Shown here one piece after another: positions 1-64,000 of a stretch of DNA of 64,000 nt (its first letter is position 1; every line of letters starts with the position of its first letter). The translations under genes were made by a program, and so were the position numbers. The notes beneath the pieces were generated by a model, which ran no database searches, was not told the origin of the DNA, and saw nothing but the letters and a program-made list of their open reading frames with translations. Origin of the DNA: an uncultured Gammaproteobacteria bacterium (lineage in GTDB: Bacteria > Patescibacteriota > Microgenomatia > Levybacterales > UBA12049); NCBI GenBank assembly GCA_964515545.1, contig CAZERI010000002.1:57612-121611 (forward strand), given 5' to 3'.

Positions 1-2571
1 TGCCTCAAGGGGAGTCATGTTGGCGACATCGAGACTTTCTAGTTCTTTGTGGAGAAGTTTGTCAGCTAAGGAGTTGTCCTCAATAAGAGGAAGCGGAGAG
101 AGTTCTTGGTAGATTTTCCCTTTTTCTGTTACATCACGATATTCTAGAGTCTGTAGCATCTCATTAGCTTTAGTGATTACTATCTCAGGTACTCCTGCCA
201 GTCGAGCTACAGCCACACCAAAGCTATGCGATGCCCCGCCAGGCAGAATAGTGTGGAGAAAGATAGGTGAGCCTTTGTCGTCAGTAACAGCCATATGAAA
301 ATTCTTAATTTGTTTTGGATACTCTTGTTCCAGCTTTTGCAGTTCATGGTAGTGAGTAGCAAATAGGACTTTAGGTGATGGTTTAATACTTCTGACTAAG
401 TATTCTGCTACAGCCCAAGCAATAGAGATACCATCATAGGTACTAGTACCTCGGCCTATCTCATCCATTACGATGAGAGAGTTTTTTGTAGCATTGTGGA
501 GGATATGGGCTGTCTCTACCATCTCTACCATAAAGGTAGAAAGACCTGAGGTAATGACGTCTGAAGCTCCTGATCTGACGAAGATACGGTCACAGATACT
601 GATATATGCGGATTCTGCTGGGACAAAACATCCCATTTGAGCCAGGAGGGTGATAAGTGCTACTTGTCTGATAAAGACTGATTTACCAGCCATATTAGGT
701 CCTGTTATCAAAAGGAGTGACTGCGAGACATTATCAAGTGTTATATCATTGGGGACGAAAGCTTCTTCGACGAGCTGTTCGACAACTGGATGTCTACCTT
801 GTTTAATCCTTATTTCACCTGAATAGAGAAGCTTAGGGCGGATATATCTTCTTTTTTCTGAAATGACTGAAAAGCTTATTAAGCAGTCTATAAATGCAAT
901 ACTTTCAGCAGATTTTTGAATAATTTCTGTATCCTCAAGAATTTTATTTAAAACACCAGTATATATTTTATACTCAATATCATTTATTTTATCTTCTGCG
1001 GACAGGATAATTTCCTCATGTTCTTTAAGCTCGTGAGTGGTGAAGCGTTCTCCATTAACAAGCGTTTGTTTTCTATCGTAATTCTTGGGGACCAAGTGAA
1101 GATAGGATTTGGATACTTCGATATAAAATCCAAAGACTTTATTAAACCGTACTTTAAGAGAGGTGATGCCAGTCCGTTCTTTTTCTGTTTTTTCAAACTC
1201 TGTAATCCATTCTTTACTTTTGTTGATGCGGTTTTTTAGTCTGTCCAGTTCAGTATCGACTCCTGATCTGATCATGCGACCCTCACGAGTTGTAATAGGT
1301 GGTTCATCTACAATGTATGTCTCAATGCAGCTGATTATTTTTTGAAGATCAGGTGAGAAGTTTTTGGCCTCAGCCGTTAGAAGAAGAGATTTTTCTAGTG
1401 TTTTTACTATTTTTTTAATTTCCAGAATTGTCAGCAGTGCTTGTTTGAGGTTGATAAGGTCTCGTGCATTGCCAAGATTGACTGATAGCCGTGAGAGAAG
1501 GCGTTCGATATCGGGTATCTGCTCAAGGTGAGAAAGGATTTCGGACCTTTTATTGGATTGATTTCCCAATACTTCCACAGCATCATATCTATCCTCTATC
1601 TCTTTTTTATCAATCAATGGCTTCTTCAGCCATTGCTTTAAAAGCCTCCCTCCCATCGCAGTGGTAGTCTGATCAATGATCGAGAGAAGTGATCCTCGAG
1701 TATCATGTTCACGGATCGTTGAGAATAGCTCAAGGTTGATCATCGTAGACCGATCAAGGATCAACCCATCATCTTTTTTATAAGGAGAAATTTTTTTGAT
1801 ATGTCCAATTTCCCCTTTTTGTGTTTCTTTTAGATAGTCTAGGAGTGCAGCAGCAGACTGGAGCCCAGGAGTTGTGATAGCTAGTCCAAATCCTTCTAAG
1901 GTCTTTAGGCCAAAATGTCTCGTTAAGTACTTTTTAGCATCGGTTCCTGATGCAGGGAAAGTTTTAGCAGGATATATGTTCATAGTACGGATTCCTCGAA
2001 GTTGTTTTAAAAAATCAGTATCGTTATAGAGGTCTTCCGGGAGTATACATTCAGAAGGCTGTAGACGGGCTAGTTCCTCTAGGAGATTTTTTTCAAGTGA
2101 CTCCATTTCCTGTTCTGAGACTGTAAAGTATCCTGTTGATAGATCAGCTACACTGAAAGCCACTTTGGTCTCATCAGCAATAACGCTGACAATAAAGTTA
2201 TTTGCCTTTTTATCAAGACTATTTTCATCAAGAAGAGTCCCGGGAGTGACTATGCGGACCACGTCACGATCTACAAGCCCTTTTTTGTTGGGAGGAGAAA
2301 GCTGTTCACAGATCGCTACTTTATATCCCGCTTTCACAAGCTTTGCTATATAAGTATCCACTGCATGATAGGGAATTCCAGCCATGGGAATTCTTCCATC
2401 TTTACCTCCTGCTTTTCCGGTAAGTGTGATATTTAGGATAGAAGCCCCGATATGAGCATCCTCATTAAAAAGCTCATAAAAATCTCCCATACGGTAAAAA
2501 AGGAGACAATCAGGATACTGTTCTTTAATCGAACGATATTGTCGCATCATGGGAGTGGAGAATTCTGCCAT
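1..2571 (-). CDS. mutS: DNA mismatch repair protein MutS (partial; C-terminus runs off window start)
   Basis: Minus-strand frame from the ATG at complement 2569-2571 reads MAEFSTPMMRQYRSIKEQYPDCLLFYRMGDFYELFNEDA, the canonical MutS domain I. The frame stays open to position 1 (last codons ...DVANMTPLEA). It is absent from the ORF track only because no stop lies inside the window. Confidence 0.85.
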   Translation of the reverse strand, partial: MAEFSTPMMRQYRSIKEQYPDCLLFYRMGDFYELFNEDAHIGASILNITLTGKAGGKDGRIPMAGIPYHAVDTYIAKLVKAGYKVAICEQLSPPNKKGLVDRDVVRIVTPGTLLDENSLDKKANNFIVSVIADETKVAFSVADLSTGYFTVSEQEMESLEKNLLEELARLQPSECILPEDLYNDTDFLKQLRGIRTMNIYPAKTFPASGTDAKKYLTRHFGLKTLEGFGLAITTPGLQSAAALLDYLKETQKGEIGHIKKISPYKKDDGLILDRSTMINLELFSTIREHDTRGSLLSIIDQTTTAMGGRLLKQWLKKPLIDKKEIEDRYDAVEVLGNQSNKRSEILSHLEQIPDIERLLSRLSVNLGNARDLINLKQALLTILEIKKIVKTLEKSLLLTAEAKNFSPDLQKIISCIETYIVDEPPITTREGRMIRSGVDTELDRLKNRINKSKEWITEFEKTEKERTGITSLKVRFNKVFGFYIEVSKSYLHLVPKNYDRKQTLVNGERFTTHELKEHEEIILSAEDKINDIEYKIYTGVLNKILEDTEIIQKSAESIAFIDCLISFSVISEKRRYIRPKLLYSGEIRIKQGRHPVVEQLVEEAFVPNDITLDNVSQSLLLITGPNMAGKSVFIRQVALITLLAQMGCFVPAESAYISICDRIFVRSGASDVITSGLSTFMVEMVETAHILHNATKNSLIVMDEIGRGTSTYDGISIAWAVAEYLVRSIKPSPKVLFATHYHELQKLEQEYPKQIKNFHMAVTDDKGSPIFLHTILPGGASHSFGVAVARLAGVPEIVITKANEMLQTLEYRDVTEKGKIYQELSPLPLIEDNSLADKLLHKELESLDVANMTPLEA

Positions 2572-2741
2572 ACCACTTACTATATCTATGAGAGTAGCAA
2601 GGGTCAAGGGCAAGTGTTTTTGTTTTAAAAGTCTTTTATATTAATGAATACATATTACCCTCAAATTAGCTTTGATTTATTATCATATATTGGGTGGGAT
2701 TTGCATTTTTTGCGTATTTTTGGTATCCTTGAAACTTCGTA

Positions 2742-3626
2742 ATGCGACAAAGCGCACATAGTCTACGCTTGGCCGTGTCCCTCCTGCTCGGGGCAGTGTT
2801 TGTAGCTACTCCTATGGCAAACACCGCATTTGCCTCAGGCTCAGATCCCCTTTTAACTGCAGATTCTCTCACTCAGCCCGCTAATCAAACTCCATGTAAA
2901 AATATCCTTTCTAATTCATTATTAGGGATGAGTTCAGCCTTAGTTCCTTCTCAATTTGAACGCATTGATACTACTGCACTTAATAGATTAGTTATTACAG
3001 CTCCTAAGAATGCGCTCCCTGGCTCTCTTATGTCTGTCCAGACAGTACTTAAGAAAGCTACAGAAGATGATTTAGACTCAGATATTGTAGTGACACCTAG
3101 TCCAGCACCATCAATCTCGGTTATGCCAAGCGCACCTGTCTCCTCCCAAGGGATAACTCCTAATACTACTGGTTCAGTTCTGAATGCAGATGTTCTTTTT
3201 GGTCTTGTCAATGCTGCTCGTGCTCAGTATGGATTGCCTGCTTTTCAAAAAAATGATCAGCTATGTGCTGTGGCTAGCTCTCGCGCTCCTGAAATAGATG
3301 GTGAGATCTGGGTAACTCATACGATGCATGCTGGATTTTATGGCCGAAATCTTCCTTTTTGGGCGACAGAGAATCTTATTAGTATGGGTTCTGAGCAGGC
3401 AGCACTTAATTGGTGGCTTAATTCTCCAGTCCACCGCGCTGCAGTACTCGGGAGTTGGCAATATGCCTGTGTAGCCTGCGCTGGACGAAGCTGCAGTATG
3501 ATTTTTAGTAATTTAGAGCCAAAATATGGAGTCAGTCAGCCTGTACAACAGGCAACTCCTACTCCAACTCAAGCTGCAGGAAGCTCCTCGGTACCAACGG
3601 TCACTACTACCCTTCCAACTCAGTAA
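2742..3626 (+). CDS. Secreted CAP/SCP (PR-1-like, YkwD-type) domain protein
   Basis: N-terminal signal peptide. The C-terminal part reads VNAARAQYGLPAF...HTMHAGFYG...ENLI...ALNWWLNSPVHRAAVLG, which matches the CAP-domain signature. Confidence 0.6.
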   Translation: MRQSAHSLRLAVSLLLGAVFVATPMANTAFASGSDPLLTADSLTQPANQTPCKNILSNSLLGMSSALVPSQFERIDTTALNRLVITAPKNALPGSLMSVQTVLKKATEDDLDSDIVVTPSPAPSISVMPSAPVSSQGITPNTTGSVLNADVLFGLVNAARAQYGLPAFQKNDQLCAVASSRAPEIDGEIWVTHTMHAGFYGRNLPFWATENLISMGSEQAALNWWLNSPVHRAAVLGSWQYACVACAGRSCSMIFSNLEPKYGVSQPVQQATPTPTQAAGSSSVPTVTTTLPTQ

Positions 3627-4201
3627 AGAGAAATAAGAGAACCAACTATCTTTTTTTGGGAAATAAATCCATATCCTCTACTATCTAAACTAAAAGGTCT
3701 ATTATCTCCTAGGACAAAGTAGGCTCCTTGAGGAATGACTACCTCCTGTCCCTCCGCTAAAAAATCACTTCCATAGGTCTTAATTCCAAAAGGAAGATAA
3801 CTCTCTGATAATTCTCGTCTATTTATATAGACCTTTCCATTATTTACCATAATTTTCTCTCCAGGAAGACCGACGATTCGCGCAAAATAGGTTCGATCAG
3901 ACTCTCTTTTAAAGAGGATGATTGTTCCTCGCTGCTGTGGTACAAAACGAGAAGGTAGGTTGACGAAGAGGAGTTGATTTTCTTTTATCGTAGGAAGCAT
4001 GGATCTCCCTACAGCATGAAAAGGGCGAATAAAAAAGAGCCAGAGAATGATGTAAAGAATAACTAAGATGAAAGGTATTGTGATAAGAATTTTGAGCCAT
4101 TTTTTCCATGTCGTTCCAAGCCACATGACTAAGAGGCCCAGGGGATAGAAGAGGATAATCAGAATAATAATGAGGATTGTTTTCAGCTTTTTGCTCATCA
4201 A
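3620..4201 (-). CDS. lepB: Signal peptidase I (S26)
   Basis: N-terminal TM segment, SM(L)PT box (GRSMLPTIKENQL) and GDNRPFSLDSRGYGFI box typical of LepB. Confidence 0.8.
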   Translation of the reverse strand: MMSKKLKTILIIILIILFYPLGLLVMWLGTTWKKWLKILITIPFILVILYIILWLFFIRPFHAVGRSMLPTIKENQLLFVNLPSRFVPQQRGTIILFKRESDRTYFARIVGLPGEKIMVNNGKVYINRRELSESYLPFGIKTYGSDFLAEGQEVVIPQGAYFVLGDNRPFSLDSRGYGFISQKKIVGSLISLY

Positions 4202-4237
4202 TTCATTATTGTTTGAGGCAGGAGCATTGTCAACATA

Positions 4238-4246
4238 TGGTAGAAT
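4238..4246 (+). promoter_or_regulatory. Extended -10 (TGGTAGAAT) 9 nt upstream of the rarA ATG; near-leaderless start
   Basis: Motif read directly from the sequence; no SD lies between it and the ATG at 4256. Confidence 0.35.
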
Positions 4247-4255
4247 CGATGGACG

Positions 4256-5461
4256 ATGAACTTAGCAGCACGGATGCGCCCACAGACTCTCGCTGAATAC
4301 GTCGGTCAGGAAGAGTTAGTAGGACAGGGTAAATTAATAAGGCGGATGATTGAGTCTGATCAATTATTCTCTATTATCCTTTGGGGCCCCCCGGGAAGCG
4401 GTAAGACTACACTAGCTTCAATCATTGCACATGAGACTGATTCGAGTTTTTATACACTCTCTGCAGTAAGTACAGGCAAAGAAGATCTCCAAAAGATTAT
4501 CAAAGAAGCAAAAGATGAGACTCTTTTTAAGAAGAAGACAATCTTGTTTATTGATGAAATTCATAGATGGAATAAAGCTCAGCAGGATGTGCTGCTTCCG
4601 TATGTTGAGTCAGGTCTGATAACACTAATTGGAGCTACTACCGAAAATCCTTCTTTTGAGGTTAACAGTGCTTTACTTTCAAGAAGTAAAGTTTTTGTAC
4701 TCAAATCATTATCAGTCCAAGATCTGCACACAATTATTACTCGTACTCTTAAAGATACGGACAAGGGTCTTGGAGATTATAAAAAGACTATCAAAAAAGA
4801 TGCAGAAGAGTTATTAATTCGTTTATCGGGTGGAGATGCTCGTGTTGTTTTAAATGCTTTAGAAATGGCTGCAGCTAGTTTTACAGATAAGATTATTACT
4901 GCAGCTGTTATTCAAGAGATTTTTCAGACAAGAACAGCAGGTCTGTATGATAAAAAAGCTGACGAGCATTACAATATTATTTCTGCTTTTATTAAGTCGA
5001 TGCGCGGATCAGATCCTGATGCAGCTCTTTATTATTTGATGCGTATGCTTGAGAATGGGGAAGATCCTAAATTTATTGCCCGTCGTATGATCATATTTGC
5101 CTCGGAGGACATCGGACTTTCTGATCGGGGAGCACTCATTCAGGCTAATGCAGGTTTTGAAGCAGTTACTAAGATCGGTATGCCCGAGGCCCAATTAATC
5201 CTGGCACATATCTGCCTCTATCTTTCAACCGCTAAAAAGTCGCGAAGTGTTCCAAATGCCATGGGACGTGCGAAGGAGGCAGTCTATCAATTTCCAAATG
5301 AACCAGTGCCTCTCCATTTACGAAACGCCCCGACGAAATTGATGAAGGAGTTAGGCTATGGGCAAAATTATGAATGGAGTGAAGAAAAAGTTGGTCCCAA
5401 GGATCAAAAGCTAGGGTTTCTTCCAGAGAATTTAAAAGACAAAAAATTTTTTGAGGAATAA
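4256..5461 (+). CDS. rarA: Replication-associated recombination protein A (AAA+ ATPase RarA/MgsA)
   Basis: MNLAARMRPQTLAEYVGQEEL... plus Walker A GPPGSGKTTLA and the RarA C-terminal helical domain. Confidence 0.9.
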   Translation: MNLAARMRPQTLAEYVGQEELVGQGKLIRRMIESDQLFSIILWGPPGSGKTTLASIIAHETDSSFYTLSAVSTGKEDLQKIIKEAKDETLFKKKTILFIDEIHRWNKAQQDVLLPYVESGLITLIGATTENPSFEVNSALLSRSKVFVLKSLSVQDLHTIITRTLKDTDKGLGDYKKTIKKDAEELLIRLSGGDARVVLNALEMAAASFTDKIITAAVIQEIFQTRTAGLYDKKADEHYNIISAFIKSMRGSDPDAALYYLMRMLENGEDPKFIARRMIIFASEDIGLSDRGALIQANAGFEAVTKIGMPEAQLILAHICLYLSTAKKSRSVPNAMGRAKEAVYQFPNEPVPLHLRNAPTKLMKELGYGQNYEWSEEKVGPKDQKLGFLPENLKDKKFFEE

Positions 5462-6094
5462 CTAGTCCCCAAGATGAGCGTAGTCATTAAAAGTGCGCAT
5501 TGACCAGTTATTTCCTTTATACTCAGCAACTGTTATTCCAGTATTGGTTGTTTTTGCATTACTATAGAAAGCCTGGAATACATGAGAGTCAAAATCATCA
5601 CCAAAGATAATAGTAAGTAGCACCATTTTAAGAAAAGCTCCATGAGTGACAACTGCCACATTTTTTACATTTTCCTCAGAGACATCTTCTAGAAAATCTA
5701 AAAATTTTCTTGCTCTTTTTTTAATATCGAAGAAGTTCTCCTCATCTGAGTAATGCCAGCCGGAATCATCTAATTTATGCTCAATAAGATCCGTAATTTT
5801 TTTAGTATGTTCATCTGCATAACTTTTCCCAAGTATTTCAGAGGGTCTTTTCCTCTCACGTATTAGTTCCGAGAAGATGAGAGGTTTATTAATACTTTTT
5901 TGTATCGCTTGAGCAGTCTGTTTTGCTCTCATTAAATCACTCGAGTAGATCCTTTCAACTGGGATTGATAAAAATCTTTTTGCTACAAATTCAGCCTGCT
6001 GCTCACCTAAGGGAGAGAGTGGTGTCGTAGGCAGCTGATGAGTATCTGTTGCGTTAAATATACTTTGGCCGTGGCGGACGAAATAAACATTCAT
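5462..6094 (-). CDS. Histidine phosphatase family protein (phosphoglycerate mutase-like)
   Basis: N-terminal VRHGQS catalytic-His motif of the His-phosphatase superfamily; 210 aa. Confidence 0.7.
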   Translation of the reverse strand: MNVYFVRHGQSIFNATDTHQLPTTPLSPLGEQQAEFVAKRFLSIPVERIYSSDLMRAKQTAQAIQKSINKPLIFSELIRERKRPSEILGKSYADEHTKKITDLIEHKLDDSGWHYSDEENFFDIKKRARKFLDFLEDVSEENVKNVAVVTHGAFLKMVLLTIIFGDDFDSHVFQAFYSNAKTTNTGITVAEYKGNNWSMRTFNDYAHLGD

Positions 6095-6717
6095 TAATGT
6101 AAATTGTCTGATTTACGAATCTCTTTATGGATGATTTTGCCATCCTTATCGAGCTGGTAGAGATAAATCTCACCAGTGGCAATTTCAAGAGAAGGGATGA
6201 TGGTATCGGGGACATTTTCTAAGTGCTTTACCAGCGCTCGAAGACTATTGCCATGGGCAACGACGATGACATTTTTATCAGCCTTGATATAAGGGAGGAT
6301 AGTTGATTTATAGTAGGGAATAAGACGATCATAGACATCTTGTAACGATTCACCATGAGGAGGCGGAGTATCCCACCCTCGTCTCCATTTTAAAAATTGT
6401 TCATCTCCATATTCTTTTTGGATTTCAAATTTATCTCTGCCTGTGAGATCGCCATAATCCCGTTCGTTAAGAGCGGGGTCTGAGAAAGTCGGGATATTTC
6501 CTTCATGGAGCTGAGACTGGATGATGTTCCAGGTCTCTTTAGCACGGGTAAGAACTGAGGTAAAAGCGACGTCGAAATGGATATCTTTGAGATGCTCTCC
6601 TGCAGACTCTGCCTCTTTGGCGCCAATCTCTGTGAGACCAATGTCTGTAAGACCAGTCCACCAATTTTTAGCGTTCCATTCAGATTGTCCGTGTCTAACG
6701 AGTGCGAGATAAGACAT
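6094..6717 (-). CDS. 2,3-bisphosphoglycerate-dependent phosphoglycerate mutase-like (short GpmA-type)
   Basis: LALVRHGQSEWN motif (dPGM signature LVRHG[EQ]SEWN). Adjacent to eno and overlaps the next gene by 1 nt. Confidence 0.7.
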   Translation of the reverse strand: MSYLALVRHGQSEWNAKNWWTGLTDIGLTEIGAKEAESAGEHLKDIHFDVAFTSVLTRAKETWNIIQSQLHEGNIPTFSDPALNERDYGDLTGRDKFEIQKEYGDEQFLKWRRGWDTPPPHGESLQDVYDRLIPYYKSTILPYIKADKNVIVVAHGNSLRALVKHLENVPDTIIPSLEIATGEIYLYQLDKDGKIIHKEIRKSDNLH

Positions 6718-6737
6718 AATTAAAAGTTATGATAACG

Positions 6738-8024
6738 TTATTTTAGTAATGCGTTTTTACCGGCAAAGAGGGCTGAGTCGCCTAACCATTCTTCAATTCT
6801 TAAAAGACGATTGTATTTCGCAGTTCGTTCGCTTCGTGAAAGAGAGCCAGTCTTAATCTGTCCAGTCCCAAGTCCTACTGCAAGATCTGCGATAGTCGTA
6901 TCCTCTGTCTCTCCTGAGCGGTGCGAGATGATAGCGTGCCAGCCTGCATTTTGTGCTGTCTGGACTGCTTTTATAGTCTCAGTAAGTGTGCCTATCTGGT
7001 TAAGCTTTATTAGCGCTGCATTGGCTTCTTTTTCAGTAATTCCTTTTTCAATACGCTTTGGATCTGTTACAAAGAGATCATCTCCCACCAGCTGCATTTC
7101 ATTTCCTATAAGTGCTGTCAATTTTTTCCAGCCTTCATAGTCATCTTCTGCTAATCCGTCTTCAATACTAACAATAGGGTAATCGCGTCCTAACTGGATG
7201 AGCCAGGCGATGAATTCATCGGATGATAGGTTTTTGTTCTCGGTAGAGAGGACATATTTATCATCACTCACTAGTTCACTGGCAGCGACATCGAGTGCGA
7301 GGACTATATCTTTTTCCAGTTCATAGCCGGAGCGTTCGATAGCGTGGATAATAAGGTCTAATGCTTCTTTATTACCTGCTTTAACATGAGGAGCATATCC
7401 CCCTTCATCGCCAACTGTTGTTGTGTAGTTTTTATCACTAAGAACTTTTCCTAAGGTATGAAAAACATTTGCTCCCATCTCAAGCGCATGAGAGAATGAT
7501 GCAGCTCCTGTAGGCATGATCATAAACTCCTGGATATCAGTGGATCCTGCAGCGTGTTTACCGCCATTGATGATGTTCATCATAGGAACAGGCAGAAGCA
7601 TCTTGTCTGTTCCATTAAGTCTTTGGAAGTACTCAAAGAGTTTTATCTTTTGGGATTTGGAGGCAGCCTTAGCAACCGCAAGAGAGACGGCTAAGATTGC
7701 GTTGGCTCCTAATTTACTTTTATTATCAGTTCCGTCGAGATCGATCATAGTTTTATCAATCTCAGACTGATTCTCTGCATCCTTACCAATAAGAGCCTGG
7801 GCTATCTCACCTTTTACATGCTCAACTGCTTTAAGAACACTTTTCCCCTGATACATTGATGCATCATTATCCCGTAGTTCAACTGCTTCGTGAGTACCTG
7901 TTGATGCACCGGAGGGGACAGAGGCTCTAGCCCGCGTACCATCTTCAAGGAGGACGCCAGCTTCGACTGTAGGATTACCTCGAGAGTCAAGGATCTGTCT
8001 GGCGTTAAGAGATGTGATCTTCAT
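6738..8024 (-). CDS. eno: Enolase
   Basis: [24 protein letters not shown]... and enolase core motifs. The track ORF is extended 19 codons upstream of the likely start at MKITSL (complement ATG 8022-8024). Confidence 0.95.
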
Positions 8025-8269
8025 CTGTGAACTATTATACTGAGCCTGTACGAAATAACAAGATGAGAGTTGTGTTATCAAGCAAAAAGGGTTATAATGG
8101 ATAAATAATATAGGACTCTGCTAGAGGTTTTAGGCGGAGTTTTCGTATTCCATAATTAATACAAAATAGTATACGACCCTCCGATAAGCGCTCTTTGAGC
8201 CGTCTTCGAATAGAAGTGGAAAGGCGAAAAGTAAGCTAGGGGGGTTTATTGATTTAAGGAACCTAATCT

Positions 8270-10087
8270 ATGAATAATATTAGAAATGTAGCAATCATCG
8301 CCCATGTAGACCATGGTAAGACAACTCTTGTTGACGCTTTACTTCGTCAATCCAAGACTGAATTAGATAAAGATCTTCAAGGATCAGATCTGATCATGGA
8401 TAATAATGAACTCGAGCGTGAACGCGGTATTACTATTTTTAGTAAGAACGCTTCAGTTAACTGGCAGGGAACCAAAATTAATATTATTGACACTCCTGGA
8501 CACGCAGATTTTGGTGGAGAGGTTGAGCGAGTTTTGAGTATGGCTGATGGGTGTCTGCTGCTGGTAGATGCGAAAGAAGGACCTATGCCTCAGACGAGAT
8601 TTGTGCTTCGTCAGGCCTTGGCAAAAAAGCTTCGTATTATTGTGGTTGTTAATAAAATTGATAGACCGGATGCGCGGATTCATCATGTTCTCGATAAGAC
8701 GCTTGATCTATTTCTAGAGCTGGGAGCTAGTGATGAGATAGCTGACTTCCCCATAATCTATGCGTCAGGTAAAGAAGGAAAAGCTGGTCTTGAGCCAGAT
8801 TTAGCGACCATGACTGATATCTCGCCTGTCTTTGATGCAATTTTAGAGCATGTTCCAGCTCCCACAGGAGACTCTACAAAACCTCTCCAGATGCTCGTTA
8901 CTACCCTTGCCAGTGATAATTTTAAAGGCCGTATTGCCATCGGGCGTATCTACAACGGTACGATAAAAATGGGTCAGGATATCATGCACATTAATCGTGC
9001 AGGTGAGATGAAAAAATATCGGCTGGTTAGTCTTATGACATTTGTGGGTTTAAATCGTGTTGATACAAAAGAGGCAGAAGCAGGAGATATCGTCGCAGTG
9101 TCGGGAATTCCAGAGATTACGATCGGGGAGACGATTGCTAGTGCGGAGAGTCCTGAAGCACTTCCTCTGTTAGACATTGAAGAGCCGACAGTAAAGATGA
9201 CATTTGGCGTCAATACTTCTCCTTTTGCAGGGCAGGAAGGCGAATTTAAGACATCGCGTCAGATAAGAGAGAGACTCTATAAAGAGCTAGAGACAGATAT
9301 GGCACTTCGTGTTGAAGACTTACCAACTGGAGAGTGGAATGTCAGTGGACGCGGAGAGCTGCATTTAGCTATTTTAATTGAACGATTACGCCGGGAAGGC
9401 TATGAATTTCAGGTAAGCCGTCCTCATGTTATTGAAAAGGTTGTAGATGGTTCTAAAATGACACCATATGAACAATTATTTTTGGAGGTCCCCCAAGACT
9501 ATTCTGGAGTTGTCATGCAAAAACTAGGTGAGAGACGAGGAGAGCTTAAAGACATGCAGTCAGGAGATAATGGCATTACTTCTTTTGAATTTATTATCGC
9601 TACTAAAGATCTCTTTGGATATCGGTCTGAATTTATTACAGATACCAAGGGGCTTGGTATTATGAATGTATCTTTCGATTCCTATAAACCTGATAGTGGT
9701 GATTCATTAAAACGCGATCGAGGTTCGCTCGTCGCCTTTGAAAGCGGAGTTACTACTCTTTACGGACTAACTGGTATCCAAGATAGGGGAGAGCTTTTCA
9801 TCGGTCCTGCTACGCAGGTCTATAAGGGGCAAGTCGTAGGCCAGCATAGTCGTCCTGAAGATTTGAGAGTCAATGTCTGTAAACAAAAACAGCTTTCTAA
9901 TATGCGCTCAAAAGGTGAAGGAACAATGGAGCATTTCAATGTTCCTCATGTTATGGATCTTGAAGATGCCCTGGAATATATCGGAGATGATGAGCTTGTC
10001 GAAGTTACTCCAAAATCAGTCAGAATGAGAAAAAAGATTTTAGATGAGGTTGAAGAACGTCGCAGAAGAGCTCAAGGATTATTATAA
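8270..10087 (+). CDS. typA: Translational GTPase TypA/BipA
   Basis: [23 protein letters not shown]..., G1-G4 GTPase motifs, 605 aa with the BipA-specific C-terminal domain. Confidence 0.95.
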
Positions 10088-10146
10088 CGTTTCTCCCTAT
10101 TTTTCCTCTTGCTTTCTTAAAACTTCATTGTGTATAGTAGTTACTT

Positions 10147-10647
10147 ATGGATGACGAAAAGATACAGGATGCTGAAGTCGTAGAAGACGCTCCTTTGAGT
10201 CAGGACTTTCCTGGCCTTGATGATGCAAATCCTGCAGGTGAAGGAACAGTCGGAGATGCAGCAGTTCTTCTGAACCTCTCTGAGATGATTAAGAACTATA
10301 TCCAAAGTATCGATAAGCTTCGTGAGGACAAGAAAAAACATCAGGAGATGTTTGAGGATGCATTTGTTAATAATCCTGTCTACCGTGAGAATGCTGAAAA
10401 AGCAAAGGAAGCATTAAAAGTAAAAGCAACTACCAGACAGCAGATCGCAAGTCAGCCTTCAGTTATTGCCTCAGCTCAGAAAATAAAAGATCTAGGAAGA
10501 GATCTTAAAGAGCGTCAGGCTGCCTTATCTGATTATCTTCTGGAGTATCAACGGCTTACAGGAGCTAATGAAATCGAAGATGCTGAGGGACAAATCAGAG
10601 AAATTATTAACTCTGCTAAGCTCATCAAGCGAACCGCCAAAAAATAG
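10147..10647 (+). CDS. Hypothetical acidic coiled-coil protein
   Basis: 166-aa ORF with an acidic N-terminus; I recognise no family. Confidence 0.45.
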   Translation: MDDEKIQDAEVVEDAPLSQDFPGLDDANPAGEGTVGDAAVLLNLSEMIKNYIQSIDKLREDKKKHQEMFEDAFVNNPVYRENAEKAKEALKVKATTRQQIASQPSVIASAQKIKDLGRDLKERQAALSDYLLEYQRLTGANEIEDAEGQIREIINSAKLIKRTAKK

Positions 10648-10838
10648 CTATCAGTTCTTAGGTCTTCGTTCCTAGGGTTTATTGTTATATTAATTCTCTG
10701 TTCCTAATTCCTACGAGCTATGATCTATTACCTTACTTTCAGCTGGGCTTCAGAAATTTCTTATATATTCCTTACACTACTCTACGTTATCTCTTAAGCT
10801 GAAGTACTAAGCTAAGGGAATCGAAAGGAGGTGACACT

Positions 10839-11024
10839 ATGGCTTCTAAAAACGGAAAATCTATGAGAGGTTTTGCCTCAATGTCCAGCGAAAAGCAGCG
10901 TCAGATCGCCAGCAAAGGAGGAAAAGCAGCTCATGCACGGGGAACTGCTCATGAATTCACTAGTGAAGAAGCACGTGTAGCGGGCCGAAAAGGTGGACAG
11001 CAAAGACAAAAGAAAAATAGATAG
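10839..11024 (+). CDS. KGG-repeat stress-induced protein (YciG/general-stress-like)
   Basis: 61 aa with repeated SKGGKA / GRKGGQQ KGG motifs and a strong SD (AAAGGAGGTGA) 7 nt upstream. Confidence 0.7.
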   Translation: MASKNGKSMRGFASMSSEKQRQIASKGGKAAHARGTAHEFTSEEARVAGRKGGQQRQKKNR

Positions 11025-11050
11025 CTGTCTCGCCACTACGATCAATAACT

Positions 11051-11078
11051 AAAAATACTTCGTATACGAAGTATTTTT
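11051..11078. terminator. Bidirectional rho-independent terminator between convergent genes
   Basis: AAAAATACTTCG-TATA-CGAAGTATTTTT: a perfect 12-bp stem with an A-run on one side and a T-run on the other. Confidence 0.8.
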
Positions 11079-11442
11079 AGTTTGTGGATGTTATTCTTGC
11101 AACTGTAGAGGTGAGGATTTCAAGATCAAACGGTTTCTCTATAATTCCTTGAATTTGGATTCCTTGAGAAAGCTGACGCAGACCATGGGTTGCAGAGACA
11201 AGAATGATAGGTATTCCCCGCAGTTCTTCGTCACGCCGTATCTTTTCTACCACCTGCTTGCCAGTCATATCAGGAAGCATATAATCCAGAAGGATAAGAG
11301 ATGGGTGTTCTTTTTTAGCTGTTTGGATACTATCTTCTCCCGTAAAGGCAGTTATTGTTTTATAGTTCTCAAGACCTAAGATTGTCTCTATCGCTGAGAC
11401 GATGTCATGATCGTCGTCAACAATAAGAATTTTTTTAGCCAT
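11077..11442 (-). CDS. Single-domain response regulator (CheY-like receiver)
   Basis: ILIVDDD...LLDYMLPDMTG...K, the receiver-domain Asp pocket; 121 aa with no output domain. Confidence 0.85.
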   Translation of the reverse strand: MAKKILIVDDDHDIVSAIETILGLENYKTITAFTGEDSIQTAKKEHPSLILLDYMLPDMTGKQVVEKIRRDEELRGIPIILVSATHGLRQLSQGIQIQGIIEKPFDLEILTSTVARITSTN

Positions 11443-11560
11443 GATATCTCTTTATAAGAAAAAAAATCTCAAAAAGCAATTGTTCTATCACAACTCTTAC
11501 AAATTTACAGCAGGCTTCTTAATGTTGAGTAGGATACTAAATTACTAAGGAGGTGAAGAT

Positions 11561-11845
11561 ATGACCGATCAAAAAGATAAATCTGCACAGGCAGGAAAGT
11601 TAGTAACAAGCCTTGCAGCAGGTGTCGCACTAGGAGCAGCTACAGTTTATTTAAGTGATAAAAAAAATCAAAAAAAAGTTGCTAAAAAATTAGATGAGGT
11701 GCGGGCTTGGAGTGATAAAACAGTTGCTCAGTGGAAAGAAAAAAATAGTGACATTGAGGAAGATGTCCATAAACTTTCAGATAAAGGAGAGGAAGAAGTA
11801 AAAGAAAATCTGGAAAAGATAGAGAAAAATATTAAGGTAGACTGA
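11561..11845 (+). CDS. Hypothetical small protein (one TM helix plus a charged coiled coil; YtxH/general-stress-like)
   Basis: 94-aa ORF with a strong SD (TAAGGAGGTGAAG). The AAGVALGAATVYL hydrophobic stretch is followed by a K/E-rich helix. Confidence 0.5.
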   Translation: MTDQKDKSAQAGKLVTSLAAGVALGAATVYLSDKKNQKKVAKKLDEVRAWSDKTVAQWKEKNSDIEEDVHKLSDKGEEEVKENLEKIEKNIKVD

Positions 11846-11855
11846 CGTAGGCCAT

Positions 11856-12551
11856 CTAGAGGAATGAAGGGATCGACTCAGTGCCAAGACCTGCCTGAGA
11901 GACGTTGAGACATTCCTCTTCTAATTTTTTATAGTGTGTGATGATGAGATATCGTCCTTGACGTTTTACGAGGCCTTTTCGTTCTAGTTTTTTCATCTCA
12001 AGAGAGGTGGTTTCACGGGTAATACCGATCATGGTTGCGATATCTTTGTGGGTGAGAGGGACACGGAGGATGATCTGCTCTCCATCATTCTCTCCCAAAC
12101 CTTTAGCACACATAAGAAGAATAGTGGCAACTTTTGTATAAGCATTACTAAAAGCCATAGACTCTATACGGGCAAGAACGCCATCAAAGCTGATGAGGAG
12201 GCGTTCTGTAAGTTCATAAAAGAGTTCAGGATCTTTCTTGATAAATTCGATAAAAAATTCCTGAGGCGCTTTCCATAATTCAAGGGGAGTGATGGCTTCC
12301 AGATAATAAGATTGATTGGTAGTACCAATGCCGTATGTCAAAGGAAAAAAATCATGTGATTTCAAAATAGCCAGAGTTAATTCTTCGCCATTTTCAGAAA
12401 TGCGAAAGACTCTAATATAGCCTGACTTTATGTAAAAAACACTAGAGGTACTATCGTTGCTCTTGAGGATAAGGGAGCGTTTTTTGTATTGGTACAATTT
12501 AAATTTCTGGAAAAATTTTTCAAATTGTTGGATAAGATAACTGTCAGCCAT
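11856..12551 (-). CDS. Crp/Fnr family transcriptional regulator
   Basis: cNMP-binding beta-barrel region plus a C-terminal HTH (DIATMIGITRETTSLEMKKLERKGLV). Confidence 0.85.
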   Translation of the reverse strand: MADSYLIQQFEKFFQKFKLYQYKKRSLILKSNDSTSSVFYIKSGYIRVFRISENGEELTLAILKSHDFFPLTYGIGTTNQSYYLEAITPLELWKAPQEFFIEFIKKDPELFYELTERLLISFDGVLARIESMAFSNAYTKVATILLMCAKGLGENDGEQIILRVPLTHKDIATMIGITRETTSLEMKKLERKGLVKRQGRYLIITHYKKLEEECLNVSQAGLGTESIPSFL

Positions 12552-12662
12552 AGTTGTAAGAAAGCTTATTGAAATGTGGTGATAAAGGCTTAATAGAAAT
12601 GTAAGAAATAGATAATAATTTGTTCAGTTAGCTTCAAATGTTTGGAAATAAAATATAATTTT

Positions 12663-12671
12663 TGGTAAGAT
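12663..12671 (+). promoter_or_regulatory. Extended -10 (TGGTAAGAT) 6 nt upstream of the histidine kinase ATG (leaderless-type)
   Basis: Read directly from the sequence; no SD. Confidence 0.35.
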
Positions 12672-12677
12672 ACTAGG

Positions 12678-13835
12678 ATGGATAAAAAATTAGCAATTAT
12701 AAACGACGCTGCTCTTCACTTTTTGATGCCGAGTGAGTTACAGAAAGTATATGCCATTATTGTGGAGAAAGCAGTCGAGCTGGTAAATGGTTCTTTCGGT
12801 TCTATTATTCTTACTAACGATAAAGAAATGGTGAGAGTCTATACCTCCAACCCTGATCACTTTAGTAGTAAGGTTAGAAAAGGAGAAAATGCCTCAAAAG
12901 CTTATTATCAGAATAAAGTTTTGGTAGTCCCCATATCAGATTTATCTTCGTCACATCCTGAGTTAGTAGAAAAAAAAATTAAGTCAACTATCTTTATTCC
13001 TCTAAGCAATAGAAATAAAGCAGTAGGGGTTTTGGTCGTTAATAGCCAGTACGATATAAAGCTTAAATCAGGCGATCATGATCTTCTTTCACTCTTTGGA
13101 GCTATGGCAAGTCTAGCTATTAGGAAGACTCAGCTTTATACCGAGACAAAGACTGCCCTTGAGACTCGAGATCATTTTATTTCTCTTGCCTCACATGAAC
13201 TCAGAACACCGCTTACCTCAATTAACGGATATATTCAGCTTCTCCACAGTAAGATGAAGGATAAGGATACTATTGAATCCAAATGGGTACAGGAGCTTCT
13301 CTATGAAAGTAAAAGGCTCACTAATCTTATCTTTGAACTTATGGAAATAAATCGCATTAAGCAGGGGACTCTTCAATTTAACTTGAAGGAAAATAATTTA
13401 AATGAGTTCTTTGAAGAACTCAAAAAGCGTGTAATACATCTTAATGATAGAGAAATTATTTTTACCAATCTCTCAGCGAAAGATGACAGGATGTTTATCG
13501 GTGATCCGGAAAAACTGATGAATGTGTTTATTGGACTCATTACGAATGCTGAGAAATTTTCTTCTCCTAAAGATCCGATTATCGTTACCCTTCAAGCCTC
13601 TCAATCGAAGTTCTTACTCTCTGTTACTGATAAAGGAAGCGGGATGTCTAGAGAACAGCTTGCAAAAGTCTTTGAAGGATTTAATAAATTTGATAATCAG
13701 GAAGGGCAGGGATTTGGGGTAGGTCTTCTGTTAGCTAAGCACATCATCGATTTTCATCACGGAACAATTGAAATTAACTCAAGAGTAAAAAAAGGGACAA
13801 AGGTTGAGGTGAAGCTTCCCATACTCTCAAAATGA
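12678..13835 (+). CDS. Cytoplasmic GAF-domain sensor histidine kinase
   Basis: No TM segment. GAF-like N-terminal half; H-box SHELRTPLTSINGYIQLL; HATPase_c N/G boxes (ITNAEKFS, DKGSGM, GQGFGVGL). Confidence 0.85.
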   Translation: MDKKLAIINDAALHFLMPSELQKVYAIIVEKAVELVNGSFGSIILTNDKEMVRVYTSNPDHFSSKVRKGENASKAYYQNKVLVVPISDLSSSHPELVEKKIKSTIFIPLSNRNKAVGVLVVNSQYDIKLKSGDHDLLSLFGAMASLAIRKTQLYTETKTALETRDHFISLASHELRTPLTSINGYIQLLHSKMKDKDTIESKWVQELLYESKRLTNLIFELMEINRIKQGTLQFNLKENNLNEFFEELKKRVIHLNDREIIFTNLSAKDDRMFIGDPEKLMNVFIGLITNAEKFSSPKDPIIVTLQASQSKFLLSVTDKGSGMSREQLAKVFEGFNKFDNQEGQGFGVGLLLAKHIIDFHHGTIEINSRVKKGTKVEVKLPILSK

Positions 13836-14917
13836 AAGAATTTAGTAATTTACCAGGGCCCTCTATGTCTCCATTTATCGATGGAGGGATGGGTATGTTT
13901 ATGCTTCCGGAAACTGAGATAGAGATGCTTCTTCATGAAAAGTATGAATTACTTGATCATTTGAGAGTTCCGGATAATGCCTGGGGACATCTCAGTATCG
14001 GAGATTTTCTCAATGATATTACTGGTACGCTTAATACGAAAGAAAGTACAGATATAGCAATCATAGGAGAACCCGGATCAGGCAAAACATTTGCTGCTCT
14101 TCAAATAGCCAACCTTTTTGAGGAGGTAGGGATTACGCCGTATCATATTCCTTTTGTTGATGTTATCCGTGATGCAAAAGAAAGAGGACTTATCCCTCAG
14201 GAGAGTCCTTTTGGTAGTTTGAGTCCTCAGGAGTATCAGACAGTAAGTAATTTAATGTATCGAATCCATGAGCAGGTGGCAGCAGAGACGGAGGGAACTC
14301 CCTCTATTCGGATAGGAGAGTGTCCAGGTATTCCGACATTTGAGAAAGAAGATGAGGATCTGGTAGTAGTCGATAGAGGATTTTCAGCTGTGAGCAGACT
14401 GGTTCAAAATAGAGAGGGATATGTGATGGGTATGTACGGCAGTTCACGCATGAGAGAAAAAGCCAAGAATTTCAGAGGCAAGCTCCCCGGTCTTACTGAT
14501 GAAACTGCTGAGCAGACTCTTTCAGAATTTAATATAAATGTTCAGTCTGACAAGAAAAGATCTGTTGTAGAGACCTTACAGAGAAGCGGAGCCCCAATCG
14601 ATGCGGTAAAGCATTATGAAGATGTGATAAATCAGACATTTGTACTTTTAGCCAAGAGCAGGGAGGAAGAACTGGGTATTGCTGCTGAGAGTATAACCTC
14701 TGAATACCTGGCAGATCATCCTGATGTCAGAACTCGGCTGATTGGGTCTATATTTATTCCTTATCTTTTAAGAGATGAGTATAATGTTCCGGAGGATCAT
14801 TGTGTCGTAGCATATAACCGATTAATCCAAAAGAAAATGCATCGTTTTGATTCTGAAAGTGTGCATTATCATCGCATTCTTTCTCCTGAGAGAATAGATA
14901 TAACTAATTTAGGATAA
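13832..14917 (+). CDS. P-loop NTPase, RecA/KaiC-superfamily-like, translationally coupled to the histidine kinase
   Basis: ATGA overlap with the HK stop. Walker A IAIIGEPGSGKTFAALQIANLF resembles the KaiC/RadA type; candidate Walker B DLVVVDRG. The C-terminal 170 aa match nothing I recognise. Confidence 0.55.
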   Translation: MKEFSNLPGPSMSPFIDGGMGMFMLPETEIEMLLHEKYELLDHLRVPDNAWGHLSIGDFLNDITGTLNTKESTDIAIIGEPGSGKTFAALQIANLFEEVGITPYHIPFVDVIRDAKERGLIPQESPFGSLSPQEYQTVSNLMYRIHEQVAAETEGTPSIRIGECPGIPTFEKEDEDLVVVDRGFSAVSRLVQNREGYVMGMYGSSRMREKAKNFRGKLPGLTDETAEQTLSEFNINVQSDKKRSVVETLQRSGAPIDAVKHYEDVINQTFVLLAKSREEELGIAAESITSEYLADHPDVRTRLIGSIFIPYLLRDEYNVPEDHCVVAYNRLIQKKMHRFDSESVHYHRILSPERIDITNLG

Positions 14918-14987
14918 ATGTATCCTTTCTCTTTTCTTACGTAATTTATCTCTTTTTCTCATCAGCTACGTGTAATCTAGATCACAG

Positions 14988-16166
14988 ATGCGAATTGCAC
15001 AGATAGCCCCAATTATCGAATCAGTCCCTCCAGAGAAATATGGCGGAACAGAGAGAGTCATATCAGCACTCACTGAAGAGTTAGTGAGAAGAGGGCATGA
15101 AGTAACACTCTTTGCCAGTGGAGATTCTATAACAAAAGCTCGTCTCTCCTCAGTCTTTCCGACATCTCTTCGAGAGTCTGGTATTGAGAACATCTATGGC
15201 TATAATATCTGGTCGCTTCTTCATGTCGGTGTGGCGTATCAGCGTCAGGAAGAATTTGACATTATTCATGACCATAATAGCCAGAATAATCCCGTGAGTT
15301 TACCCCTTGCTAATATTTCCCAGACTCCCGTTGTCATGACACTGCATGGACCGCTTAATGGTGATTATGGTTTTGAGACTGATGGACACGGATATCGATT
15401 TTTTGAACTATATAATAAGCCACATCTAGTTACCATCTCCCGCAAGCAGCAGCAGCCTGCGCCTCATCTGAACTTTGCTGGAAATGTCTATCATGGATTA
15501 CCGATGGAGAAGTATCCTTTTTGTAAAAAGGATCAGGGTTATCTCCTTTTTGTCGGAAGAATTCATCTCTATAAAGGAGTAGAAGAAAAAGGTCTCTGTA
15601 ATGCAATCGAAATCGCCAAGAGATTGCATATGCCTCTCCTTATAGCAGCCAAATTAGATACTAGTATTAAAGAGGATGTAGCGTATTTTGATAGCGTTAT
15701 TAAGCCAAATTTGTCTGATAAGATCCGCTTCTTAGGTGAGGTCGATGAAAAAAAGAGAAATGAGCTGATGAGTAATGCATTTTGTCTTATTCACTCAATT
15801 AATTTTGAAGAGCCTTTTGGACTTACTCTTATAGAGGCGATGGGTTGTGGGTGTCCAGTAGTCGCTTTCAATAAAGGATCCATACCAGAGATTATAGATG
15901 AAGGACGCACAGGTTTTGTTGTTTCAGGGATTGAGGAGGCTGTCTCAGTGATGCCCTCTGTTAAGGAACTTTCCCGCATCACAGCCAGGGAATATGCCCT
16001 CAAGAATTTTAGCTCATCTAGAATGGCTAAAGACTATGAGGCAATCTACCAAAATATCCTTTCTCAGCATACTTCCACATTTATCACTACGTCATTTAAG
16101 AAGTCATTTCCCCGCAGTAAGCGAGTTGAGGCGCTAGCTGATGAGCGGTTAGCAGTTGTCCACTAG
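14988..16166 (+). CDS. Glycosyltransferase family 4 (GT-B, retaining)
   Basis: N-terminal MRIAQIAP...YGGTERV and C-terminal EPFGLTLIEAMGCGCPVVAF...GSIPEII...G.TGF, the GT4 signature. Confidence 0.8.
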   Translation: MRIAQIAPIIESVPPEKYGGTERVISALTEELVRRGHEVTLFASGDSITKARLSSVFPTSLRESGIENIYGYNIWSLLHVGVAYQRQEEFDIIHDHNSQNNPVSLPLANISQTPVVMTLHGPLNGDYGFETDGHGYRFFELYNKPHLVTISRKQQQPAPHLNFAGNVYHGLPMEKYPFCKKDQGYLLFVGRIHLYKGVEEKGLCNAIEIAKRLHMPLLIAAKLDTSIKEDVAYFDSVIKPNLSDKIRFLGEVDEKKRNELMSNAFCLIHSINFEEPFGLTLIEAMGCGCPVVAFNKGSIPEIIDEGRTGFVVSGIEEAVSVMPSVKELSRITAREYALKNFSSSRMAKDYEAIYQNILSQHTSTFITTSFKKSFPRSKRVEALADERLAVVH

Positions 16167-16191
16167 TATTGTATGAAATCTCTTGTTCAGC

Positions 16192-16220
16192 TTGACTTGT
16201 CGTCTTTCCTTCGCTAAATT
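16192..16220 (+). promoter_or_regulatory. Sigma70-like promoter (TTGACT-N17-TAAATT) upstream of the glycosidase gene
   Basis: Spacing and hexamers read from the sequence. Confidence 0.3.
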
Positions 16221-16253
16221 CGAGTAAGAATTTATTTCAACAATTTCTGCCTT

Positions 16254-17558
16254 ATGGACTATACATCTCTCCGTTCACGAATTTATACTGATATCTTAGG
16301 TTTGGCCACTGAAGACGGCATAAATGCATCAGGTAAAGATGAAATATATGGCTGCATTTTTGGCCGTGATAGTGCTATAACTGTTCTTAAGATTCTTAAG
16401 GTTACTTCCTCTAAGAAAGCCTCTTATTATTATGATGTAGCCCATCTTCAGGACATGTGTAGGCGGGCGCTTATCAATCTAACAGCACTTCAAGGAAGAC
16501 AGACTGTTTTTGAAAGTGGTGAACAACCAGGGAAATTTATCCATGAATATCGGAAAAATCGTTATGATCATCTGCTCCGCCTAGAAAAGCCGTGGTATGT
16601 CTATCCCGATGGAATTCTTCGTAACTACGACTCACTTGACTCAACGCCACTTGCACTTATCGCAATCTATCGATACTGGCAGCAGACCCATGATGATACA
16701 TTCCTCCTCACAGTTCTTCCTTCGGTTGAAGCTGGACTTAACTGGATTATTACCTATGGTGACTTAGATAAGGATGGACTGGTAGAGTATGAATTGCCTC
16801 AGGATAGGCCCTATGGAGGCCTGCCTGTCCAGTCGTGGACAGATTCACATCAGTCGATAAGTAGCGCTGATGGAAGTATGCCATCCTATCCAATAGCTCC
16901 TGTTGAGGTCCAGGGATATACCTGGCTTGCTCTCAAATTGTGGAGTGATTTTTATGCAACTGACCATGTAGGCGGAAATACTCAGAGCTTTTCTAAAAAA
17001 CTCATGAAATTTGCTGATAGCATGAAAGAGCAGTTTAATAAGCTTTTCCTTTTTGAAGATAATGGATATATGTTCCCCGCCCAGGCACTCGATGGAGTTA
17101 AAAACCAGTTGAGGACAGTTACCGGAAATCCTCTGTTATTATTATGGGCGACTTACCAGAAAGCTTCAGAAAAAGAAGTTATTTTAAGTCCTGACTATAT
17201 TGAACCGTTAGTAAAGAGATCTTTCTTGCCGGATCTTTTTGATCGTGATGCAGGGATTCGTACCATGAGTATGCTGTCTCAGACTTTTGATGCATCAGAA
17301 AATTCATACCATAACGGCAGTTTCTGGCCCAAATTAAATGGAATGAGTCATGAAGGACTTATCAATTGGGGCTATACCGAGGAAGCAGATCTTCTGAAAG
17401 AGGCATCTCTTAAGCCTATTGTTCATTTTGGCAGCCCTATTGAGCTTTATATGAAGAATGGAGATGGAGGATACGGAGAATTTCATTCTAATGGTCAGAC
17501 AGGCTGTCGGGTCCAGGCCTGGTCTGCAGCAGCTACACTTGATCTCCTAACTCAGTGA
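16254..17558 (+). CDS. Amylo-alpha-1,6-glucosidase / glycogen-debranching-enzyme C-domain-like (alpha/alpha)6 glycosidase
   Basis: The GCIFGRDSAITVLKIL (FGRD) motif and overall length fit the GDE_C / GH63-like six-hairpin glycosidases. Confidence 0.6.
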   Translation: MDYTSLRSRIYTDILGLATEDGINASGKDEIYGCIFGRDSAITVLKILKVTSSKKASYYYDVAHLQDMCRRALINLTALQGRQTVFESGEQPGKFIHEYRKNRYDHLLRLEKPWYVYPDGILRNYDSLDSTPLALIAIYRYWQQTHDDTFLLTVLPSVEAGLNWIITYGDLDKDGLVEYELPQDRPYGGLPVQSWTDSHQSISSADGSMPSYPIAPVEVQGYTWLALKLWSDFYATDHVGGNTQSFSKKLMKFADSMKEQFNKLFLFEDNGYMFPAQALDGVKNQLRTVTGNPLLLLWATYQKASEKEVILSPDYIEPLVKRSFLPDLFDRDAGIRTMSMLSQTFDASENSYHNGSFWPKLNGMSHEGLINWGYTEEADLLKEASLKPIVHFGSPIELYMKNGDGGYGEFHSNGQTGCRVQAWSAAATLDLLTQ

Positions 17559-18035
17559 TTCGAAGCAATTTTTATGGAAGTGAAGTTCTGCTTTAATTTT
17601 ACTTCGTGTCTCATACCAGACGTGAAATCCTTTTCGTAGGTTATCTTTAGGATCGATATCTAAGTCTTTACCACAGAGGTCACAGATAAATGCTTTGAGT
17701 AGTGGTTGGGAATGAGTATTCCAGTCTTCTAGTAATTCTTCAAATGTTTCCTTAGTTTTTTCTGAGTAATTATTGGCAAGGATAGGTGGAGTAGCTGGAG
17801 GCTTAAGAGCTATTTTAAGATTATGAGCATGAAATGCAGGTTCACAGGTGTCAGGGCATAGATGAACTGGTACTATGTATCCTCCGCTCGTGAGCCAGTG
17901 GTGCCATGATTCATTTTTATATTCTTGGCAAGCTGCACAACGAAAGCCTCGATATTCAGGGTCAGAACTGAGAGTCCAGCTTTTAACTATAGTGAGTAAG
18001 AGTTGCTGTTCATCCACAGCCTGATTATAGCACAA
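17547..18035 (-). CDS. Hypothetical Cys/His-rich (zinc-ribbon-like) protein
   Basis: CAACQEY...HLCPDTCEP...CDLCGKD...HKNC, several CxxC-like pairs; no family recognised. Confidence 0.45.
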   Translation of the reverse strand: MCYNQAVDEQQLLLTIVKSWTLSSDPEYRGFRCAACQEYKNESWHHWLTSGGYIVPVHLCPDTCEPAFHAHNLKIALKPPATPPILANNYSEKTKETFEELLEDWNTHSQPLLKAFICDLCGKDLDIDPKDNLRKGFHVWYETRSKIKAELHFHKNCFESLS

Positions 18036-18040
18036 CTACC

Positions 18041-18601
18041 TTAATGTCTAGTAGTGTGAGAAGGGATGGGGAGAGCATCTACGATATTCTGATTTTTATT
18101 AAGAATAATATTCATTAGTTGTACTGTCCGTTCTACGGCTATAGTCAGCCTCTCAAGCTCTTCAGATTTGGCATGAATCGTTATATGAAATGTTCCTTTG
18201 GGATCATGGGTCCAGTCCCAATTAGTCACCCCTTCATAACTGGCATAGTCTAGGCCATTCTCAAGCTGGATGATACAGAGATATTCTAGAAGTATGTGTT
18301 CAAAAAGATGTCCAAGTTCAGTTCTGGCTACTTCCTTAGCAAAGGGTAGATGCTCATCGTTATAACACGCAGATTTAAAAATAGTTGGGAGGTAAAGTTG
18401 TAATAGTTGATGTGTCTGGGGGAAGCAGCTCGTATTTACCTCAGGAATAAGGAGCTTCATAAGGATACATGTCTTGGTGGGACGACGATCGATAGAGAGA
18501 GTATAAAGGTCACGACTCGCGATTTCCTCTATGCTCAGCTTTTGCAGGGTTTTGAGCTTAGACATAAAAAATAAATTCATTTTTATGATAGTAAAGACCA
18601 A
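18041..18601 (-). CDS. Hypothetical protein
   Basis: 186-aa ORF that fills the gap in the same orientation as its neighbours; the start is uncertain (several N-terminal Met). Confidence 0.4.
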   Translation of the reverse strand: MVFTIIKMNLFFMSKLKTLQKLSIEEIASRDLYTLSIDRRPTKTCILMKLLIPEVNTSCFPQTHQLLQLYLPTIFKSACYNDEHLPFAKEVARTELGHLFEHILLEYLCIIQLENGLDYASYEGVTNWDWTHDPKGTFHITIHAKSEELERLTIAVERTVQLMNIILNKNQNIVDALPIPSHTTRH

Positions 18602-18722
18602 AAAAGTCTGTCAAGCTGAGGCGTAGATTTTATGTAATAGGTTGTAGTTCTTAGGTCTCTGGGGAATTATATTTATTTTTAATTCGGTTCTCCTCCTAAG
18701 AGCTAAGAGCAAAGGACTAATC

Positions 18723-19397
18723 TTACTCTTTAATGACGTAGCCGAATCCGCGGACTGAGTGGAGGAGCTTTTTTTCATGCTCAAAGTCAATTTTCTTTCG
18801 CAGATACCCCATATAGACGTCGACAACTCGAGTCTCGATATCACTTGAATAGAGCCAGATACGATTAAGGATCATTTCGCGCGTAAGGATACGACCTTTA
18901 TTATTCATGAGGTATTGGAGAAGCTTAAATTCCTGAGGAGTGAGCTGGATTTGTTTGTCTCCTCGGGTGACTTCAAGTGTCTTGCTGTTGAGTTTAAGAT
19001 CAGCGACCTCAAGGAGTGCTTCATTACTGCCGTCTTTACGGCGAAGTCTGGCTTTAATGCGGGCTAAGAATTCATCTGCCACAAAAGGTTTAGTCATATA
19101 GTCATCAGCGCCTAAGTTGAGACCCTGGACAATATCATTAATACTGTCTTTTGCGGTAAGGATAATAACAGGCAGCTCAGGATATTTTTTGCGGACTTCA
19201 CTACAGACTGCCTCTCCGCTCATATTAGGAAGCCCAAGATCTAGTACCAGAAGATCCGGCTGAGTACGGGTGAGAGTCTCCAGTGCCTCAATGCCGTCTC
19301 CTGCAACTTTGACAGAGTAGCCGTTATCCAGGAGTAATTCCTTGAGGTATTTTTGAAGGCCTTTATCGTCTTCGACAACGAGAATGGTTTGTACCAT
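18723..19397 (-). CDS. OmpR/PhoB-family response regulator (orphan)
   Basis: Receiver domain (ILVVEDDKGL...LLVLDLGLPNMSG...K) plus a winged-helix output (LTPQEFKLLQYLM...VRGFGY). Confidence 0.9.
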   Translation of the reverse strand: MVQTILVVEDDKGLQKYLKELLLDNGYSVKVAGDGIEALETLTRTQPDLLVLDLGLPNMSGEAVCSEVRKKYPELPVIILTAKDSINDIVQGLNLGADDYMTKPFVADEFLARIKARLRRKDGSNEALLEVADLKLNSKTLEVTRGDKQIQLTPQEFKLLQYLMNNKGRILTREMILNRIWLYSSDIETRVVDVYMGYLRKKIDFEHEKKLLHSVRGFGYVIKE

Positions 19398-19652
19398 ACG
19401 GGGAGAGTATAGCAGTCTTCTTACAAAACCTCAATGTATCTTTGCCTTTCTTGCGCTTCTCTTACATTCTCATCTATTGCCTCAGAAAAAATAAGCTCTA
19501 CTGAGGACTCGATATGTATTATAGTAATTTTCTTACTTTCTACTCTAGGATAGGTTATGGTTGAGAGGTATACCTTGTCTCCATGGGATTTCTATTGGCT
19601 GAGTATCCTCACAGCTCTCTTACTTTCTTTTGATTTTCAGCTTACGTTGACC

Positions 19653-19680
19653 TTGACTCACATTTTGGGGTTGTTATAAT
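19653..19680 (+). promoter_or_regulatory. Sigma70 promoter TTGACT-N16-TGnTATAAT upstream of the GH18 gene
   Basis: Read directly from the sequence. Confidence 0.4.
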
Positions 19681-19713
19681 CGCTTCTCAAACCAAACTAC
19701 TATAACTCTACTG

Positions 19714-21042
19714 ATGACCTTGCCCGTATTTAAAAAATCTAACAAGATATATGTAAAGGAATATCCTTTACAGACCTCCCAATCGGAGAGAAGAACTTAT
19801 TTTAATTTGTCTGGTAAAAGTGGAACACCGTTTATGTTCTTATTTACTCTCGTTGGGATACTTTTTCTCACACTTTTTATGATAATGAAAAGCTCACAGC
19901 TAATTTCTCCCTTAGTAACCCCTCTGCATTCACTCACAGAGACCCAAGTCAAAAATAATAGTCATGAAGTCTTCGGGTTTGCTCCTTATTGGACTATGGC
20001 TAAATTAGAGAATGTTGATTTTAATGTCCTCACCACACTTTCATATTTTGGTATTTCGGTAAATGCTGATGGGTCTTTTGATACTACAGATCCAGGCTAT
20101 CTTACTTTCCAAAGCAGGGAAGCGACCGAGCTTTTCAAGAAGGCCCACAGTCATGGGACTCGGGTAGTCGTAACGCTTACCCAAATGGATAACGATACAC
20201 TGGACACTTTCCTCATGGATCCTCAGGCGCAGGACAGAGCGATAACAAACGCAGTTCAGGAGGTAAAGAATCGGAGGGTTGATGGGATTAATGTCGACTT
20301 TGAATACATTGGTAATCCAGGCAGTAAGGGACGGACTGCTTTCTCCCGTTTCGTGAAAAATCTTTCTGAAAAAATGCATCAGGAAGTACCTAGTTCTAGA
20401 GTTACTGTCTCGGTATACGCCTCAGCAGCCAAATCTCCTCGGATGGTAGATCTTGCAGAGGTTGCAAAGTATAGTGATGGTATTTTTATGATGGCTTATG
20501 ACTTTGCGGTGGCAGGATCTGATACCGCTATGCCTACAGCACCTCTCTATGGCAAAAAAGAAGGGAAATATGCCTATGATGTCGCAACAGCAGTCGATGA
20601 CTTTCTAACTCAAATGCCTGCTAATAAATTGATACTTGGTGTACCATACTATGGTTATAATTATGTAGTTTATCAGCCAGGGGTGAATGTCCCTACCCGT
20701 CCTGCCTCATGGAGGGGTAGCGGAACCGCTCAGACTGTAGAATACGCTCAAGCTAATGTTCCGATTGAGGCGAGCGGGTGGGATGATGCAGGCAAGGTTG
20801 GTTGGAAGGCCTACTATGTTAAGGAGACAGGTACCTGGAGAGTACTCTTTCAGGATGATGCCAAGTCACTTGGAATAAAGTACGACTTTGCCTTAGAGAA
20901 AAATTTGGGAGGAGTAGGCATGTGGGCACTTGGGTTTGATAATGGTACCAACGATCTTTGGGCATTACTTGAATCAAAATTCGGTAAAAAGCAGATTGCT
21001 GACGGAAGGATTATGAGTCGCGTTATCAATGATATCGAATAA
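19714..21042 (+). CDS. Membrane-anchored glycoside hydrolase family 18 (chitinase-like) protein
   Basis: N-terminal TM segment. DGINVDFEY catalytic motif (the GH18 DxxDxDxE with Glu retained) and a Y-rich TIM-barrel context. Confidence 0.65.
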   Translation: MTLPVFKKSNKIYVKEYPLQTSQSERRTYFNLSGKSGTPFMFLFTLVGILFLTLFMIMKSSQLISPLVTPLHSLTETQVKNNSHEVFGFAPYWTMAKLENVDFNVLTTLSYFGISVNADGSFDTTDPGYLTFQSREATELFKKAHSHGTRVVVTLTQMDNDTLDTFLMDPQAQDRAITNAVQEVKNRRVDGINVDFEYIGNPGSKGRTAFSRFVKNLSEKMHQEVPSSRVTVSVYASAAKSPRMVDLAEVAKYSDGIFMMAYDFAVAGSDTAMPTAPLYGKKEGKYAYDVATAVDDFLTQMPANKLILGVPYYGYNYVVYQPGVNVPTRPASWRGSGTAQTVEYAQANVPIEASGWDDAGKVGWKAYYVKETGTWRVLFQDDAKSLGIKYDFALEKNLGGVGMWALGFDNGTNDLWALLESKFGKKQIADGRIMSRVINDIE

Positions 21043-21045
21043 AGT

Positions 21046-22098
21046 ATGAAGAGACAGAGTGTTTTATCAAAAAAAATCAGGATAGGAGTAGTAAGTGCTG
21101 GAGTTATTATTGGTATGGTGTCGTTAGCTGCCAGCCATGTATCTTTTCTCCACCTTATGTCTCCTCTCTCATCACAAAAAGAAGATGTATTGGCTGAGCT
21201 CCTGCCTCGGCTTACCCAAAAGCAGAATACCTATCATTTGAGTACTCCACATAGCCTTATCAGTCAGGCTTCTGCTGAAACGTTGGGAGATACTGCTAAA
21301 GCCTATGCAGTACTGGACTTTGACTCAGGGCAGATTATAGATAGTAAAAACGGGGAGAAGGAAGTACCTATCGCTTCTCTTACTAAGATAATGACTGCTG
21401 TAGTAGCTCTTGATATTTCCTCACCCGGTGAGAAATTTGCGGTGATGAAGAAAGCTGCAGATCAAATTCCGACAAAAATCGGCGTTCGTGTGGGAGAGCG
21501 ATTCACATTACAGGAGTTATTAGAGGCAGGACTCATGACATCTGCAAATGATGCAATTGAAGTTATTAGAGACGGGATAGATGCCAAGTATAACGATGAG
21601 GTTTTTGTAAAGGCTATGAATGCCAAAGCAGAGTTTTTAGGTCTTACGCATACTCACTTTACCAATCCTCAGGGCTTTGACTCACCAACTCATTACAGCA
21701 GTACATCAGACTTAGCTGTGCTTACTCACTATGCGCTGACTAATTACCCGCTTATCGCAGATATCGTTAAGAAAGATTATGTATTACTTCCTGCTACTAA
21801 GGAGCATAAGCAGTATGACCTTTATAACTGGAATGGGCTTTTAGATGTCTATCCTAATATAAGCGGAGTGAAAATCGGGAATACTGAGAATGCCGGAACA
21901 ACGACTATTGTAAAGTCAGAAAGGAATGGTACTAATCTTTTAGTAGTAGTCCTTGGTACGCCAGGAGTATTAGAGAGGGATCTTGCTGCAGCAGAACTGC
22001 TGGATGAGGGGTTTGAGTCGACCTTAGGACTTATACCGATTAATATTACCGAAAAAGAACTTAGAGCAAAATATGCTACCTGGAAATACTGGAATTGA
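21046..22098 (+). CDS. D-alanyl-D-alanine carboxypeptidase (peptidase S11, PBP5-like)
   Basis: Signal/TM segment; SxxK ASLTKIMT; SxN TSANDA; KTG-like KIGNT. Confidence 0.8.
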   Translation: MKRQSVLSKKIRIGVVSAGVIIGMVSLAASHVSFLHLMSPLSSQKEDVLAELLPRLTQKQNTYHLSTPHSLISQASAETLGDTAKAYAVLDFDSGQIIDSKNGEKEVPIASLTKIMTAVVALDISSPGEKFAVMKKAADQIPTKIGVRVGERFTLQELLEAGLMTSANDAIEVIRDGIDAKYNDEVFVKAMNAKAEFLGLTHTHFTNPQGFDSPTHYSSTSDLAVLTHYALTNYPLIADIVKKDYVLLPATKEHKQYDLYNWNGLLDVYPNISGVKIGNTENAGTTTIVKSERNGTNLLVVVLGTPGVLERDLAAAELLDEGFESTLGLIPINITEKELRAKYATWKYWN

Positions 22099-22112
22099 TA
22101 GGAGGTGAGACT

Positions 22113-22193
22113 ATGATAGAGCGTTTTATACAAAAATTAGTCGAAGCACTTACTCCCAAAAGGCCTGCTTTTGTCCCTGTAAGATCAGAATAG
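22113..22193 (+). CDS. Candidate 26-aa small protein (MIERFIQKLVEALTPKRPAFVPVRSE)
   Basis: Perfect SD GGAGGTGAG 3 nt upstream of the ATG, 14 nt after the preceding gene's stop. Not in the ORF track because it is below the 60-aa cut-off. Confidence 0.3.
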   Translation: MIERFIQKLVEALTPKRPAFVPVRSE

Positions 22194-22225
22194 TACTTCT
22201 CCATTGCAACTCTTCTCTGTATCGT

Positions 22226-22231
22226 TATAAT
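22226..22231 (+). promoter_or_regulatory. TATAAT -10 box 6 nt upstream of the response-regulator ATG (leaderless-type)
   Basis: cgTTATAATagcgctATG, read directly. Confidence 0.3.
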
Positions 22232-22237
22232 AGCGCT

Positions 22238-22588
22238 ATGACGATACTGCTGGCAGAGGACGACGAATCCATAGCATCTGTAGTAACTCTTATCCTTACT
22301 GAGAACGGCCATAGTGTATTACTTGCGGGTGATGAGAAATCGTTTCATCAGCATCTCTCCCAAAAACCACAGCTTATTTTGCTCGATATTTCTCTCCAAG
22401 GGGCAAGTGGAGCAACTCTTGCAAAAAAAGTAAAAAACGATCCCTCTCTGTCTCAGATTCCCCTTATTATGGTCTCTGCTAATTCTAATACTAAAGAGAT
22501 TGCTCGAAAATCAGGAGCAGATGGATTTTTGCTAAAACCTTTTGATCTGGATGAGCTGCTTGATCTAGTAGCAGAGCATACTGCTTGA
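22238..22588 (+). CDS. Single-domain response regulator (receiver only)
   Basis: ILLAEDDESI...LILLDISLQGASG...KPFDLDEL; 116 aa. Confidence 0.8.
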   Translation: MTILLAEDDESIASVVTLILTENGHSVLLAGDEKSFHQHLSQKPQLILLDISLQGASGATLAKKVKNDPSLSQIPLIMVSANSNTKEIARKSGADGFLLKPFDLDELLDLVAEHTA

Positions 22589-22809
22589 GTTTCTTCCTCT
22601 ATCCTTACTTTCCTTTAGTTGTTCTCTTATGAAACTTTTTAATAATGTGCTGAGTACTACTATGAATGCTGACGAAAAGATAATTATTATTGAGGATAAA
22701 AAAAAGAAGAGTTCCTCTCTTGAATTAAAGAAGATTCTTATTAATGCCATTCGGATGCAGGCTGTCTATTCCAAAGGTAAGATAACGATACTTGAGACTA
22801 GTGAGATGA

Positions 22810-23361
22810 TTAACTAGTCTTATCGCTTTCTTGCTTGGAAGTACGCTGTCTTTCAACAGTCATGACCCGAGTCTGCATTTGTGAAACAGATTTGATGAGA
22901 TCATTGAGTCCTGCCTGGATTTTATCGATATCTCGGCCTATCTCATCGACATCCTGACTAATCTCTTCAACATCCTGTTCCAATTCATCATGTTCTTTTT
23001 CTTCCTCTTTTTGTTCTTTCTCATCCTGAAGTTCACGATAGGTATCAACTAAAGCCTGACGATTCTGCGCGATCATAATGAAGGTAGAGAGAAAAATAGC
23101 CTCAAGGGAGACGATCATCGTGAGAAGTCCATAAGGAAAAGGATCAAAGACAGGCACAAATGGATGCAAAAGCCCGGTATTAGCGATGATCCAGAAGCCA
23201 AACCACACAACATGAAAATACACAAAGGTGATACTTCCTGCCCACTGGGTGATGATTTCGGCAAATTTACCCTGTGCTGAGTTGAGCTGCCTGGCAAGCT
23301 GTTCAGGCTTTAGTCCTTTTTGGAAGAGAATAGTACTGGAGGTCTGCTTCTTCTCGTTCAT
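22810..23361 (-). CDS. DUF1003-like membrane protein with an acidic coiled-coil tail
   Basis: Two TM helices (FVYFHVVWFGFWIIAN, LLTMIVSLEAIFLSTFIMIAQNRQ) followed by an E/D-rich repeat region. Confidence 0.5.
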   Translation of the reverse strand: MNEKKQTSSTILFQKGLKPEQLARQLNSAQGKFAEIITQWAGSITFVYFHVVWFGFWIIANTGLLHPFVPVFDPFPYGLLTMIVSLEAIFLSTFIMIAQNRQALVDTYRELQDEKEQKEEEKEHDELEQDVEEISQDVDEIGRDIDKIQAGLNDLIKSVSQMQTRVMTVERQRTSKQESDKTS

Positions 23362-23522
23362 ACCATATTATAGTTTCTCCAGAGAGTATTGTATAGCCAC
23401 AAATTGATATGGTATGAATGGTAATTATCCTTACAGCAGGTTTTATTTTTTCTGATTTAATGACACTAGGCATATTACTGTAAGAATGCTATATCAGACT
23501 ATAGCAATATGGCCTGGCAGGG

Positions 23523-25982
23523 TTGACATCTAGCAGTAATAATGATAGAGTGCTAAGAGTTCGACAGGCTCACCCTACAGCTGTCAAAATTATGGAAAAA
23601 GTAGTACCTATTATCCCAATCCGAGACGGCATCATATTCCCCAATACTGACTCTGTCCTTACCTTCGGTAGACCCAAGAGCCTTGCTGCTTTAGAATCCT
23701 CCTTTGAGCATGAAAGAATAGTCTGTTTTGTCCTTCAGAAAAGTTCCCGTGTCAATGATCCAGAGCCAAATGACCTCTATGAGATAGGTACACTTTCTCG
23801 TATTGAACGCATGATTAGAGCAGATGGTGAGATAAATGCTCAGGTACGTGGTTTAGCAAGAGTAAAGATTCTCTCTTATGAGAAGCAGGATTCATTCTTT
23901 GTCGGACGGATAGAAGAGCTAGAAGAAGAAGTAGATAATACTCCCGAGGTAACTGCACTCTGCAATCACTTAACCAATGAATTCAGACGAGCTATGAATT
24001 TCGGTAAGTCTGCTGACTTCTTAGTCTTTATGAATATCATGTCTGAAAACTCTCCAGCAGAACTTTCTGATTTAGTAGCCTCAGCTCTTGATCTTAAGCC
24101 TCAGGAACGACAGACACTTTTGGAAATGACGAACGTGAAAGAACGTCTCCAGAAGTTAGTTGATTTACTTGCGAAAGAAATCCGCGTCCTAGAGCTTGAG
24201 AAGAGGATTGCTAATAAGACTCAGGAGCGATTTGAAAAAGGAGCTAGAGAAGCGATTCTTCGTGAGCGCCTCAAGACTATTGAAAAAGAATTAGGTGAGG
24301 ATGAAGGCGGGAGTGAAATAAAAGAGCTTCTCCAAAAGATCAAAGAAGCCAAGATGCCTGAGGATGTAGAAGATAAAGCGAAAAAAGAAGTTAAAAAACT
24401 TCAGCAGATGAATCAATTTAATCCAGAGGCGGGTTATATCAGAAATTATATCGACTGGCTCATCAGCCTGCCATGGAGTATCGAGAGTAAGACAGACATT
24501 GATATCAAAGCTGCAGATGAAATCCTTAATCAGGATCATTATGGACTCCCTAAAGTTAAAGAACGTATCCTTGAGTACTTAGCTGTTCAGAAATTAGCAG
24601 GAAAGATGAAGAGTCCTATCCTTTGTTTTGTAGGACCTCCTGGAGTAGGGAAGACCTCACTTGGTAAATCTATCGCTAGATCTCTCGGACGTAAATTTAT
24701 CCGTGTTTCACTAGGGGGAATTCGAGATGAAGCAGAGATAAGGGGACATAGGAGAACATATGTTGGAGCCCTTCCAGGCCGTATCATTCAGGGCATTAAG
24801 GACTCAGGGACTCGAAATCCTGTCTTTATGCTGGATGAGATCGATAAAGTCGGCGCAGATTTCAGGGGCGACCCATCAAGTGCGCTTTTGGAGGCGCTAG
24901 ATCCTGAGCAGAATACTGATTTTTCAGATCACTATTTAGAAGTACCATTTGATCTTTCAAACGTTATGTTCATCACTACAGCTAATATGCTTGATACTAT
25001 CCCTCCTGCATTAAGAGATCGTCTGGAGATCATTCAATTTGCGGGCTATACCCACGATGAGAAGTTCCATATCTTAAAGCAGTTCCTTCTTAAAAAGCAG
25101 ATGGAGATGCATGGACTGAAAGAAAAGCAAGTTAAAATCACTGATGAGGCACTTAACTTTATTATTAATCACTATACCCGTGAAGCAGGAGTGCGTAATC
25201 TCGAGCGGAGGATTGCTACTATTTTTAGAAAAGTAGCTCGGAGTGTGGCTGAGGGTAAAAAGACTAAGATCACTATTACTGATAAAGATATTCCTAAATA
25301 TTTAGGCCCTACTAAATACTCAGGAACAGAAATTGAGAAGCAGGATCAGATCGGACAGTCAACAGGTCTTGCCTGGACTGAGGCAGGAGGAGAGATCCTC
25401 TTTATCGAAGTAGCATTGATGCCTGGACGGGGTAACTTGATCCTTACCGGACAGCTGGGTGATGTTATGAAGGAGTCATGTCAGGCAGCACTCTCCTATA
25501 TCAGAGCTCGGGCTGAGTACTTTGGCATCCCTGATAAGGTTTTCCAGAAGACAGATATCCATGTCCATGTACCAGAGGGAGCAGTACCCAAGGATGGACC
25601 TAGTGCAGGTCTGGCTATAACTACTGCTATCCTCTCAGCACTTACTAAGATCCCTGTTAAAAGGACTGTGGGTATGACAGGTGAGGTTACACTCAGAGGG
25701 CGGGCGTTAGAAATCGGCGGAGTTAAAGAAAAAGTTATCGCAGGACACAGAGCAGGGCTTAAGACGATCTTACTTCCTAAAGACAATAAAAAAGATCTAG
25801 AAGAAGTACCAGAAGAAGTATTGAAGGATGTCGATTTCAAATTTGTCGGACATATGGATGATGTCATCGAGCTTGCTTTTACAAAGCCGTTAAAAATAAA
25901 AGATAAAAAGTTAGATGAAGAGATAGGAGCTCAATCAAGCCGTCCCAATCTAACTACCCGCCAGCCGTATAAAGCCGACTAA
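23523..25982 (+). CDS. lon: ATP-dependent Lon protease
   Basis: LON N-domain (IPIRDGIIFPNT), AAA+ Walker A GPPGVGKTSLGKSIA, and S16 catalytic Ser DGPSAGLAITTAILSAL. The track ORF begins at TTG 23523; the first in-frame ATG is at 23592 (MEKVVPIIPIRDG) and is the more likely start. Confidence 0.95.
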   Translation: MTSSSNNDRVLRVRQAHPTAVKIMEKVVPIIPIRDGIIFPNTDSVLTFGRPKSLAALESSFEHERIVCFVLQKSSRVNDPEPNDLYEIGTLSRIERMIRADGEINAQVRGLARVKILSYEKQDSFFVGRIEELEEEVDNTPEVTALCNHLTNEFRRAMNFGKSADFLVFMNIMSENSPAELSDLVASALDLKPQERQTLLEMTNVKERLQKLVDLLAKEIRVLELEKRIANKTQERFEKGAREAILRERLKTIEKELGEDEGGSEIKELLQKIKEAKMPEDVEDKAKKEVKKLQQMNQFNPEAGYIRNYIDWLISLPWSIESKTDIDIKAADEILNQDHYGLPKVKERILEYLAVQKLAGKMKSPILCFVGPPGVGKTSLGKSIARSLGRKFIRVSLGGIRDEAEIRGHRRTYVGALPGRIIQGIKDSGTRNPVFMLDEIDKVGADFRGDPSSALLEALDPEQNTDFSDHYLEVPFDLSNVMFITTANMLDTIPPALRDRLEIIQFAGYTHDEKFHILKQFLLKKQMEMHGLKEKQVKITDEALNFIINHYTREAGVRNLERRIATIFRKVARSVAEGKKTKITITDKDIPKYLGPTKYSGTEIEKQDQIGQSTGLAWTEAGGEILFIEVALMPGRGNLILTGQLGDVMKESCQAALSYIRARAEYFGIPDKVFQKTDIHVHVPEGAVPKDGPSAGLAITTAILSALTKIPVKRTVGMTGEVTLRGRALEIGGVKEKVIAGHRAGLKTILLPKDNKKDLEEVPEEVLKDVDFKFVGHMDDVIELAFTKPLKIKDKKLDEEIGAQSSRPNLTTRQPYKAD

Positions 25983-26090
25983 TAATTCAGGTTTTAGACA
26001 TTAGATATTCGTTCTTAGGAGTTTATCTCCTACTTACTCCCAAGACCAAAGAGCTACTAGCTAAGAGCTACAATATTATATAATTACCTC

Positions 26091-26948
26091 ATGAGTGAGT
26101 ACGGAGAAGGCAGAGAAAATCCCCCCATTCACCTTGCACGGATAAATAGCCGTGGAGAGCTGGAGTACACAGATCCTGTTCTTGAGGCATTTGAATCAAT
26201 GCTTGAGAGACAGAGACGGTATCCCTTGGTAGGTGAGGTTACGATGTCTGATCCAACGCACCTCTTCTCAGTAGAGTCTAGGACAAGAGGACAAGATCGC
26301 TTTTGGGAGCGTTCATACTATCGTCCGTATCTCTCAGGTGATCCTAAAGAGCCGATCACATTCAAACCTAATTTAAGTACGACTCTTCACAGGGGATTTT
26401 GGACCTCTGGGATCAGGGCCAGTTACTATCCTGAGAACACCTCACTGCTTGCTCAGAGGGTAAATGTCGGACTGGAGGGGCTTCGCTTTATGGCAGAGGT
26501 TGATCTCTTCTCCCCTGATCGATTATCTGTAGACTGGGTGGTGGATGGAGTAGTAGGAGGGGTGGGCTTAGGAGGAACTGATACGGAGAGAAGTAAAAAT
26601 GCTCTCCAGGGTCCTACTTCATTTCATCGTGATAAATTAGATCTTCTCTACAAAGGAGAAATAGAGCGGATTAGTATGCCTATACCTGATGAGTCTGGAG
26701 TAGAACTCGATGCGACACTAGATGAGTATGGGGATCTTATCCTAAGGAGAAGAGGTGGTACTCCATCCCGAGGATACCTCATCAAATCCCATATGACTCT
26801 AGAAGACAGAGATGAGATAGTTAGTAAGATGGCCTCGCAAGAACTGTTGGAACATCCAGATACAGCCCCTATTACTGAGGACCTTTGGAAGGGGCTGGAT
26901 ATCTTACCTACTTTTGGAATTAAAACTCTTCCAGCACAACATTCATAA
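26091..26948 (+). CDS. Hypothetical protein (compositionally atypical, higher GC)
   Basis: 285-aa ORF with locally elevated GC (roughly high 40s percent against ~38-42% nearby); no family recognised. Confidence 0.45.
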   Translation: MSEYGEGRENPPIHLARINSRGELEYTDPVLEAFESMLERQRRYPLVGEVTMSDPTHLFSVESRTRGQDRFWERSYYRPYLSGDPKEPITFKPNLSTTLHRGFWTSGIRASYYPENTSLLAQRVNVGLEGLRFMAEVDLFSPDRLSVDWVVDGVVGGVGLGGTDTERSKNALQGPTSFHRDKLDLLYKGEIERISMPIPDESGVELDATLDEYGDLILRRRGGTPSRGYLIKSHMTLEDRDEIVSKMASQELLEHPDTAPITEDLWKGLDILPTFGIKTLPAQHS

Positions 26949-27045
26949 CAATTTTTATTGCTACGAAAGGCTAATGCTGGGGTTGACAAGAACATCTTAA
27001 AAAGTCTAGTATGTCTCTATGTTTTCTTGTCTATAATGCATGTAA

Positions 27046-27067
27046 CCTCGCTCCGCGGGGTTTTTTT
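27046..27067 (+). terminator. Rho-independent terminator (CCTCGC-TCC-GCGGGG plus T7)
   Basis: 6-bp GC-rich stem with one G-U pair, 3-nt loop, then a 7-T run, about 100 nt after the 26091-26948 stop. Confidence 0.55.
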
Positions 27068-27094
27068 GTAGGCGAGAGGGGAGGAGGTGAGAAT

Positions 27095-28363
27095 ATGAAT
27101 TTAATTAAAAAAATCGCTATCTCTATTTCAACTCTCTTAGCATTGACATCTTTCGCTGCTCCAGCATTTGCTGCCAACACAACAGTAGTAGTCAGAGCTG
27201 GAGATCTTGAAACATCTACAGACAAAGTTGTTGCTGCAAGTCACGATAAGTGGTTTATGTATAACGATACTAATGACACTATTGATAATAGTCTTGGATC
27301 GTTCGTAAATGGGCCAGCAACTCCTATCCACGGAGTTGGGAGTATTGAATTTACGTTGGGAGCAAATCCTAATGATCGTAAAAACATTGCTACATATCAG
27401 TTCCGAGGCACAGCATTAAGCTCAATTACAGCTATGTCATATGGAGCATATTCACATAGTGGAGTAGCGGGGGCAAATGAATCACCATTCTTTAATTTTA
27501 ATGTTGATTTTACTGGTAACAGTACTACATGGCAAAGACGGTTAGTCTATGTGCCAGCTAATAACGGAGCAGTTACTCAGGATGCATGGAATACTTTTGA
27601 TATGATCAATGGTGGAAATGCTATGTGGGTATACTCTGGGGCACTTTGGCCAGCAGGTGGATCTGAGACTGGAACTACGCCAGGTACAACTCCAAAAACC
27701 TGGAATTCTATCCTTGCTGATTATCCAGATATTCGAGTACTCCCAACTGATTCCTGGTTAGGAATTCGTGTTGGTGAACCAGGACCTACAGGCTATACAG
27801 GTAATGTTGATTTCTTCTCGATTACTAAAGGAGGAGATACAACAGTATTTGACTTTGAACCTACTCCAGTCCTAGTTGGACCGCCTGTTCATAAGGATGA
27901 GTGTAGAGATGGTGGATGGCAGACATTTAACAATCCTACATTTAAGAACCAAGGAAAATGTATTGATTATGTAAATCATCATAATCATATAGTTCGCGGT
28001 AATAACGCACAATATCAGGCTTACGGTCTGAACCGTGAAGCTAATTTTGATATGGAGACCGCCAACAACAAAGGTAATTTCCACTACACTGATGGAAACA
28101 AAAATAAATATAGTGTCAAAGTTTCTGAAGTTAAGGTAGATGGGAATACTGCTTGGTTTGCGGGAGAAGTGATAAGCTCCAAGAATAACGCCTATGACGG
28201 TCAATGGCTTTTCGCGAAAGTTGTTGATAATGGCGCATCAGGAGATCTTATCTGGGGAAGTTTTGTAGCTGATGAAACCACTGCTAAGGCAGATGTTGCA
28301 GCTATGTCCGATCCATCTGATGGATCATTTACCCTATTTAAGGGAAATATCAAAGTAAACTAA
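27095..28363 (+). CDS. Secreted protein of unknown function
   Basis: Strong SD GGAGGAGGTGA then the ATG at 27095. Signal peptide MNLIKKIAISISTLLALTSFAAPAFA. 422 aa, T/N/G-rich with no TM. The track ORF is extended upstream, past the terminator. Confidence 0.6.
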   Translation: MNLIKKIAISISTLLALTSFAAPAFAANTTVVVRAGDLETSTDKVVAASHDKWFMYNDTNDTIDNSLGSFVNGPATPIHGVGSIEFTLGANPNDRKNIATYQFRGTALSSITAMSYGAYSHSGVAGANESPFFNFNVDFTGNSTTWQRRLVYVPANNGAVTQDAWNTFDMINGGNAMWVYSGALWPAGGSETGTTPGTTPKTWNSILADYPDIRVLPTDSWLGIRVGEPGPTGYTGNVDFFSITKGGDTTVFDFEPTPVLVGPPVHKDECRDGGWQTFNNPTFKNQGKCIDYVNHHNHIVRGNNAQYQAYGLNREANFDMETANNKGNFHYTDGNKNKYSVKVSEVKVDGNTAWFAGEVISSKNNAYDGQWLFAKVVDNGASGDLIWGSFVADETTAKADVAAMSDPSDGSFTLFKGNIKVN

Positions 28364-28383
28364 TTAGTAGTTTAGATTTGAAC

Positions 28384-28411
28384 AAAAAAGGCTCCGTAAG
28401 GGGTCTTTTTT
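28384..28411. terminator. Bidirectional intrinsic terminator between convergent genes
   Basis: AAAAAAG-GCTCC-GTAA-GGGGTC-TTTTTT: GNRA tetraloop hairpin with an A-tract on one side and a T-tract on the other. Confidence 0.7.
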
Positions 28412-28421
28412 GTTTTGAGAG

Positions 28422-30140
28422 TTAGTTAGTAATGAGTGCTCGGCAGAAATTATTGATAGCTCTCCCTTCGACATTTAGGCTGGAAATACTTAGCGTCTGG
28501 AAAGGATTAAGCGTTACATTCCTACACAGCCTATCATTATAGATAGTATAGGCACTAGTCATCCCCGCTAGCTCCGAGATCCTCAGATTCCCGCTACCTT
28601 TGAGATAGCATCGTCCTTCCTGGACAATCGTGTCGGTTGATGGAGGAGTGACACCAGTGCACGAGACAAAACGGATATTCGGCAGCGTATAGTCATCCCG
28701 CGATCTCTTAGTCAGGTTAGTATTAATTTCATGGGCTGTATCTTTGGTATAGGACTGGCTGTAGAAAATATAATTTCTATACGAAATAGCAGGATCACTA
28801 GAGAGTATTGTGACGTGGGAGTATGAAGAGCTTTCTTTGATATACCTTGCAGCCACTCGTTCAGGGAAGTTAAATATACCAGCTTGCCTGGGTGCTTCAG
28901 TAAAATAGACTGAAAGAAAGTTAATCATAGAGAAAAAGTAAATCGCCCCAATACCAAGACCTACGTATATCCTGTACTTCTTTTTTACTTCTTCAAGAGT
29001 AAAGACTATTCCAAAACCGGTGATAAAAAGAAACATGGTAATAACAATGATGATATGAGGAGTAAAGTTACCAAATTCTTTTCCTCCATGGAGAATCTGG
29101 GGAAGCAGTCCGATCAAGATAAAAGAAGTGACTAAGAGGAGTACTTTTTTTTCTTTCCTATACAGCCCGATTATCCCAAGGAGTAAAAAGAGAGCATCGA
29201 TTACATAAAAGAGTCCATGTCTCTGCTGAGAGAAGAAGTAATCTCCAGTCATAAAAAGGTAAAGCGGTGAGAGAGTGGTAAATGTATTGACGATGAGGAT
29301 GTCTTTGTAGACAGTAAGCTTATTAATAAGCGGGAGGAGTGGTGAGGGGATAGACTGTGCTCTGAGACTATCTACCTGCTGAGTGATTATTTCATTGGTT
29401 GGTAGGAAGATTTCATTAAGCCGTGAGTTAGAAGGATCAGATCGTAGCTGGAAAAATAGCACAGCGACTATAAGAAGAGAAGCTAAGAAGACGATAAGAT
29501 ACTGGATAGCAAAACGCCTCTTCTGGACAAAAAAATACGAATAGATGATGCAGATAAGAACAAAAGGAATAAATATTAATTTAGTCCCGATGTAGGAATA
29601 AAAGGCAGCGTAGAGGATAGGAATACTTGTCAGTATCGTCCAGTTCTTAACTCGTAAGAAAAGAAACAATGCAAGGAGGAAAAAAAATACAGCAGCTGTC
29701 GGCTCATAAGCTGTCCTCCCAATAAAAATAGACCACGGATTAATCCCAGTTAAAAGAGCGATTACTAGGCCTTCTTTCTCGCCAAGCAGTTCTTTCCCGA
29801 CAAAGTACGCCACGATAACAGTACCGATACTTAAGAGAATATTTGGAAAAAGAGAAGTAAGAAATGATGCGCCAAAGAGAAAGAAAGACAGCATCTCCAA
29901 AAAATACGGCAGTTCTGCCTGAGGGAATTCGTGAGGCGGATATTTAAATAAGAATATATCAAGAGGTGAGATAGTGCCACTAGTATCTTTTCCTGTTAAG
30001 AGGAATGACTGGGAGTTGATCATGTAGTGGATCTGGTCATCATTACTTGAGACAGGGACACTGGTGATAAAGATAAGTCTAAGGAAAACAGTGAGGATAG
30101 TAATGAGGAGCAAATACTTATATCGTTTCAGCCATTTCAT
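28422..30140 (-). CDS. GT-C fold membrane glycosyltransferase, PMT/ArnT-like (GT39/GT83-type)
   Basis: About 12 TM helices in the N-terminal two thirds and a soluble C-terminal domain; first-loop motif ...SNDDQIHY...; 572 aa. Confidence 0.7.
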   Translation of the reverse strand: MKWLKRYKYLLLITILTVFLRLIFITSVPVSSNDDQIHYMINSQSFLLTGKDTSGTISPLDIFLFKYPPHEFPQAELPYFLEMLSFFLFGASFLTSLFPNILLSIGTVIVAYFVGKELLGEKEGLVIALLTGINPWSIFIGRTAYEPTAAVFFFLLALFLFLRVKNWTILTSIPILYAAFYSYIGTKLIFIPFVLICIIYSYFFVQKRRFAIQYLIVFLASLLIVAVLFFQLRSDPSNSRLNEIFLPTNEIITQQVDSLRAQSIPSPLLPLINKLTVYKDILIVNTFTTLSPLYLFMTGDYFFSQQRHGLFYVIDALFLLLGIIGLYRKEKKVLLLVTSFILIGLLPQILHGGKEFGNFTPHIIIVITMFLFITGFGIVFTLEEVKKKYRIYVGLGIGAIYFFSMINFLSVYFTEAPRQAGIFNFPERVAARYIKESSSYSHVTILSSDPAISYRNYIFYSQSYTKDTAHEINTNLTKRSRDDYTLPNIRFVSCTGVTPPSTDTIVQEGRCYLKGSGNLRISELAGMTSAYTIYNDRLCRNVTLNPFQTLSISSLNVEGRAINNFCRALITN

Positions 30141-30180
30141 ATCCGCATTTTTATACTAGAGTTTTTAGTCACAGATAGCA

Positions 30181-30789
30181 ATGAGCGGACTAATGTATAA
30201 TTCATACATGTTACCTGAGTATTTCGCCTATATCGGAGCGTTTGTTACAGCTAGTGGCGGGGTGAGTTATCTGGTCCAGACCATAAGAGGGAGAGTCCAG
30301 CCAAATCGTGTGACGTGGTTTTTATGGGCGCTGGCAGCATTCATCGCATTTTTCGCACAGATCAGTCAGGGGGTAGGCATTACGGCATTACTTACCTTTG
30401 TCGTCGGATTTCTCCCATTACTTATTTTTGCTGCCTCTTTTTTAAATAAAAAAGCATACTGGCAACTTACCCGTTTTGACTTCTTGTGCGGAGCTTTTTC
30501 TCTCCTTGGTCTTATTGCTTGGATCATCACCAAAGAAGGGAATATAGCTCTTACCTTCAGTATCATAGCTGATTTTTTGGCATCATTTCCTACTTTTGTT
30601 AAATCATATAAAGAACCTGCATCAGAAAGTGCCTCAGCGTATCTGCTAAATGCAGCAGGTGATGGGATATTATTACTGACTATTAAAAAATGGGACTTTG
30701 CGAATGCAGGATTTGCTGTCTATTTATTCCTTAACTGTTTGGTCCTTATCTTCCTTATTACATCAAAGATCGGGAAGAAAAAGAGCTGA
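30181..30789 (+). CDS. Hypothetical integral membrane protein (6 TM)
   Basis: Hydrophobicity pattern only. Confidence 0.45.
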   Translation: MSGLMYNSYMLPEYFAYIGAFVTASGGVSYLVQTIRGRVQPNRVTWFLWALAAFIAFFAQISQGVGITALLTFVVGFLPLLIFAASFLNKKAYWQLTRFDFLCGAFSLLGLIAWIITKEGNIALTFSIIADFLASFPTFVKSYKEPASESASAYLLNAAGDGILLLTIKKWDFANAGFAVYLFLNCLVLIFLITSKIGKKKS

Positions 30790-30813
30790 TTTATTAACCT
30801 TAAAATTTGTTTT

Positions 30814-30822
30814 TTGCTATAA
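30814..30822 (+). promoter_or_regulatory. Extended -10 TGCTATAAT 11 nt upstream of the YhhQ-like ATG
   Basis: The same TTTTTG(C/T)TATAATAGC motif recurs at 33351-33366. Confidence 0.35.
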
Positions 30823-30833
30823 TAGCCCAGCAT

Positions 30834-31481
30834 ATGTTTAAGATTCAGAAAACCGACCTCCTTATCTCTTTTTATATTGGATGTATTGCTATCTCAGAAC
30901 TTATGGGAGCAAAGACATTTCCTCTTTTTAAAGTAGGATCATTTAATCTCAGTGCTAGTGTAGCCATCTTCGTCGTTCCCCTTATTTATTGTATTAATGA
31001 CATGATTACGGAAGTCTATGGTAAAGAGAGAGCCAGAAGTATCGTCAGGAGTGGATTAGTAGTTATCCTTTTTTTCCTTCTTTTTTCTCTTCTAGCAACA
31101 CATCTCCCCCCAACATCCCGTTTTGCTGGTTCTGAAAAAGCATATGAGGCTGTCTTTAGTGTCTCAGCACGTATAGCAGCAAGCAGCCTGATTGCCTTTA
31201 CTATAGCTGAGTTTTTGGATGTTTTCATCTTTGCCAGGCTCCGTCAAAAATTCGGCAAGAAAGCACTCTGGCTTCGTACCAATATCTCAAATATCATCTC
31301 CCAATTTTTTGATACGACACTTTTTATGGTCTTAGCATTTTATGCTCTTAATAGACCATTTGGTGATAACTTCAGTTTTCTTATCGGGCTTATCATTCCA
31401 TACTGGATTATTAAATGTCTGATGTCTTTTATCGAGACACCTCTTGTCTATCTGGGGGTAAAATGGCTCAAGGACAAATAG
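30834..31481 (+). CDS. Queuosine-precursor transporter YhhQ-like (DUF165/VUT family)
   Basis: 6 TM helices; motifs ...IYCINDMITEVYGKERAR... and FLDVFIFARLRQKFG, typical of the YhhQ family. The track ORF starts at a non-ATG codon 27 nt upstream. Confidence 0.65.
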   Translation: MFKIQKTDLLISFYIGCIAISELMGAKTFPLFKVGSFNLSASVAIFVVPLIYCINDMITEVYGKERARSIVRSGLVVILFFLLFSLLATHLPPTSRFAGSEKAYEAVFSVSARIAASSLIAFTIAEFLDVFIFARLRQKFGKKALWLRTNISNIISQFFDTTLFMVLAFYALNRPFGDNFSFLIGLIIPYWIIKCLMSFIETPLVYLGVKWLKDK

Positions 31482-31560
31482 CTATTAGCGGATAGCGAAT
31501 GGCGTATAGTTAGAACGCAAAACCCTAAGACCTACGAACTAATTACAAAGAACTAATAAT

Positions 31561-32091
31561 ATGAAGGTTATTTTAGTAATGGTTGCGACCATTAATGGAA
31601 AGACAACGAAAGGTTCGACACAAGGAACTGCTAGCTGGGCATCTCCAGAAGACCAGGATTATTTTTTCAAAACGCTTCAGGACAATAACCTTCTTATTAT
31701 GGGCAGTAAGACATATGAGGTTGCCCGGCCTGAGATGAAGCTGAGTCCTGATAGATTGCGGGTAGTTCTTACGAAAAGACCTCAGGATTATCAGCATGAA
31801 GCATCCTCAGGACAGCTCGAATTCAGCTCAGACAGACCACGTGAGCTCCTGCAAAAACTTGAGGAGAAAGGCTATAGCCAGGCTATCCTTCTTGGCGGGG
31901 CGAGAACCAATACTGATTTTCTTAAAGAGAAATTAGTCGATGAAATCTGGTTGACATTAGAACCTAAAATTTTTGGGGAAGGAAACGATCTTTTATCCTC
32001 AATAGACCTAGATCTTGATTTAAAATTATTAGAGAGTGAGAAGCTCAATGATAACGGTACACTCCTTCTTAAGTATAAAGTACTTAATTAG
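31561..32091 (+). CDS. Dihydrofolate reductase-like protein (RibD C-terminal domain family)
   Basis: MKVILVMVATINGK...LLIMGSKTYE...ILLGGARTN; 176 aa. Confidence 0.65.
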   Translation: MKVILVMVATINGKTTKGSTQGTASWASPEDQDYFFKTLQDNNLLIMGSKTYEVARPEMKLSPDRLRVVLTKRPQDYQHEASSGQLEFSSDRPRELLQKLEEKGYSQAILLGGARTNTDFLKEKLVDEIWLTLEPKIFGEGNDLLSSIDLDLDLKLLESEKLNDNGTLLLKYKVLN

Positions 32092-33322
32092 TTCTCATTA
32101 CCTCATCAATCGTGGCATCATTAGATTGAATAGCTACTAATGGTGAGGGAGCATAGATTTGGACCGAATGACCTTTAGAAGCAGAAGCATTTGACGTAGA
32201 CCAGAAAAAAACTTTTTTCGTTTCGTCATCAATATCCGCAATGAGAGTACTGCCTTTTATCTGTCCCAGATATTTTAATTCAGCTGCTTGCCCGATTATT
32301 TCTCTATCAATTTGGTTTCTTAATGTCCTTGCTCCATATTTGCCGTTCATTGCGTCATAAATAAAGTGTCTTCTTAACTCTTCTGTCGTACTGATGATCA
32401 CAGCATTTTGTGTTTGACTATTGTTTATTTCACCTAAAAATTTGTCAAAAATTCGGTCATATTCGCTAGGTCCCAGATCCTTGAATACAACTGAGTTCGC
32501 TTCGCCGATTCTCCCCAAAAATTCAGGAATTCCTACAAAATGATTTCTGAGAGCTTTCATAGCAGCTTGTTTTATATCAGAAGTTTTAGAAGTGGAAGGC
32601 CCAAATCCTATTTCTCTTTTCCCGCTTTTCACATCTGTAATTGCATCTGCCCCAACATTTGAGGTCATTATCAAGTAAGCCTTGGTAAAATCTAGTGTTG
32701 TAGGTACAATTTCCTTCGTATCTTTTGCTCCATTAGCAGCTGGTTTGTCAGTAGGAAGGGGAACAGTTACTGATCCTTCCTCCATTACTGGCAGTAACCA
32801 GTTATAAAGGGAGCGATGAGCTTTTTCAATTTCATCAAAGACAATAACTCCTCCTTTTTCGAGAAAATCTGGCATAATTAATACCGGATCACCATATCCT
32901 ACATAGCTATTAGGACTTCCTTTAATTCTATTAATACTTGAACTATCTTGATAATCAGTACAGTCTACTCTTTTGAAATGATCTATCCAGTCATTAGGAT
33001 AGAGATGTCGGGTGAGAGCTTTAGCCATTTCTGTCTTACCTACGCCAGTGGGGCCAAGAAAAAAGAAAACACCCTTTGGACGATTTGGGCTAGTAAAGCC
33101 AGCCTCTGACCGCATAATTGATGAGGTGATCGCCTCAACTGCTTCCGGCTGTCCGAAGACATCGGCGTTCAAAGAATCTCTAATAGGATTCTCTGTATTA
33201 GGATCTATTTCTAAACGATTAAAGTTGCCTTCTATTAAATCTCTTCTAGGTATGGAAAGGGATTGAGACCCTTCAATAAATTGCATAGTTGGGAATATAG
33301 TACTGCTTGAGAAATTTTGCAA
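32084..33322 (-). CDS. Stand-alone AAA+ ATPase of the ClpA/ClpB D2 type
   Basis: GQPEAVEAITSSIMRSEAG...PKGVFFFLGPTGVGKTEMAKALT (sensor 1/2 context) ...GSPNSYVGYGD...VIVFDEIEKAH...LIMTSN, a near-canonical ClpB D2 module. 412 aa with no N-domain and no D1. Confidence 0.7.
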   Translation of the reverse strand: MQNFSSSTIFPTMQFIEGSQSLSIPRRDLIEGNFNRLEIDPNTENPIRDSLNADVFGQPEAVEAITSSIMRSEAGFTSPNRPKGVFFFLGPTGVGKTEMAKALTRHLYPNDWIDHFKRVDCTDYQDSSSINRIKGSPNSYVGYGDPVLIMPDFLEKGGVIVFDEIEKAHRSLYNWLLPVMEEGSVTVPLPTDKPAANGAKDTKEIVPTTLDFTKAYLIMTSNVGADAITDVKSGKREIGFGPSTSKTSDIKQAAMKALRNHFVGIPEFLGRIGEANSVVFKDLGPSEYDRIFDKFLGEINNSQTQNAVIISTTEELRRHFIYDAMNGKYGARTLRNQIDREIIGQAAELKYLGQIKGSTLIADIDDETKKVFFWSTSNASASKGHSVQIYAPSPLVAIQSNDATIDEVMRTN

Positions 33323-33354
33323 GAGGAATTTTTATCAAATAGCAAAAATCTTTT

Positions 33355-33363
33355 TGTTATAAT
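33355..33363 (+). promoter_or_regulatory. Extended -10 TGTTATAAT 6 nt upstream of the nadE ATG (leaderless-type)
   Basis: Read directly; no SD. Confidence 0.35.
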
Positions 33364-33369
33364 AGCGTC

Positions 33370-34137
33370 ATGAAATCAATTAATCCTTCAAAGAAAGCAG
33401 GCCAGTTAGTCAGTTTTATTAAAAAATCCTGCGAAAAAGAAAAAATAGATGATGTTCTTATCGGAGTATCAGGAGGTGTAGATTCTGCTACCAGTTTGAC
33501 ACTGGCTGTAAAAGCACTGGGGCGTACGCATGTCCATCCGGTATTACTTCCTTATGGGACACTCAATGATCAAGGGACTAATGATGCATGGTTGATTATT
33601 AATAATCTGAAGATCCCTAAAAAACAAGTTCAAGTTGTTGATATCAAGCCATTTTCAGATACTGTGATCAAGTCAGACCCAGCAATGGATGAAGGAAGAA
33701 AGGGGAATATCATGGCACGTATGCGGATGGTAGTGCTTTTTGATCTTGCCAAGAAATATAATTTCCTTGTTATTGGAACTGAGAATAAGACTGAGCATCT
33801 GCTTGGGTACTATACACGTTTTGGCGATGAAGCGAGTGATATCGAACCGCTAAGAGACCTCTATAAATTCCAAGTTTATGAGTTGGCAAGATATCTTAAA
33901 GTTCCCAAAGAAATTATTCATAAAAGTCCGACAGCTGGACTCTGGGAGGGGCAGACTGATGAAGGAGAGTTTGGTTTTTCTTATAAAGAGGCAGATGAAA
34001 TTCTTTATCTCCACACAGAAAAAAAACTACCAAAGAGAGAAGTTGTTGCCAAAGGATTTGCTAAAGATCTAGTTGAAAGAGTCTGGTGGTGGATTGAGAA
34101 AGGATCCTTTAAAGACCGCGTACCTTATACGTCTTAG
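33370..34137 (+). CDS. nadE: NH3-dependent NAD+ synthetase
   Basis: PP-loop GVSGGVDSA; 255 aa, the NadE size class. Confidence 0.85.
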   Translation: MKSINPSKKAGQLVSFIKKSCEKEKIDDVLIGVSGGVDSATSLTLAVKALGRTHVHPVLLPYGTLNDQGTNDAWLIINNLKIPKKQVQVVDIKPFSDTVIKSDPAMDEGRKGNIMARMRMVVLFDLAKKYNFLVIGTENKTEHLLGYYTRFGDEASDIEPLRDLYKFQVYELARYLKVPKEIIHKSPTAGLWEGQTDEGEFGFSYKEADEILYLHTEKKLPKREVVAKGFAKDLVERVWWWIEKGSFKDRVPYTS

Positions 34138-34141
34138 ATCT

Positions 34142-35872
34142 CTATCTTTCATCTTGGGGTTTTGTTGACACAAAAATATAGGCAATGTCGGTGGTTGTAT
34201 AGGGGACAATTTGTCTATCAAAAAAGATTGATACGGGGCGAGTAGGATAAAAAAAGATATTTATGGTTCTGCTCTCTATCTGCACGTCGTTTTTTCCTGT
34301 TATAAATAAAGTATTTTTATCTTCTAGGTCCTTTGACCAGTCCACTTTTCTAAACTCATACTTTCCAACTTTATCCACTCCATTTACTAGGCCGTGTAGA
34401 GAGTAGACAGCATGAGTCTGGTGGAAGGTGGGATCTATTTTTCCATAGAAAAGAAGAGACGTGTAGTAAAATCCGCTTGAGGTATCAAAGACAATTTTGT
34501 CATACTTTTTTTCAAGACTTTGAATATATTGGACTGCCTTTTCATCCTCAGACCTCCAGTCCTGTGCCAGCTCTATAGGGAAGCGGACAAAGTAGGATAG
34601 CAGATAAAACATAATAGAGTAGAGTATTATTCCTCCAGAAAAAATAAAGACAAGATTTCTGATTACTCTTCGTCTTACTCCATAGAGGAGTTTAATTGCA
34701 GAGTACATTCCGTATCCTGCAAAGACAGTAAAAGGGATTACCACTGCATAAGTACGTGTACCATTAGGAACAGATTTTATGATGGAACCGACAAAATACA
34801 TTACTAAAAACCAGAGGACAAAAGGATAAAGACTCTTTACTCGATTTTTAATTATTTGATATGCGCCATAGATAATAAATGGAAGATCGAAATAATAAAA
34901 CATACCTAATCCTCCAGCAATATTTTCATTTGGTCTATCAGCGCCAACGATGAAGAAAAAACTGCTTGAGAAAAATGAGACAAGATTTTTAAGATATGCA
35001 AACGCTACTAAAAATACATAATTAAACATAAATTTTTGGATAAGAAGGGGAAGGGAAGTGAAGTAGCTCCTCGTTAAGATGTAATCTGTCCTGGCAACTT
35101 TTCCGATAAGGAGTGCATCATCATGGGCAGCAAATCCTGGCTGTGACTGCAATGCAAAAAATGTTATGACAAATGGCAATAGCCCTACTCCAAAAAGGAG
35201 AAGAAGAGAAAAAGATTTTTTAAGAGAGTATTTTTTAAGATCTTTATAATAGTAAAGACAAAGCCCCGCAAAAATAATAGGTGAGATGAGACGAGTAACA
35301 TTGTAGGTATAGACTGCTAGTAAAAAAGAGACGATAGAAAGAATAAAAAATAAATATTTTTTGGGCCTCTGGATTGCTAAGACAAAGAATAATACCCCAA
35401 AGAGCATGAGCGCTGTTGCGACATTTACTTCATATCCTGCTCGTGAGAAAAAAAGATGCCAGGGATTATATGCGAGACTTACTGCTACGAGTAGTGCCAG
35501 CCATTTTTTCTTGGTGAGGAGATAAATAAGGGCAAAAAGAGCCACCAGAGATAATGAACCCATGAGAGCTGATGGAAAGCGTACTGCAAAAGCATTTACT
35601 CCAAAAATCTTTTCTGTAAGGGAAGTGGCATAGACGTAGACAGGGAGTTTGTAATCATCAAACGATCTGAAATAAAGAGGCATTTTGACGCCATATTCAT
35701 CTTTTCCACTCATAAGGATAGAATATGCGTTGTAGCCAAGGGCTGTCTCATCAGGATAAAGTCCATTGGGGACTGAGGATAAGTGGTAGAAACGTAGAAA
35801 AAATCCAGAGATAAAGACAAGTGCTGCTAGAAAGACAAAAGAATATTTTTTGAGAAATTTCATCTTTTCCAC
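34142..35872 (-). CDS. GT-C fold membrane glycosyltransferase, PMT/ArnT-like
   Basis: YHLSSVPNGLYPDETALGYNAYSIL first-loop (DE) motif, more than 11 TM helices, C-terminal soluble domain; 576 aa. Confidence 0.7.
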   Translation of the reverse strand: MEKMKFLKKYSFVFLAALVFISGFFLRFYHLSSVPNGLYPDETALGYNAYSILMSGKDEYGVKMPLYFRSFDDYKLPVYVYATSLTEKIFGVNAFAVRFPSALMGSLSLVALFALIYLLTKKKWLALLVAVSLAYNPWHLFFSRAGYEVNVATALMLFGVLFFVLAIQRPKKYLFFILSIVSFLLAVYTYNVTRLISPIIFAGLCLYYYKDLKKYSLKKSFSLLLLFGVGLLPFVITFFALQSQPGFAAHDDALLIGKVARTDYILTRSYFTSLPLLIQKFMFNYVFLVAFAYLKNLVSFFSSSFFFIVGADRPNENIAGGLGMFYYFDLPFIIYGAYQIIKNRVKSLYPFVLWFLVMYFVGSIIKSVPNGTRTYAVVIPFTVFAGYGMYSAIKLLYGVRRRVIRNLVFIFSGGIILYSIMFYLLSYFVRFPIELAQDWRSEDEKAVQYIQSLEKKYDKIVFDTSSGFYYTSLLFYGKIDPTFHQTHAVYSLHGLVNGVDKVGKYEFRKVDWSKDLEDKNTLFITGKNDVQIESRTINIFFYPTRPVSIFFDRQIVPYTTTDIAYIFVSTKPQDER

Positions 35873-35886
35873 TCATTATGCCAGAG

Positions 35887-37437
35887 CTAATTAATCTCAG
35901 CAAGAGATTGTCTTTTCTGGACTACGAAGTTACCAAAATGCTTTTCTTCAAGTATTTTTGATCTGGCATTCTCCTCATCAATTGCTGCTTTGACAAAGTA
36001 GTCAGGAATGCCGGTGGTGGGCTCGATGATGAGATAGTGGAACTCTGGAGGATTATGAGAGGTGGGAAGCTCTCCTAAGTTACCAGTCTGATCTTTACCA
36101 TCCCAGTAAGGAACAAAGCCGTATCTTCTCTGTCCATAGAAATTATACAGATATGCCCAGGTCGTATTAATAAAAAGCGGTTCAGTAACTGTATTGATGC
36201 TAAAGGGCTTTTGATGAGAGGAAGTATAAGTATATTCAAGTATTTTTTGTTCCTCTGTGAGAGTAATTCCCCTCTGGACTGTCAGCGGATTTACTATGTC
36301 TCTTATCCAGGTAAGATTAAGCCATACCTGCGTTATGATGATGCCGAGAATGCCTATGACTAGGAGATATTTTGACGTGATAACTTTAGTGAGAGCGTAG
36401 GAAAAGAGGATAACTACCACAACGAGGGAGGGATAAAAGACAAAAAGGCTTCGGGAGATGCCTGTATCAAAGAGACAAAAAATAAGGAGGTTGGTAAGCC
36501 AGATAACAAGAAAGAGGAGAGGTTTGGTATCAGATTTTGCTCTTTTTCTCAGTGCTAAAAGGAGGAGAAGAGCAAAAAGAACAAGAGGTAAGAGAACAGG
36601 AAGAGACAGCACACTGACAGTAAGAAGCTCATTTACCTTCGCTATCATTGTTTGGAAAGGAGTAAAGATAGACTGAGACGATGAGTGAGGAGAAAGGATA
36701 AAGTGAATGAGGCTTGTCGTTCCTTGGAAGTGATATTTAGCCTCACCGAGAATAATGGTAGAGGAAGTGAGGATAAGACCAAGAACAAAAAGAAAAATAT
36801 CTTTAATTCTGACTCTTATTTTAAAGACTAGAAAATATACAGGAAGAAAAATAAGTAGCAGGATAAAAGCGAGCTGAGACTGGATGACAAGTCCATACAT
36901 GACTCCTGTGAGCAAGGCATTCTTAGGGCTTTGCTGAGAAATATATCTCCAGAGGCAGAGAAGAAGAAAAGGCATACAGATAAGAGATAGTACAGGATTT
37001 GAGAGCCAGCGGGTGGAGAGCTGAAAAAGGGGAGAGAAAGCATAGAGTATGACTGCGATACCAGCTATCTTTCGGCTATGAAATAATTCTTTTGCCAAGA
37101 GATAGGTTATCGGGAGTGTTAGAAAAAATGCTAGAAGGAAAATAGATGCAGTAGGTAAGACTGCCTGGTGGAAAATCCCATAGAGAACTGCCAGGAGGTA
37201 ATACCAGAGTACGCCATGGTGGAGAAAGCGGATATCAGTACTTGGGCCAAGTATTTTGATGTCATGATGCTGCCAGATATTATATGCCTCATAGCCGTCT
37301 CGTGCCTGGTCGTAGTAGAAAAAAAGCTGGTGAGAAAAAGGGATGACAGAGAGGGTAAAAGCGATGAGAAGAGCAATGAATACAACTTTTTCGGGAGTCT
37401 TAGAAAAGTAATGGGTAAGTAAAGTAAGGTATTTCAT
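35887..37437 (-). CDS. Polytopic membrane protein, GT-C-like
   Basis: 516 aa, about 13 TM helices with an ArnT-like topology. Start overlaps the upstream stop (ATGA). Confidence 0.5.
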   Translation of the reverse strand: MKYLTLLTHYFSKTPEKVVFIALLIAFTLSVIPFSHQLFFYYDQARDGYEAYNIWQHHDIKILGPSTDIRFLHHGVLWYYLLAVLYGIFHQAVLPTASIFLLAFFLTLPITYLLAKELFHSRKIAGIAVILYAFSPLFQLSTRWLSNPVLSLICMPFLLLCLWRYISQQSPKNALLTGVMYGLVIQSQLAFILLLIFLPVYFLVFKIRVRIKDIFLFVLGLILTSSTIILGEAKYHFQGTTSLIHFILSPHSSSQSIFTPFQTMIAKVNELLTVSVLSLPVLLPLVLFALLLLLALRKRAKSDTKPLLFLVIWLTNLLIFCLFDTGISRSLFVFYPSLVVVVILFSYALTKVITSKYLLVIGILGIIITQVWLNLTWIRDIVNPLTVQRGITLTEEQKILEYTYTSSHQKPFSINTVTEPLFINTTWAYLYNFYGQRRYGFVPYWDGKDQTGNLGELPTSHNPPEFHYLIIEPTTGIPDYFVKAAIDEENARSKILEEKHFGNFVVQKRQSLAEIN

Positions 37438-37877
37438 CAGTTAAATACCCGCTGATCAGTAAGGACTTTAATTATCTTTCCTCGAGTTCCCAGGACTCTC
37501 CCAAACATTATTCCAGCCAGTATCGCAAAACCGATTGTTTCTACTTCAAAATTATGGGTAACGAAGCCTACGATTTTTCCCCTAAAAATCTCCAAAAGGA
37601 TATAGAGAGCTAAGATGATTATTCCATAAATATCCAGACGGCTGATGACTTTTTTAGCATTTTTATCCCATGAAATATGGTACATCCGTGATGCTACAAT
37701 TCCTATGATCACCCCGACAAGCAGGGCGATGATCCCTAGGTCCAGACGTAAAGCTCCCCGAAAGACATTATAGATAAGTAGGAGAAGTAAGATTCCTGAG
37801 ATGAGGAAATATATCCTTATCATCAAGCGGAGTCTTTTATCAATGTGCTTAACATGAGGACGAAGATCTTTGGGCAT
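37437..37877 (-). CDS. Small integral membrane protein (4 TM)
   Basis: Hydrophobicity only; sits in the operon between the YcnI-like and GT-C-like genes. Confidence 0.45.
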   Translation of the reverse strand: MPKDLRPHVKHIDKRLRLMIRIYFLISGILLLLLIYNVFRGALRLDLGIIALLVGVIIGIVASRMYHISWDKNAKKVISRLDIYGIIILALYILLEIFRGKIVGFVTHNFEVETIGFAILAGIMFGRVLGTRGKIIKVLTDQRVFN

Positions 37878-37942
37878 AATCTTACTATATCAGATTATAA
37901 GAATGCGGGCAGAGATATATCCTGCCCGCATTCTTTATACGG

Positions 37943-38581
37943 TTACTTCCTTTTCATTACGGTAACAAGTGCTACCACTGATAACGCTAAAGATGCAAAA
38001 GAAAATACCATTGCCTGAGACACCTTTTTATCGGTATCAGAGGATGGAGAAGACAGAGTATTATTCTCTTTGGCAAGATCATTTAGGATCTTTGTCTGAG
38101 AATAAGGGCCCAATCCTTTCTTTTCATTCTCTTCCTGCTTCTCACTTGATATATTTTTCATGGAGTCTGGATTTTGGTCCCATGATATGACTGTCCCATC
38201 CTGGTAAGTCTGGTAGGCTTTCCAGATGAGAGTTGTTTCACTTGCTGGAGCTTGTGCTTGAAAATAGAATTCATCACGCTGCCCCATAGGAATAGATCCG
38301 CCTGTCCACTCAATTTCAGTAACCACTCCCTCACCAGATTTTTTGAGATCGATTGTCCAGCCTGGCTTGACATTGGGAGTTACTGATTTTAAGCCATCGG
38401 GTATGAGTAGACGCAGTCCTGTTGTCGGGTTATCTTTTTCATTGGGAACACCAACAGTAAAGACCTGCCGTACAGCTGCACCCGTTTCATTTGGTTTGAC
38501 GACCACATGGGCAAAGCTAGGCATTACTACGATAAAAAGTGAGAGGACAGCACTAGTAGCGCTTATGATAATTTTTTTCAT
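37943..38581 (-). CDS. YcnI-like (DUF1775) extracytoplasmic copper-binding protein with a C-terminal membrane anchor
   Basis: Signal peptide ...VVMPSFA then a mature N-terminus HVVVKPNETGAAVRQVFTVGVPNEKD, the DUF1775/YcnI hallmark (N-terminal His). S/T-rich linker and a C-terminal TM. ATG at complement 38581 with a GGGGGTG SD; the track uses the upstream GTG at 38590. Confidence 0.6.
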   Translation of the reverse strand: MKKIIISATSAVLSLFIVVMPSFAHVVVKPNETGAAVRQVFTVGVPNEKDNPTTGLRLLIPDGLKSVTPNVKPGWTIDLKKSGEGVVTEIEWTGGSIPMGQRDEFYFQAQAPASETTLIWKAYQTYQDGTVISWDQNPDSMKNISSEKQEENEKKGLGPYSQTKILNDLAKENNTLSSPSSDTDKKVSQAMVFSFASLALSVVALVTVMKRK

Positions 38582-39140
38582 GGTGATCACCCCCTTTCTT
38601 TATTTCTTTTTTCAGAGTCCGCTTATGAACCATAAAATAGACAGCAATACAGATAAGAAGGATACTGCCTCCCAGAACAGCTGGTGAGATGAATGACTTT
38701 GCCGTTTTTTTCTCACCTGATGAGGGCGAAGCATCCTGATCTATTCTAAAATCCCATGAAAGAGCAAAGGGCGTAAAGGAATTGTTATTGCGTGATTTGC
38801 CAATAACCGCAACAGTATAAATATCACGTTTTGGGAAGGTATACGCTGCACTCGCACTGAATACATTAGGCTTATTATCTGTTTTAAAAAGGGGTGCTGA
38901 GTAAATTTTCTTCCCATTCTGAACTACTTCAAAGGTACAATCGCAGTCCTCAGCCCTAAATTTATTAGTTTTGTCTTTGAATTCAAAGAGAAAAGTCGCT
39001 TGTGAGTTAGCGATAGGTTCATCATTAGGATCTACATGCAGGATTGCTCCTATACTACCGTCAGTTTCGAGGGTGTGTGCCTGAACATCCGCTGGAAGTA
39101 AGAAAAGCAGTACTAGTAAAAGGGTAAAAAATATTTTCAT
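38553..39140 (-). CDS. CopC-like secreted protein with an N-terminal His after signal cleavage (candidate His-brace) and a C-terminal TM anchor
   Basis: Signal peptide ...PADVQA then HTLETDGSIGAILHV...ATFLFEFKD, arranged like CopC (H1...P...I.L.F.E). S/P-rich linker, TM, then an HH-rich tail (GGDHHEKNYH). The family assignment is tentative. Confidence 0.4.
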   Translation of the reverse strand: MKIFFTLLLVLLFLLPADVQAHTLETDGSIGAILHVDPNDEPIANSQATFLFEFKDKTNKFRAEDCDCTFEVVQNGKKIYSAPLFKTDNKPNVFSASAAYTFPKRDIYTVAVIGKSRNNNSFTPFALSWDFRIDQDASPSSGEKKTAKSFISPAVLGGSILLICIAVYFMVHKRTLKKEIKKGGDHHEKNYHKRY

Positions 39141-40738
39141 TTAACCTCCAAAGTAAAGTCACTAGTAAGTAGCTTATCACCAGGGTTGAATTCTGCAAAT
39201 GCTTTATAAATTCCTGGTGTAAATGGTCCATAAATACCAATAGGCAGAAAATCTACTGTAGGACCGGTCGTAGCGTTGGGAGGTGGTGGAGTGAGGGTGT
39301 AAGGGTGAACATGAATAAAGTCAAAAGTCTTTTCATTGATCATGGTTAGATGGCCAAAAGAGGAGAGATAGGGTTTGAGATTGGTGACAGGCTTCCCTGT
39401 CTTGGCATCTTTGAAAGTAAAAGTGATAGTCTGTTCACCCCGTGACATCTGAGATGCAGAAAGTACTCCATGAGTATCAACAGAGATAGAATAGGAATCA
39501 AATATTTTTGCTTTATCGATATCTGGTACATCTTTTGATAGAACTGGTGTCTCAGGTACCTCTCCGACAGGCAGGGTAAATCCCACTTGCTGCTCGATTC
39601 CGCCTAGGGGCTGAAATTCAACATATAAATGATATAAGTCATCTTTAGGAAATTGTGTAGTTATAGTAAATCTTCCATCATCATTCTCAGTTGGATGGAT
39701 ATGATTAAAGTACGATAGGTTGCTGCTCACGATAATAAAATGCATCAGCTTTTCATAAACAGTATTAAATAACTTTACCTGATATCCGTTACTTGCATCA
39801 TAAACTGTGAAATAGAGTGTGACATCCTCATTTGGCTCTGGATTGGGGGGGTCGGAAGCAATACTTACGGTATATCTCTTTGTAGGATCGCCGTTCACAC
39901 CAGGGATTTTACCCAGGTCTGTATTTCCGATTGTATTTTGGGAACTCTGATCAAGTGCTCTTTGTGCCAACCTTTTATGGGCAGTATGAATATCAAATGA
40001 GATACTGCCATCAGGAGAGGAGATAAGCGGAGAAATAATAGTAACGTAGAGTATTCCTAAGATAACAGCCATAATTCCCTGGCTAATGCTTATTTTGGGA
40101 AGCGAAATAAATCGTTTAAATAACTTATCAAAGCGGGGTGCTTCAAGAAGAAGAAGGAAAGTAAGAGCAATAAATGTCACGTGAGGTATAACGTCTGAAA
40201 GTACTGAGAAATGTGATCCCAGCATTACTGTATGGACCAGAATGGTGATTCCTGCCAGATAGACAAAGCGGTGCAGTAATTTCCATTTAGCAAATGACAA
40301 TTTCTCGACTGCGTAATCAAAAGAGGTAATAGCAAGGAGAGAAAAAATAAAAAGCCCGATAAAGCCTAGGATGATAGCTAATAGATAGCTTCCTTCCAAG
40401 AAGCTTAGCCCTGAGAATCCGCCTAATTGCCCAAACAGCGAAATCATACTATGAAGGAAACCAAAATAAAATGCCAATACTCCCAAGGCCCGACGTGACT
40501 CCATAAACTGATCGCGGTAGTGAAATGAGCGGAAAGTATAGCAGAAAGGTCCTGCGAGGAGAGAGAAATAGAGAAATACAAGAGATACAAGACCATAATA
40601 CTCGACGAGCTTGGCAGTTTGCGAAATACCTAGTGAGTAACGGGTAACGACCAGCATGTAAATAAGGGAAGAGAGGATGATACCACTGATAAGGATAGAT
40701 GCCCGTAAAGATCGTAAATACGTAGAGATATTACTCAT
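39137..40738 (-). CDS. Ferric-reductase-like transmembrane domain protein (FRD, MsrQ/YedZ-like) fused to two extracytoplasmic His-motif repeat domains
   Basis: 6 TM N-terminal domain with LGVLAFYFGFLHSM and WKLLHRFVYLAGITILVH (H-x12-H in one helix, as in FRD/NOX heme ligation). The C-terminal 300 aa hold two ~110-aa repeats, each with F-x-H-[IV]-H-P (FNHIHP, FIHVHP). ATGA coupling to the downstream gene. Confidence 0.55.
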   Translation of the reverse strand: MSNISTYLRSLRASILISGIILSSLIYMLVVTRYSLGISQTAKLVEYYGLVSLVFLYFSLLAGPFCYTFRSFHYRDQFMESRRALGVLAFYFGFLHSMISLFGQLGGFSGLSFLEGSYLLAIILGFIGLFIFSLLAITSFDYAVEKLSFAKWKLLHRFVYLAGITILVHTVMLGSHFSVLSDVIPHVTFIALTFLLLLEAPRFDKLFKRFISLPKISISQGIMAVILGILYVTIISPLISSPDGSISFDIHTAHKRLAQRALDQSSQNTIGNTDLGKIPGVNGDPTKRYTVSIASDPPNPEPNEDVTLYFTVYDASNGYQVKLFNTVYEKLMHFIIVSSNLSYFNHIHPTENDDGRFTITTQFPKDDLYHLYVEFQPLGGIEQQVGFTLPVGEVPETPVLSKDVPDIDKAKIFDSYSISVDTHGVLSASQMSRGEQTITFTFKDAKTGKPVTNLKPYLSSFGHLTMINEKTFDFIHVHPYTLTPPPPNATTGPTVDFLPIGIYGPFTPGIYKAFAEFNPGDKLLTSDFTLEVK

Positions 40739-40954
40739 AAGTAGAATACTCGTATGGCTCAGGAATAGAGAACCATTCCACTATAATACGTTTTTCCTCT
40801 AAAGAGAAGACTCTAAAGCAGGTAATTCTTACGAAAAAAGCCCCAGAAGGGTTGCGAGAAATGAGTCCCTCGGCGCTTTTTTCGTCCCATCGCGTGATGG
40901 GAAAGCATCATAGGCAACTCCTTCTCCCTTGTGGGGCTTTGGATACCAAAACGA

Positions 40955-41560
40955 TCAGGAAGGATTGGGCGCAGGGTGAGGGAAAGGGTTCCACTTAGGG
41001 AGTCTCAGACTCCTGAGGTGGAATTTCCGCAGTTTCCGCCTAGGTCGTTCGCCTCTGTAGACAAAAACGATCTGACCTCCGAGGAGGTAGTCGTCTTCCT
41101 CGATGACGAAGTTGCTGACGTAGACCATCCCTGACCAGCAGGGGATCTCTCTGCTGCAGGGACAGCGTCCGTACCCTCCACGCATCAGAAGATCGTATGT
41201 CACTCCTGAGAGGGTGAATTTTGCCTCGAAGAGCTCTGCCTCTGTCAGCATGAGCGGGGTAATAGCTACAGGGATGGGCTCACTCTGAGACTTGACAAGG
41301 CTGAAGAACGTTGAGACGAACTTCATGTCCCTGCCTACGAATACAGTGTACGTACTGTCCCCGCTACGACTATAGTGATACTCCACTCGGTGTCCATCCA
41401 CTTCGAGGATGGCGGAGGGGAGGAAGCTCCACATGATACGGACGCTGATAACGCAGGTGATAATGACCGCAGGTGGAAGGATTATCCACCCTACGGGAAG
41501 CCCTGAGATCCACAGGAGAGTGATGCCGGCGGACATGAAGGTAATTCCTTTCCAAGGCAT
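40955..41560 (-). CDS. Hypothetical membrane-anchored protein inside a high-GC islet
   Basis: 201-aa ORF with two N-terminal TM helices. Local GC is about 50% against ~40% flanks. Overlapping ORFs in other frames make the exact gene model uncertain. Confidence 0.4.
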   Translation of the reverse strand: MPWKGITFMSAGITLLWISGLPVGWIILPPAVIITCVISVRIMWSFLPSAILEVDGHRVEYHYSRSGDSTYTVFVGRDMKFVSTFFSLVKSQSEPIPVAITPLMLTEAELFEAKFTLSGVTYDLLMRGGYGRCPCSREIPCWSGMVYVSNFVIEEDDYLLGGQIVFVYRGERPRRKLRKFHLRSLRLPKWNPFPHPAPNPS

Positions 41561-41839
41561 TTGACCTGTCCTTTCTGATTTGCTTTGAAAGAGCGATGGA
41601 CACAGTGTCCAGTCCCCATAGTATACAGGAATGAGGCCTTAAGTTCAAACTATAAGATGTAGGAGGAGAGACAGCAGATAAGCGTCACTTATAGGTAGTT
41701 GTGGTAATGTTTGCCTCAGGTATGGATTTCAGGTAAAATATAGTGCTGGCTAATTGCTTATTGCAAATGGTTAATAGTTTATAAATCAGGTATCCTATTT
41801 TGAACTATTAGCTATACGCTATTTGCTATTAACTAATAT

Positions 41840-41912
41840 GGCCCCATCGTCTAGTGGCCTAGGACACTGGATTCTCATTCCAGTAACCGGGATTCGAATT
41901 CCCGTGGGGTCA
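41840..41912 (+). tRNA. tRNA-Glu (anticodon CTC)
   Basis: Cloverleaf folded by hand. Acceptor GGCCCCA/TGGGGTC, D-arm GTCT-AGTGGCCTA-GGAC, anticodon stem CTGGA/TCCAG with loop TTCTCAT, T-arm CGGGA-TTCGAAT-TCCCG, discriminator A. No encoded CCA in this copy. Confidence 0.85.
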
Positions 41913-41913
41913 C
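41896..41913 (+). repeat. Direct repeat copy 1 (GAATTCCCGTGGGGTCAC), the 3' end of tRNA-Glu
   Basis: Exact 18-nt identity with 42276-42293. Confidence 0.85.
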
Positions 41914-41954
41914 TTCGGCAAGCTCAGTGCAAGCACAAATTAGATACTTATCTT

Positions 41955-42251
41955 ATGTGGTTTGTTTACATGCTTCTTTGTGATGAGAAAACTTTCTATA
42001 TAGGGATTTCTGACGACCTCAAAAATCGACTGTTCCAACATAAAAATAAACTAAATATTTCTACCAAAAAGTTTTCTGATTTTGATTTAGTTTATGCAGA
42101 AAAGTATCAGTCTAAATTCGAAGCTGCAAAGCGGGAAAAGCAGTTAAAAGGATGGTCTCATGCAAAGAAGCAGATGCTAATTGATGGAAAGCTTGGAATA
42201 AATGCTTGTACTGAGTTGGCGAAGGGTCTCGTTAGAGAATTAGAACTTTGA
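41955..42251 (+). CDS. GIY-YIG nuclease family protein (YhbQ/UPF0213-like, ~98 aa)
   Basis: MWFVYMLLCDEKTFYIGISDDLKNRLFQHKNK...FDLVYAEKYQSKFEAAKREKQLKGWSHAKKQ matches the GIY-YIG core (YVYIL.C.DG.LY.G.T.DL..RL..H ... E..A..RE.QIK.WSR.KK). The track ORF is artificially extended 5' through the tRNA. Confidence 0.8.
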   Translation: MWFVYMLLCDEKTFYIGISDDLKNRLFQHKNKLNISTKKFSDFDLVYAEKYQSKFEAAKREKQLKGWSHAKKQMLIDGKLGINACTELAKGLVRELEL

Positions 42252-42275
42252 GTTTACTCCGAGCAACGCCGAGGA

Positions 42276-42293
42276 GAATTCCCGTGGGGTCAC
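42276..42293 (+). repeat. Direct repeat copy 2 (GAATTCCCGTGGGGTCAC), followed by CA to give an encoded CCA
   Basis: Exact 18-nt identity with 41896-41913. Upstream flank CCGAGGA resembles a degenerate T-arm (CCGGGAT in the tRNA). Confidence 0.85.
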
Positions 42294-42316
42294 CAGTATG
42301 ACGGTAGTCTTACATA

Positions 42317-42739
42317 TTAATAGATATTTTTAAGGAAAAATCCTCGCACAGTTTTAACGCTGAAATACAAAGCAAAAAGGAAAAGGACAGCCTGTATTTG
42401 ATTTGCCCAGAAATATAAATTTACTATTGAATAAGTAATATAGCTATCGATAGCATAATATCCAAAAATAAAAACTCCACCCAACGCAATAATAGTATCT
42501 AGTATAGCAACCCATTTTTGAGCAGGATTCGTTGCTCCAGCTACTATCCCTAAGGCAAGAACTATTATTAATGCTAGATAAGTCGATACTGGAATATAAT
42601 CCGTGAGAAAAGGAAGTAATAACAGCATTAAAATGGCAGATGTTAGATAGAGTATACGCACTATATCACCATAGTAATGATGCATATTCTTTAATAAGTT
42701 TAAAAATGTAAGTTGTGTGTCCATCATGCTCACTCCCAT
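42317..42739 (-). CDS. Hypothetical integral membrane protein (4 TM)
   Basis: Hydrophobic ORF. I chose the internal start (MGVSMMD...) to avoid a 74-nt overlap with the cupin gene; start uncertain. Confidence 0.45.
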   Translation of the reverse strand: MGVSMMDTQLTFLNLLKNMHHYYGDIVRILYLTSAILMLLLLPFLTDYIPVSTYLALIIVLALGIVAGATNPAQKWVAILDTIIALGGVFIFGYYAIDSYITYSIVNLYFWANQIQAVLFLFALYFSVKTVRGFFLKNIY

Positions 42740-42755
42740 CTCCAAGAAGAGTACC

Positions 42756-43124
42756 TTATTCGTACTCTTCTTGATTGGCCTCCTCCTTTGTTCTATGGAC
42801 AGTTCCGTCTGGATGTTCCGGAGGCGCATATGCTGTAAAGAGCCTCAATTCCTCATCATCAGTATTTCTAATATTGTGTGTTACTCCTGCCGGTACAAAG
42901 ATGAGATCATGCTCTTTTACTTTTTGAGTCTGGCCATTAAGGATAGCTTCTCCCTCTCCATCTATAACGATGAGTATTTGGTCGACACTGGGATGGACTT
43001 CTTCCCCAATATCTTCTCCTACAGGTATACACATGGTAACGATCTGACTATATTTCCCCGTATAAAGAACTCTCCGATAGTCTGTATTCGCCTTTGCTAA
43101 TTCTTTAATATCTTCTACATACAT
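42756..43124 (-). CDS. Cupin-domain protein
   Basis: G(X)5HXH-like and G(X)5PXG-like cupin motifs (IPVGEDIGEEVHP..DQILIVIDGEG ... LIFVPAGVTHNIRN). A strong SD AAGGAGGTGAAGG lies 5 nt before the ATG at 43124; the track's longer start at 43151 contains this SD. Confidence 0.75.
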   Translation of the reverse strand: MYVEDIKELAKANTDYRRVLYTGKYSQIVTMCIPVGEDIGEEVHPSVDQILIVIDGEGEAILNGQTQKVKEHDLIFVPAGVTHNIRNTDDEELRLFTAYAPPEHPDGTVHRTKEEANQEEYE

Positions 43125-43254
43125 ATCCTTCACCTCCTTATTGAAATACATAAGTAGAATACGCTTAGGAGAGTCTTATTACATTAATTTGAATCATAGA
43201 AATAAGGTGATATAAATCAGTGATTTATTATAAGAACTTACGTATTCTTCGACT

Positions 43255-43605
43255 ATGATCAAACTCTTAAAAGAAGGTCGATATACATTATTAGAGACAA
43301 AAAATCAGACAAAAGTCCTGATACTCGATGAAGCCAAAAAGTTCGCATGGATAAATGTCTCAGATATCGGTGAGATATTAGTCACCACCCATAAAACATT
43401 ACGAACGGATAATTTGTTATCTATTGGGAAGTATAGGCTTTATGATGTTCGGGATGAACCAGAATTAACTGATTTAATTCATCTTGAGTTGCTTGTAGGA
43501 GATGGTATGTGGCAAGGATACTTGTTACCATTAGGGATGCCTACTGATATAAAAAAAAGAGGAAGAGTTATTCCAACAGAAGAGACAATTTCGGTTTCCT
43601 ACTAA
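43255..43605 (+). CDS. Hypothetical protein
   Basis: 116-aa ORF with no recognisable family; its stop overlaps the convergent Crp gene end. Confidence 0.35.
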   Translation: MIKLLKEGRYTLLETKNQTKVLILDEAKKFAWINVSDIGEILVTTHKTLRTDNLLSIGKYRLYDVRDEPELTDLIHLELLVGDGMWQGYLLPLGMPTDIKKRGRVIPTEETISVSY

Positions 43606-44246
43606 GTCTCTCTTTCCAGCTCAACTGTAAGCTTTGCTACGTCTTGGATGATAAGTTGATGTTTTACACTTGTAACTAACTTTTTCTCTTTTAATATCTT
43701 TACTTCGCGACTCACTGTCTCTCTGGTAAGTCCAGACTGTGCTGCTATGTCTTTTTCTGAGATGGTTAGGGTAGCTGGAGAATTTCCTTTTGCAAAGCGA
43801 TTAACATAAATCAGCAGCTCTGTTATAAGCCTTGCGTATGCACTGCCAGACATCAAATAAGTCATGCGTGTTAGGAGGCCGTCAACACCGCTAAAAACTC
43901 TACTTATAAGGTCATAGAGAACATCAGGGTTATTCTTTATAAAGGTTATTACTTCTTCTCTGGGAGCACGCCATAACTCGACATCAGACATCGCTTCATA
44001 AAAATATTTATTTGGAGTTTGGTTAATTGCCCAATTCATAGGGAAGAAGGCAATCGGTTTAAAAACATTAATTACCAATTCATCTCCATTATGTGAGATT
44101 GCGTACTGTTTTACGAACCCCTCTTTCAAGTAAAAAACACCTAAGGGGTCATCATCAGCCCTTACTAAGATTTCTCCTTTTGTATATGTCTGATGCTTAA
44201 AGCGAGTAAAGAAAGTCTCAATCTTTTTAGAGATAACTTCATCCAT
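43602..44246 (-). CDS. Crp/Fnr family transcriptional regulator (second copy)
   Basis: cNMP-binding fold plus C-terminal HTH (DIAAQSGLTRETVSREVKILKEKKLV). Confidence 0.85.
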   Translation of the reverse strand: MDEVISKKIETFFTRFKHQTYTKGEILVRADDDPLGVFYLKEGFVKQYAISHNGDELVINVFKPIAFFPMNWAINQTPNKYFYEAMSDVELWRAPREEVITFIKNNPDVLYDLISRVFSGVDGLLTRMTYLMSGSAYARLITELLIYVNRFAKGNSPATLTISEKDIAAQSGLTRETVSREVKILKEKKLVTSVKHQLIIQDVAKLTVELERET

Positions 44247-44333
44247 GGCTGTATTGTAACAGAGGTTGGTTCATGATTCTAATTTCTCCAAATAATTAGC
44301 GATTAGGTGGTCTCAAAGCAGGTTCTAACTCAC

Positions 44334-44361
44334 AAAAAAGCCCACGGAAAGTGGGCTTTTT
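44334..44361. terminator. Intrinsic terminator (AAAAAAG-CCCAC-GGAAA-GTGGG-CTTTTT)
   Basis: Perfect 6-bp GC stem with a 5-nt loop, flanked by an A-run and a T-run; lies just after the minus-strand VOC gene. Confidence 0.8.
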
Positions 44362-44379
44362 AAGAAGGCTGAAATAGCT

Positions 44380-44793
44380 TTATTTTCCTGATATGTTTAC
44401 CAGCCAGTCTATACCGAATTTATCAGTAAGCATACCGAAAGTATCTCCCCAAGGTGCAGTCTCCATGGGTACAGTGACCTTTGCTCCTTCTGAGAGCTTG
44501 TTCCAGTAGCCTTTGAGTTTTTCTTCATCAGTTTTTTCACCGCTTAGTGAGATACTCATACCACCTCTCTGGCCGTACTCCATTTCAGGAGGTGTATCTG
44601 CTGCCATAATGGTGATTTCAGGACCGACAATAAGCATTGCATGCATGATATTATCTGCAGCTGGTCCATCCTGGACAGCTCCGCCTTCTTTAAAAGTAGA
44701 CATCGTAAGTTCACCGCCGAAAATAGATTTATAAAATTCCATTGCTTCGCGCGCGTTATCTTTGAAATGAATATAAGGATTTAGTTTTGTCAT
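44380..44793 (-). CDS. VOC (glyoxalase/bleomycin-resistance/PhnB-like) family protein
   Basis: 137 aa; ...HAMLIVGPEITIMAADTPPEM...WGDTFGMLTDKFGIDWLVN, as in PhnB-type VOC proteins. Confidence 0.75.
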   Translation of the reverse strand: MTKLNPYIHFKDNAREAMEFYKSIFGGELTMSTFKEGGAVQDGPAADNIMHAMLIVGPEITIMAADTPPEMEYGQRGGMSISLSGEKTDEEKLKGYWNKLSEGAKVTVPMETAPWGDTFGMLTDKFGIDWLVNISGK

Positions 44794-44943
44794 TTATAGT
44801 CACCTCCTTCCAAACAGAGTATAGAGTATAAAGCGTCTAGTAGCTAGCGTCTAATTCTTAGGGATAAGTAATGGTCAACTATGCCCTATTAACTAGATGC
44901 TATTCATAATTGATCGTTTCAAGATTCAGTGTATAATTAGGAG

Positions 44944-45705
44944 GTGAGTGATATCTCAGTCTCTGTAATAATCCCCTGCTATAACGAAATGGCCAATCTC
45001 CGTAAAGGAGTCCTGGATAAAGTAGATAGGTATCTTACCAAGCGTAAAAAATCTTTTGAGGTTATCATAGCTGATGATGGATCAAATGACGGCAGTGTAG
45101 AATTTATCCGCGAATTTATTAAAGACCATAAAGAGTTTACTCTTCTTGAAAATAAGCATATGGGTAAAGCAGGAGCAGTTACTGCAGGGATCTTAAAAGC
45201 CACAGGTAAATACCGCCTTTTTTCAGATATGGACCAGGCAACTCCTATCGAGGAGATGGATAATCTACTTCCTTTTTTTGATGAGGGATATGATGTAGTC
45301 ATAGGCTCACGGAGTAATAGAAGGAAGGGATCTCCTCTTATCAGGCAGTTTATTTCACGTTCCCAGGTCGTTCTCCGAAAGACTATTGTAGGGTTACACG
45401 ATCTCTCTGATACCCAGTGTGGATTTAAGATGTTTCGAGGAGATATCGCAGAGACTCTTTTCAGTAGAGTCAAAAAAATCCATAATGGTTTTAAGACGAT
45501 AAGCGGTTCAAATGTCACTTCAGGATTTGATATCGAGCTGCTTTTTATAGCAGAGAAGATGGGGGCTCGGATTAAGGAAGTACCAGTTCAGTGGCTTTAT
45601 GTAGAGACCAGAAGAGTCAATCCTATTAAAGACTCCATCCAAGGAGTGATGGATCTTATCACGATTAAAAAGAATGCCCTCAATGGAATGTATTCAAAGG
45701 TATGA
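44944..45705 (+). CDS. GT2 polyprenol-phosphate sugar synthase-like glycosyltransferase (DPM1/GtrB/ArnC-type)
   Basis: VSVIIPCYNE...IIADDGSNDGS...DMDQ (DxD) in a 253-aa soluble GT-A. GTG start 6 nt after a TATAAT box. Stop overlaps the next gene (ATGA). Confidence 0.85.
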   Translation: MSDISVSVIIPCYNEMANLRKGVLDKVDRYLTKRKKSFEVIIADDGSNDGSVEFIREFIKDHKEFTLLENKHMGKAGAVTAGILKATGKYRLFSDMDQATPIEEMDNLLPFFDEGYDVVIGSRSNRRKGSPLIRQFISRSQVVLRKTIVGLHDLSDTQCGFKMFRGDIAETLFSRVKKIHNGFKTISGSNVTSGFDIELLFIAEKMGARIKEVPVQWLYVETRRVNPIKDSIQGVMDLITIKKNALNGMYSKV

Positions 45706-46898
45706 GAGATTTATTTTTCCGACCGAGTAGGTTACTCATAGGTCTTTATCTAATCCCTCTTCTCTTATTATTTTTTTATAGTTATACCCAGGTTGATCTA
45801 GGTCTTACCCTAACACGAGCTTCTTTTGCCACAGATATCCAAAAAGCTTTCCAATACGTAGGTTATTTTAACCGACCTTTATCGACAGTTCTCTACTTTC
45901 TCATCATTCTTTCTCTCTTTAAGTTCTATGGACTTTTTCTCTATTTTGCTAAAAAGGGTACGCTTTCTAAAAATACACTCTGGAAAATAATTTTTGCTGT
46001 GGCTGCAATTTTAGTCTTTTCCTATACTGCCTTTTCCTATGATCTTTTTAACTATATTTTTGATGCTAAGATCCTGACTCACTATCACCTTAATCCTTAT
46101 ATGTACAAGGCTCTCGATTTTCCAGGGGATAAAATGCTCTCATTTATGCACTGGACGCATCGGACCTATCCTTATGGTCCTACCTGGCTTTTTTTGACAG
46201 TTCCTTTTTCTTTCTTAGGCTTCCAGGTCTTCATCCCGACATTTTTTCTTTTCAAAATTTTAGCCGGAGGGATGTATCTAGCATCAGTCTGGGCGGTAGG
46301 GAGGATTATGCAGATTATCTCTCCCAAAAAAGAAGTATTAGCGCTTACTTTTTTTGCGCTTAATCCACTGGTTATTGTCGAGACGCTTGTCTCAGGCCAT
46401 AACGATGGTGCCATGATGTTCTTGGCACTTATAGGTGTACTATTTTTGATCCAGAAAAAATATATATTAGCCTTTGTACTTCTTTTATTATCAATCGGAG
46501 TAAAGTATGCGACAGGATTTCTCCTGCCTCTTTTTGTCGTAATTTTTCTCTTTGAAAAACGCCACATTGCTATTAAGTGGGGAACGATTTTTCTGATTTT
46601 TATTATTACTATGATTCTCGCGCTCTTTGCAGCTACATTGAGGTCTAATTTCCAGCCATGGTATTTGATGTACCTTCTTCCTTTTGCGGGGCTTATTTCT
46701 GATGAAGACTATGTTCTTTATCCCATATATATCCTCTCGATTATGGGGCTTTTGAATTACCTGCCGTATTTATTTACCGGGAATTGGGATCCACCGATTC
46801 CTGCTATTCTTCTGGCGATTAACCTTATGGGAAGTGTTATTGCTTTGGTAAGTTTTGTATGGTTCTATCAGTATAAAGGGAAAAAAGCTCATGCATAG
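45702..46898 (+). CDS. Polytopic GT-C-like membrane glycosyltransferase (DUF2029/GT87-like)
   Basis: 398 aa with about 11 TM helices; translationally coupled to the upstream GT2. Confidence 0.55.
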   Translation: MRDLFFRPSRLLIGLYLIPLLLLFFYSYTQVDLGLTLTRASFATDIQKAFQYVGYFNRPLSTVLYFLIILSLFKFYGLFLYFAKKGTLSKNTLWKIIFAVAAILVFSYTAFSYDLFNYIFDAKILTHYHLNPYMYKALDFPGDKMLSFMHWTHRTYPYGPTWLFLTVPFSFLGFQVFIPTFFLFKILAGGMYLASVWAVGRIMQIISPKKEVLALTFFALNPLVIVETLVSGHNDGAMMFLALIGVLFLIQKKYILAFVLLLLSIGVKYATGFLLPLFVVIFLFEKRHIAIKWGTIFLIFIITMILALFAATLRSNFQPWYLMYLLPFAGLISDEDYVLYPIYILSIMGLLNYLPYLFTGNWDPPIPAILLAINLMGSVIALVSFVWFYQYKGKKAHA

Positions 46899-46945
46899 CT
46901 CGTAAGCATTGCTTAGGCTTAAGTTTTTACTCTATAATTTTTACT

Positions 46946-48463
46946 ATGCGTTTTATCGCGAAATATCGACGTGAAATAATACTCTGTCTGGCTCTTGTTA
47001 TCGTCTTTTTCCTTCTGAGACTCTTAACGCTTACCCAGCTGCCCATCTTTACTGATGAGGCTATTTATCTCAGGTGGGCGCAGATTGCTAAAAATGATGC
47101 CAATTGGCGGTTTATTTCACTTACTGACGGTAAGCAGCCTCTTTTTATATGGCTTGTCGTGGGGGCGATGAAATTTTTCCATGATCCATTAATTGCAGGA
47201 AGGATCGTCTCAGTTTTTGCAGGATTAGGAACTGCGATAGGACTTTTTTTTCTAGGACGTGAGGTCTTTAAAAATCGCTTTGTCGGGATTATCTCTTCTT
47301 TTCTCTATGTAATTTTTCCTTTTGCGCTGGTCTATGACAGGTTGGCTCTCTATGATTCTCTGGTCGGTACCTTTATCGTTTGGGGACTCTATTTTACCTT
47401 TCTTCTAGTCAGAAGACTTCGACTCGATTATGCATTACTGATGGGATTTGTCACAGGAGCTGCAGTCCTTAACAAGACAAATGGCTTTTTTACTATTTAT
47501 CTTCTACCGTTTAGCCTTATTTTATTTGATTTTAAGCAGAAAGGCTGGAAGAAAAAACTGTTTCTCCTTTTAGGTCTTAGTATCGTGGTCGTAGTGATGA
47601 CGTATGGATTTTATTCACTTCTGAGACTTTCTCCGTTTTTCTATATCATTAATGAGAAAAATCATATTTTTTTCTATCCGGTGTCTGAATGGATTAAAAA
47701 TCCGCTCGCTTATTTTCTGCCTAATATTTCTGCTTTTAATGACTGGACACTCCGTTATGTAGGACTGCCTTTGCTAGTTACCGCTCTGGGAGCATTTTTC
47801 TTGAGTAAGTCATACATGAGAGAGAAGCTGCTGCTTTTGGCGTGGTTCCTTGTCCCTTATCTCGGATTTGCACTAGATGGAAAGACTATTTACCCAAGAT
47901 ACATCTTCCCCATGACGTTATCTCTCCTGCCTCTTATTGCATATAGTCTCACTCTCTTGGCCAAAAAATTTGGGGGATGGAGAGTATATCTCCTTTTCTT
48001 TCTTGTTATTTGCTATTCACTTTTTACGGACTTTTTGATTTTGTATAACTTTTCTAAGTCTCCAATTCCTAACTCTGATAAGAGTCAGTATTTGACAGGC
48101 TGGCCGTCTGGTCTTGGTGTTAAAGAAGCTGTAGATTATCTGACTGAAAGAGCGAAGAAAAATCATATCTACGTCGGGACTGAGGGGACTTTTGGACTCA
48201 TGCCTTATTCGCTTGAGATTGCTTTTGCTGCTAATCCAAATGTTACAGTAAAAGGCTTCTGGCCCATTAATGAGCTTCCTCCAAAAGAACTTCTGGATGC
48301 CTCTCAAAAAGAAGAGACGTATGTCCTTTTCTATCAGGACTGTCCTAGCTGTGAAAGTGTCGGTGTCGCACCAAGTACCTGGCCTCTTCAACAAGTTTTA
48401 CAGGTTAAGAAAATAGAGCCAGGAGTCTATCTGACGCTCTATAAAGTGATGGGAGTTAAATGA
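46946..48463 (+). CDS. GT-C membrane glycosyltransferase, ArnT/PMT-like (GT39/GT83-type)
   Basis: LTQLPIFTDEAIYLRWAQI first-loop DE motif typical of ArnT/PMT, about 12 TM helices; 505 aa. Confidence 0.7.
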   Translation: MRFIAKYRREIILCLALVIVFFLLRLLTLTQLPIFTDEAIYLRWAQIAKNDANWRFISLTDGKQPLFIWLVVGAMKFFHDPLIAGRIVSVFAGLGTAIGLFFLGREVFKNRFVGIISSFLYVIFPFALVYDRLALYDSLVGTFIVWGLYFTFLLVRRLRLDYALLMGFVTGAAVLNKTNGFFTIYLLPFSLILFDFKQKGWKKKLFLLLGLSIVVVVMTYGFYSLLRLSPFFYIINEKNHIFFYPVSEWIKNPLAYFLPNISAFNDWTLRYVGLPLLVTALGAFFLSKSYMREKLLLLAWFLVPYLGFALDGKTIYPRYIFPMTLSLLPLIAYSLTLLAKKFGGWRVYLLFFLVICYSLFTDFLILYNFSKSPIPNSDKSQYLTGWPSGLGVKEAVDYLTERAKKNHIYVGTEGTFGLMPYSLEIAFAANPNVTVKGFWPINELPPKELLDASQKEETYVLFYQDCPSCESVGVAPSTWPLQQVLQVKKIEPGVYLTLYKVMGVK

Positions 48464-50130
48464 AATTTTTCACTAAAAAAACTATATTTTTTCTCTCTCT
48501 GATTGTTTTAGTCTCTCTTCTTATTATCCTTCCATTTTTCCATAAAGGCTACTTTCCCACTCATGATGGGGAGTGGGCGGTTGTTCGTCTGGCGGATATG
48601 TACCGAGAGATAAGAGACGGACAGATTCCTCCTCGCTTCAGCGGTAACTTGAATTTTGGCTATGGATATCCTCTCTTTCAGTATGCTTACCCCATGCCTT
48701 ATCTTTTAGGTCTGCCTGCTTTTCTGCTACATTTTGGTCTGGTAAATAGTATCAAACTCCTTTTTGCTCTCTCAGTACCTCTTAGCGGAATTGCGATGTT
48801 TTTTGCAGCGAGGGAGCTATGGGAGGAAGATGATGCGGGACTTATCAGTAGTCTCCTTTATATGTATTTGCCGTATCGTATGGTCGATTTATACGTAAGA
48901 GGATCACTTGGAGAATCTATAGCCTCAATCACATTCCCGATTATTTTATTTTGCATGAAGCGATTGTCTCAAAAACAATCAGTCTCTACACTTATTCTCC
49001 TCTCTTTATCATTTGCAGTACTTATCCTCAGCCATAATATTATGGCTGTTTTGTTCGGTATTATTCTTGTTGTATATCTCCTGTTCCTCCTTCTTCATGA
49101 GAAAAAAATAAATACCTTCCAAATTCTCATAGGGTTTGGTGTGGGGGCAGGAATAGCTACATTTTTTTGGCTTCCTGCTCTTTTGGAAAAAAATCTTATT
49201 TTACTTTCAAAGATACCTATTGCTGATAGGAATCTCTACTATGTGACACTTCCAAAGTTATTGTTTTCTCCTTTTGGCTATGGAACTCCGACAGAGAGCA
49301 ATCCTTTTACGTATCAGATAGGTATTCCGCAGATAACCATCGGTATTGTCGCGTGTTATTTATCAGTGATGTCGCTTTTTAAGAAGAAGAAGGTGAGGGG
49401 AGATATGATACTTTTTACTACTCTCTCAGTATTTTTCATCTTGATGATGTTACCACTAAGCAGAGTAATCTGGGAGCAGACTCCACTTCTTAGAGAGATT
49501 AATTATCCCTGGACGTCACTTTTTCCTCTAGGGCTTCTTTTAAGTCTTCTTGGCGGAAAAATATTTACTGCTACCAAACAGTATTTCATTATGGGGATTT
49601 TCCTTGGACTTTTTGCAATAGTATTTACCCTTCCCTACGCGAGGCCCAATTCATTTGTGGATAGAGGAGATGGGTTCTATCTCACCAATGATGGTACTAC
49701 CACATCAAGCAGTGAGCTGATGCCCTTAACTGTCAAAACATTTCCGGTGAGTCGTCCTCAAAAGAGAGTAGAAGTAGTAAAAGGTGAGGGTAATGCTGAG
49801 ATAACTTCTGATAAATCTCAGAAAAAAATTATTGCACTTAATTTGAGTACGCCTAGTACAATAAGGCTTAATACGATTTATTTTCCAGGATGGCACTGGT
49901 ATAGGGATGGAAGACAAATACCCATCAGCTATAACAATCCCCAAGGCGTAATGGAAGCACAACTTCCTCAGGGCAGTTATACTGTCACTGCCTCCTTTGA
50001 AAATACTATGGTGAGGATAGCAGCAAATATTATTTCAGGACTTTCTATATTTATTGTATTTGCAGCTCTTCTTATACGAGCGATTAAGCCATACTCACTT
50101 TCTTCTCTTACTGCTCATTATTTCTCATGA
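48460..50130 (+). CDS. GT-C-like membrane protein (paralog A)
   Basis: N-terminal loop HDGEWAVVRLADMYREIRDGQIPPRFSGNLNFGYGYPLFQY, about 13 TM helices, C-terminal beta-rich domain ending in a TM. ATGA coupling on both sides. Confidence 0.55.
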   Translation: MKFFTKKTIFFLSLIVLVSLLIILPFFHKGYFPTHDGEWAVVRLADMYREIRDGQIPPRFSGNLNFGYGYPLFQYAYPMPYLLGLPAFLLHFGLVNSIKLLFALSVPLSGIAMFFAARELWEEDDAGLISSLLYMYLPYRMVDLYVRGSLGESIASITFPIILFCMKRLSQKQSVSTLILLSLSFAVLILSHNIMAVLFGIILVVYLLFLLLHEKKINTFQILIGFGVGAGIATFFWLPALLEKNLILLSKIPIADRNLYYVTLPKLLFSPFGYGTPTESNPFTYQIGIPQITIGIVACYLSVMSLFKKKKVRGDMILFTTLSVFFILMMLPLSRVIWEQTPLLREINYPWTSLFPLGLLLSLLGGKIFTATKQYFIMGIFLGLFAIVFTLPYARPNSFVDRGDGFYLTNDGTTTSSSELMPLTVKTFPVSRPQKRVEVVKGEGNAEITSDKSQKKIIALNLSTPSTIRLNTIYFPGWHWYRDGRQIPISYNNPQGVMEAQLPQGSYTVTASFENTMVRIAANIISGLSIFIVFAALLIRAIKPYSLSSLTAHYFS

Positions 50131-51791
50131 AAAAGCTATTTATACTTCTGGTAATTCTTCTTTCTTTACCTACTATTTGGCCCCTTTTTCAGCAGGGGTT
50201 ATTCCCCATGCACGATGATACTCAGACAGCCAGAGTTTTGACGATGGGCAAGGCGCTCCACGATGGTATGCTTCCGGTACGCTGGTCTGATTACTTAGGC
50301 TATAACCTCGGGTATCCGATCTTTAACTTCTATGCACCGCTTGCTTACTATATAGGAGGGATTTTTACTTTTTTTGGATTTTCTGCCCTCCTATCTACGA
50401 AAATTATGATGGGGGTGGGGATGGTGCTGGCTGGTGTGAGTATGTACTTACTTGCCAGCTCACTTTTTGGCAAGAAAGCCGGACTGATTGCTAGTGTCTT
50501 TTACCTCTATGCTCCTTATCATGCTCTGGATTTATACGTGAGGGGAGCAGTGAGTGAGCTATGGGCATATGCACTTCTACCGCTTCCCTTTTATGGGTTG
50601 TGGGGGATTTATAAGACTAAGAAGTTCCGTTATGTCATAGTATCCTCAGTATCTTTAGCAGGTATTATTATTTCCCATAACTTAACTGCCATGATGGTAC
50701 TGCCCTTTGTCATAGGAAGTATTATCTGCTTATCGATAGCATCAGGAAAAAAAAGAGAGTTTACGGCACTTTATCTCTATGGTACTAGCCTCATAATAGG
50801 GCTGCTGCTTAGTTCTTTTTATGCAGTTCCGGCGTTTTTGGAGATGCAATATACCAATGTCACTTCAGTACTTGGTGGAGGTTCAAACCCTCTCGACCAC
50901 TTTATCTGTCCTCTACAGCTCTGGCAGAGTATGTGGGGATATGGGGGCTCTACTCCTGGGTGTATTGACGGGATGTCATTTATGCTTGGAAAGATCCACG
51001 TAGTATTTATTATTGGAGGAGTTGTGGCAGCAGGATACCTCCTTAAAAGTAAGCGCTATCAGGATTTCTCCGTGATGGCAGGCAGTTTTGTAGGGTTGGG
51101 ACTCTCACTTTTTATGACACTCAGTTACTCATCATCTATTTGGCAAAGTATTTCCCTTTTATCCTTTATCCAGTTTCCTTGGAGATTTTTATCCATTGCT
51201 TCTCTTGCATCCGCAGTTATTGCAGGGGGGGTGATAACAGTCTTGGGTAGAGTTAAGCCGTTTATTGCTCTTGTAGTAACGCTTGTTTTTAGTATTATCT
51301 GTGTCTTTTTCTATGGCAAATACTTTACTCCACAGTATAGTGATCACAATACTGCCAAGTATTCAGATTTATCTCAAATCATGTGGAATGTCTCAAAGAT
51401 TTCTGATGAATATCTTCCAAAAGGTATTATAAAACCTACGTCTCAAAAGGAAGTCGCAATAGGTCTTATTCAGCCTATTACCAGTAAGATTCAGATTCAC
51501 GATATAGTCGAGAAAACTCAGACGAAACGTATTAGTCTCACGTCATCCCAGGGTTCTGTAAGGCTGAATATAGCCTCATTTCCTGCCTGGCAAATAAAAG
51601 TGGATGATAAAGAGATCAAGCCTAGGATTGTCCATGGTTTATATGAATTTGATTTATCTGAGGGGGCGCATAGAATTGAGGCTGTATTCGTCCAGACGCC
51701 TCTTGAATTGGTGGCTGATATTCTAACTATTGTTGGCCTTTCATTCGTTATTCTTGGTATAATAAGAACACGTAAGAGTAAGTCGCTATGA
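50127..51791 (+). CDS. GT-C-like membrane protein (paralog B of 48460-50130)
   Basis: MHDDTQTARVLTMGKALHDGMLPVRWSDYLGYNLGYPIFNFY aligns with paralog A; the C-terminal FPAWQIKVDDKEI...IEAVF region aligns with FPGWHWYRDGRQI...VTASF. Confidence 0.55.
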   Translation: MKKLFILLVILLSLPTIWPLFQQGLFPMHDDTQTARVLTMGKALHDGMLPVRWSDYLGYNLGYPIFNFYAPLAYYIGGIFTFFGFSALLSTKIMMGVGMVLAGVSMYLLASSLFGKKAGLIASVFYLYAPYHALDLYVRGAVSELWAYALLPLPFYGLWGIYKTKKFRYVIVSSVSLAGIIISHNLTAMMVLPFVIGSIICLSIASGKKREFTALYLYGTSLIIGLLLSSFYAVPAFLEMQYTNVTSVLGGGSNPLDHFICPLQLWQSMWGYGGSTPGCIDGMSFMLGKIHVVFIIGGVVAAGYLLKSKRYQDFSVMAGSFVGLGLSLFMTLSYSSSIWQSISLLSFIQFPWRFLSIASLASAVIAGGVITVLGRVKPFIALVVTLVFSIICVFFYGKYFTPQYSDHNTAKYSDLSQIMWNVSKISDEYLPKGIIKPTSQKEVAIGLIQPITSKIQIHDIVEKTQTKRISLTSSQGSVRLNIASFPAWQIKVDDKEIKPRIVHGLYEFDLSEGAHRIEAVFVQTPLELVADILTIVGLSFVILGIIRTRKSKSL

Positions 51792-52504
51792 CCAAACTTC
51801 CTGAGTTATCAATTTTCTTCCCTTTCTGGAATGAAGAGGCAAATATAGCAGCTGTTGTCCAAAAAGCTTTGGAGATAGCTCCTACCATTGCTGATAAATT
51901 TGAAATATTAGTTGTGGATGACGGCTCTTCAGATCGCACTCTGGAAAAAGCTACTGAACTTTCTAAGAAGCATTCCCGTATTAAAGTCATCTCACATAAG
52001 GTAAATAGAGGCTATGGTGCAGCGCTTCGTTCGGGTTTTGAACATGCCCAGTATGACTATATAGTCTTTACTGATGGGGATCTTCAATTTGATTTTTCAG
52101 AAGTTACTAAATTTGTTGAGAAGATAGATCAGGCAGATATGGTAATCGGATTCCGTAAGAAAAGACGCGATAATAAACTGTTCAAAAGACTTCTTCTTAT
52201 GAATCTCTTAAAGGCTTGGGACTTTATATTATTTGGTTTTTATTTCAGAGATATTGACTGCGGATTTAAGATGTTTAAGAAAGAGGCAGTTGATAAGATT
52301 GGACCTTTTCATTCAGAAGGAGCCATGATTACGACTGAGATTTTAGCTAAAGCCACGGCTAAAAAACTAAAAATTATTCAGATAGGCGTTAATCATTATC
52401 CAAGGGAACATGGTGAGCAGACAGGTGCAAATCTTTTTGTAATTGTGAGAGCAATTCTTGAGAGTCTCAGTCTTTTTGCTGATATTAAGAATAAACGTTT
52501 CTAG
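51788..52504 (+). CDS. GT2 polyprenol-phosphate sugar synthase-like glycosyltransferase (DPM1-type)
   Basis: LSIFFPFWNEEANI...LVVDDGSSDRT...TDGDLQFD; 238 aa. Confidence 0.85.
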   Translation: MTKLPELSIFFPFWNEEANIAAVVQKALEIAPTIADKFEILVVDDGSSDRTLEKATELSKKHSRIKVISHKVNRGYGAALRSGFEHAQYDYIVFTDGDLQFDFSEVTKFVEKIDQADMVIGFRKKRRDNKLFKRLLLMNLLKAWDFILFGFYFRDIDCGFKMFKKEAVDKIGPFHSEGAMITTEILAKATAKKLKIIQIGVNHYPREHGEQTGANLFVIVRAILESLSLFADIKNKRF

Positions 52505-52507
52505 TGT

Positions 52508-53959
52508 ATGCAGGACATTGATATCCAAACGATTAAAAATCGTTCTATTAAGGGAGTTTTTTCTCTCGTATCCAGGACTTTTCTTATCCAATTCATCGGC
52601 CAGGTAGTCACTTTTTTACTCACCGTCTATCTCTCTCCTTCGGATTATGGTATTTTTTTCCTTGTTTCAACAGTTATTACCTTTCTAGCGTACTTCTCAG
52701 ATATTGGACTGGCAGCAGCTCTGATCCAGAAAAAGGATTCGTTAACTGAAGATGATCTCAAAACTACCTTTACTATTCAGCAGGTACTTGTTGTAACTGT
52801 TGTGATTATAGGTCTTTTAGCTACTCCTTTTGTAGCTAAGACATATAATTTGAACGGAACAGGTGAAATTCTTTACCAAGCTCTCATTTTCGCATTTTTC
52901 TTATCCTCTTTAAAGACTATTCCATCAATTCTTCTTGAAAGAACACTCCAATTTAATAAGCTTGTTATTCCGGATATCGTCGAGACATTAGGATTTAATA
53001 TTATTGTCCTGGTTTTGGCTATTAAAGGATTTGGAGTAATGAGTTTTACTTATGGTGTTGTCGTTAGAGGACTCGCTGGGCTTATTGCTATCTATGTCAT
53101 ATCACCTTGGAAGCCAGGACTTGGAATTAATAAAAAAGTTGCTAAAGAACTCCTTTCTTTTGGACTTCCTTTTCAGGCCAATTCTATCTTGGCGCTTGCT
53201 AAGGATAACCTCTTTTTCCTCTACCTTGGTGCTATCTTACCTAAGCCTGCCTTAGGATTTATTGGTGTTGCCCAAAAATGGGCATATATCCCTCTGAGAC
53301 TGGTGATGGATAACTTAATCAGGATTACCTTTCCGTCATTTTCCCGTCTGGCTCATAATGAAGAGTATTTGGGTAAGGCAATTGAGAAAACACTTTTCAG
53401 TACTACGCTTTTTATTTTCCCATCGATTGTAGGAATGGTGATCCTGATGCCACACTTTATGCAGATATTCCCTAAATATCATAAATGGGAGCCTGCTCTT
53501 TTCTCACTCGTATTTTTCGGTATCAACGCTATTTTATCTTCTATCTCAACACCCCTCACTAATGCTCTCAATGCAATCGGAAAAATTAAAATTACCCTTT
53601 ACCTGATGATCTTTTGGACTGCAGCGACTTGGATCTTGACTCCAATCCTTATAGCAATATATGGATTTAACGGCGTAGGTATTGCCTCAGCAGTTATCTC
53701 TTTAAGTGTAGTTGGGGTCGTAGTTCTTGTTAAAAGATATATCCGATTTAACATCTTTCATGTGGTTGTATATCCGCTTATTGCAACAGTGGTGATGGGA
53801 GTTGTCCTTTATTCCTTCAGTAATTTGATCCATAATTTTCCTCTCTTCTTTTTGAGTATTTTTGTGGGGGGAGTAACGTATCTGGGAGTTATTTATCTTC
53901 TGGCCAGACAGCTTATCATTTCTGATATACAATTAGTAATAGAGAATCTGAAAAAATAA
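52508..53959 (+). CDS. Wzx-like polysaccharide/oligosaccharide flippase (MOP superfamily, Polysacc_synt)
   Basis: 483 aa with about 14 TM helices; N-terminal ...FLIQFIGQVVTFLLTVYLSPSDYGIFFLVSTVITFLAYFSDIGLAAALIQKK, typical of Wzx-family flippases. Confidence 0.75.
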   Translation: MQDIDIQTIKNRSIKGVFSLVSRTFLIQFIGQVVTFLLTVYLSPSDYGIFFLVSTVITFLAYFSDIGLAAALIQKKDSLTEDDLKTTFTIQQVLVVTVVIIGLLATPFVAKTYNLNGTGEILYQALIFAFFLSSLKTIPSILLERTLQFNKLVIPDIVETLGFNIIVLVLAIKGFGVMSFTYGVVVRGLAGLIAIYVISPWKPGLGINKKVAKELLSFGLPFQANSILALAKDNLFFLYLGAILPKPALGFIGVAQKWAYIPLRLVMDNLIRITFPSFSRLAHNEEYLGKAIEKTLFSTTLFIFPSIVGMVILMPHFMQIFPKYHKWEPALFSLVFFGINAILSSISTPLTNALNAIGKIKITLYLMIFWTAATWILTPILIAIYGFNGVGIASAVISLSVVGVVVLVKRYIRFNIFHVVVYPLIATVVMGVVLYSFSNLIHNFPLFFLSIFVGGVTYLGVIYLLARQLIISDIQLVIENLKK

Positions 53960-53963
53960 GTAT

Positions 53964-54887
53964 ATGAAATTATCAGCAGTTATTTCTACCTATAATAGTG
54001 GAAGCGTTTTGGAGGATTGTCTTAAATCCCTCAGCTTTGTAGATGAAATATTAGTTGTAGATCACAAGTCCTCAGACGAGACAGTAAAGCTTGCCAGAAA
54101 GTATACAAAGCATATTTTCTCACAAGATAATAACCCTCAGGAGATAGATCTCCAGAAAAATTTCGGTTTTGAAAAAGCCAAATCAGATTGGCTCCTCTCA
54201 ATTGATGCAGATGAAAGAGTCAGTGAAGAACTAGCCAGAGAGATTCAGGATGCTATCTCCTCTGACTCAGGATTTACTGCTTTCAGGATGCCCCGTAAGA
54301 ATATTATCTTTAATAAATGGATTCAGCATTCGATATGGTGGCCTGACTATCAGCTGAGACTTTTCAAAAGAGGCAAAGGACGATATACCAAAGCTAAAGT
54401 ACACCAGGATATCGCTATAGATGGGACAATCGGAGAACTGAAGGAGCCGTTAGACCATCACAATTATCAGAGTATTTCTCAATATCTGGCAAAGATGGAT
54501 CAATACACAGAAAATGAAGCTAATTCATATGTTTCTCAAAATATCCATTTTCTATGGGTAGATATAATCCGCATGCCAGCTTCTGACTTTCTCAAAACAT
54601 TTTTTCTCCAGGAAGGTTATAAAGACGGGCTGCATGGATTGGTACTAAGTATCATGCAGGGATTTTATATGTTTTTGGTGGTTACAAAAGTATGGGAGAA
54701 GCAGGGCTTTAGAGAGGAAAATTCGAAGGATTTTCTTAAGACGCTTGTTACTGAATGGGGGAAAATACATCAGGAGGTAAGCTACTGGGTACTCACTGCA
54801 CTAAGTAATAACTCCTCAAATCCTCTTACAAAAATTTCATACAAAATAAAGAGGAAATATACCTCTCGAAAAATAAAAGGACAATAA
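53964..54887 (+). CDS. GT2 family glycosyltransferase
   Basis: LSAVISTYNSGSVLEDCL...VVDHKSSDET...SIDADE (DxD); 307 aa. Confidence 0.8.
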   Translation: MKLSAVISTYNSGSVLEDCLKSLSFVDEILVVDHKSSDETVKLARKYTKHIFSQDNNPQEIDLQKNFGFEKAKSDWLLSIDADERVSEELAREIQDAISSDSGFTAFRMPRKNIIFNKWIQHSIWWPDYQLRLFKRGKGRYTKAKVHQDIAIDGTIGELKEPLDHHNYQSISQYLAKMDQYTENEANSYVSQNIHFLWVDIIRMPASDFLKTFFLQEGYKDGLHGLVLSIMQGFYMFLVVTKVWEKQGFREENSKDFLKTLVTEWGKIHQEVSYWVLTALSNNSSNPLTKISYKIKRKYTSRKIKGQ

Positions 54888-54889
54888 TA

Positions 54890-55804
54890 GTGGAAAAAGT
54901 AATTATTTCAATACTGGATTATAATCAGGAGAAAGACACATTATCGTGCCTCCACTCATTGGATCATCTAGCGACTGATAATTTTACGATTGAGATAGTC
55001 GTTGTTGATAATTATCCTCAGGGTACTTTTAGCTTAGGCAAGGAAAAATTCCGTCATCCCATAACACTTCTTAAGACAAATGAAAATAAAGGATTCTCAG
55101 GAGGACATAACATCGGTATCAAAAAAGCTCTAGCAATGGGAGCTGACTATGTCATAGTTCTGAATAATGATACGAGAGTTGATAAAAATTTGGTTAAAGA
55201 ACTGGTATGTGCGTCTCGTGAGGATAAAAAACGAGGGGCAGTTGTCCCCAAGATTTATTTTGAAAAAGGACATGAATTTCATAAAGACCGTTATAAGAGT
55301 CAGGACTTAGGAAAAGTTTTCTGGTACGCAGGAGGGAAGATGGACTGGGATAATATTAATGGTTCGCATAGAGGAGTAGACGAGGTTGATAAGGGGCAGT
55401 ACGATACTCCATCATCGACAGATCTGCTCACTGGCTGCTGTGTACTTTTCCCGCGTCAGATACTTGAGAAGACCAACGGCTTTGATGAGAAATATTTTCT
55501 TTATTACGAAGATGCTGATATAAATGAACGTATTAAAAGGATGGGTTTTACTATCTGGTATCAGCCGACAGCTGTGCTTTGGCATATTAACGCCGGAGCA
55601 ACCGGTGGTTCCGGTTCAGTCCTCCAGGATTACTTCATCAGTAGAAATCGAATGCTTTTTGGGATGAGGTATGCTAGATTACGGACGAGAATTGCTCTGG
55701 TAAGAGAGAGCATTTCATTATTTAGGAAGGGAAGAGAGTGGCAGAAGATCGGTGTTAGAGACTATTATAGAGGCAAATTTGGAAGGGGAAGTTATCCTGT
55801 ATGA
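54890..55804 (+). CDS. GT2 family glycosyltransferase (rhamnosyltransferase-like)
   Basis: IISILDYNQEKDT...VVVDNYPQG...NKGFSGGHNIG...VLNNDTRVD. Confidence 0.8.
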   Translation: MEKVIISILDYNQEKDTLSCLHSLDHLATDNFTIEIVVVDNYPQGTFSLGKEKFRHPITLLKTNENKGFSGGHNIGIKKALAMGADYVIVLNNDTRVDKNLVKELVCASREDKKRGAVVPKIYFEKGHEFHKDRYKSQDLGKVFWYAGGKMDWDNINGSHRGVDEVDKGQYDTPSSTDLLTGCCVLFPRQILEKTNGFDEKYFLYYEDADINERIKRMGFTIWYQPTAVLWHINAGATGGSGSVLQDYFISRNRMLFGMRYARLRTRIALVRESISLFRKGREWQKIGVRDYYRGKFGRGSYPV

Positions 55805-56556
55805 CAGCTACGTTGACAGCCATTATTTTAGCGAAGAATGAAGAAGAGATGATAGGAGAGGCTATTACTTCTATTTCTTTTGCAGACAAAATTATCGTTG
55901 TTGATAATAATTCCTCAGATAATACGGAAGAAATTGCTAAGAAAAAAGGTGCCCATGTTCTCCATATTAATTCTCAGGATTTTTCAGAGCTACGGACATA
56001 TCCGCTTAAAAAAATAACTACCGATTATATTTTTTATTTAGATGCAGATGAGAGAGTAAGTGATGAATTAAAAAAAGAGATACTAGATTTCCTCGAAACA
56101 CCTAAAGATACAGGAGCCATGAGAGTTCCTCGCAAAAATTTTTACTTTGGTGAACATCCTTGGCCTCAGGTAGAGCATCTGGAAAGATTATTTAAGTCAG
56201 ATAGTCTTAAAGGTTGGCATGGAAAGCTCCATGAGACTGCTGTTGTAAAGGGCAGTATAGGCGAGCTGCAGAGTCCCATTCTTCATTATTCTCATCGTGA
56301 TCTTTCCTCAATGGTAAACAAGACTAATACTTGGTCAGATACAGAGGCAAAGCTTCGGTTGGAAGCCAAGCATCCTCAAATTACCTGGTGGAGATTCCCG
56401 CGGGTGATGACTACTGCCTTTGTGGATTCGTTTTTCCGTCAAAAAGGATATAAGGCGGGTACAGCCGGAATAATTGAGAGTATTTATCAATCCTTTAGCA
56501 TGTTTATAACCTATGCTAAGTTATGGGAAATGCAGGAAGAGAAGAAAAAGAAGTAA
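55801..56556 (+). CDS. GT2 family glycosyltransferase (paralog of 53964-54887)
   Basis: LTAIILAKNEEEMIGEAITSISFADKIIVVDNNSSDNT...LDADERVSDELKKEI is collinear with the 53964 protein (SFVDEILVVDHKSSDET...IDADERVSEELAREI). Confidence 0.8.
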   Translation: MTATLTAIILAKNEEEMIGEAITSISFADKIIVVDNNSSDNTEEIAKKKGAHVLHINSQDFSELRTYPLKKITTDYIFYLDADERVSDELKKEILDFLETPKDTGAMRVPRKNFYFGEHPWPQVEHLERLFKSDSLKGWHGKLHETAVVKGSIGELQSPILHYSHRDLSSMVNKTNTWSDTEAKLRLEAKHPQITWWRFPRVMTTAFVDSFFRQKGYKAGTAGIIESIYQSFSMFITYAKLWEMQEEKKKK

Positions 56557-56820
56557 TTACTTCTTTTTTCTTGAGAGCATTTTAGGCCATGTCTTTATCT
56601 CGGCAAGGGTAAGAGGTTTTTTAGCAAATTTGAAGAGATAAATCAGTTCGAGTATTCCGATCGAATTAACGATAAGGAATATAAAAATAACAACAAACCA
56701 TATCTTTTGTCCCTCTCTGGATGCCCTCCACAAAGCTGCACCTTTCCAGAAGACAGACCAGATACTAAGTACTATGATGAGGATCTGCATTTGGATATTC
56801 ATGTGGATAAATCGTAGCAC
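56557..56820 (-). CDS. Small membrane protein (2 TM), hypothetical
   Basis: 87-aa hydrophobic ORF, the only minus-strand gene inside the plus-strand glycosylation island. Confidence 0.4.
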   Translation of the reverse strand: MLRFIHMNIQMQILIIVLSIWSVFWKGAALWRASREGQKIWFVVIFIFLIVNSIGILELIYLFKFAKKPLTLAEIKTWPKMLSRKKK

Positions 56821-56865
56821 AGCTATCCCAGAAATGCAAAAACTTGCTACAATACTAATGAGTTT

Positions 56866-57939
56866 ATGAAGATAGCTATTTTTGATCCATACTTAGATAC
56901 CATGTCGGGCGGAGAAAAATATATGCTCTCCATTGCGATGTCACTATCTAAAGATCATGACGTAAGCATCCTCTGGGATGAGCTATCAAGAAAAGACATT
57001 CTTGATAAAGCAAATCTGCGATTTGGATATGATTTAGCAAAATTCACCTTTGTTCCTTCTTTTTTTGATAAGAAAATCAGTTTTTTACATCGGTACGAAT
57101 TATCAAAAGAATATGATCGAATTATTGTTCTGAGTGATGGGAGTATTCCTGTCGTTGCTTGTCCTCTTATTCTTCATTTTCAGTCTCCTATGAATTGGGT
57201 AAAAGGTAAGACTCTCAAAAATCAATTAAAGCTTACTCGAGTTAAAAAGATTCTAGTGAACTCCCACTTTACAAAGAATTATATCGATAAGATATTTTCT
57301 AAAAAAAGTATAGTTCTTTATCCTCCTGTTACGATCCAGAGAACGTATGATCCAAAGAAAAAAAAGAATAAAATTTTAAATGTCGGAAGATTTGGTATTA
57401 ATCAGGCAGGATCGAGTTTTAAGAAACAGGATATTCTGGCAGATACGTTTGTAAAGATGCATCATGAGCTTTCCGGCTGGGAGCTTGTTTTTGTCATGAG
57501 TCTGATGGATAAAGATAAATCTGCTTTTGAGAGTTTTAAAAAGGACTATACCGCGTATCCAATTAGGTTTTTATTAAACCCCTCAAATAATGATTTGTGG
57601 GATGAGTATGAGAGTGCCAGTATTTATTGGCATGCTTCAGGGTATGGTGAGGATCTTATAGATCATCCGGATAGAGCCGAACACTTCGGAATTTCTACAG
57701 TTGAGGCTATGGGGACAGGAGCTGTCCCTGTGGTCGTTGCTGCAGGGGGCCAAAAAGAGATCATTACTGATGATAAAAATGGTCGACTTTGGTCTACGCT
57801 GGAGGACCTTCAATCACAGACTTTGGATCTTGCTACAGATAAAACTCAGAGAGAAAGGCTTGCCTTACAGGGAATAAAGGATGCAGAAAATTTTTCGCTT
57901 CAGAAATTCAGTAAGCAGATTAATGAATTAGTAAGATGA
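56866..57939 (+). CDS. Glycosyltransferase family 4
   Basis: C-terminal EHFGISTVEAMGTGAVPVVVAAGGQKEII.DDKNG (GT4 E-x7-E region); 357 aa. Confidence 0.8.
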   Translation: MKIAIFDPYLDTMSGGEKYMLSIAMSLSKDHDVSILWDELSRKDILDKANLRFGYDLAKFTFVPSFFDKKISFLHRYELSKEYDRIIVLSDGSIPVVACPLILHFQSPMNWVKGKTLKNQLKLTRVKKILVNSHFTKNYIDKIFSKKSIVLYPPVTIQRTYDPKKKKNKILNVGRFGINQAGSSFKKQDILADTFVKMHHELSGWELVFVMSLMDKDKSAFESFKKDYTAYPIRFLLNPSNNDLWDEYESASIYWHASGYGEDLIDHPDRAEHFGISTVEAMGTGAVPVVVAAGGQKEIITDDKNGRLWSTLEDLQSQTLDLATDKTQRERLALQGIKDAENFSLQKFSKQINELVR

Positions 57940-60161
57940 ATATAAAAAAATTTGTAGGCATTTTTTTTATTATTGCTGTTGTTCTTATCTTTTTTAGATC
58001 AGTATTTTCATTTACCAAAGTCCCAATTCCTACGGATGTATTGGTAAATCTTTTTAATCCCTACAGAGATTATTATGCAGCTTCTTATCCGCGAGGTGTC
58101 CCTTTCAAAAATCCTCTGGTCGGAGATCCGGTGCTTCAGCAGATTCCATCCAGACAATTATCGCTTGAGCTCTTGAAGAAGGCAGAACTACCTCTCTGGA
58201 ATCCCTACCAAATGGCAGGTTATCCGCTTCTTGGTAATATTCAGTCGGCTCCTTTTTATCCGCTTAATATTCTTTTTTTTCTCCTTCCTTTTGTTCCTGC
58301 CTGGACTATCTTTATTATGCTTGAGCAAATCTTAGGCGGAATATTCATGTTTTTTTATCTGAGAAACCGCTCTCTTTCTCAGGAAGCAAGTATTTTTGGA
58401 GGGTTGGCTTTTAGTTTTAGTGGTTTTTTCATCGCCTGGCTTGAATGGGGAACGATTGCCCATACTGCATTATGGATCCCGTTAGGACTTCTGGCTATAG
58501 ATAAAATTCTTATATCCAAAAGTAACTATTGGTATGGCCTTTTTTGCCTTTCATTAGTCTGTTCTTTTTTGGCAGGACATCTCCAGACATTTATCTATGG
58601 ATTTCTCCTTTGGATTCTTTATTTTCTTTATTACTGGTATAAGGATAGAAATAAAAGGATATTACTCTTTACTATTTTTACCCTATTTGTAGGAGGAATT
58701 ATCACCTTTCCTATCTGGTATGCGCAGCTCAATCTCATTTTGCTCTCTGCCCGGAACGTAGACCTTACTTGGCAGAAGCTGGGGTGGTTTATTCCTCTAG
58801 CTCAGCTTATTCAATTTTTTGCTCCTGATTTTTTTGGTAATCCTGCAACAGGTAATTATTGGGGGGTCTTTAATTATGGTGAATTTATAGGCTATATTGG
58901 GATGGCTCCGCTTATATTTGCAGTTCTAGCTTTATTTTCAAAAAAGCGTAAAGACGTACTACTGTGGGGAGGTCTAGTCATAATCTGTCTGATCTTGGCT
59001 ACCCAAAATCCTCTCGCTCAGCTTCCTTATACATTCTCAATTCCCTTCTTCTCCTCAGCCCAACCGACAAGACTTCTTGTCTTGGTGGATGTCGCGCTTG
59101 CAATTCTTGCTGCTATTGGATTTGAGACAATAAGCAGATCTAAAGAAAAATTACTAAAACCTATCATACTTGTGCTCGGCTTTATAGCAATTATTGTCTA
59201 TGGGTTTGTTCTTCTGAGTGTCCATAATTTTAGTGTTTCAGATTTTACAGTCACGAAGAGAAATCTCATAGTCCCTAGTGCATTATTTTTCCTGACTTTT
59301 GGAGTGCTGCTTTTCTCACAGGTGATACCTCCTGCCAAAAGGAGAATTCTGTTCTATTTAGTAATTGGAGTTACAGTCGCTGATCTCCTTTTCTTTGCGG
59401 GTAAGTATACTCCTTTTGCCCCAACAGAATACTATTATCCAACTACCAAGGCATTGGCATATCTGACTGAGCATGCGGGACAGTCACGTATCATGACAAC
59501 AACCCGGCAGATATTTTCACCAAATATTGCTACGATGTATCACCTGCAGAGTGTTGATGGATATGATCCGTTATACATTATGCGGTTTGGAGAGATGATG
59601 GCTGCATCAGAGCGGGGGAAAGCAGACATCTCCACTCCATTTGGATTTAATAGAATAGTTGTCTCTAATAAAATAAATTCACCAATAATTGATCTGTTAG
59701 GAGTGAAATATATTCTTAGCCTGACTGAGAGAGATGATCCAAAACTAAATAAGGTCTTTGAAGAAGGAGAGACAAAAATATATGAAAATAAGTCTGCTTT
59801 CCCCCGCTCATTTTTTGTAAGTAATGTAGTAAAAGCTGATTCTCCTCAGAAGGCTATCCAGCTTATGTTTGACTCAGCAGTTGATCTCCATAAGACTGCA
59901 GTTGTTGAAGATACTGAGTCCCTCTCATCATCCTACTCAGTAGGTACTGCATCAATACAGACATATTCTCCAAATAAAATTATTATTTCAACAAAAAATA
60001 GTAAAGAAGGCTTTCTTATCTTTACCGATACGTTCTATCCCACATGGAAAGCAGCTATAGATGGTCGTCAAAGTAAGATCTATCGAAGTGATTACAATTT
60101 TAGAGGGGTTGTTGTGCCTGCCGGTACCCATACTGTAGAATTTAGAAATACATTATTATGA
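57936..60161 (+). CDS. YfhO-like GT-C membrane glycosyltransferase
   Basis: 741 aa; WNPYQMAGYPLLGNIQSAPFYPLNILFF and a multi-TM core with a large C-terminal extracytoplasmic domain, as in the YfhO family. Confidence 0.65.
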   Translation: MNIKKFVGIFFIIAVVLIFFRSVFSFTKVPIPTDVLVNLFNPYRDYYAASYPRGVPFKNPLVGDPVLQQIPSRQLSLELLKKAELPLWNPYQMAGYPLLGNIQSAPFYPLNILFFLLPFVPAWTIFIMLEQILGGIFMFFYLRNRSLSQEASIFGGLAFSFSGFFIAWLEWGTIAHTALWIPLGLLAIDKILISKSNYWYGLFCLSLVCSFLAGHLQTFIYGFLLWILYFLYYWYKDRNKRILLFTIFTLFVGGIITFPIWYAQLNLILLSARNVDLTWQKLGWFIPLAQLIQFFAPDFFGNPATGNYWGVFNYGEFIGYIGMAPLIFAVLALFSKKRKDVLLWGGLVIICLILATQNPLAQLPYTFSIPFFSSAQPTRLLVLVDVALAILAAIGFETISRSKEKLLKPIILVLGFIAIIVYGFVLLSVHNFSVSDFTVTKRNLIVPSALFFLTFGVLLFSQVIPPAKRRILFYLVIGVTVADLLFFAGKYTPFAPTEYYYPTTKALAYLTEHAGQSRIMTTTRQIFSPNIATMYHLQSVDGYDPLYIMRFGEMMAASERGKADISTPFGFNRIVVSNKINSPIIDLLGVKYILSLTERDDPKLNKVFEEGETKIYENKSAFPRSFFVSNVVKADSPQKAIQLMFDSAVDLHKTAVVEDTESLSSSYSVGTASIQTYSPNKIIISTKNSKEGFLIFTDTFYPTWKAAIDGRQSKIYRSDYNFRGVVVPAGTHTVEFRNTLL

Positions 60162-61108
60162 AAATTAGTGTTGTAATCCCAAGCTATAATGGCCAGGAGC
60201 TTCTTTCAAGTAATCTTCCTAAGGTAATTTCTGCACTCCTTTATACGAAAAAGGAAAAAAAGATTGAATCAGAAATAATTGTTGTTAATGATGGCTCAAG
60301 TGACGGGACAGTATCTTTTATGGAAGAATTTATTTCAGCGCATAAAGAAGTCCCAATTTTTCTTAAAGATAATAAAAGAAATCTCGGTTTTTCTCCGACA
60401 GTTAATAATGGAGTGAGAGAGGCCAGAGGAGAGATAATTATTTTGCTGAATACTGATGTAATTCCTGATAAAGATTTTATCTTACCGCTTCTTCCTTATT
60501 TTGATGATGAGAGGACCTTTGCTGTAGGATGTATGGATAAAAGTATCGAGGGAGATAAAGTTGTCCTGAGAGGAAGAGGAGTTGGTATGTGGAAAGAAGG
60601 CTATCTCAAGCATAGGCTTGGGGATTTAGATAAAAACGATACTTTGTGGGTAAGTGGCGGAAGCGGAGCTTTTCGGAAAAGTCTGTGGGATAAATTAGGA
60701 GGATTGTGCGAATTATACAAGCCGTATTATTGGGAAGATATCGATCTTTCATACCGAGCACTAAAGGCTGGATATGCTGTCTATTTTGAGAAAAAAAGTA
60801 TAGTAATCCATAAGCATGAAGAAGGAGTTATCAAGAAAACGCAGCCAGCTAGTAAGGTTCTGGAGATTGTTAATCGAAATCAGAATATCTTTACTCTTTT
60901 AAATGCGACTGATCTTGCTATTTACGGTGGCTACCTCTTATTTCTGCCTGTCCATATCCTTAGAGCACTAAAGAATAACGAATGGCTTTACTTGAAAGGG
61001 TTAGCGAAAGCTCTTCTTATGCTTCCACACATTATGTCGGCTAGATCTCACTATCAGAAGTTAGTAAAAGTCTCAGATCATGACGTCATCGCCAAAATTA
61101 AAGCATGA
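60158..61108 (+). CDS. GT2 family glycosyltransferase
   Basis: ISVVIPSYNGQELL...IVVNDGSSDGT...LNTDVIPD. Confidence 0.8.
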   Translation: MKISVVIPSYNGQELLSSNLPKVISALLYTKKEKKIESEIIVVNDGSSDGTVSFMEEFISAHKEVPIFLKDNKRNLGFSPTVNNGVREARGEIIILLNTDVIPDKDFILPLLPYFDDERTFAVGCMDKSIEGDKVVLRGRGVGMWKEGYLKHRLGDLDKNDTLWVSGGSGAFRKSLWDKLGGLCELYKPYYWEDIDLSYRALKAGYAVYFEKKSIVIHKHEEGVIKKTQPASKVLEIVNRNQNIFTLLNATDLAIYGGYLLFLPVHILRALKNNEWLYLKGLAKALLMLPHIMSARSHYQKLVKVSDHDVIAKIKA

Positions 61109-63033
61109 TTTTTATTCAATTAATTTTTTTTATAGTTCTTGTCTATCTCTTTCTTTATGCCCCGGGTAGATATCTGGTAAGGACGACAAAGCTTTCTTAT
61201 TCTCCATGTATTACGGTGCTTCTCTCCTTGGGAGCAGGAATTGCAGTACTTCTTCTGAGTGCATACCTTTTTGCATGGGTAAAGCTTGAGTGGATGGCGT
61301 TGGTTTTGACTGGTATTCTGACAGTGCTGGATAGAGGACAGTCTTTAGGGGAGCTTTCTGTTTTTGTAAAAAAACTGAGGAATTATCCCTTGGAGACAGT
61401 TCTTTTAATGAGTGGAATTATCGGGATGTGTTATCTCACCTGGCGGTCGGGGATAGAGATAGGGGGAGAGTACTACTTTTATGGCGTAAATTCGGTTGAT
61501 TCGTTATACCATTTAGCTCTTATTGGTAACCTCACACATACTTTTCCTCCAGAGCATTTTGGCCTCAGCGGAATTCCGCTGAGGGGATATCATTTTTTTT
61601 ATGATTTTCTGATAGCTCTTTTTGCAAAATATTTCCATTTTCAGATAACTGATCTTTATTTACGATTTTTTCCTTTGTTGGTAAGCTTTTTATATGGAGT
61701 GAGTTTTATTGGATTTTCTCAGTACTTTACCTGGAAGAAAGATGTCACACGAGGTATAATCTTTGTAGTCTTTTTTCTCAGCAACTTTGAATTTTTCTTC
61801 AATTATTTTGTCCATTCTGAGCTCCTTGTCCATATTCCTGAAGGATTGACTCAGATACTTGATCCCTCAGTTCCATTCTCAATAGCGCTCTTTATTTGCG
61901 GGTATATTCTCTTTAGTACTAAAGGAAAAACACTTCCCCAGACTCTCCTGGCAGCTTCAGTAATAGGTATTTTGCCCATGATAAAAGTCTATACAGGATT
62001 CTTATTCTTTGCTGGATTAGGGTGCGTTCTGCTCTGGAGTATTGTGAAAAAAGAATATCAGAGACATCTCCTTTTGATCATAGCTTCAGGAATTATCGCA
62101 GGGATGGTGTACTTGCCGGTGAATTTTGGGGCAGGAAGTTTTATCTTTGCTCCATTTTTATACTGGAGACACTTGATGGAAGGGTCTCATTTCTTCCAGG
62201 AACTTCATTTTCCTCTTCAGTATCTTATCTTTCAAGAGCATTCTAATTTTCCTAGGATGGCATTTATTATTGCGGTTATAGGAGGAGTATTTTTTATTGA
62301 GACACTTGGATGGCGAATTCCTGCGGGGATTATCTATTTACTAAAAGAAAGGAAGAAAAAAATCAGAACTGATATTAGAAGTATTTTCTGGATTGGTGTA
62401 TTTTTGGCAGGTATATTTATCCCGATCCTTTTTATCCAGAGTAGTAGTGTCTTTAATATTGTTCAGTTTTACTGGATTATTGTGACGCTTTCTTTGCCTT
62501 TTTTTGTATTTCAGGTTCAGGTGATTACAGCTCAGTGCCATAAAAGATATATTTTCCTTGTCTGGACTGTTATTGTTCTCTCAACGCTTCCATCGCTTAT
62601 TCTCCTTTTCAAGGAGTACTCCTCTAATCCGACTATTATTCCCAGTACTACTGTAGAGCTGACTAAGAAAATTTCATCCAGTGTACCTATAGACCAGTCT
62701 ATACTCATTCTTGACACAAAAGATAAGAGTCAAGTCCCTCTCTTCTCATCTCTTACTGCGCGTTCTATGTATCTGGAGACTGAGGGTATAGATTTTTCCT
62801 CTATGAAAAATGTCATCTATGATCGAGAGCAAAAAATTGATAAAATTTTAGATGTGGCAAAGAACTGTAATGACTTCACAAAACAGAAAGACACGCAAGA
62901 AATGGTAAGCCTGATTTTATCGACTAACTCACATTATTTTGTCACCTCTCCCTTCTCGTGTCTTGAAAATAATGCTTCTTTTAAAATTCTTTTTACTACT
63001 CCTAATCAGCAGTTGGTTCATGTAATAAAATGA
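61105..63033 (+). CDS. Large polytopic membrane protein (GT-C-like or polymerase-like), hypothetical
   Basis: 642 aa with more than 14 TM helices; ATGA coupling to GT2 genes on both sides. Confidence 0.5.
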   Translation: MIFIQLIFFIVLVYLFLYAPGRYLVRTTKLSYSPCITVLLSLGAGIAVLLLSAYLFAWVKLEWMALVLTGILTVLDRGQSLGELSVFVKKLRNYPLETVLLMSGIIGMCYLTWRSGIEIGGEYYFYGVNSVDSLYHLALIGNLTHTFPPEHFGLSGIPLRGYHFFYDFLIALFAKYFHFQITDLYLRFFPLLVSFLYGVSFIGFSQYFTWKKDVTRGIIFVVFFLSNFEFFFNYFVHSELLVHIPEGLTQILDPSVPFSIALFICGYILFSTKGKTLPQTLLAASVIGILPMIKVYTGFLFFAGLGCVLLWSIVKKEYQRHLLLIIASGIIAGMVYLPVNFGAGSFIFAPFLYWRHLMEGSHFFQELHFPLQYLIFQEHSNFPRMAFIIAVIGGVFFIETLGWRIPAGIIYLLKERKKKIRTDIRSIFWIGVFLAGIFIPILFIQSSSVFNIVQFYWIIVTLSLPFFVFQVQVITAQCHKRYIFLVWTVIVLSTLPSLILLFKEYSSNPTIIPSTTVELTKKISSSVPIDQSILILDTKDKSQVPLFSSLTARSMYLETEGIDFSSMKNVIYDREQKIDKILDVAKNCNDFTKQKDTQEMVSLILSTNSHYFVTSPFSCLENNASFKILFTTPNQQLVHVIK

Positions 63034-63773
63034 AGTTATCAATAGTTATACCAGTCTATAATGAAGAGAGGACAGTAGCGGAAGTAATAAGAGAAGTGAG
63101 TGATGTCCTAATTGACGATCCTTCGACGAGCTCAGGACAAGTTAAGAAGGAAATTATCGTTGTTAACGATGCCTCTAGTGATAAAACAGGTGAGATCCTC
63201 CAGAGATTAGAGAAATCAAATAAAGATCTCGTTGTGGTGACGCATGCGCAAAATAAAGGGAAAGGTGCTGCTGTCCGAACCGGATTTGCTAAAGCCACAG
63301 GAGATTATATCGTTATTCAGGATGCTGATTTAGAGTATAACCCCGATTATTTTAAAGTTCTCCTTAAACCTATCCTCTCAGGTAAGACGCAGGTGGTATA
63401 TGGAACCCGACTTAAAAAGCTTCCTAAGCTTACTCAACATGGTACGATGGGTAAGACCCGTTTTCTCCTCCATTTTTTCGGTAATAGGTTCCTTAGTCTT
63501 GTTACCAGTATTCTTTATTTACAGTGGGTTACTGATATGGAAACCTGTTATAAGATATTCCCTCGAGAGTTCCTTAGGACAACGACACTTCATGGCAATG
63601 GGTTTAATTTCGAACCGGAAATTACTGCTAAGCTGATCAAGGCTGGTTACCATATCGTTGAAATACCTATCACTACTAAGCCAAGAGGATATGATGATGG
63701 TAAAAAGCTCCAGACAGTCCCCGAAGGAATTGAAGCAATAAAAACATTATTTAAATATCGTTTTAGCAAATGA
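63030..63773 (+). CDS. GT2 polyprenol-phosphate sugar synthase-like glycosyltransferase (DPM1-type)
   Basis: LSIVIPVYNEERTV...IVVNDASSDKT...QDADLEYNPDYF; 247 aa. Confidence 0.85.
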   Translation: MKLSIVIPVYNEERTVAEVIREVSDVLIDDPSTSSGQVKKEIIVVNDASSDKTGEILQRLEKSNKDLVVVTHAQNKGKGAAVRTGFAKATGDYIVIQDADLEYNPDYFKVLLKPILSGKTQVVYGTRLKKLPKLTQHGTMGKTRFLLHFFGNRFLSLVTSILYLQWVTDMETCYKIFPREFLRTTTLHGNGFNFEPEITAKLIKAGYHIVEIPITTKPRGYDDGKKLQTVPEGIEAIKTLFKYRFSK

Positions 63774-64000
63774 AAGTCGCAGAATTTTTTATAAATCCGC
63801 GCGGATTTATTTTTCTTGCAATTGTTGTCTTTGCTGTTCTTATCCGCTTTACCTCTCTTTCTTCTCTACCGGTATCTCTCTATTGGGATGAGGTGTCTGA
63901 AGGCTATAATTCCTACAGTATCCTTCATACAGGAAAAGACGAATACGGCACGTCTTTCCCCCTTCTTTTTAGAGGCTATGACGATGATAAGATGCCGGTC
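63770..64000 (+). CDS. GT-C membrane glycosyltransferase, PMT/ArnT-like (partial; runs off window end)
   Basis: ATGA overlap with the upstream GT2; ...LSSLPVSLYWDEVSEGYNSYSILHTGKDEYG matches the first-loop DE motif of GT39/GT83 enzymes. Confidence 0.65.
   Translation, partial: MKVAEFFINPRGFIFLAIVVFAVLIRFTSLSSLPVSLYWDEVSEGYNSYSILHTGKDEYGTSFPLLFRGYDDDKMPV

Follow-up and report, generated by a model that had tools for sequence, protein, structure and literature searches.

A gene island in a CPR genome combining candidate polyprenyl-phosphate sugar synthases, a Wzx-type flippase and multiple GT-C-type membrane proteins

The window analysed was a 64,000-nt stretch of DNA, and the region from 44944 to 64000 contained 16 plus-strand ORFs encoding seven GT2 proteins, one GT4 protein, one Wzx/MOP flippase and seven polytopic GT-C-type proteins, the last count taking in a 642-aa protein and the final gene, which is incomplete at the window end. 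All 16 ORFs were found at the positions given in the original prediction, and its family labels agreed with the Pfam and NCBIfam profile matches. Its estimate of a 19-kb island was too small: on an identical contig (L001), which showed 0 mismatches to the window across an overlap of 12,896 nt, the island continues for 9 kb or more after the window end, which adds three PMT_2 genes and three further polytopic genes. The whole island spans at least 29 kb and includes at least 21 genes, at least 12 of which are of GT-C type. The genome belongs to the Patescibacteria (CPR) and is Microgenomates/Levybacteria-like, so that the earlier guess of a CPR origin was correct. The span from 44944 to 64000 was approximately 98% coding, and the tight packing predicted for nearly all genes was borne out, with 13 of the 15 junctions measuring 4 nt or less (ten 4-nt ATGA overlaps and three gaps of 2-4 nt); the wider gaps were 47 nt (before 46946) and 309 nt (56557-56865). 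ATGA overlaps had been proposed for three pairs of a GT2 gene and a membrane protein gene. Two of them were present (44944 to 45702 and 63030 to 63770), but the GT2 stop at 52504 and the Wzx start at 52508 were separated by a 3-nt gap.

Three of the GT2 proteins, designated GT2s-A (253 aa, 44944..45705), GT2s-B (238 aa, 51788..52504) and GT2s-C (247 aa, 63030..63773), were small and TM-less. The start of GT2s-A is ambiguous, being either GTG at 44944 or an in-frame ATC at 44953 (after AGGAGG). GT2s-A matched Pfam Glycos_transf_2 (4.3e-25), contained the motifs DMD and DTQCGFKMF, and had ArnC (1e-14), PfDPMS (3e-14) and GtrB (7e-13) as its top PDB sequence matches. GT2s-C matched NCBIfam AglJ (4.6e-31) and, in the PDB, PfDPMS (6.5e-15, residues 1-242), ArnC (2.5e-12) and GtrB (7e-11). 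The predicted structure of GT2s-B, the sole one of the three that was modelled, also had ArnC, PfDPMS and GtrB as its best matches. All three proteins combined a GT-A fold and a DXD motif with closest likeness to characterised Pol-P-sugar synthases, and the alignment with known synthases held at motif level. The best PDB sequence matches favour the earlier view of these proteins as polyprenol-P-sugar synthases rather than polymer synthases; judged by sequence, the three are most likely polyprenyl-phosphate sugar synthases, with GT2s-B the strongest candidate. No C-terminal TM anchor was predicted in any of them, and the proteins end at 238-253 aa, which excludes a GtrB/ArnC architecture but not Pol-P-sugar synthase activity. 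Because their best scores against the ArnC, PgfS, AglJ and PpgS NCBIfam equivalogs (70-108 bits) were far under the cutoffs (325-529 bits), the matches do not allow a sugar specificity or an orthologous relationship to be named. It is very improbable that the three are conventional soluble glycosyltransferases whose acceptors are not lipids but, for example, small molecules or proteins, a reading that would make their adjacency to membrane proteins incidental to the compactness of CPR genomes.

The proteins encoded at 45702, 46946, 48460, 50127, 57936, 61105 and 63770 have 8-13 TM helices and either show the GT-C fold or belong to a GT-C family. The first of these (398 aa, 45702..46898), whose gene overlaps that of GT2s-A, is GT87/MptA-MptB-like with 9-11 TM helices; it scored 24.4 bits against Pfam GT87, slightly under the cutoff of 25, and matched NCBIfam MptA (TIGR03459; 3.3e-18, 65.8 bits against a cutoff of 439) and MptB (39.4 against 40), and its homologs at 49-57% identity carry PF26314 MptA_B_family. 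GT-Cs of the MptA/MptB type are known to take their sugars from Pol-P-monosaccharides. The next gene (46946..48463, 505 aa) encodes a PMT_2/ArnT-like protein (Pfam PMT_2 3.5e-11, PMT 4e-7) with a weak ArnT match (3.6e-6) and an acidic TDE directly after TM1. It is followed by two PTPS_related/YfhO-like paralogs sharing 27.6% identity, of which the first (48460..50130, 556 aa; Pfam PTPS_related 7e-8) has HDGE after TM1 and the second (50127..51791, 554 aa; 6.8e-16) has HDD at this position and a weak C-terminal YfhO match. In hhalign comparisons, the PTPS_related profile matched YfhO (95%, E 1.8e-8) and PMT_2 (90%, 1.9e-6). The DE, HD.E or HDD directly after TM1 recurred in the PMT_2-like and PTPS_related proteins, with sidedness predicted by a hydropathy/positive-inside heuristic only. 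Further downstream, a YfhO-family protein (57936..60161, 741 aa; Pfam YfhO 1.7e-21) has 11 TM helices and a predicted 250-aa C-terminal extracytoplasmic domain, and is 51% identical to a Levyibacteriota homolog. The last gene (63770..64000), of which only the 5' end lies in the window, is complete in L001, where it encodes a 556-aa PMT_2 protein (1.6e-13), the first of three tandem PMT_2 paralogs.

The 642-aa protein (61105..63033), a predicted membrane glycosyltransferase that had been left unplaced, has a GT-C fold. It has 12-13 predicted TM helices, and no family model for it was found in Pfam or NCBIfam. The family, which together with 688-aa members comprises approximately 1,900 representatives, has no acidic residue after TM1, but the large loop that follows TM3 contains D132 and H136, both invariant. 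The family also has a structural match to the C-terminal globular domain of AglB-S2. It carries no WWDXG-type motif, and none of the solved OSTs matched it in sequence. With neither WWDXG nor detectable STT3 homology, the 61105 protein does not qualify as an STT3/AglB/PglB oligosaccharyltransferase.

The remaining glycosyltransferases are probably cytoplasmic. The four other GT2 proteins match PcManGT, GmaR or GlfT2, unlike the three small ones. The 307-aa protein at 53964..54887 (Pfam GT2 4.5e-16), which is not of DPM1 type, had GmaR as its best PDB match (7e-12) and is a paralog (33% identical) of the 251-aa protein at 55801..56556 (Pfam GT2 1.3e-17). Between them, the 304-aa product of 54890..55804 (Pfam GT2, Glyco_transf_7C) resembles rhamnosyl- and galactofuranosyl-transferases (NCBIfam rhamnosyltransferase 3.9e-16, GlfT1 3.5e-9; PDB GlfT2 3e-5). 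The fourth (60158..61108, 316 aa; Pfam GT2 2.4e-25, Glyco_tranf_2_3 1e-17) is of uncertain subtype; its best PDB match was PcManGT (6yv7, 5e-10), and matches to DPMS, GtrB and ArnC reached only about 1e-6 and were limited to the N-terminal region. Its gene always lies directly 5' of a GT-C gene, of the 642 family in L011 and of PMT_2 type in L007. The single GT4 protein (GT-B fold, 357 aa) is encoded at 56866..57939 (Pfam Glycos_transf_1 2.5e-12).

The island encodes a single protein of flippase type, the 483-aa product of 52508..53959, whose 13 TM helices and matches to Pfam Polysacc_synt_3 (1.2e-46, 159.7 bits, cutoff 23), Polysacc_synt (7e-21, 75.2 bits) and the NCBIfam MOP flippase (3.5e-34) place it in the Wzx/MOP family, characterised by the Polysacc_synt domain and about 12-14 TM helices. 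Its role may differ from that implied in the original prediction, the flipped substrate being either an Und-PP-oligosaccharide or a Pol-P-monosaccharide. A scan of the island and of most upstream ORFs of at least 200 aa revealed no gene for a phosphoglycosyl transferase, an LCP ligase, a Wzy/WaaL-type protein or a GtrA flippase and no nucleotide-sugar gene, and the pathway as seen is therefore incomplete. A classical Wzx pathway would have all GT2 and GT4 enzymes acting in the cytoplasm on one Und-PP-oligosaccharide that Wzx then flips, and would make some of the polytopic proteins a polymerase, ligase or en-bloc transferase rather than monosaccharide transferases. We regard this as unlikely for several reasons: the small GT2s are closest to Pol-P-monosaccharide synthases (in sequence, and in structure for the one modelled), the island and the scanned upstream ORFs yielded no gene for a priming phosphoglycosyl transferase, a Wzy or a WaaL-type protein, the 642-aa family has neither a WWDXG-type motif nor a sequence match to a solved OST, and PMT_2 and YfhO GT-Cs have been characterised as users of Pol-P-monosaccharides (PMC8035078). 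Such a pathway may also coexist with extracytoplasmic glycosylation for part of the island.

The genes had been thought to form one transcription unit of 15 genes. This single-operon view fails because a gene on the opposite strand lies inside the region and -10 boxes occur before 46946 and 56866. The minus-strand gene (56557..56820) encodes a small 2-TM DUF5652 membrane protein (Pfam DUF5652 3.6e-20), occupies the 309-nt gap and, in convergent orientation, extends right up to the 55801 stop codon; DUF5652 is likewise convergent after the 55801 homolog in L014. The region comprises at least three same-strand transcription modules, to which promoters were assigned tentatively from consensus matches only. 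A promoter-like TTGATC-16-TATAAT at 44910..44937 (plus strand), just upstream of the first gene at the start of module A, had the top plus-strand score in the region (10/12). A perfect TATAAT at 46933..46938 (plus strand), 7 nt before the ATG at 46946 and within the 47-nt gap, is a possible internal promoter giving module B, which ends with the 55801 gene, a leaderless start. An extended -10-like TGcTACAAT at 56845..56853 (plus strand), 12 nt before the ATG at 56866, is a possible promoter for module C. Generic scans did not exceed shuffled sequences for promoters (65 vs 52±8 expected) or terminators (17 vs 16±4), and an AT-rich palindrome at 56548-56565 with a T-run, spanning the stop of the 55801 gene, was weak (z -1.55). 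The original prediction had considered a break-up by promoters or terminators into unrelated operons; the unit is indeed broken, but the resulting modules are related.

The gene order was seen again in independent CPR genomes at protein identities of 25-68%, indicating that it is not a chance arrangement. Three pairings (GT2 to Mpt/GT87-like, GT2 to Wzx, and GT2 to PMT_2) recurred in these genomes: GT2s-A precedes the Mpt-like GT-C gene in L014 and L015, the adjacency of PTPS_related (50127), GT2s-B and Wzx is kept in L010, L014 and L015, and GT2s-C precedes PMT_2 in L012 and L014. A second, paralogous pair of Wzx and a small GT2 was present in L007 and L009. Genes for a candidate lipid-sugar synthase (GT-A), a flippase and a GT-C transferase lie side by side in the island, and this adjacency is kept elsewhere. 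In L014, the GT2s-C and PMT_2 pair occupies another position in the cluster, implying that it moves as a cassette. As modules shuffle between genomes, they may act independently on several acceptors and not make up a single pathway. It is conceivable, although we think it somewhat doubtful, that the locus is a storage site, where independent two- or three-gene glycosylation cassettes for different acceptors (for example, a lipoteichoic-acid-like polymer, a wall polysaccharide, or proteins O-mannosylated by PMT_2 enzymes) became clustered by joint exchange and duplication. The division into three or more transcription modules, the gene on the opposite strand, the tandem paralogs, and the variable position and copy number of cassettes (GT2s-C and PMT_2 elsewhere in L014; 642 and GT2s-C missing from L007) are consistent with this explanation, as is the finding that Firmicutes have multiple distinct GT-A/GT-C pairs, which serve different polymers (PMC8035078). 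However, the order GT2s-A, Mpt-like, PMT_2, two PTPS_related, GT2s-B, Wzx, GT2 and onwards is shared by the window, L014 and L015, with identities of 30-68%, and with 13 of 15 junctions at 4 nt or less, the linkage exceeds that expected for unrelated cassettes.

We consider that the island probably directs extracytoplasmic glycosylation through at least three modules, in which lipid-linked sugars feed outer-face GT-Cs. The original prediction had proposed a multiplied Gtr/Arn-type logic, and the families (small DPM1/ArnC/GtrB-type GT2s with several GT-Cs) and pairings agree with it. The sequences show which genes are present, their folds and families, and the pairings and order kept between genomes; from these we infer the enzymatic activities, membrane sides, coupling within pairs, sugars and acceptor in the following scheme. 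The GT2 proteins at 44944, 51788 and 63030 would load polyprenyl phosphate with a monosaccharide taken from a nucleotide sugar, working at the inner membrane face, where they are probably held by amphipathic helices and the polytopic protein encoded alongside. The lipid-linked sugar would then be flipped, for which the candidate is the Wzx/MOP protein, whose gene follows that of GT2s-B, the most conserved synthase, after 3 nt. Outside the membrane, the seven GT-C enzymes in the window (at least 12 in the island), namely the Mpt/GT87-like, PMT_2/ArnT-like, PTPS_related/YfhO-like, YfhO and 642-aa family proteins, would use these donors, each presumably forming one linkage on a surface glycopolymer and/or surface proteins. 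With three synthases for at least 12 GT-Cs, most GT-Cs are without a dedicated adjacent donor gene. The four other GT2s and the GT4 would act in the cytoplasm and probably build a lipid-linked core or repeat unit, which Wzx may export too. The mechanism itself is known; what is unusual is the number of repeats.

The candidate synthases differ from several known ones in membrane architecture. PfDPMS (P. furiosus, 5mlz) has a four-helix TM domain, and CsbB, GtrB and ArnC each have two C-terminal TM helices, whereas the small GT2s of the island have none and consist of the catalytic domain followed by a C-terminal helix. Human DPM1 is built likewise and needs DPM3. In the CsbB/GtcA/YfhO and GtlA/GtlB systems, which glycosylate LTA/WTA in Bacillus, Staphylococcus and Listeria, a GT2 synthase adjoins a YfhO or PMT_2/ArnT-like GT-C as in the island, and a GT2 synthase likewise lies beside a GT-C in GtrA/GtrB/Gtr(type) O-antigen glucosylation and ArnC/ArnT lipid A modification. 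In contrast to the CsbB and Gtr systems, the island is without a GtrA/GtcA-type flippase, and the widely missed equivalog cutoffs indicate that the small GT2s are not orthologs of the synthases of these systems.

A similar composition is found in one of the Gram-positive multi-component transmembrane glycosylation systems, that of the S. pyogenes group A carbohydrate GlcNAc side chain, consisting of GacI (TM-less GT-A), GacJ, GacK (Wzx-type) and GacL (PMT_2 GT-C) (Rismondo et al. 2021, PMC8035078), in which GacI/GacJ show that a TM-less synthase with a separate membrane partner exists; CsbB/GtcA/YfhO is the second precedent (PMC8035078). The island similarly places side by side a candidate synthase that has no anchor of its own, a flippase of Wzx type and not of GtrA type, and a PMT_2-type GT-C, and the PTPS_related/GT2s-B/Wzx triad in the window has a Gac-type composition. 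The island differs in its CPR host and in its numbers, with three candidate synthases and at least 12 GT-Cs where the Gac system has a single one of each; no rhamnan genes and no GacJ homolog were found in the island, where the only small membrane gene is the opposite-strand DUF5652 gene.

The actinobacterial Ppm1 with Pmt/PimE/MptB/MptA/MptC system carries out Pol-P-Man-dependent protein O-mannosylation and LM/LAM mannan synthesis. Mycobacterial genes are scattered and those of the island packed; PimA/PimB and Emb/Aft-type genes were not identified in the island, and mannose specificity of its donors is only putative. The two resemble each other in a TM-less catalytic GT2 with a membrane partner, in the sharing by several GT-Cs of one outside pool of lipid-linked mannose (proposed for the island), and in the MptA/MptB-likeness of the 45702 protein, which scores at the family thresholds or slightly under them. 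A bolder and rather improbable version of extracytoplasmic glycosylation is that a CPR surface glycan or glycoprotein coat is built largely outside the membrane via a GT-C relay, with Wzx flipping polyprenyl-P-monosaccharides and the 642/688-aa family acting as a new en-bloc transferase or polymerase. If so, this family would stand in for the missing Wzy/WaaL/OST functions, and a mycobacterial LM/LAM-style strategy would operate in a lineage with genomes of roughly 1 Mb.

The glycosylation island comprised 16 consecutive plus-strand ORFs running from 44944 to the end of the window, and the ORF list reproduced all of the coordinates in the original prediction. Ten junctions were 4-nt ATGA overlaps and three were gaps of 2-4 nt, and the two remaining junctions were wider, with 47 nt preceding 46946 and 309 nt preceding 56866; approximately 98% of the island span in the window was coding. 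The ATGA overlap claimed between the GT2 gene at 51788 and the flippase gene at 52508 proved to be a 3-nt gap. Pfam and NCBIfam searches upheld the predicted gene families almost one for one: GT2 glycosyltransferases (44944, 51788, 53964, 54890, 55801, 60158, and 63030), a GT4 (56866), a Wzx/MOP flippase (52508; Polysacc_synt_3, 159.7 bits), a PMT_2/ArnT-like protein (46946), two PTPS_related paralogs (48460 and 50127), a YfhO protein (57936), and a GT87 (formerly DUF2029)/MptA-MptB-like protein (45702) with scores at or just below the cutoffs, all on the plus strand. The 642-aa protein encoded at 61105 (+), with 12-13 TM segments, fell into no Pfam or NCBIfam family.

The island had been described as a single transcription unit, and it is not demonstrably one operon. 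A minus-strand ORF with a Pfam DUF5652 match (3.6e-20) was located at 56557-56820 inside the 309-nt gap, which argues for at least two transcription units. This gene is convergent with the last GT2 gene of the preceding module, which ends at 56556, and the stop codons abut on a palindrome rich in AT (56548-56565) that has flanking T-runs on each strand; its fold was weak and only marginally better than that of shuffled sequence. A TGcTACAAT box lay 12 nt 5' of the ATG at 56866, a perfect TATAAT lay 7 nt 5' of the ATG at 46946, and TTGATC-16-TATAAT, which scored best among the promoter-like matches of the region, ended 6 nt before 44944. Because generic promoter and terminator scans gave counts that were not above those of shuffled sequence, these sites are leads and not proof. 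Three units (44944-46898, 46946-56556, and 56866 onward) are more likely than two. The start of the first GT2 gene was ambiguous (44939-44955): the GTG at 44944 directly abuts an AGGAGG and lies 6 nt past the TATAAT in a leaderless-like arrangement, and an in-frame ATC at 44953 is an alternative start with ideal SD spacing. The exact 253-aa product was absent from the public protein collection, and the neighbouring proteins were present. A convergent DUF5652 gene was also observed in the related Patescibacteria locus L014 (18524-18714, minus strand). By analogy with GacJ, this 2-TM mini-protein could serve the glycosylation machinery as a small membrane partner, or be simply a conserved neighbour.

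The 642-aa protein was encoded on several public contigs, and identical contigs were present in SRR12487046, DRR783867, and SRR16642447. One contig, L001, was identical to the window throughout an overlap of 12,896 nt and showed further genes downstream, and the island thus does not end at 64000 after 19 kb as had been claimed. The truncated last ORF (63770) is full length in L001 and encodes a 556-aa PMT_2 protein. It is followed by two more PMT_2 paralogs of 550 and 537 aa (35-37% mutual identity), by polytopic proteins of 580 and 504 aa without a Pfam match, and finally by a 688-aa protein that is a distant paralog of the 642-aa one, at 26% identity. The island therefore spans at least 29 kb and contains at least 21 genes, at least 12 of which are polytopic GT-C-type genes. 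Named homologs came from Levybacteria, Saccharimonadales, and 'Patescibacteria group' MAGs, and in a scan of genome contigs the nearest species representatives were Levyibacteriota, at 41-55% identity. Judged by the named homologs, the organism belongs to the CPR bacteria, in line with the original guess.

Two further PMT_2-type GT-C genes were observed approximately 8 kb upstream of the island (34142-35872 and 35887-37437, both minus strand), one of them 29-31% identical to the downstream tandem PMT_2 paralogs; beside this pair, HlyIII-like, DUF1775, and ferric-reductase-like membrane genes occupied 37437-40738. Other carbohydrate or envelope genes of the window were a GT4 adjoining a GDE_C/MGH1-like glycoside hydrolase (14988-17558) and a GH18 family protein adjoining a D-Ala-D-Ala carboxypeptidase (19714-22098). 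Crp-family regulators were encoded at 11856-12551 and at 43602-44246, the second approximately 700 nt upstream of the island. The sole Rfam match of the window was a tRNA gene (41840-41912, plus strand), and the mechanical ORF that overlaps it (41823-42251) is probably spurious. The remainder of the window consisted of ordinary housekeeping genes.

The three small GT2s without TM segments, GT2s-A (44944), GT2s-B (51788), and GT2s-C (63030), had ArnC, the P. furiosus Dol-P-Man synthase, and GtrB as their best PDB sequence matches (E 1e-11 to 5e-21). The alignments spanned nearly the full catalytic domain, and the DXD, D..CGFK(M/I)F, and (P/E)RE.GE motifs were kept. The best PDB matches of the other four GT2s were PcManGT, GmaR, or GlfT2. 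As far as computation allows, these matches place the small GT2s with polyprenol-P-sugar synthases, as predicted, and not with the cytoplasmic polymer synthases that the prediction had named as its refutation. GT2s-B was unusually conserved, with 65-89% identity over more than 120 clusters.

Among the polytopic proteins, PMT_2, YfhO, and PTPS_related are recognised families. In hhalign comparisons, a profile built on the PTPS_related paralogs matched the island YfhO protein (95%, E 1.8e-8) and the PMT_2 paralogs (90%, E 1.9e-6), and the PMT_2-like and PTPS_related proteins carried acidic motifs straight after TM1 (TDE, WDE, PDE, HDGE, and HDD). The profile of the 642-aa family showed a distant relationship to the PMT_2 paralogs (86%, E 5e-6) and, when compared with all PDB sequences, matched no solved structure. 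The 642-aa protein has a loop with conserved D132 and H136 but no WWDXG-type motif, and it is therefore classed as a GT-C and not as an STT3-family enzyme. Its assignment as an STT3/AglB-type oligosaccharyltransferase was accordingly rejected, both the defining motifs and sequence homology being absent. With 1,883 representatives at E<=1e-3 and 914 at <=1e-30, this is a large family, for which neither Pfam nor NCBIfam has a model. Versions of approximately 1,150 aa with an additional N-terminal region of approximately 500 aa were observed (P0264, P0267, P0274, P0284, P0287, P0291, and P0294); this region had no Pfam match and no similarity to any island protein, and these fusions were therefore uninformative as Rosetta-stone links. 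The 580-aa protein, with 9 TM segments, is encoded at 17601-19343 of L001, approximately 4.7 kb past the window end, and homologs were observed in loci L007, L009, and L012 of other CPR genomes. It showed 45-60% identity between genomes, an invariant H-E-x-Y-P-D-E-F-D-N motif after TM1 (containing PDEFDN), no Pfam match, and no profile similarity to the PMT_2 paralogs; it may represent another unrecognised GT-C-like family.

The best-supported reading, drawn from fold, family, and gene order, with everything further inferred, is that the island encodes a multiplied multi-component transmembrane glycosylation system. The small GT2 synthases would make polyprenyl-P-monosaccharides at the inner face of the membrane, and a flippase would then carry them across, a role for which the island offers only Wzx and no GtrA-type gene. 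The GT-C series, drawn from several families, would transfer the sugars outside the membrane. The four other GT2s and the GT4 would build a cytoplasmic, probably lipid-linked, core, and Wzx may export this core too. A second rival explanation assigns the island to an oligosaccharide pathway of the purely classical, Wzx-dependent kind. The larger ORFs of the window, together with part of the small ORFs upstream of 44 kb, yielded no gene for a priming phosphoglycosyl transferase and no LCP, Wzy/WaaL, GtrA, or nucleotide-sugar gene. The proposed multi-component system could have a wall polymer, a lipoglycan, or surface proteins as its acceptor.

To compare the predicted GT2/GT-C coupled pairs with other CPR genomes, related loci were annotated against the island proteins, and the pairings recurred. 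GT2s-A followed by the Mpt-like gene (45702) was found again in L014, with the ATGA overlap, and in L015; both loci also contained PTPS_related, GT2s-B, and Wzx in the same succession, and L010 had these three genes in the order PTPS_related, Wzx, GT2s-B. GT2s-C followed by PMT_2 reappeared in L012 and L014. In L014 this last pair separates two GT2 genes that are neighbours in the window, and it thus behaves like a mobile cassette of two genes. In L007 and L009, a second Wzx, paralogous to the first, preceded a small DPM1-like GT2. The absence from L007 of the pair formed by the 642-aa protein gene and GT2s-C, together with the frequent tandem paralogs, indicates that modules are gained, lost, and shuffled. 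The main rival explanation treats the island as a set of cassettes that work independently on different acceptors; both this rival and the classical pathway can be compatible in part with a multiplied transmembrane system. L014 is a Patescibacteria contig of 1.08 Mb; there, the 46946 PMT_2 homolog was split into two ORFs (4168-4752 and 4781-5689; 194 and 302 aa), suggesting a frameshift or pseudogene, or an assembly error. The stretches 3' of the 688-like GT-C gene in L007 (14327-18455) and L009 (10866-16118) contained an NAD-dependent sugar epimerase/dehydratase, GT4 genes, and the second Wzx with its small DPM1-like GT2, which hints at what may lie past the end of the available contig of this genome.

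CPR/Patescibacteria, most of which have not been cultivated, are attached to other cells and possess very small genomes; for these reasons, their surface display, about which almost nothing is known, is central to their biology. In a lineage where a related genome assembles as a single 1.08-Mb contig, an island that takes up at least 29 kb represents a large investment, and it would define the genes for a CPR cell-surface glycan as a concrete, conserved, and testable set. The compact candidate Pol-P-sugar synthases without TM segments, with their defined GT-C partners, are useful for structure, biochemistry, and glyco-engineering; the repeated Wzx-synthase pairings are relevant to the still open question of which flippases transport polyprenyl-P-monosaccharides, and the 642-aa family is a large GT-C family that Pfam does not yet model. 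Searches of the accessible literature found no dedicated study of GT-C, YfhO, or protein glycosylation in CPR/Patescibacteria, nor a description of islands of this kind, which is weak evidence because subscription literature lay outside their scope. A brief mention of approximately 8 'dolichol-phosphate mannosyltransferase' genes in Peribacteria (PMC4736985) was the single relevant item.

Among described systems, the closest are GacI/GacJ/GacK/GacL, with a TM-less GT-A, a Wzx-type flippase, and a PMT_2 GT-C, and CsbB/GtcA/YfhO (PMC8035078). The next nearest are ArnC/ArnT, GtrABV, and the actinobacterial scheme of Ppm1 with Pmt/MptA/MptB. The underlying mechanism is this established three- or multi-component scheme, and the island is useful and testable, yet not very surprising to a specialist. 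The island stands out in several respects. It combines at least 12 GT-Cs with three candidate synthases at a single locus, TM anchors of the synthases and GtrA are consistently absent, Wzx is repeatedly paired with a synthase, one GT-C family lacks a Pfam model, and the host is a CPR bacterium.
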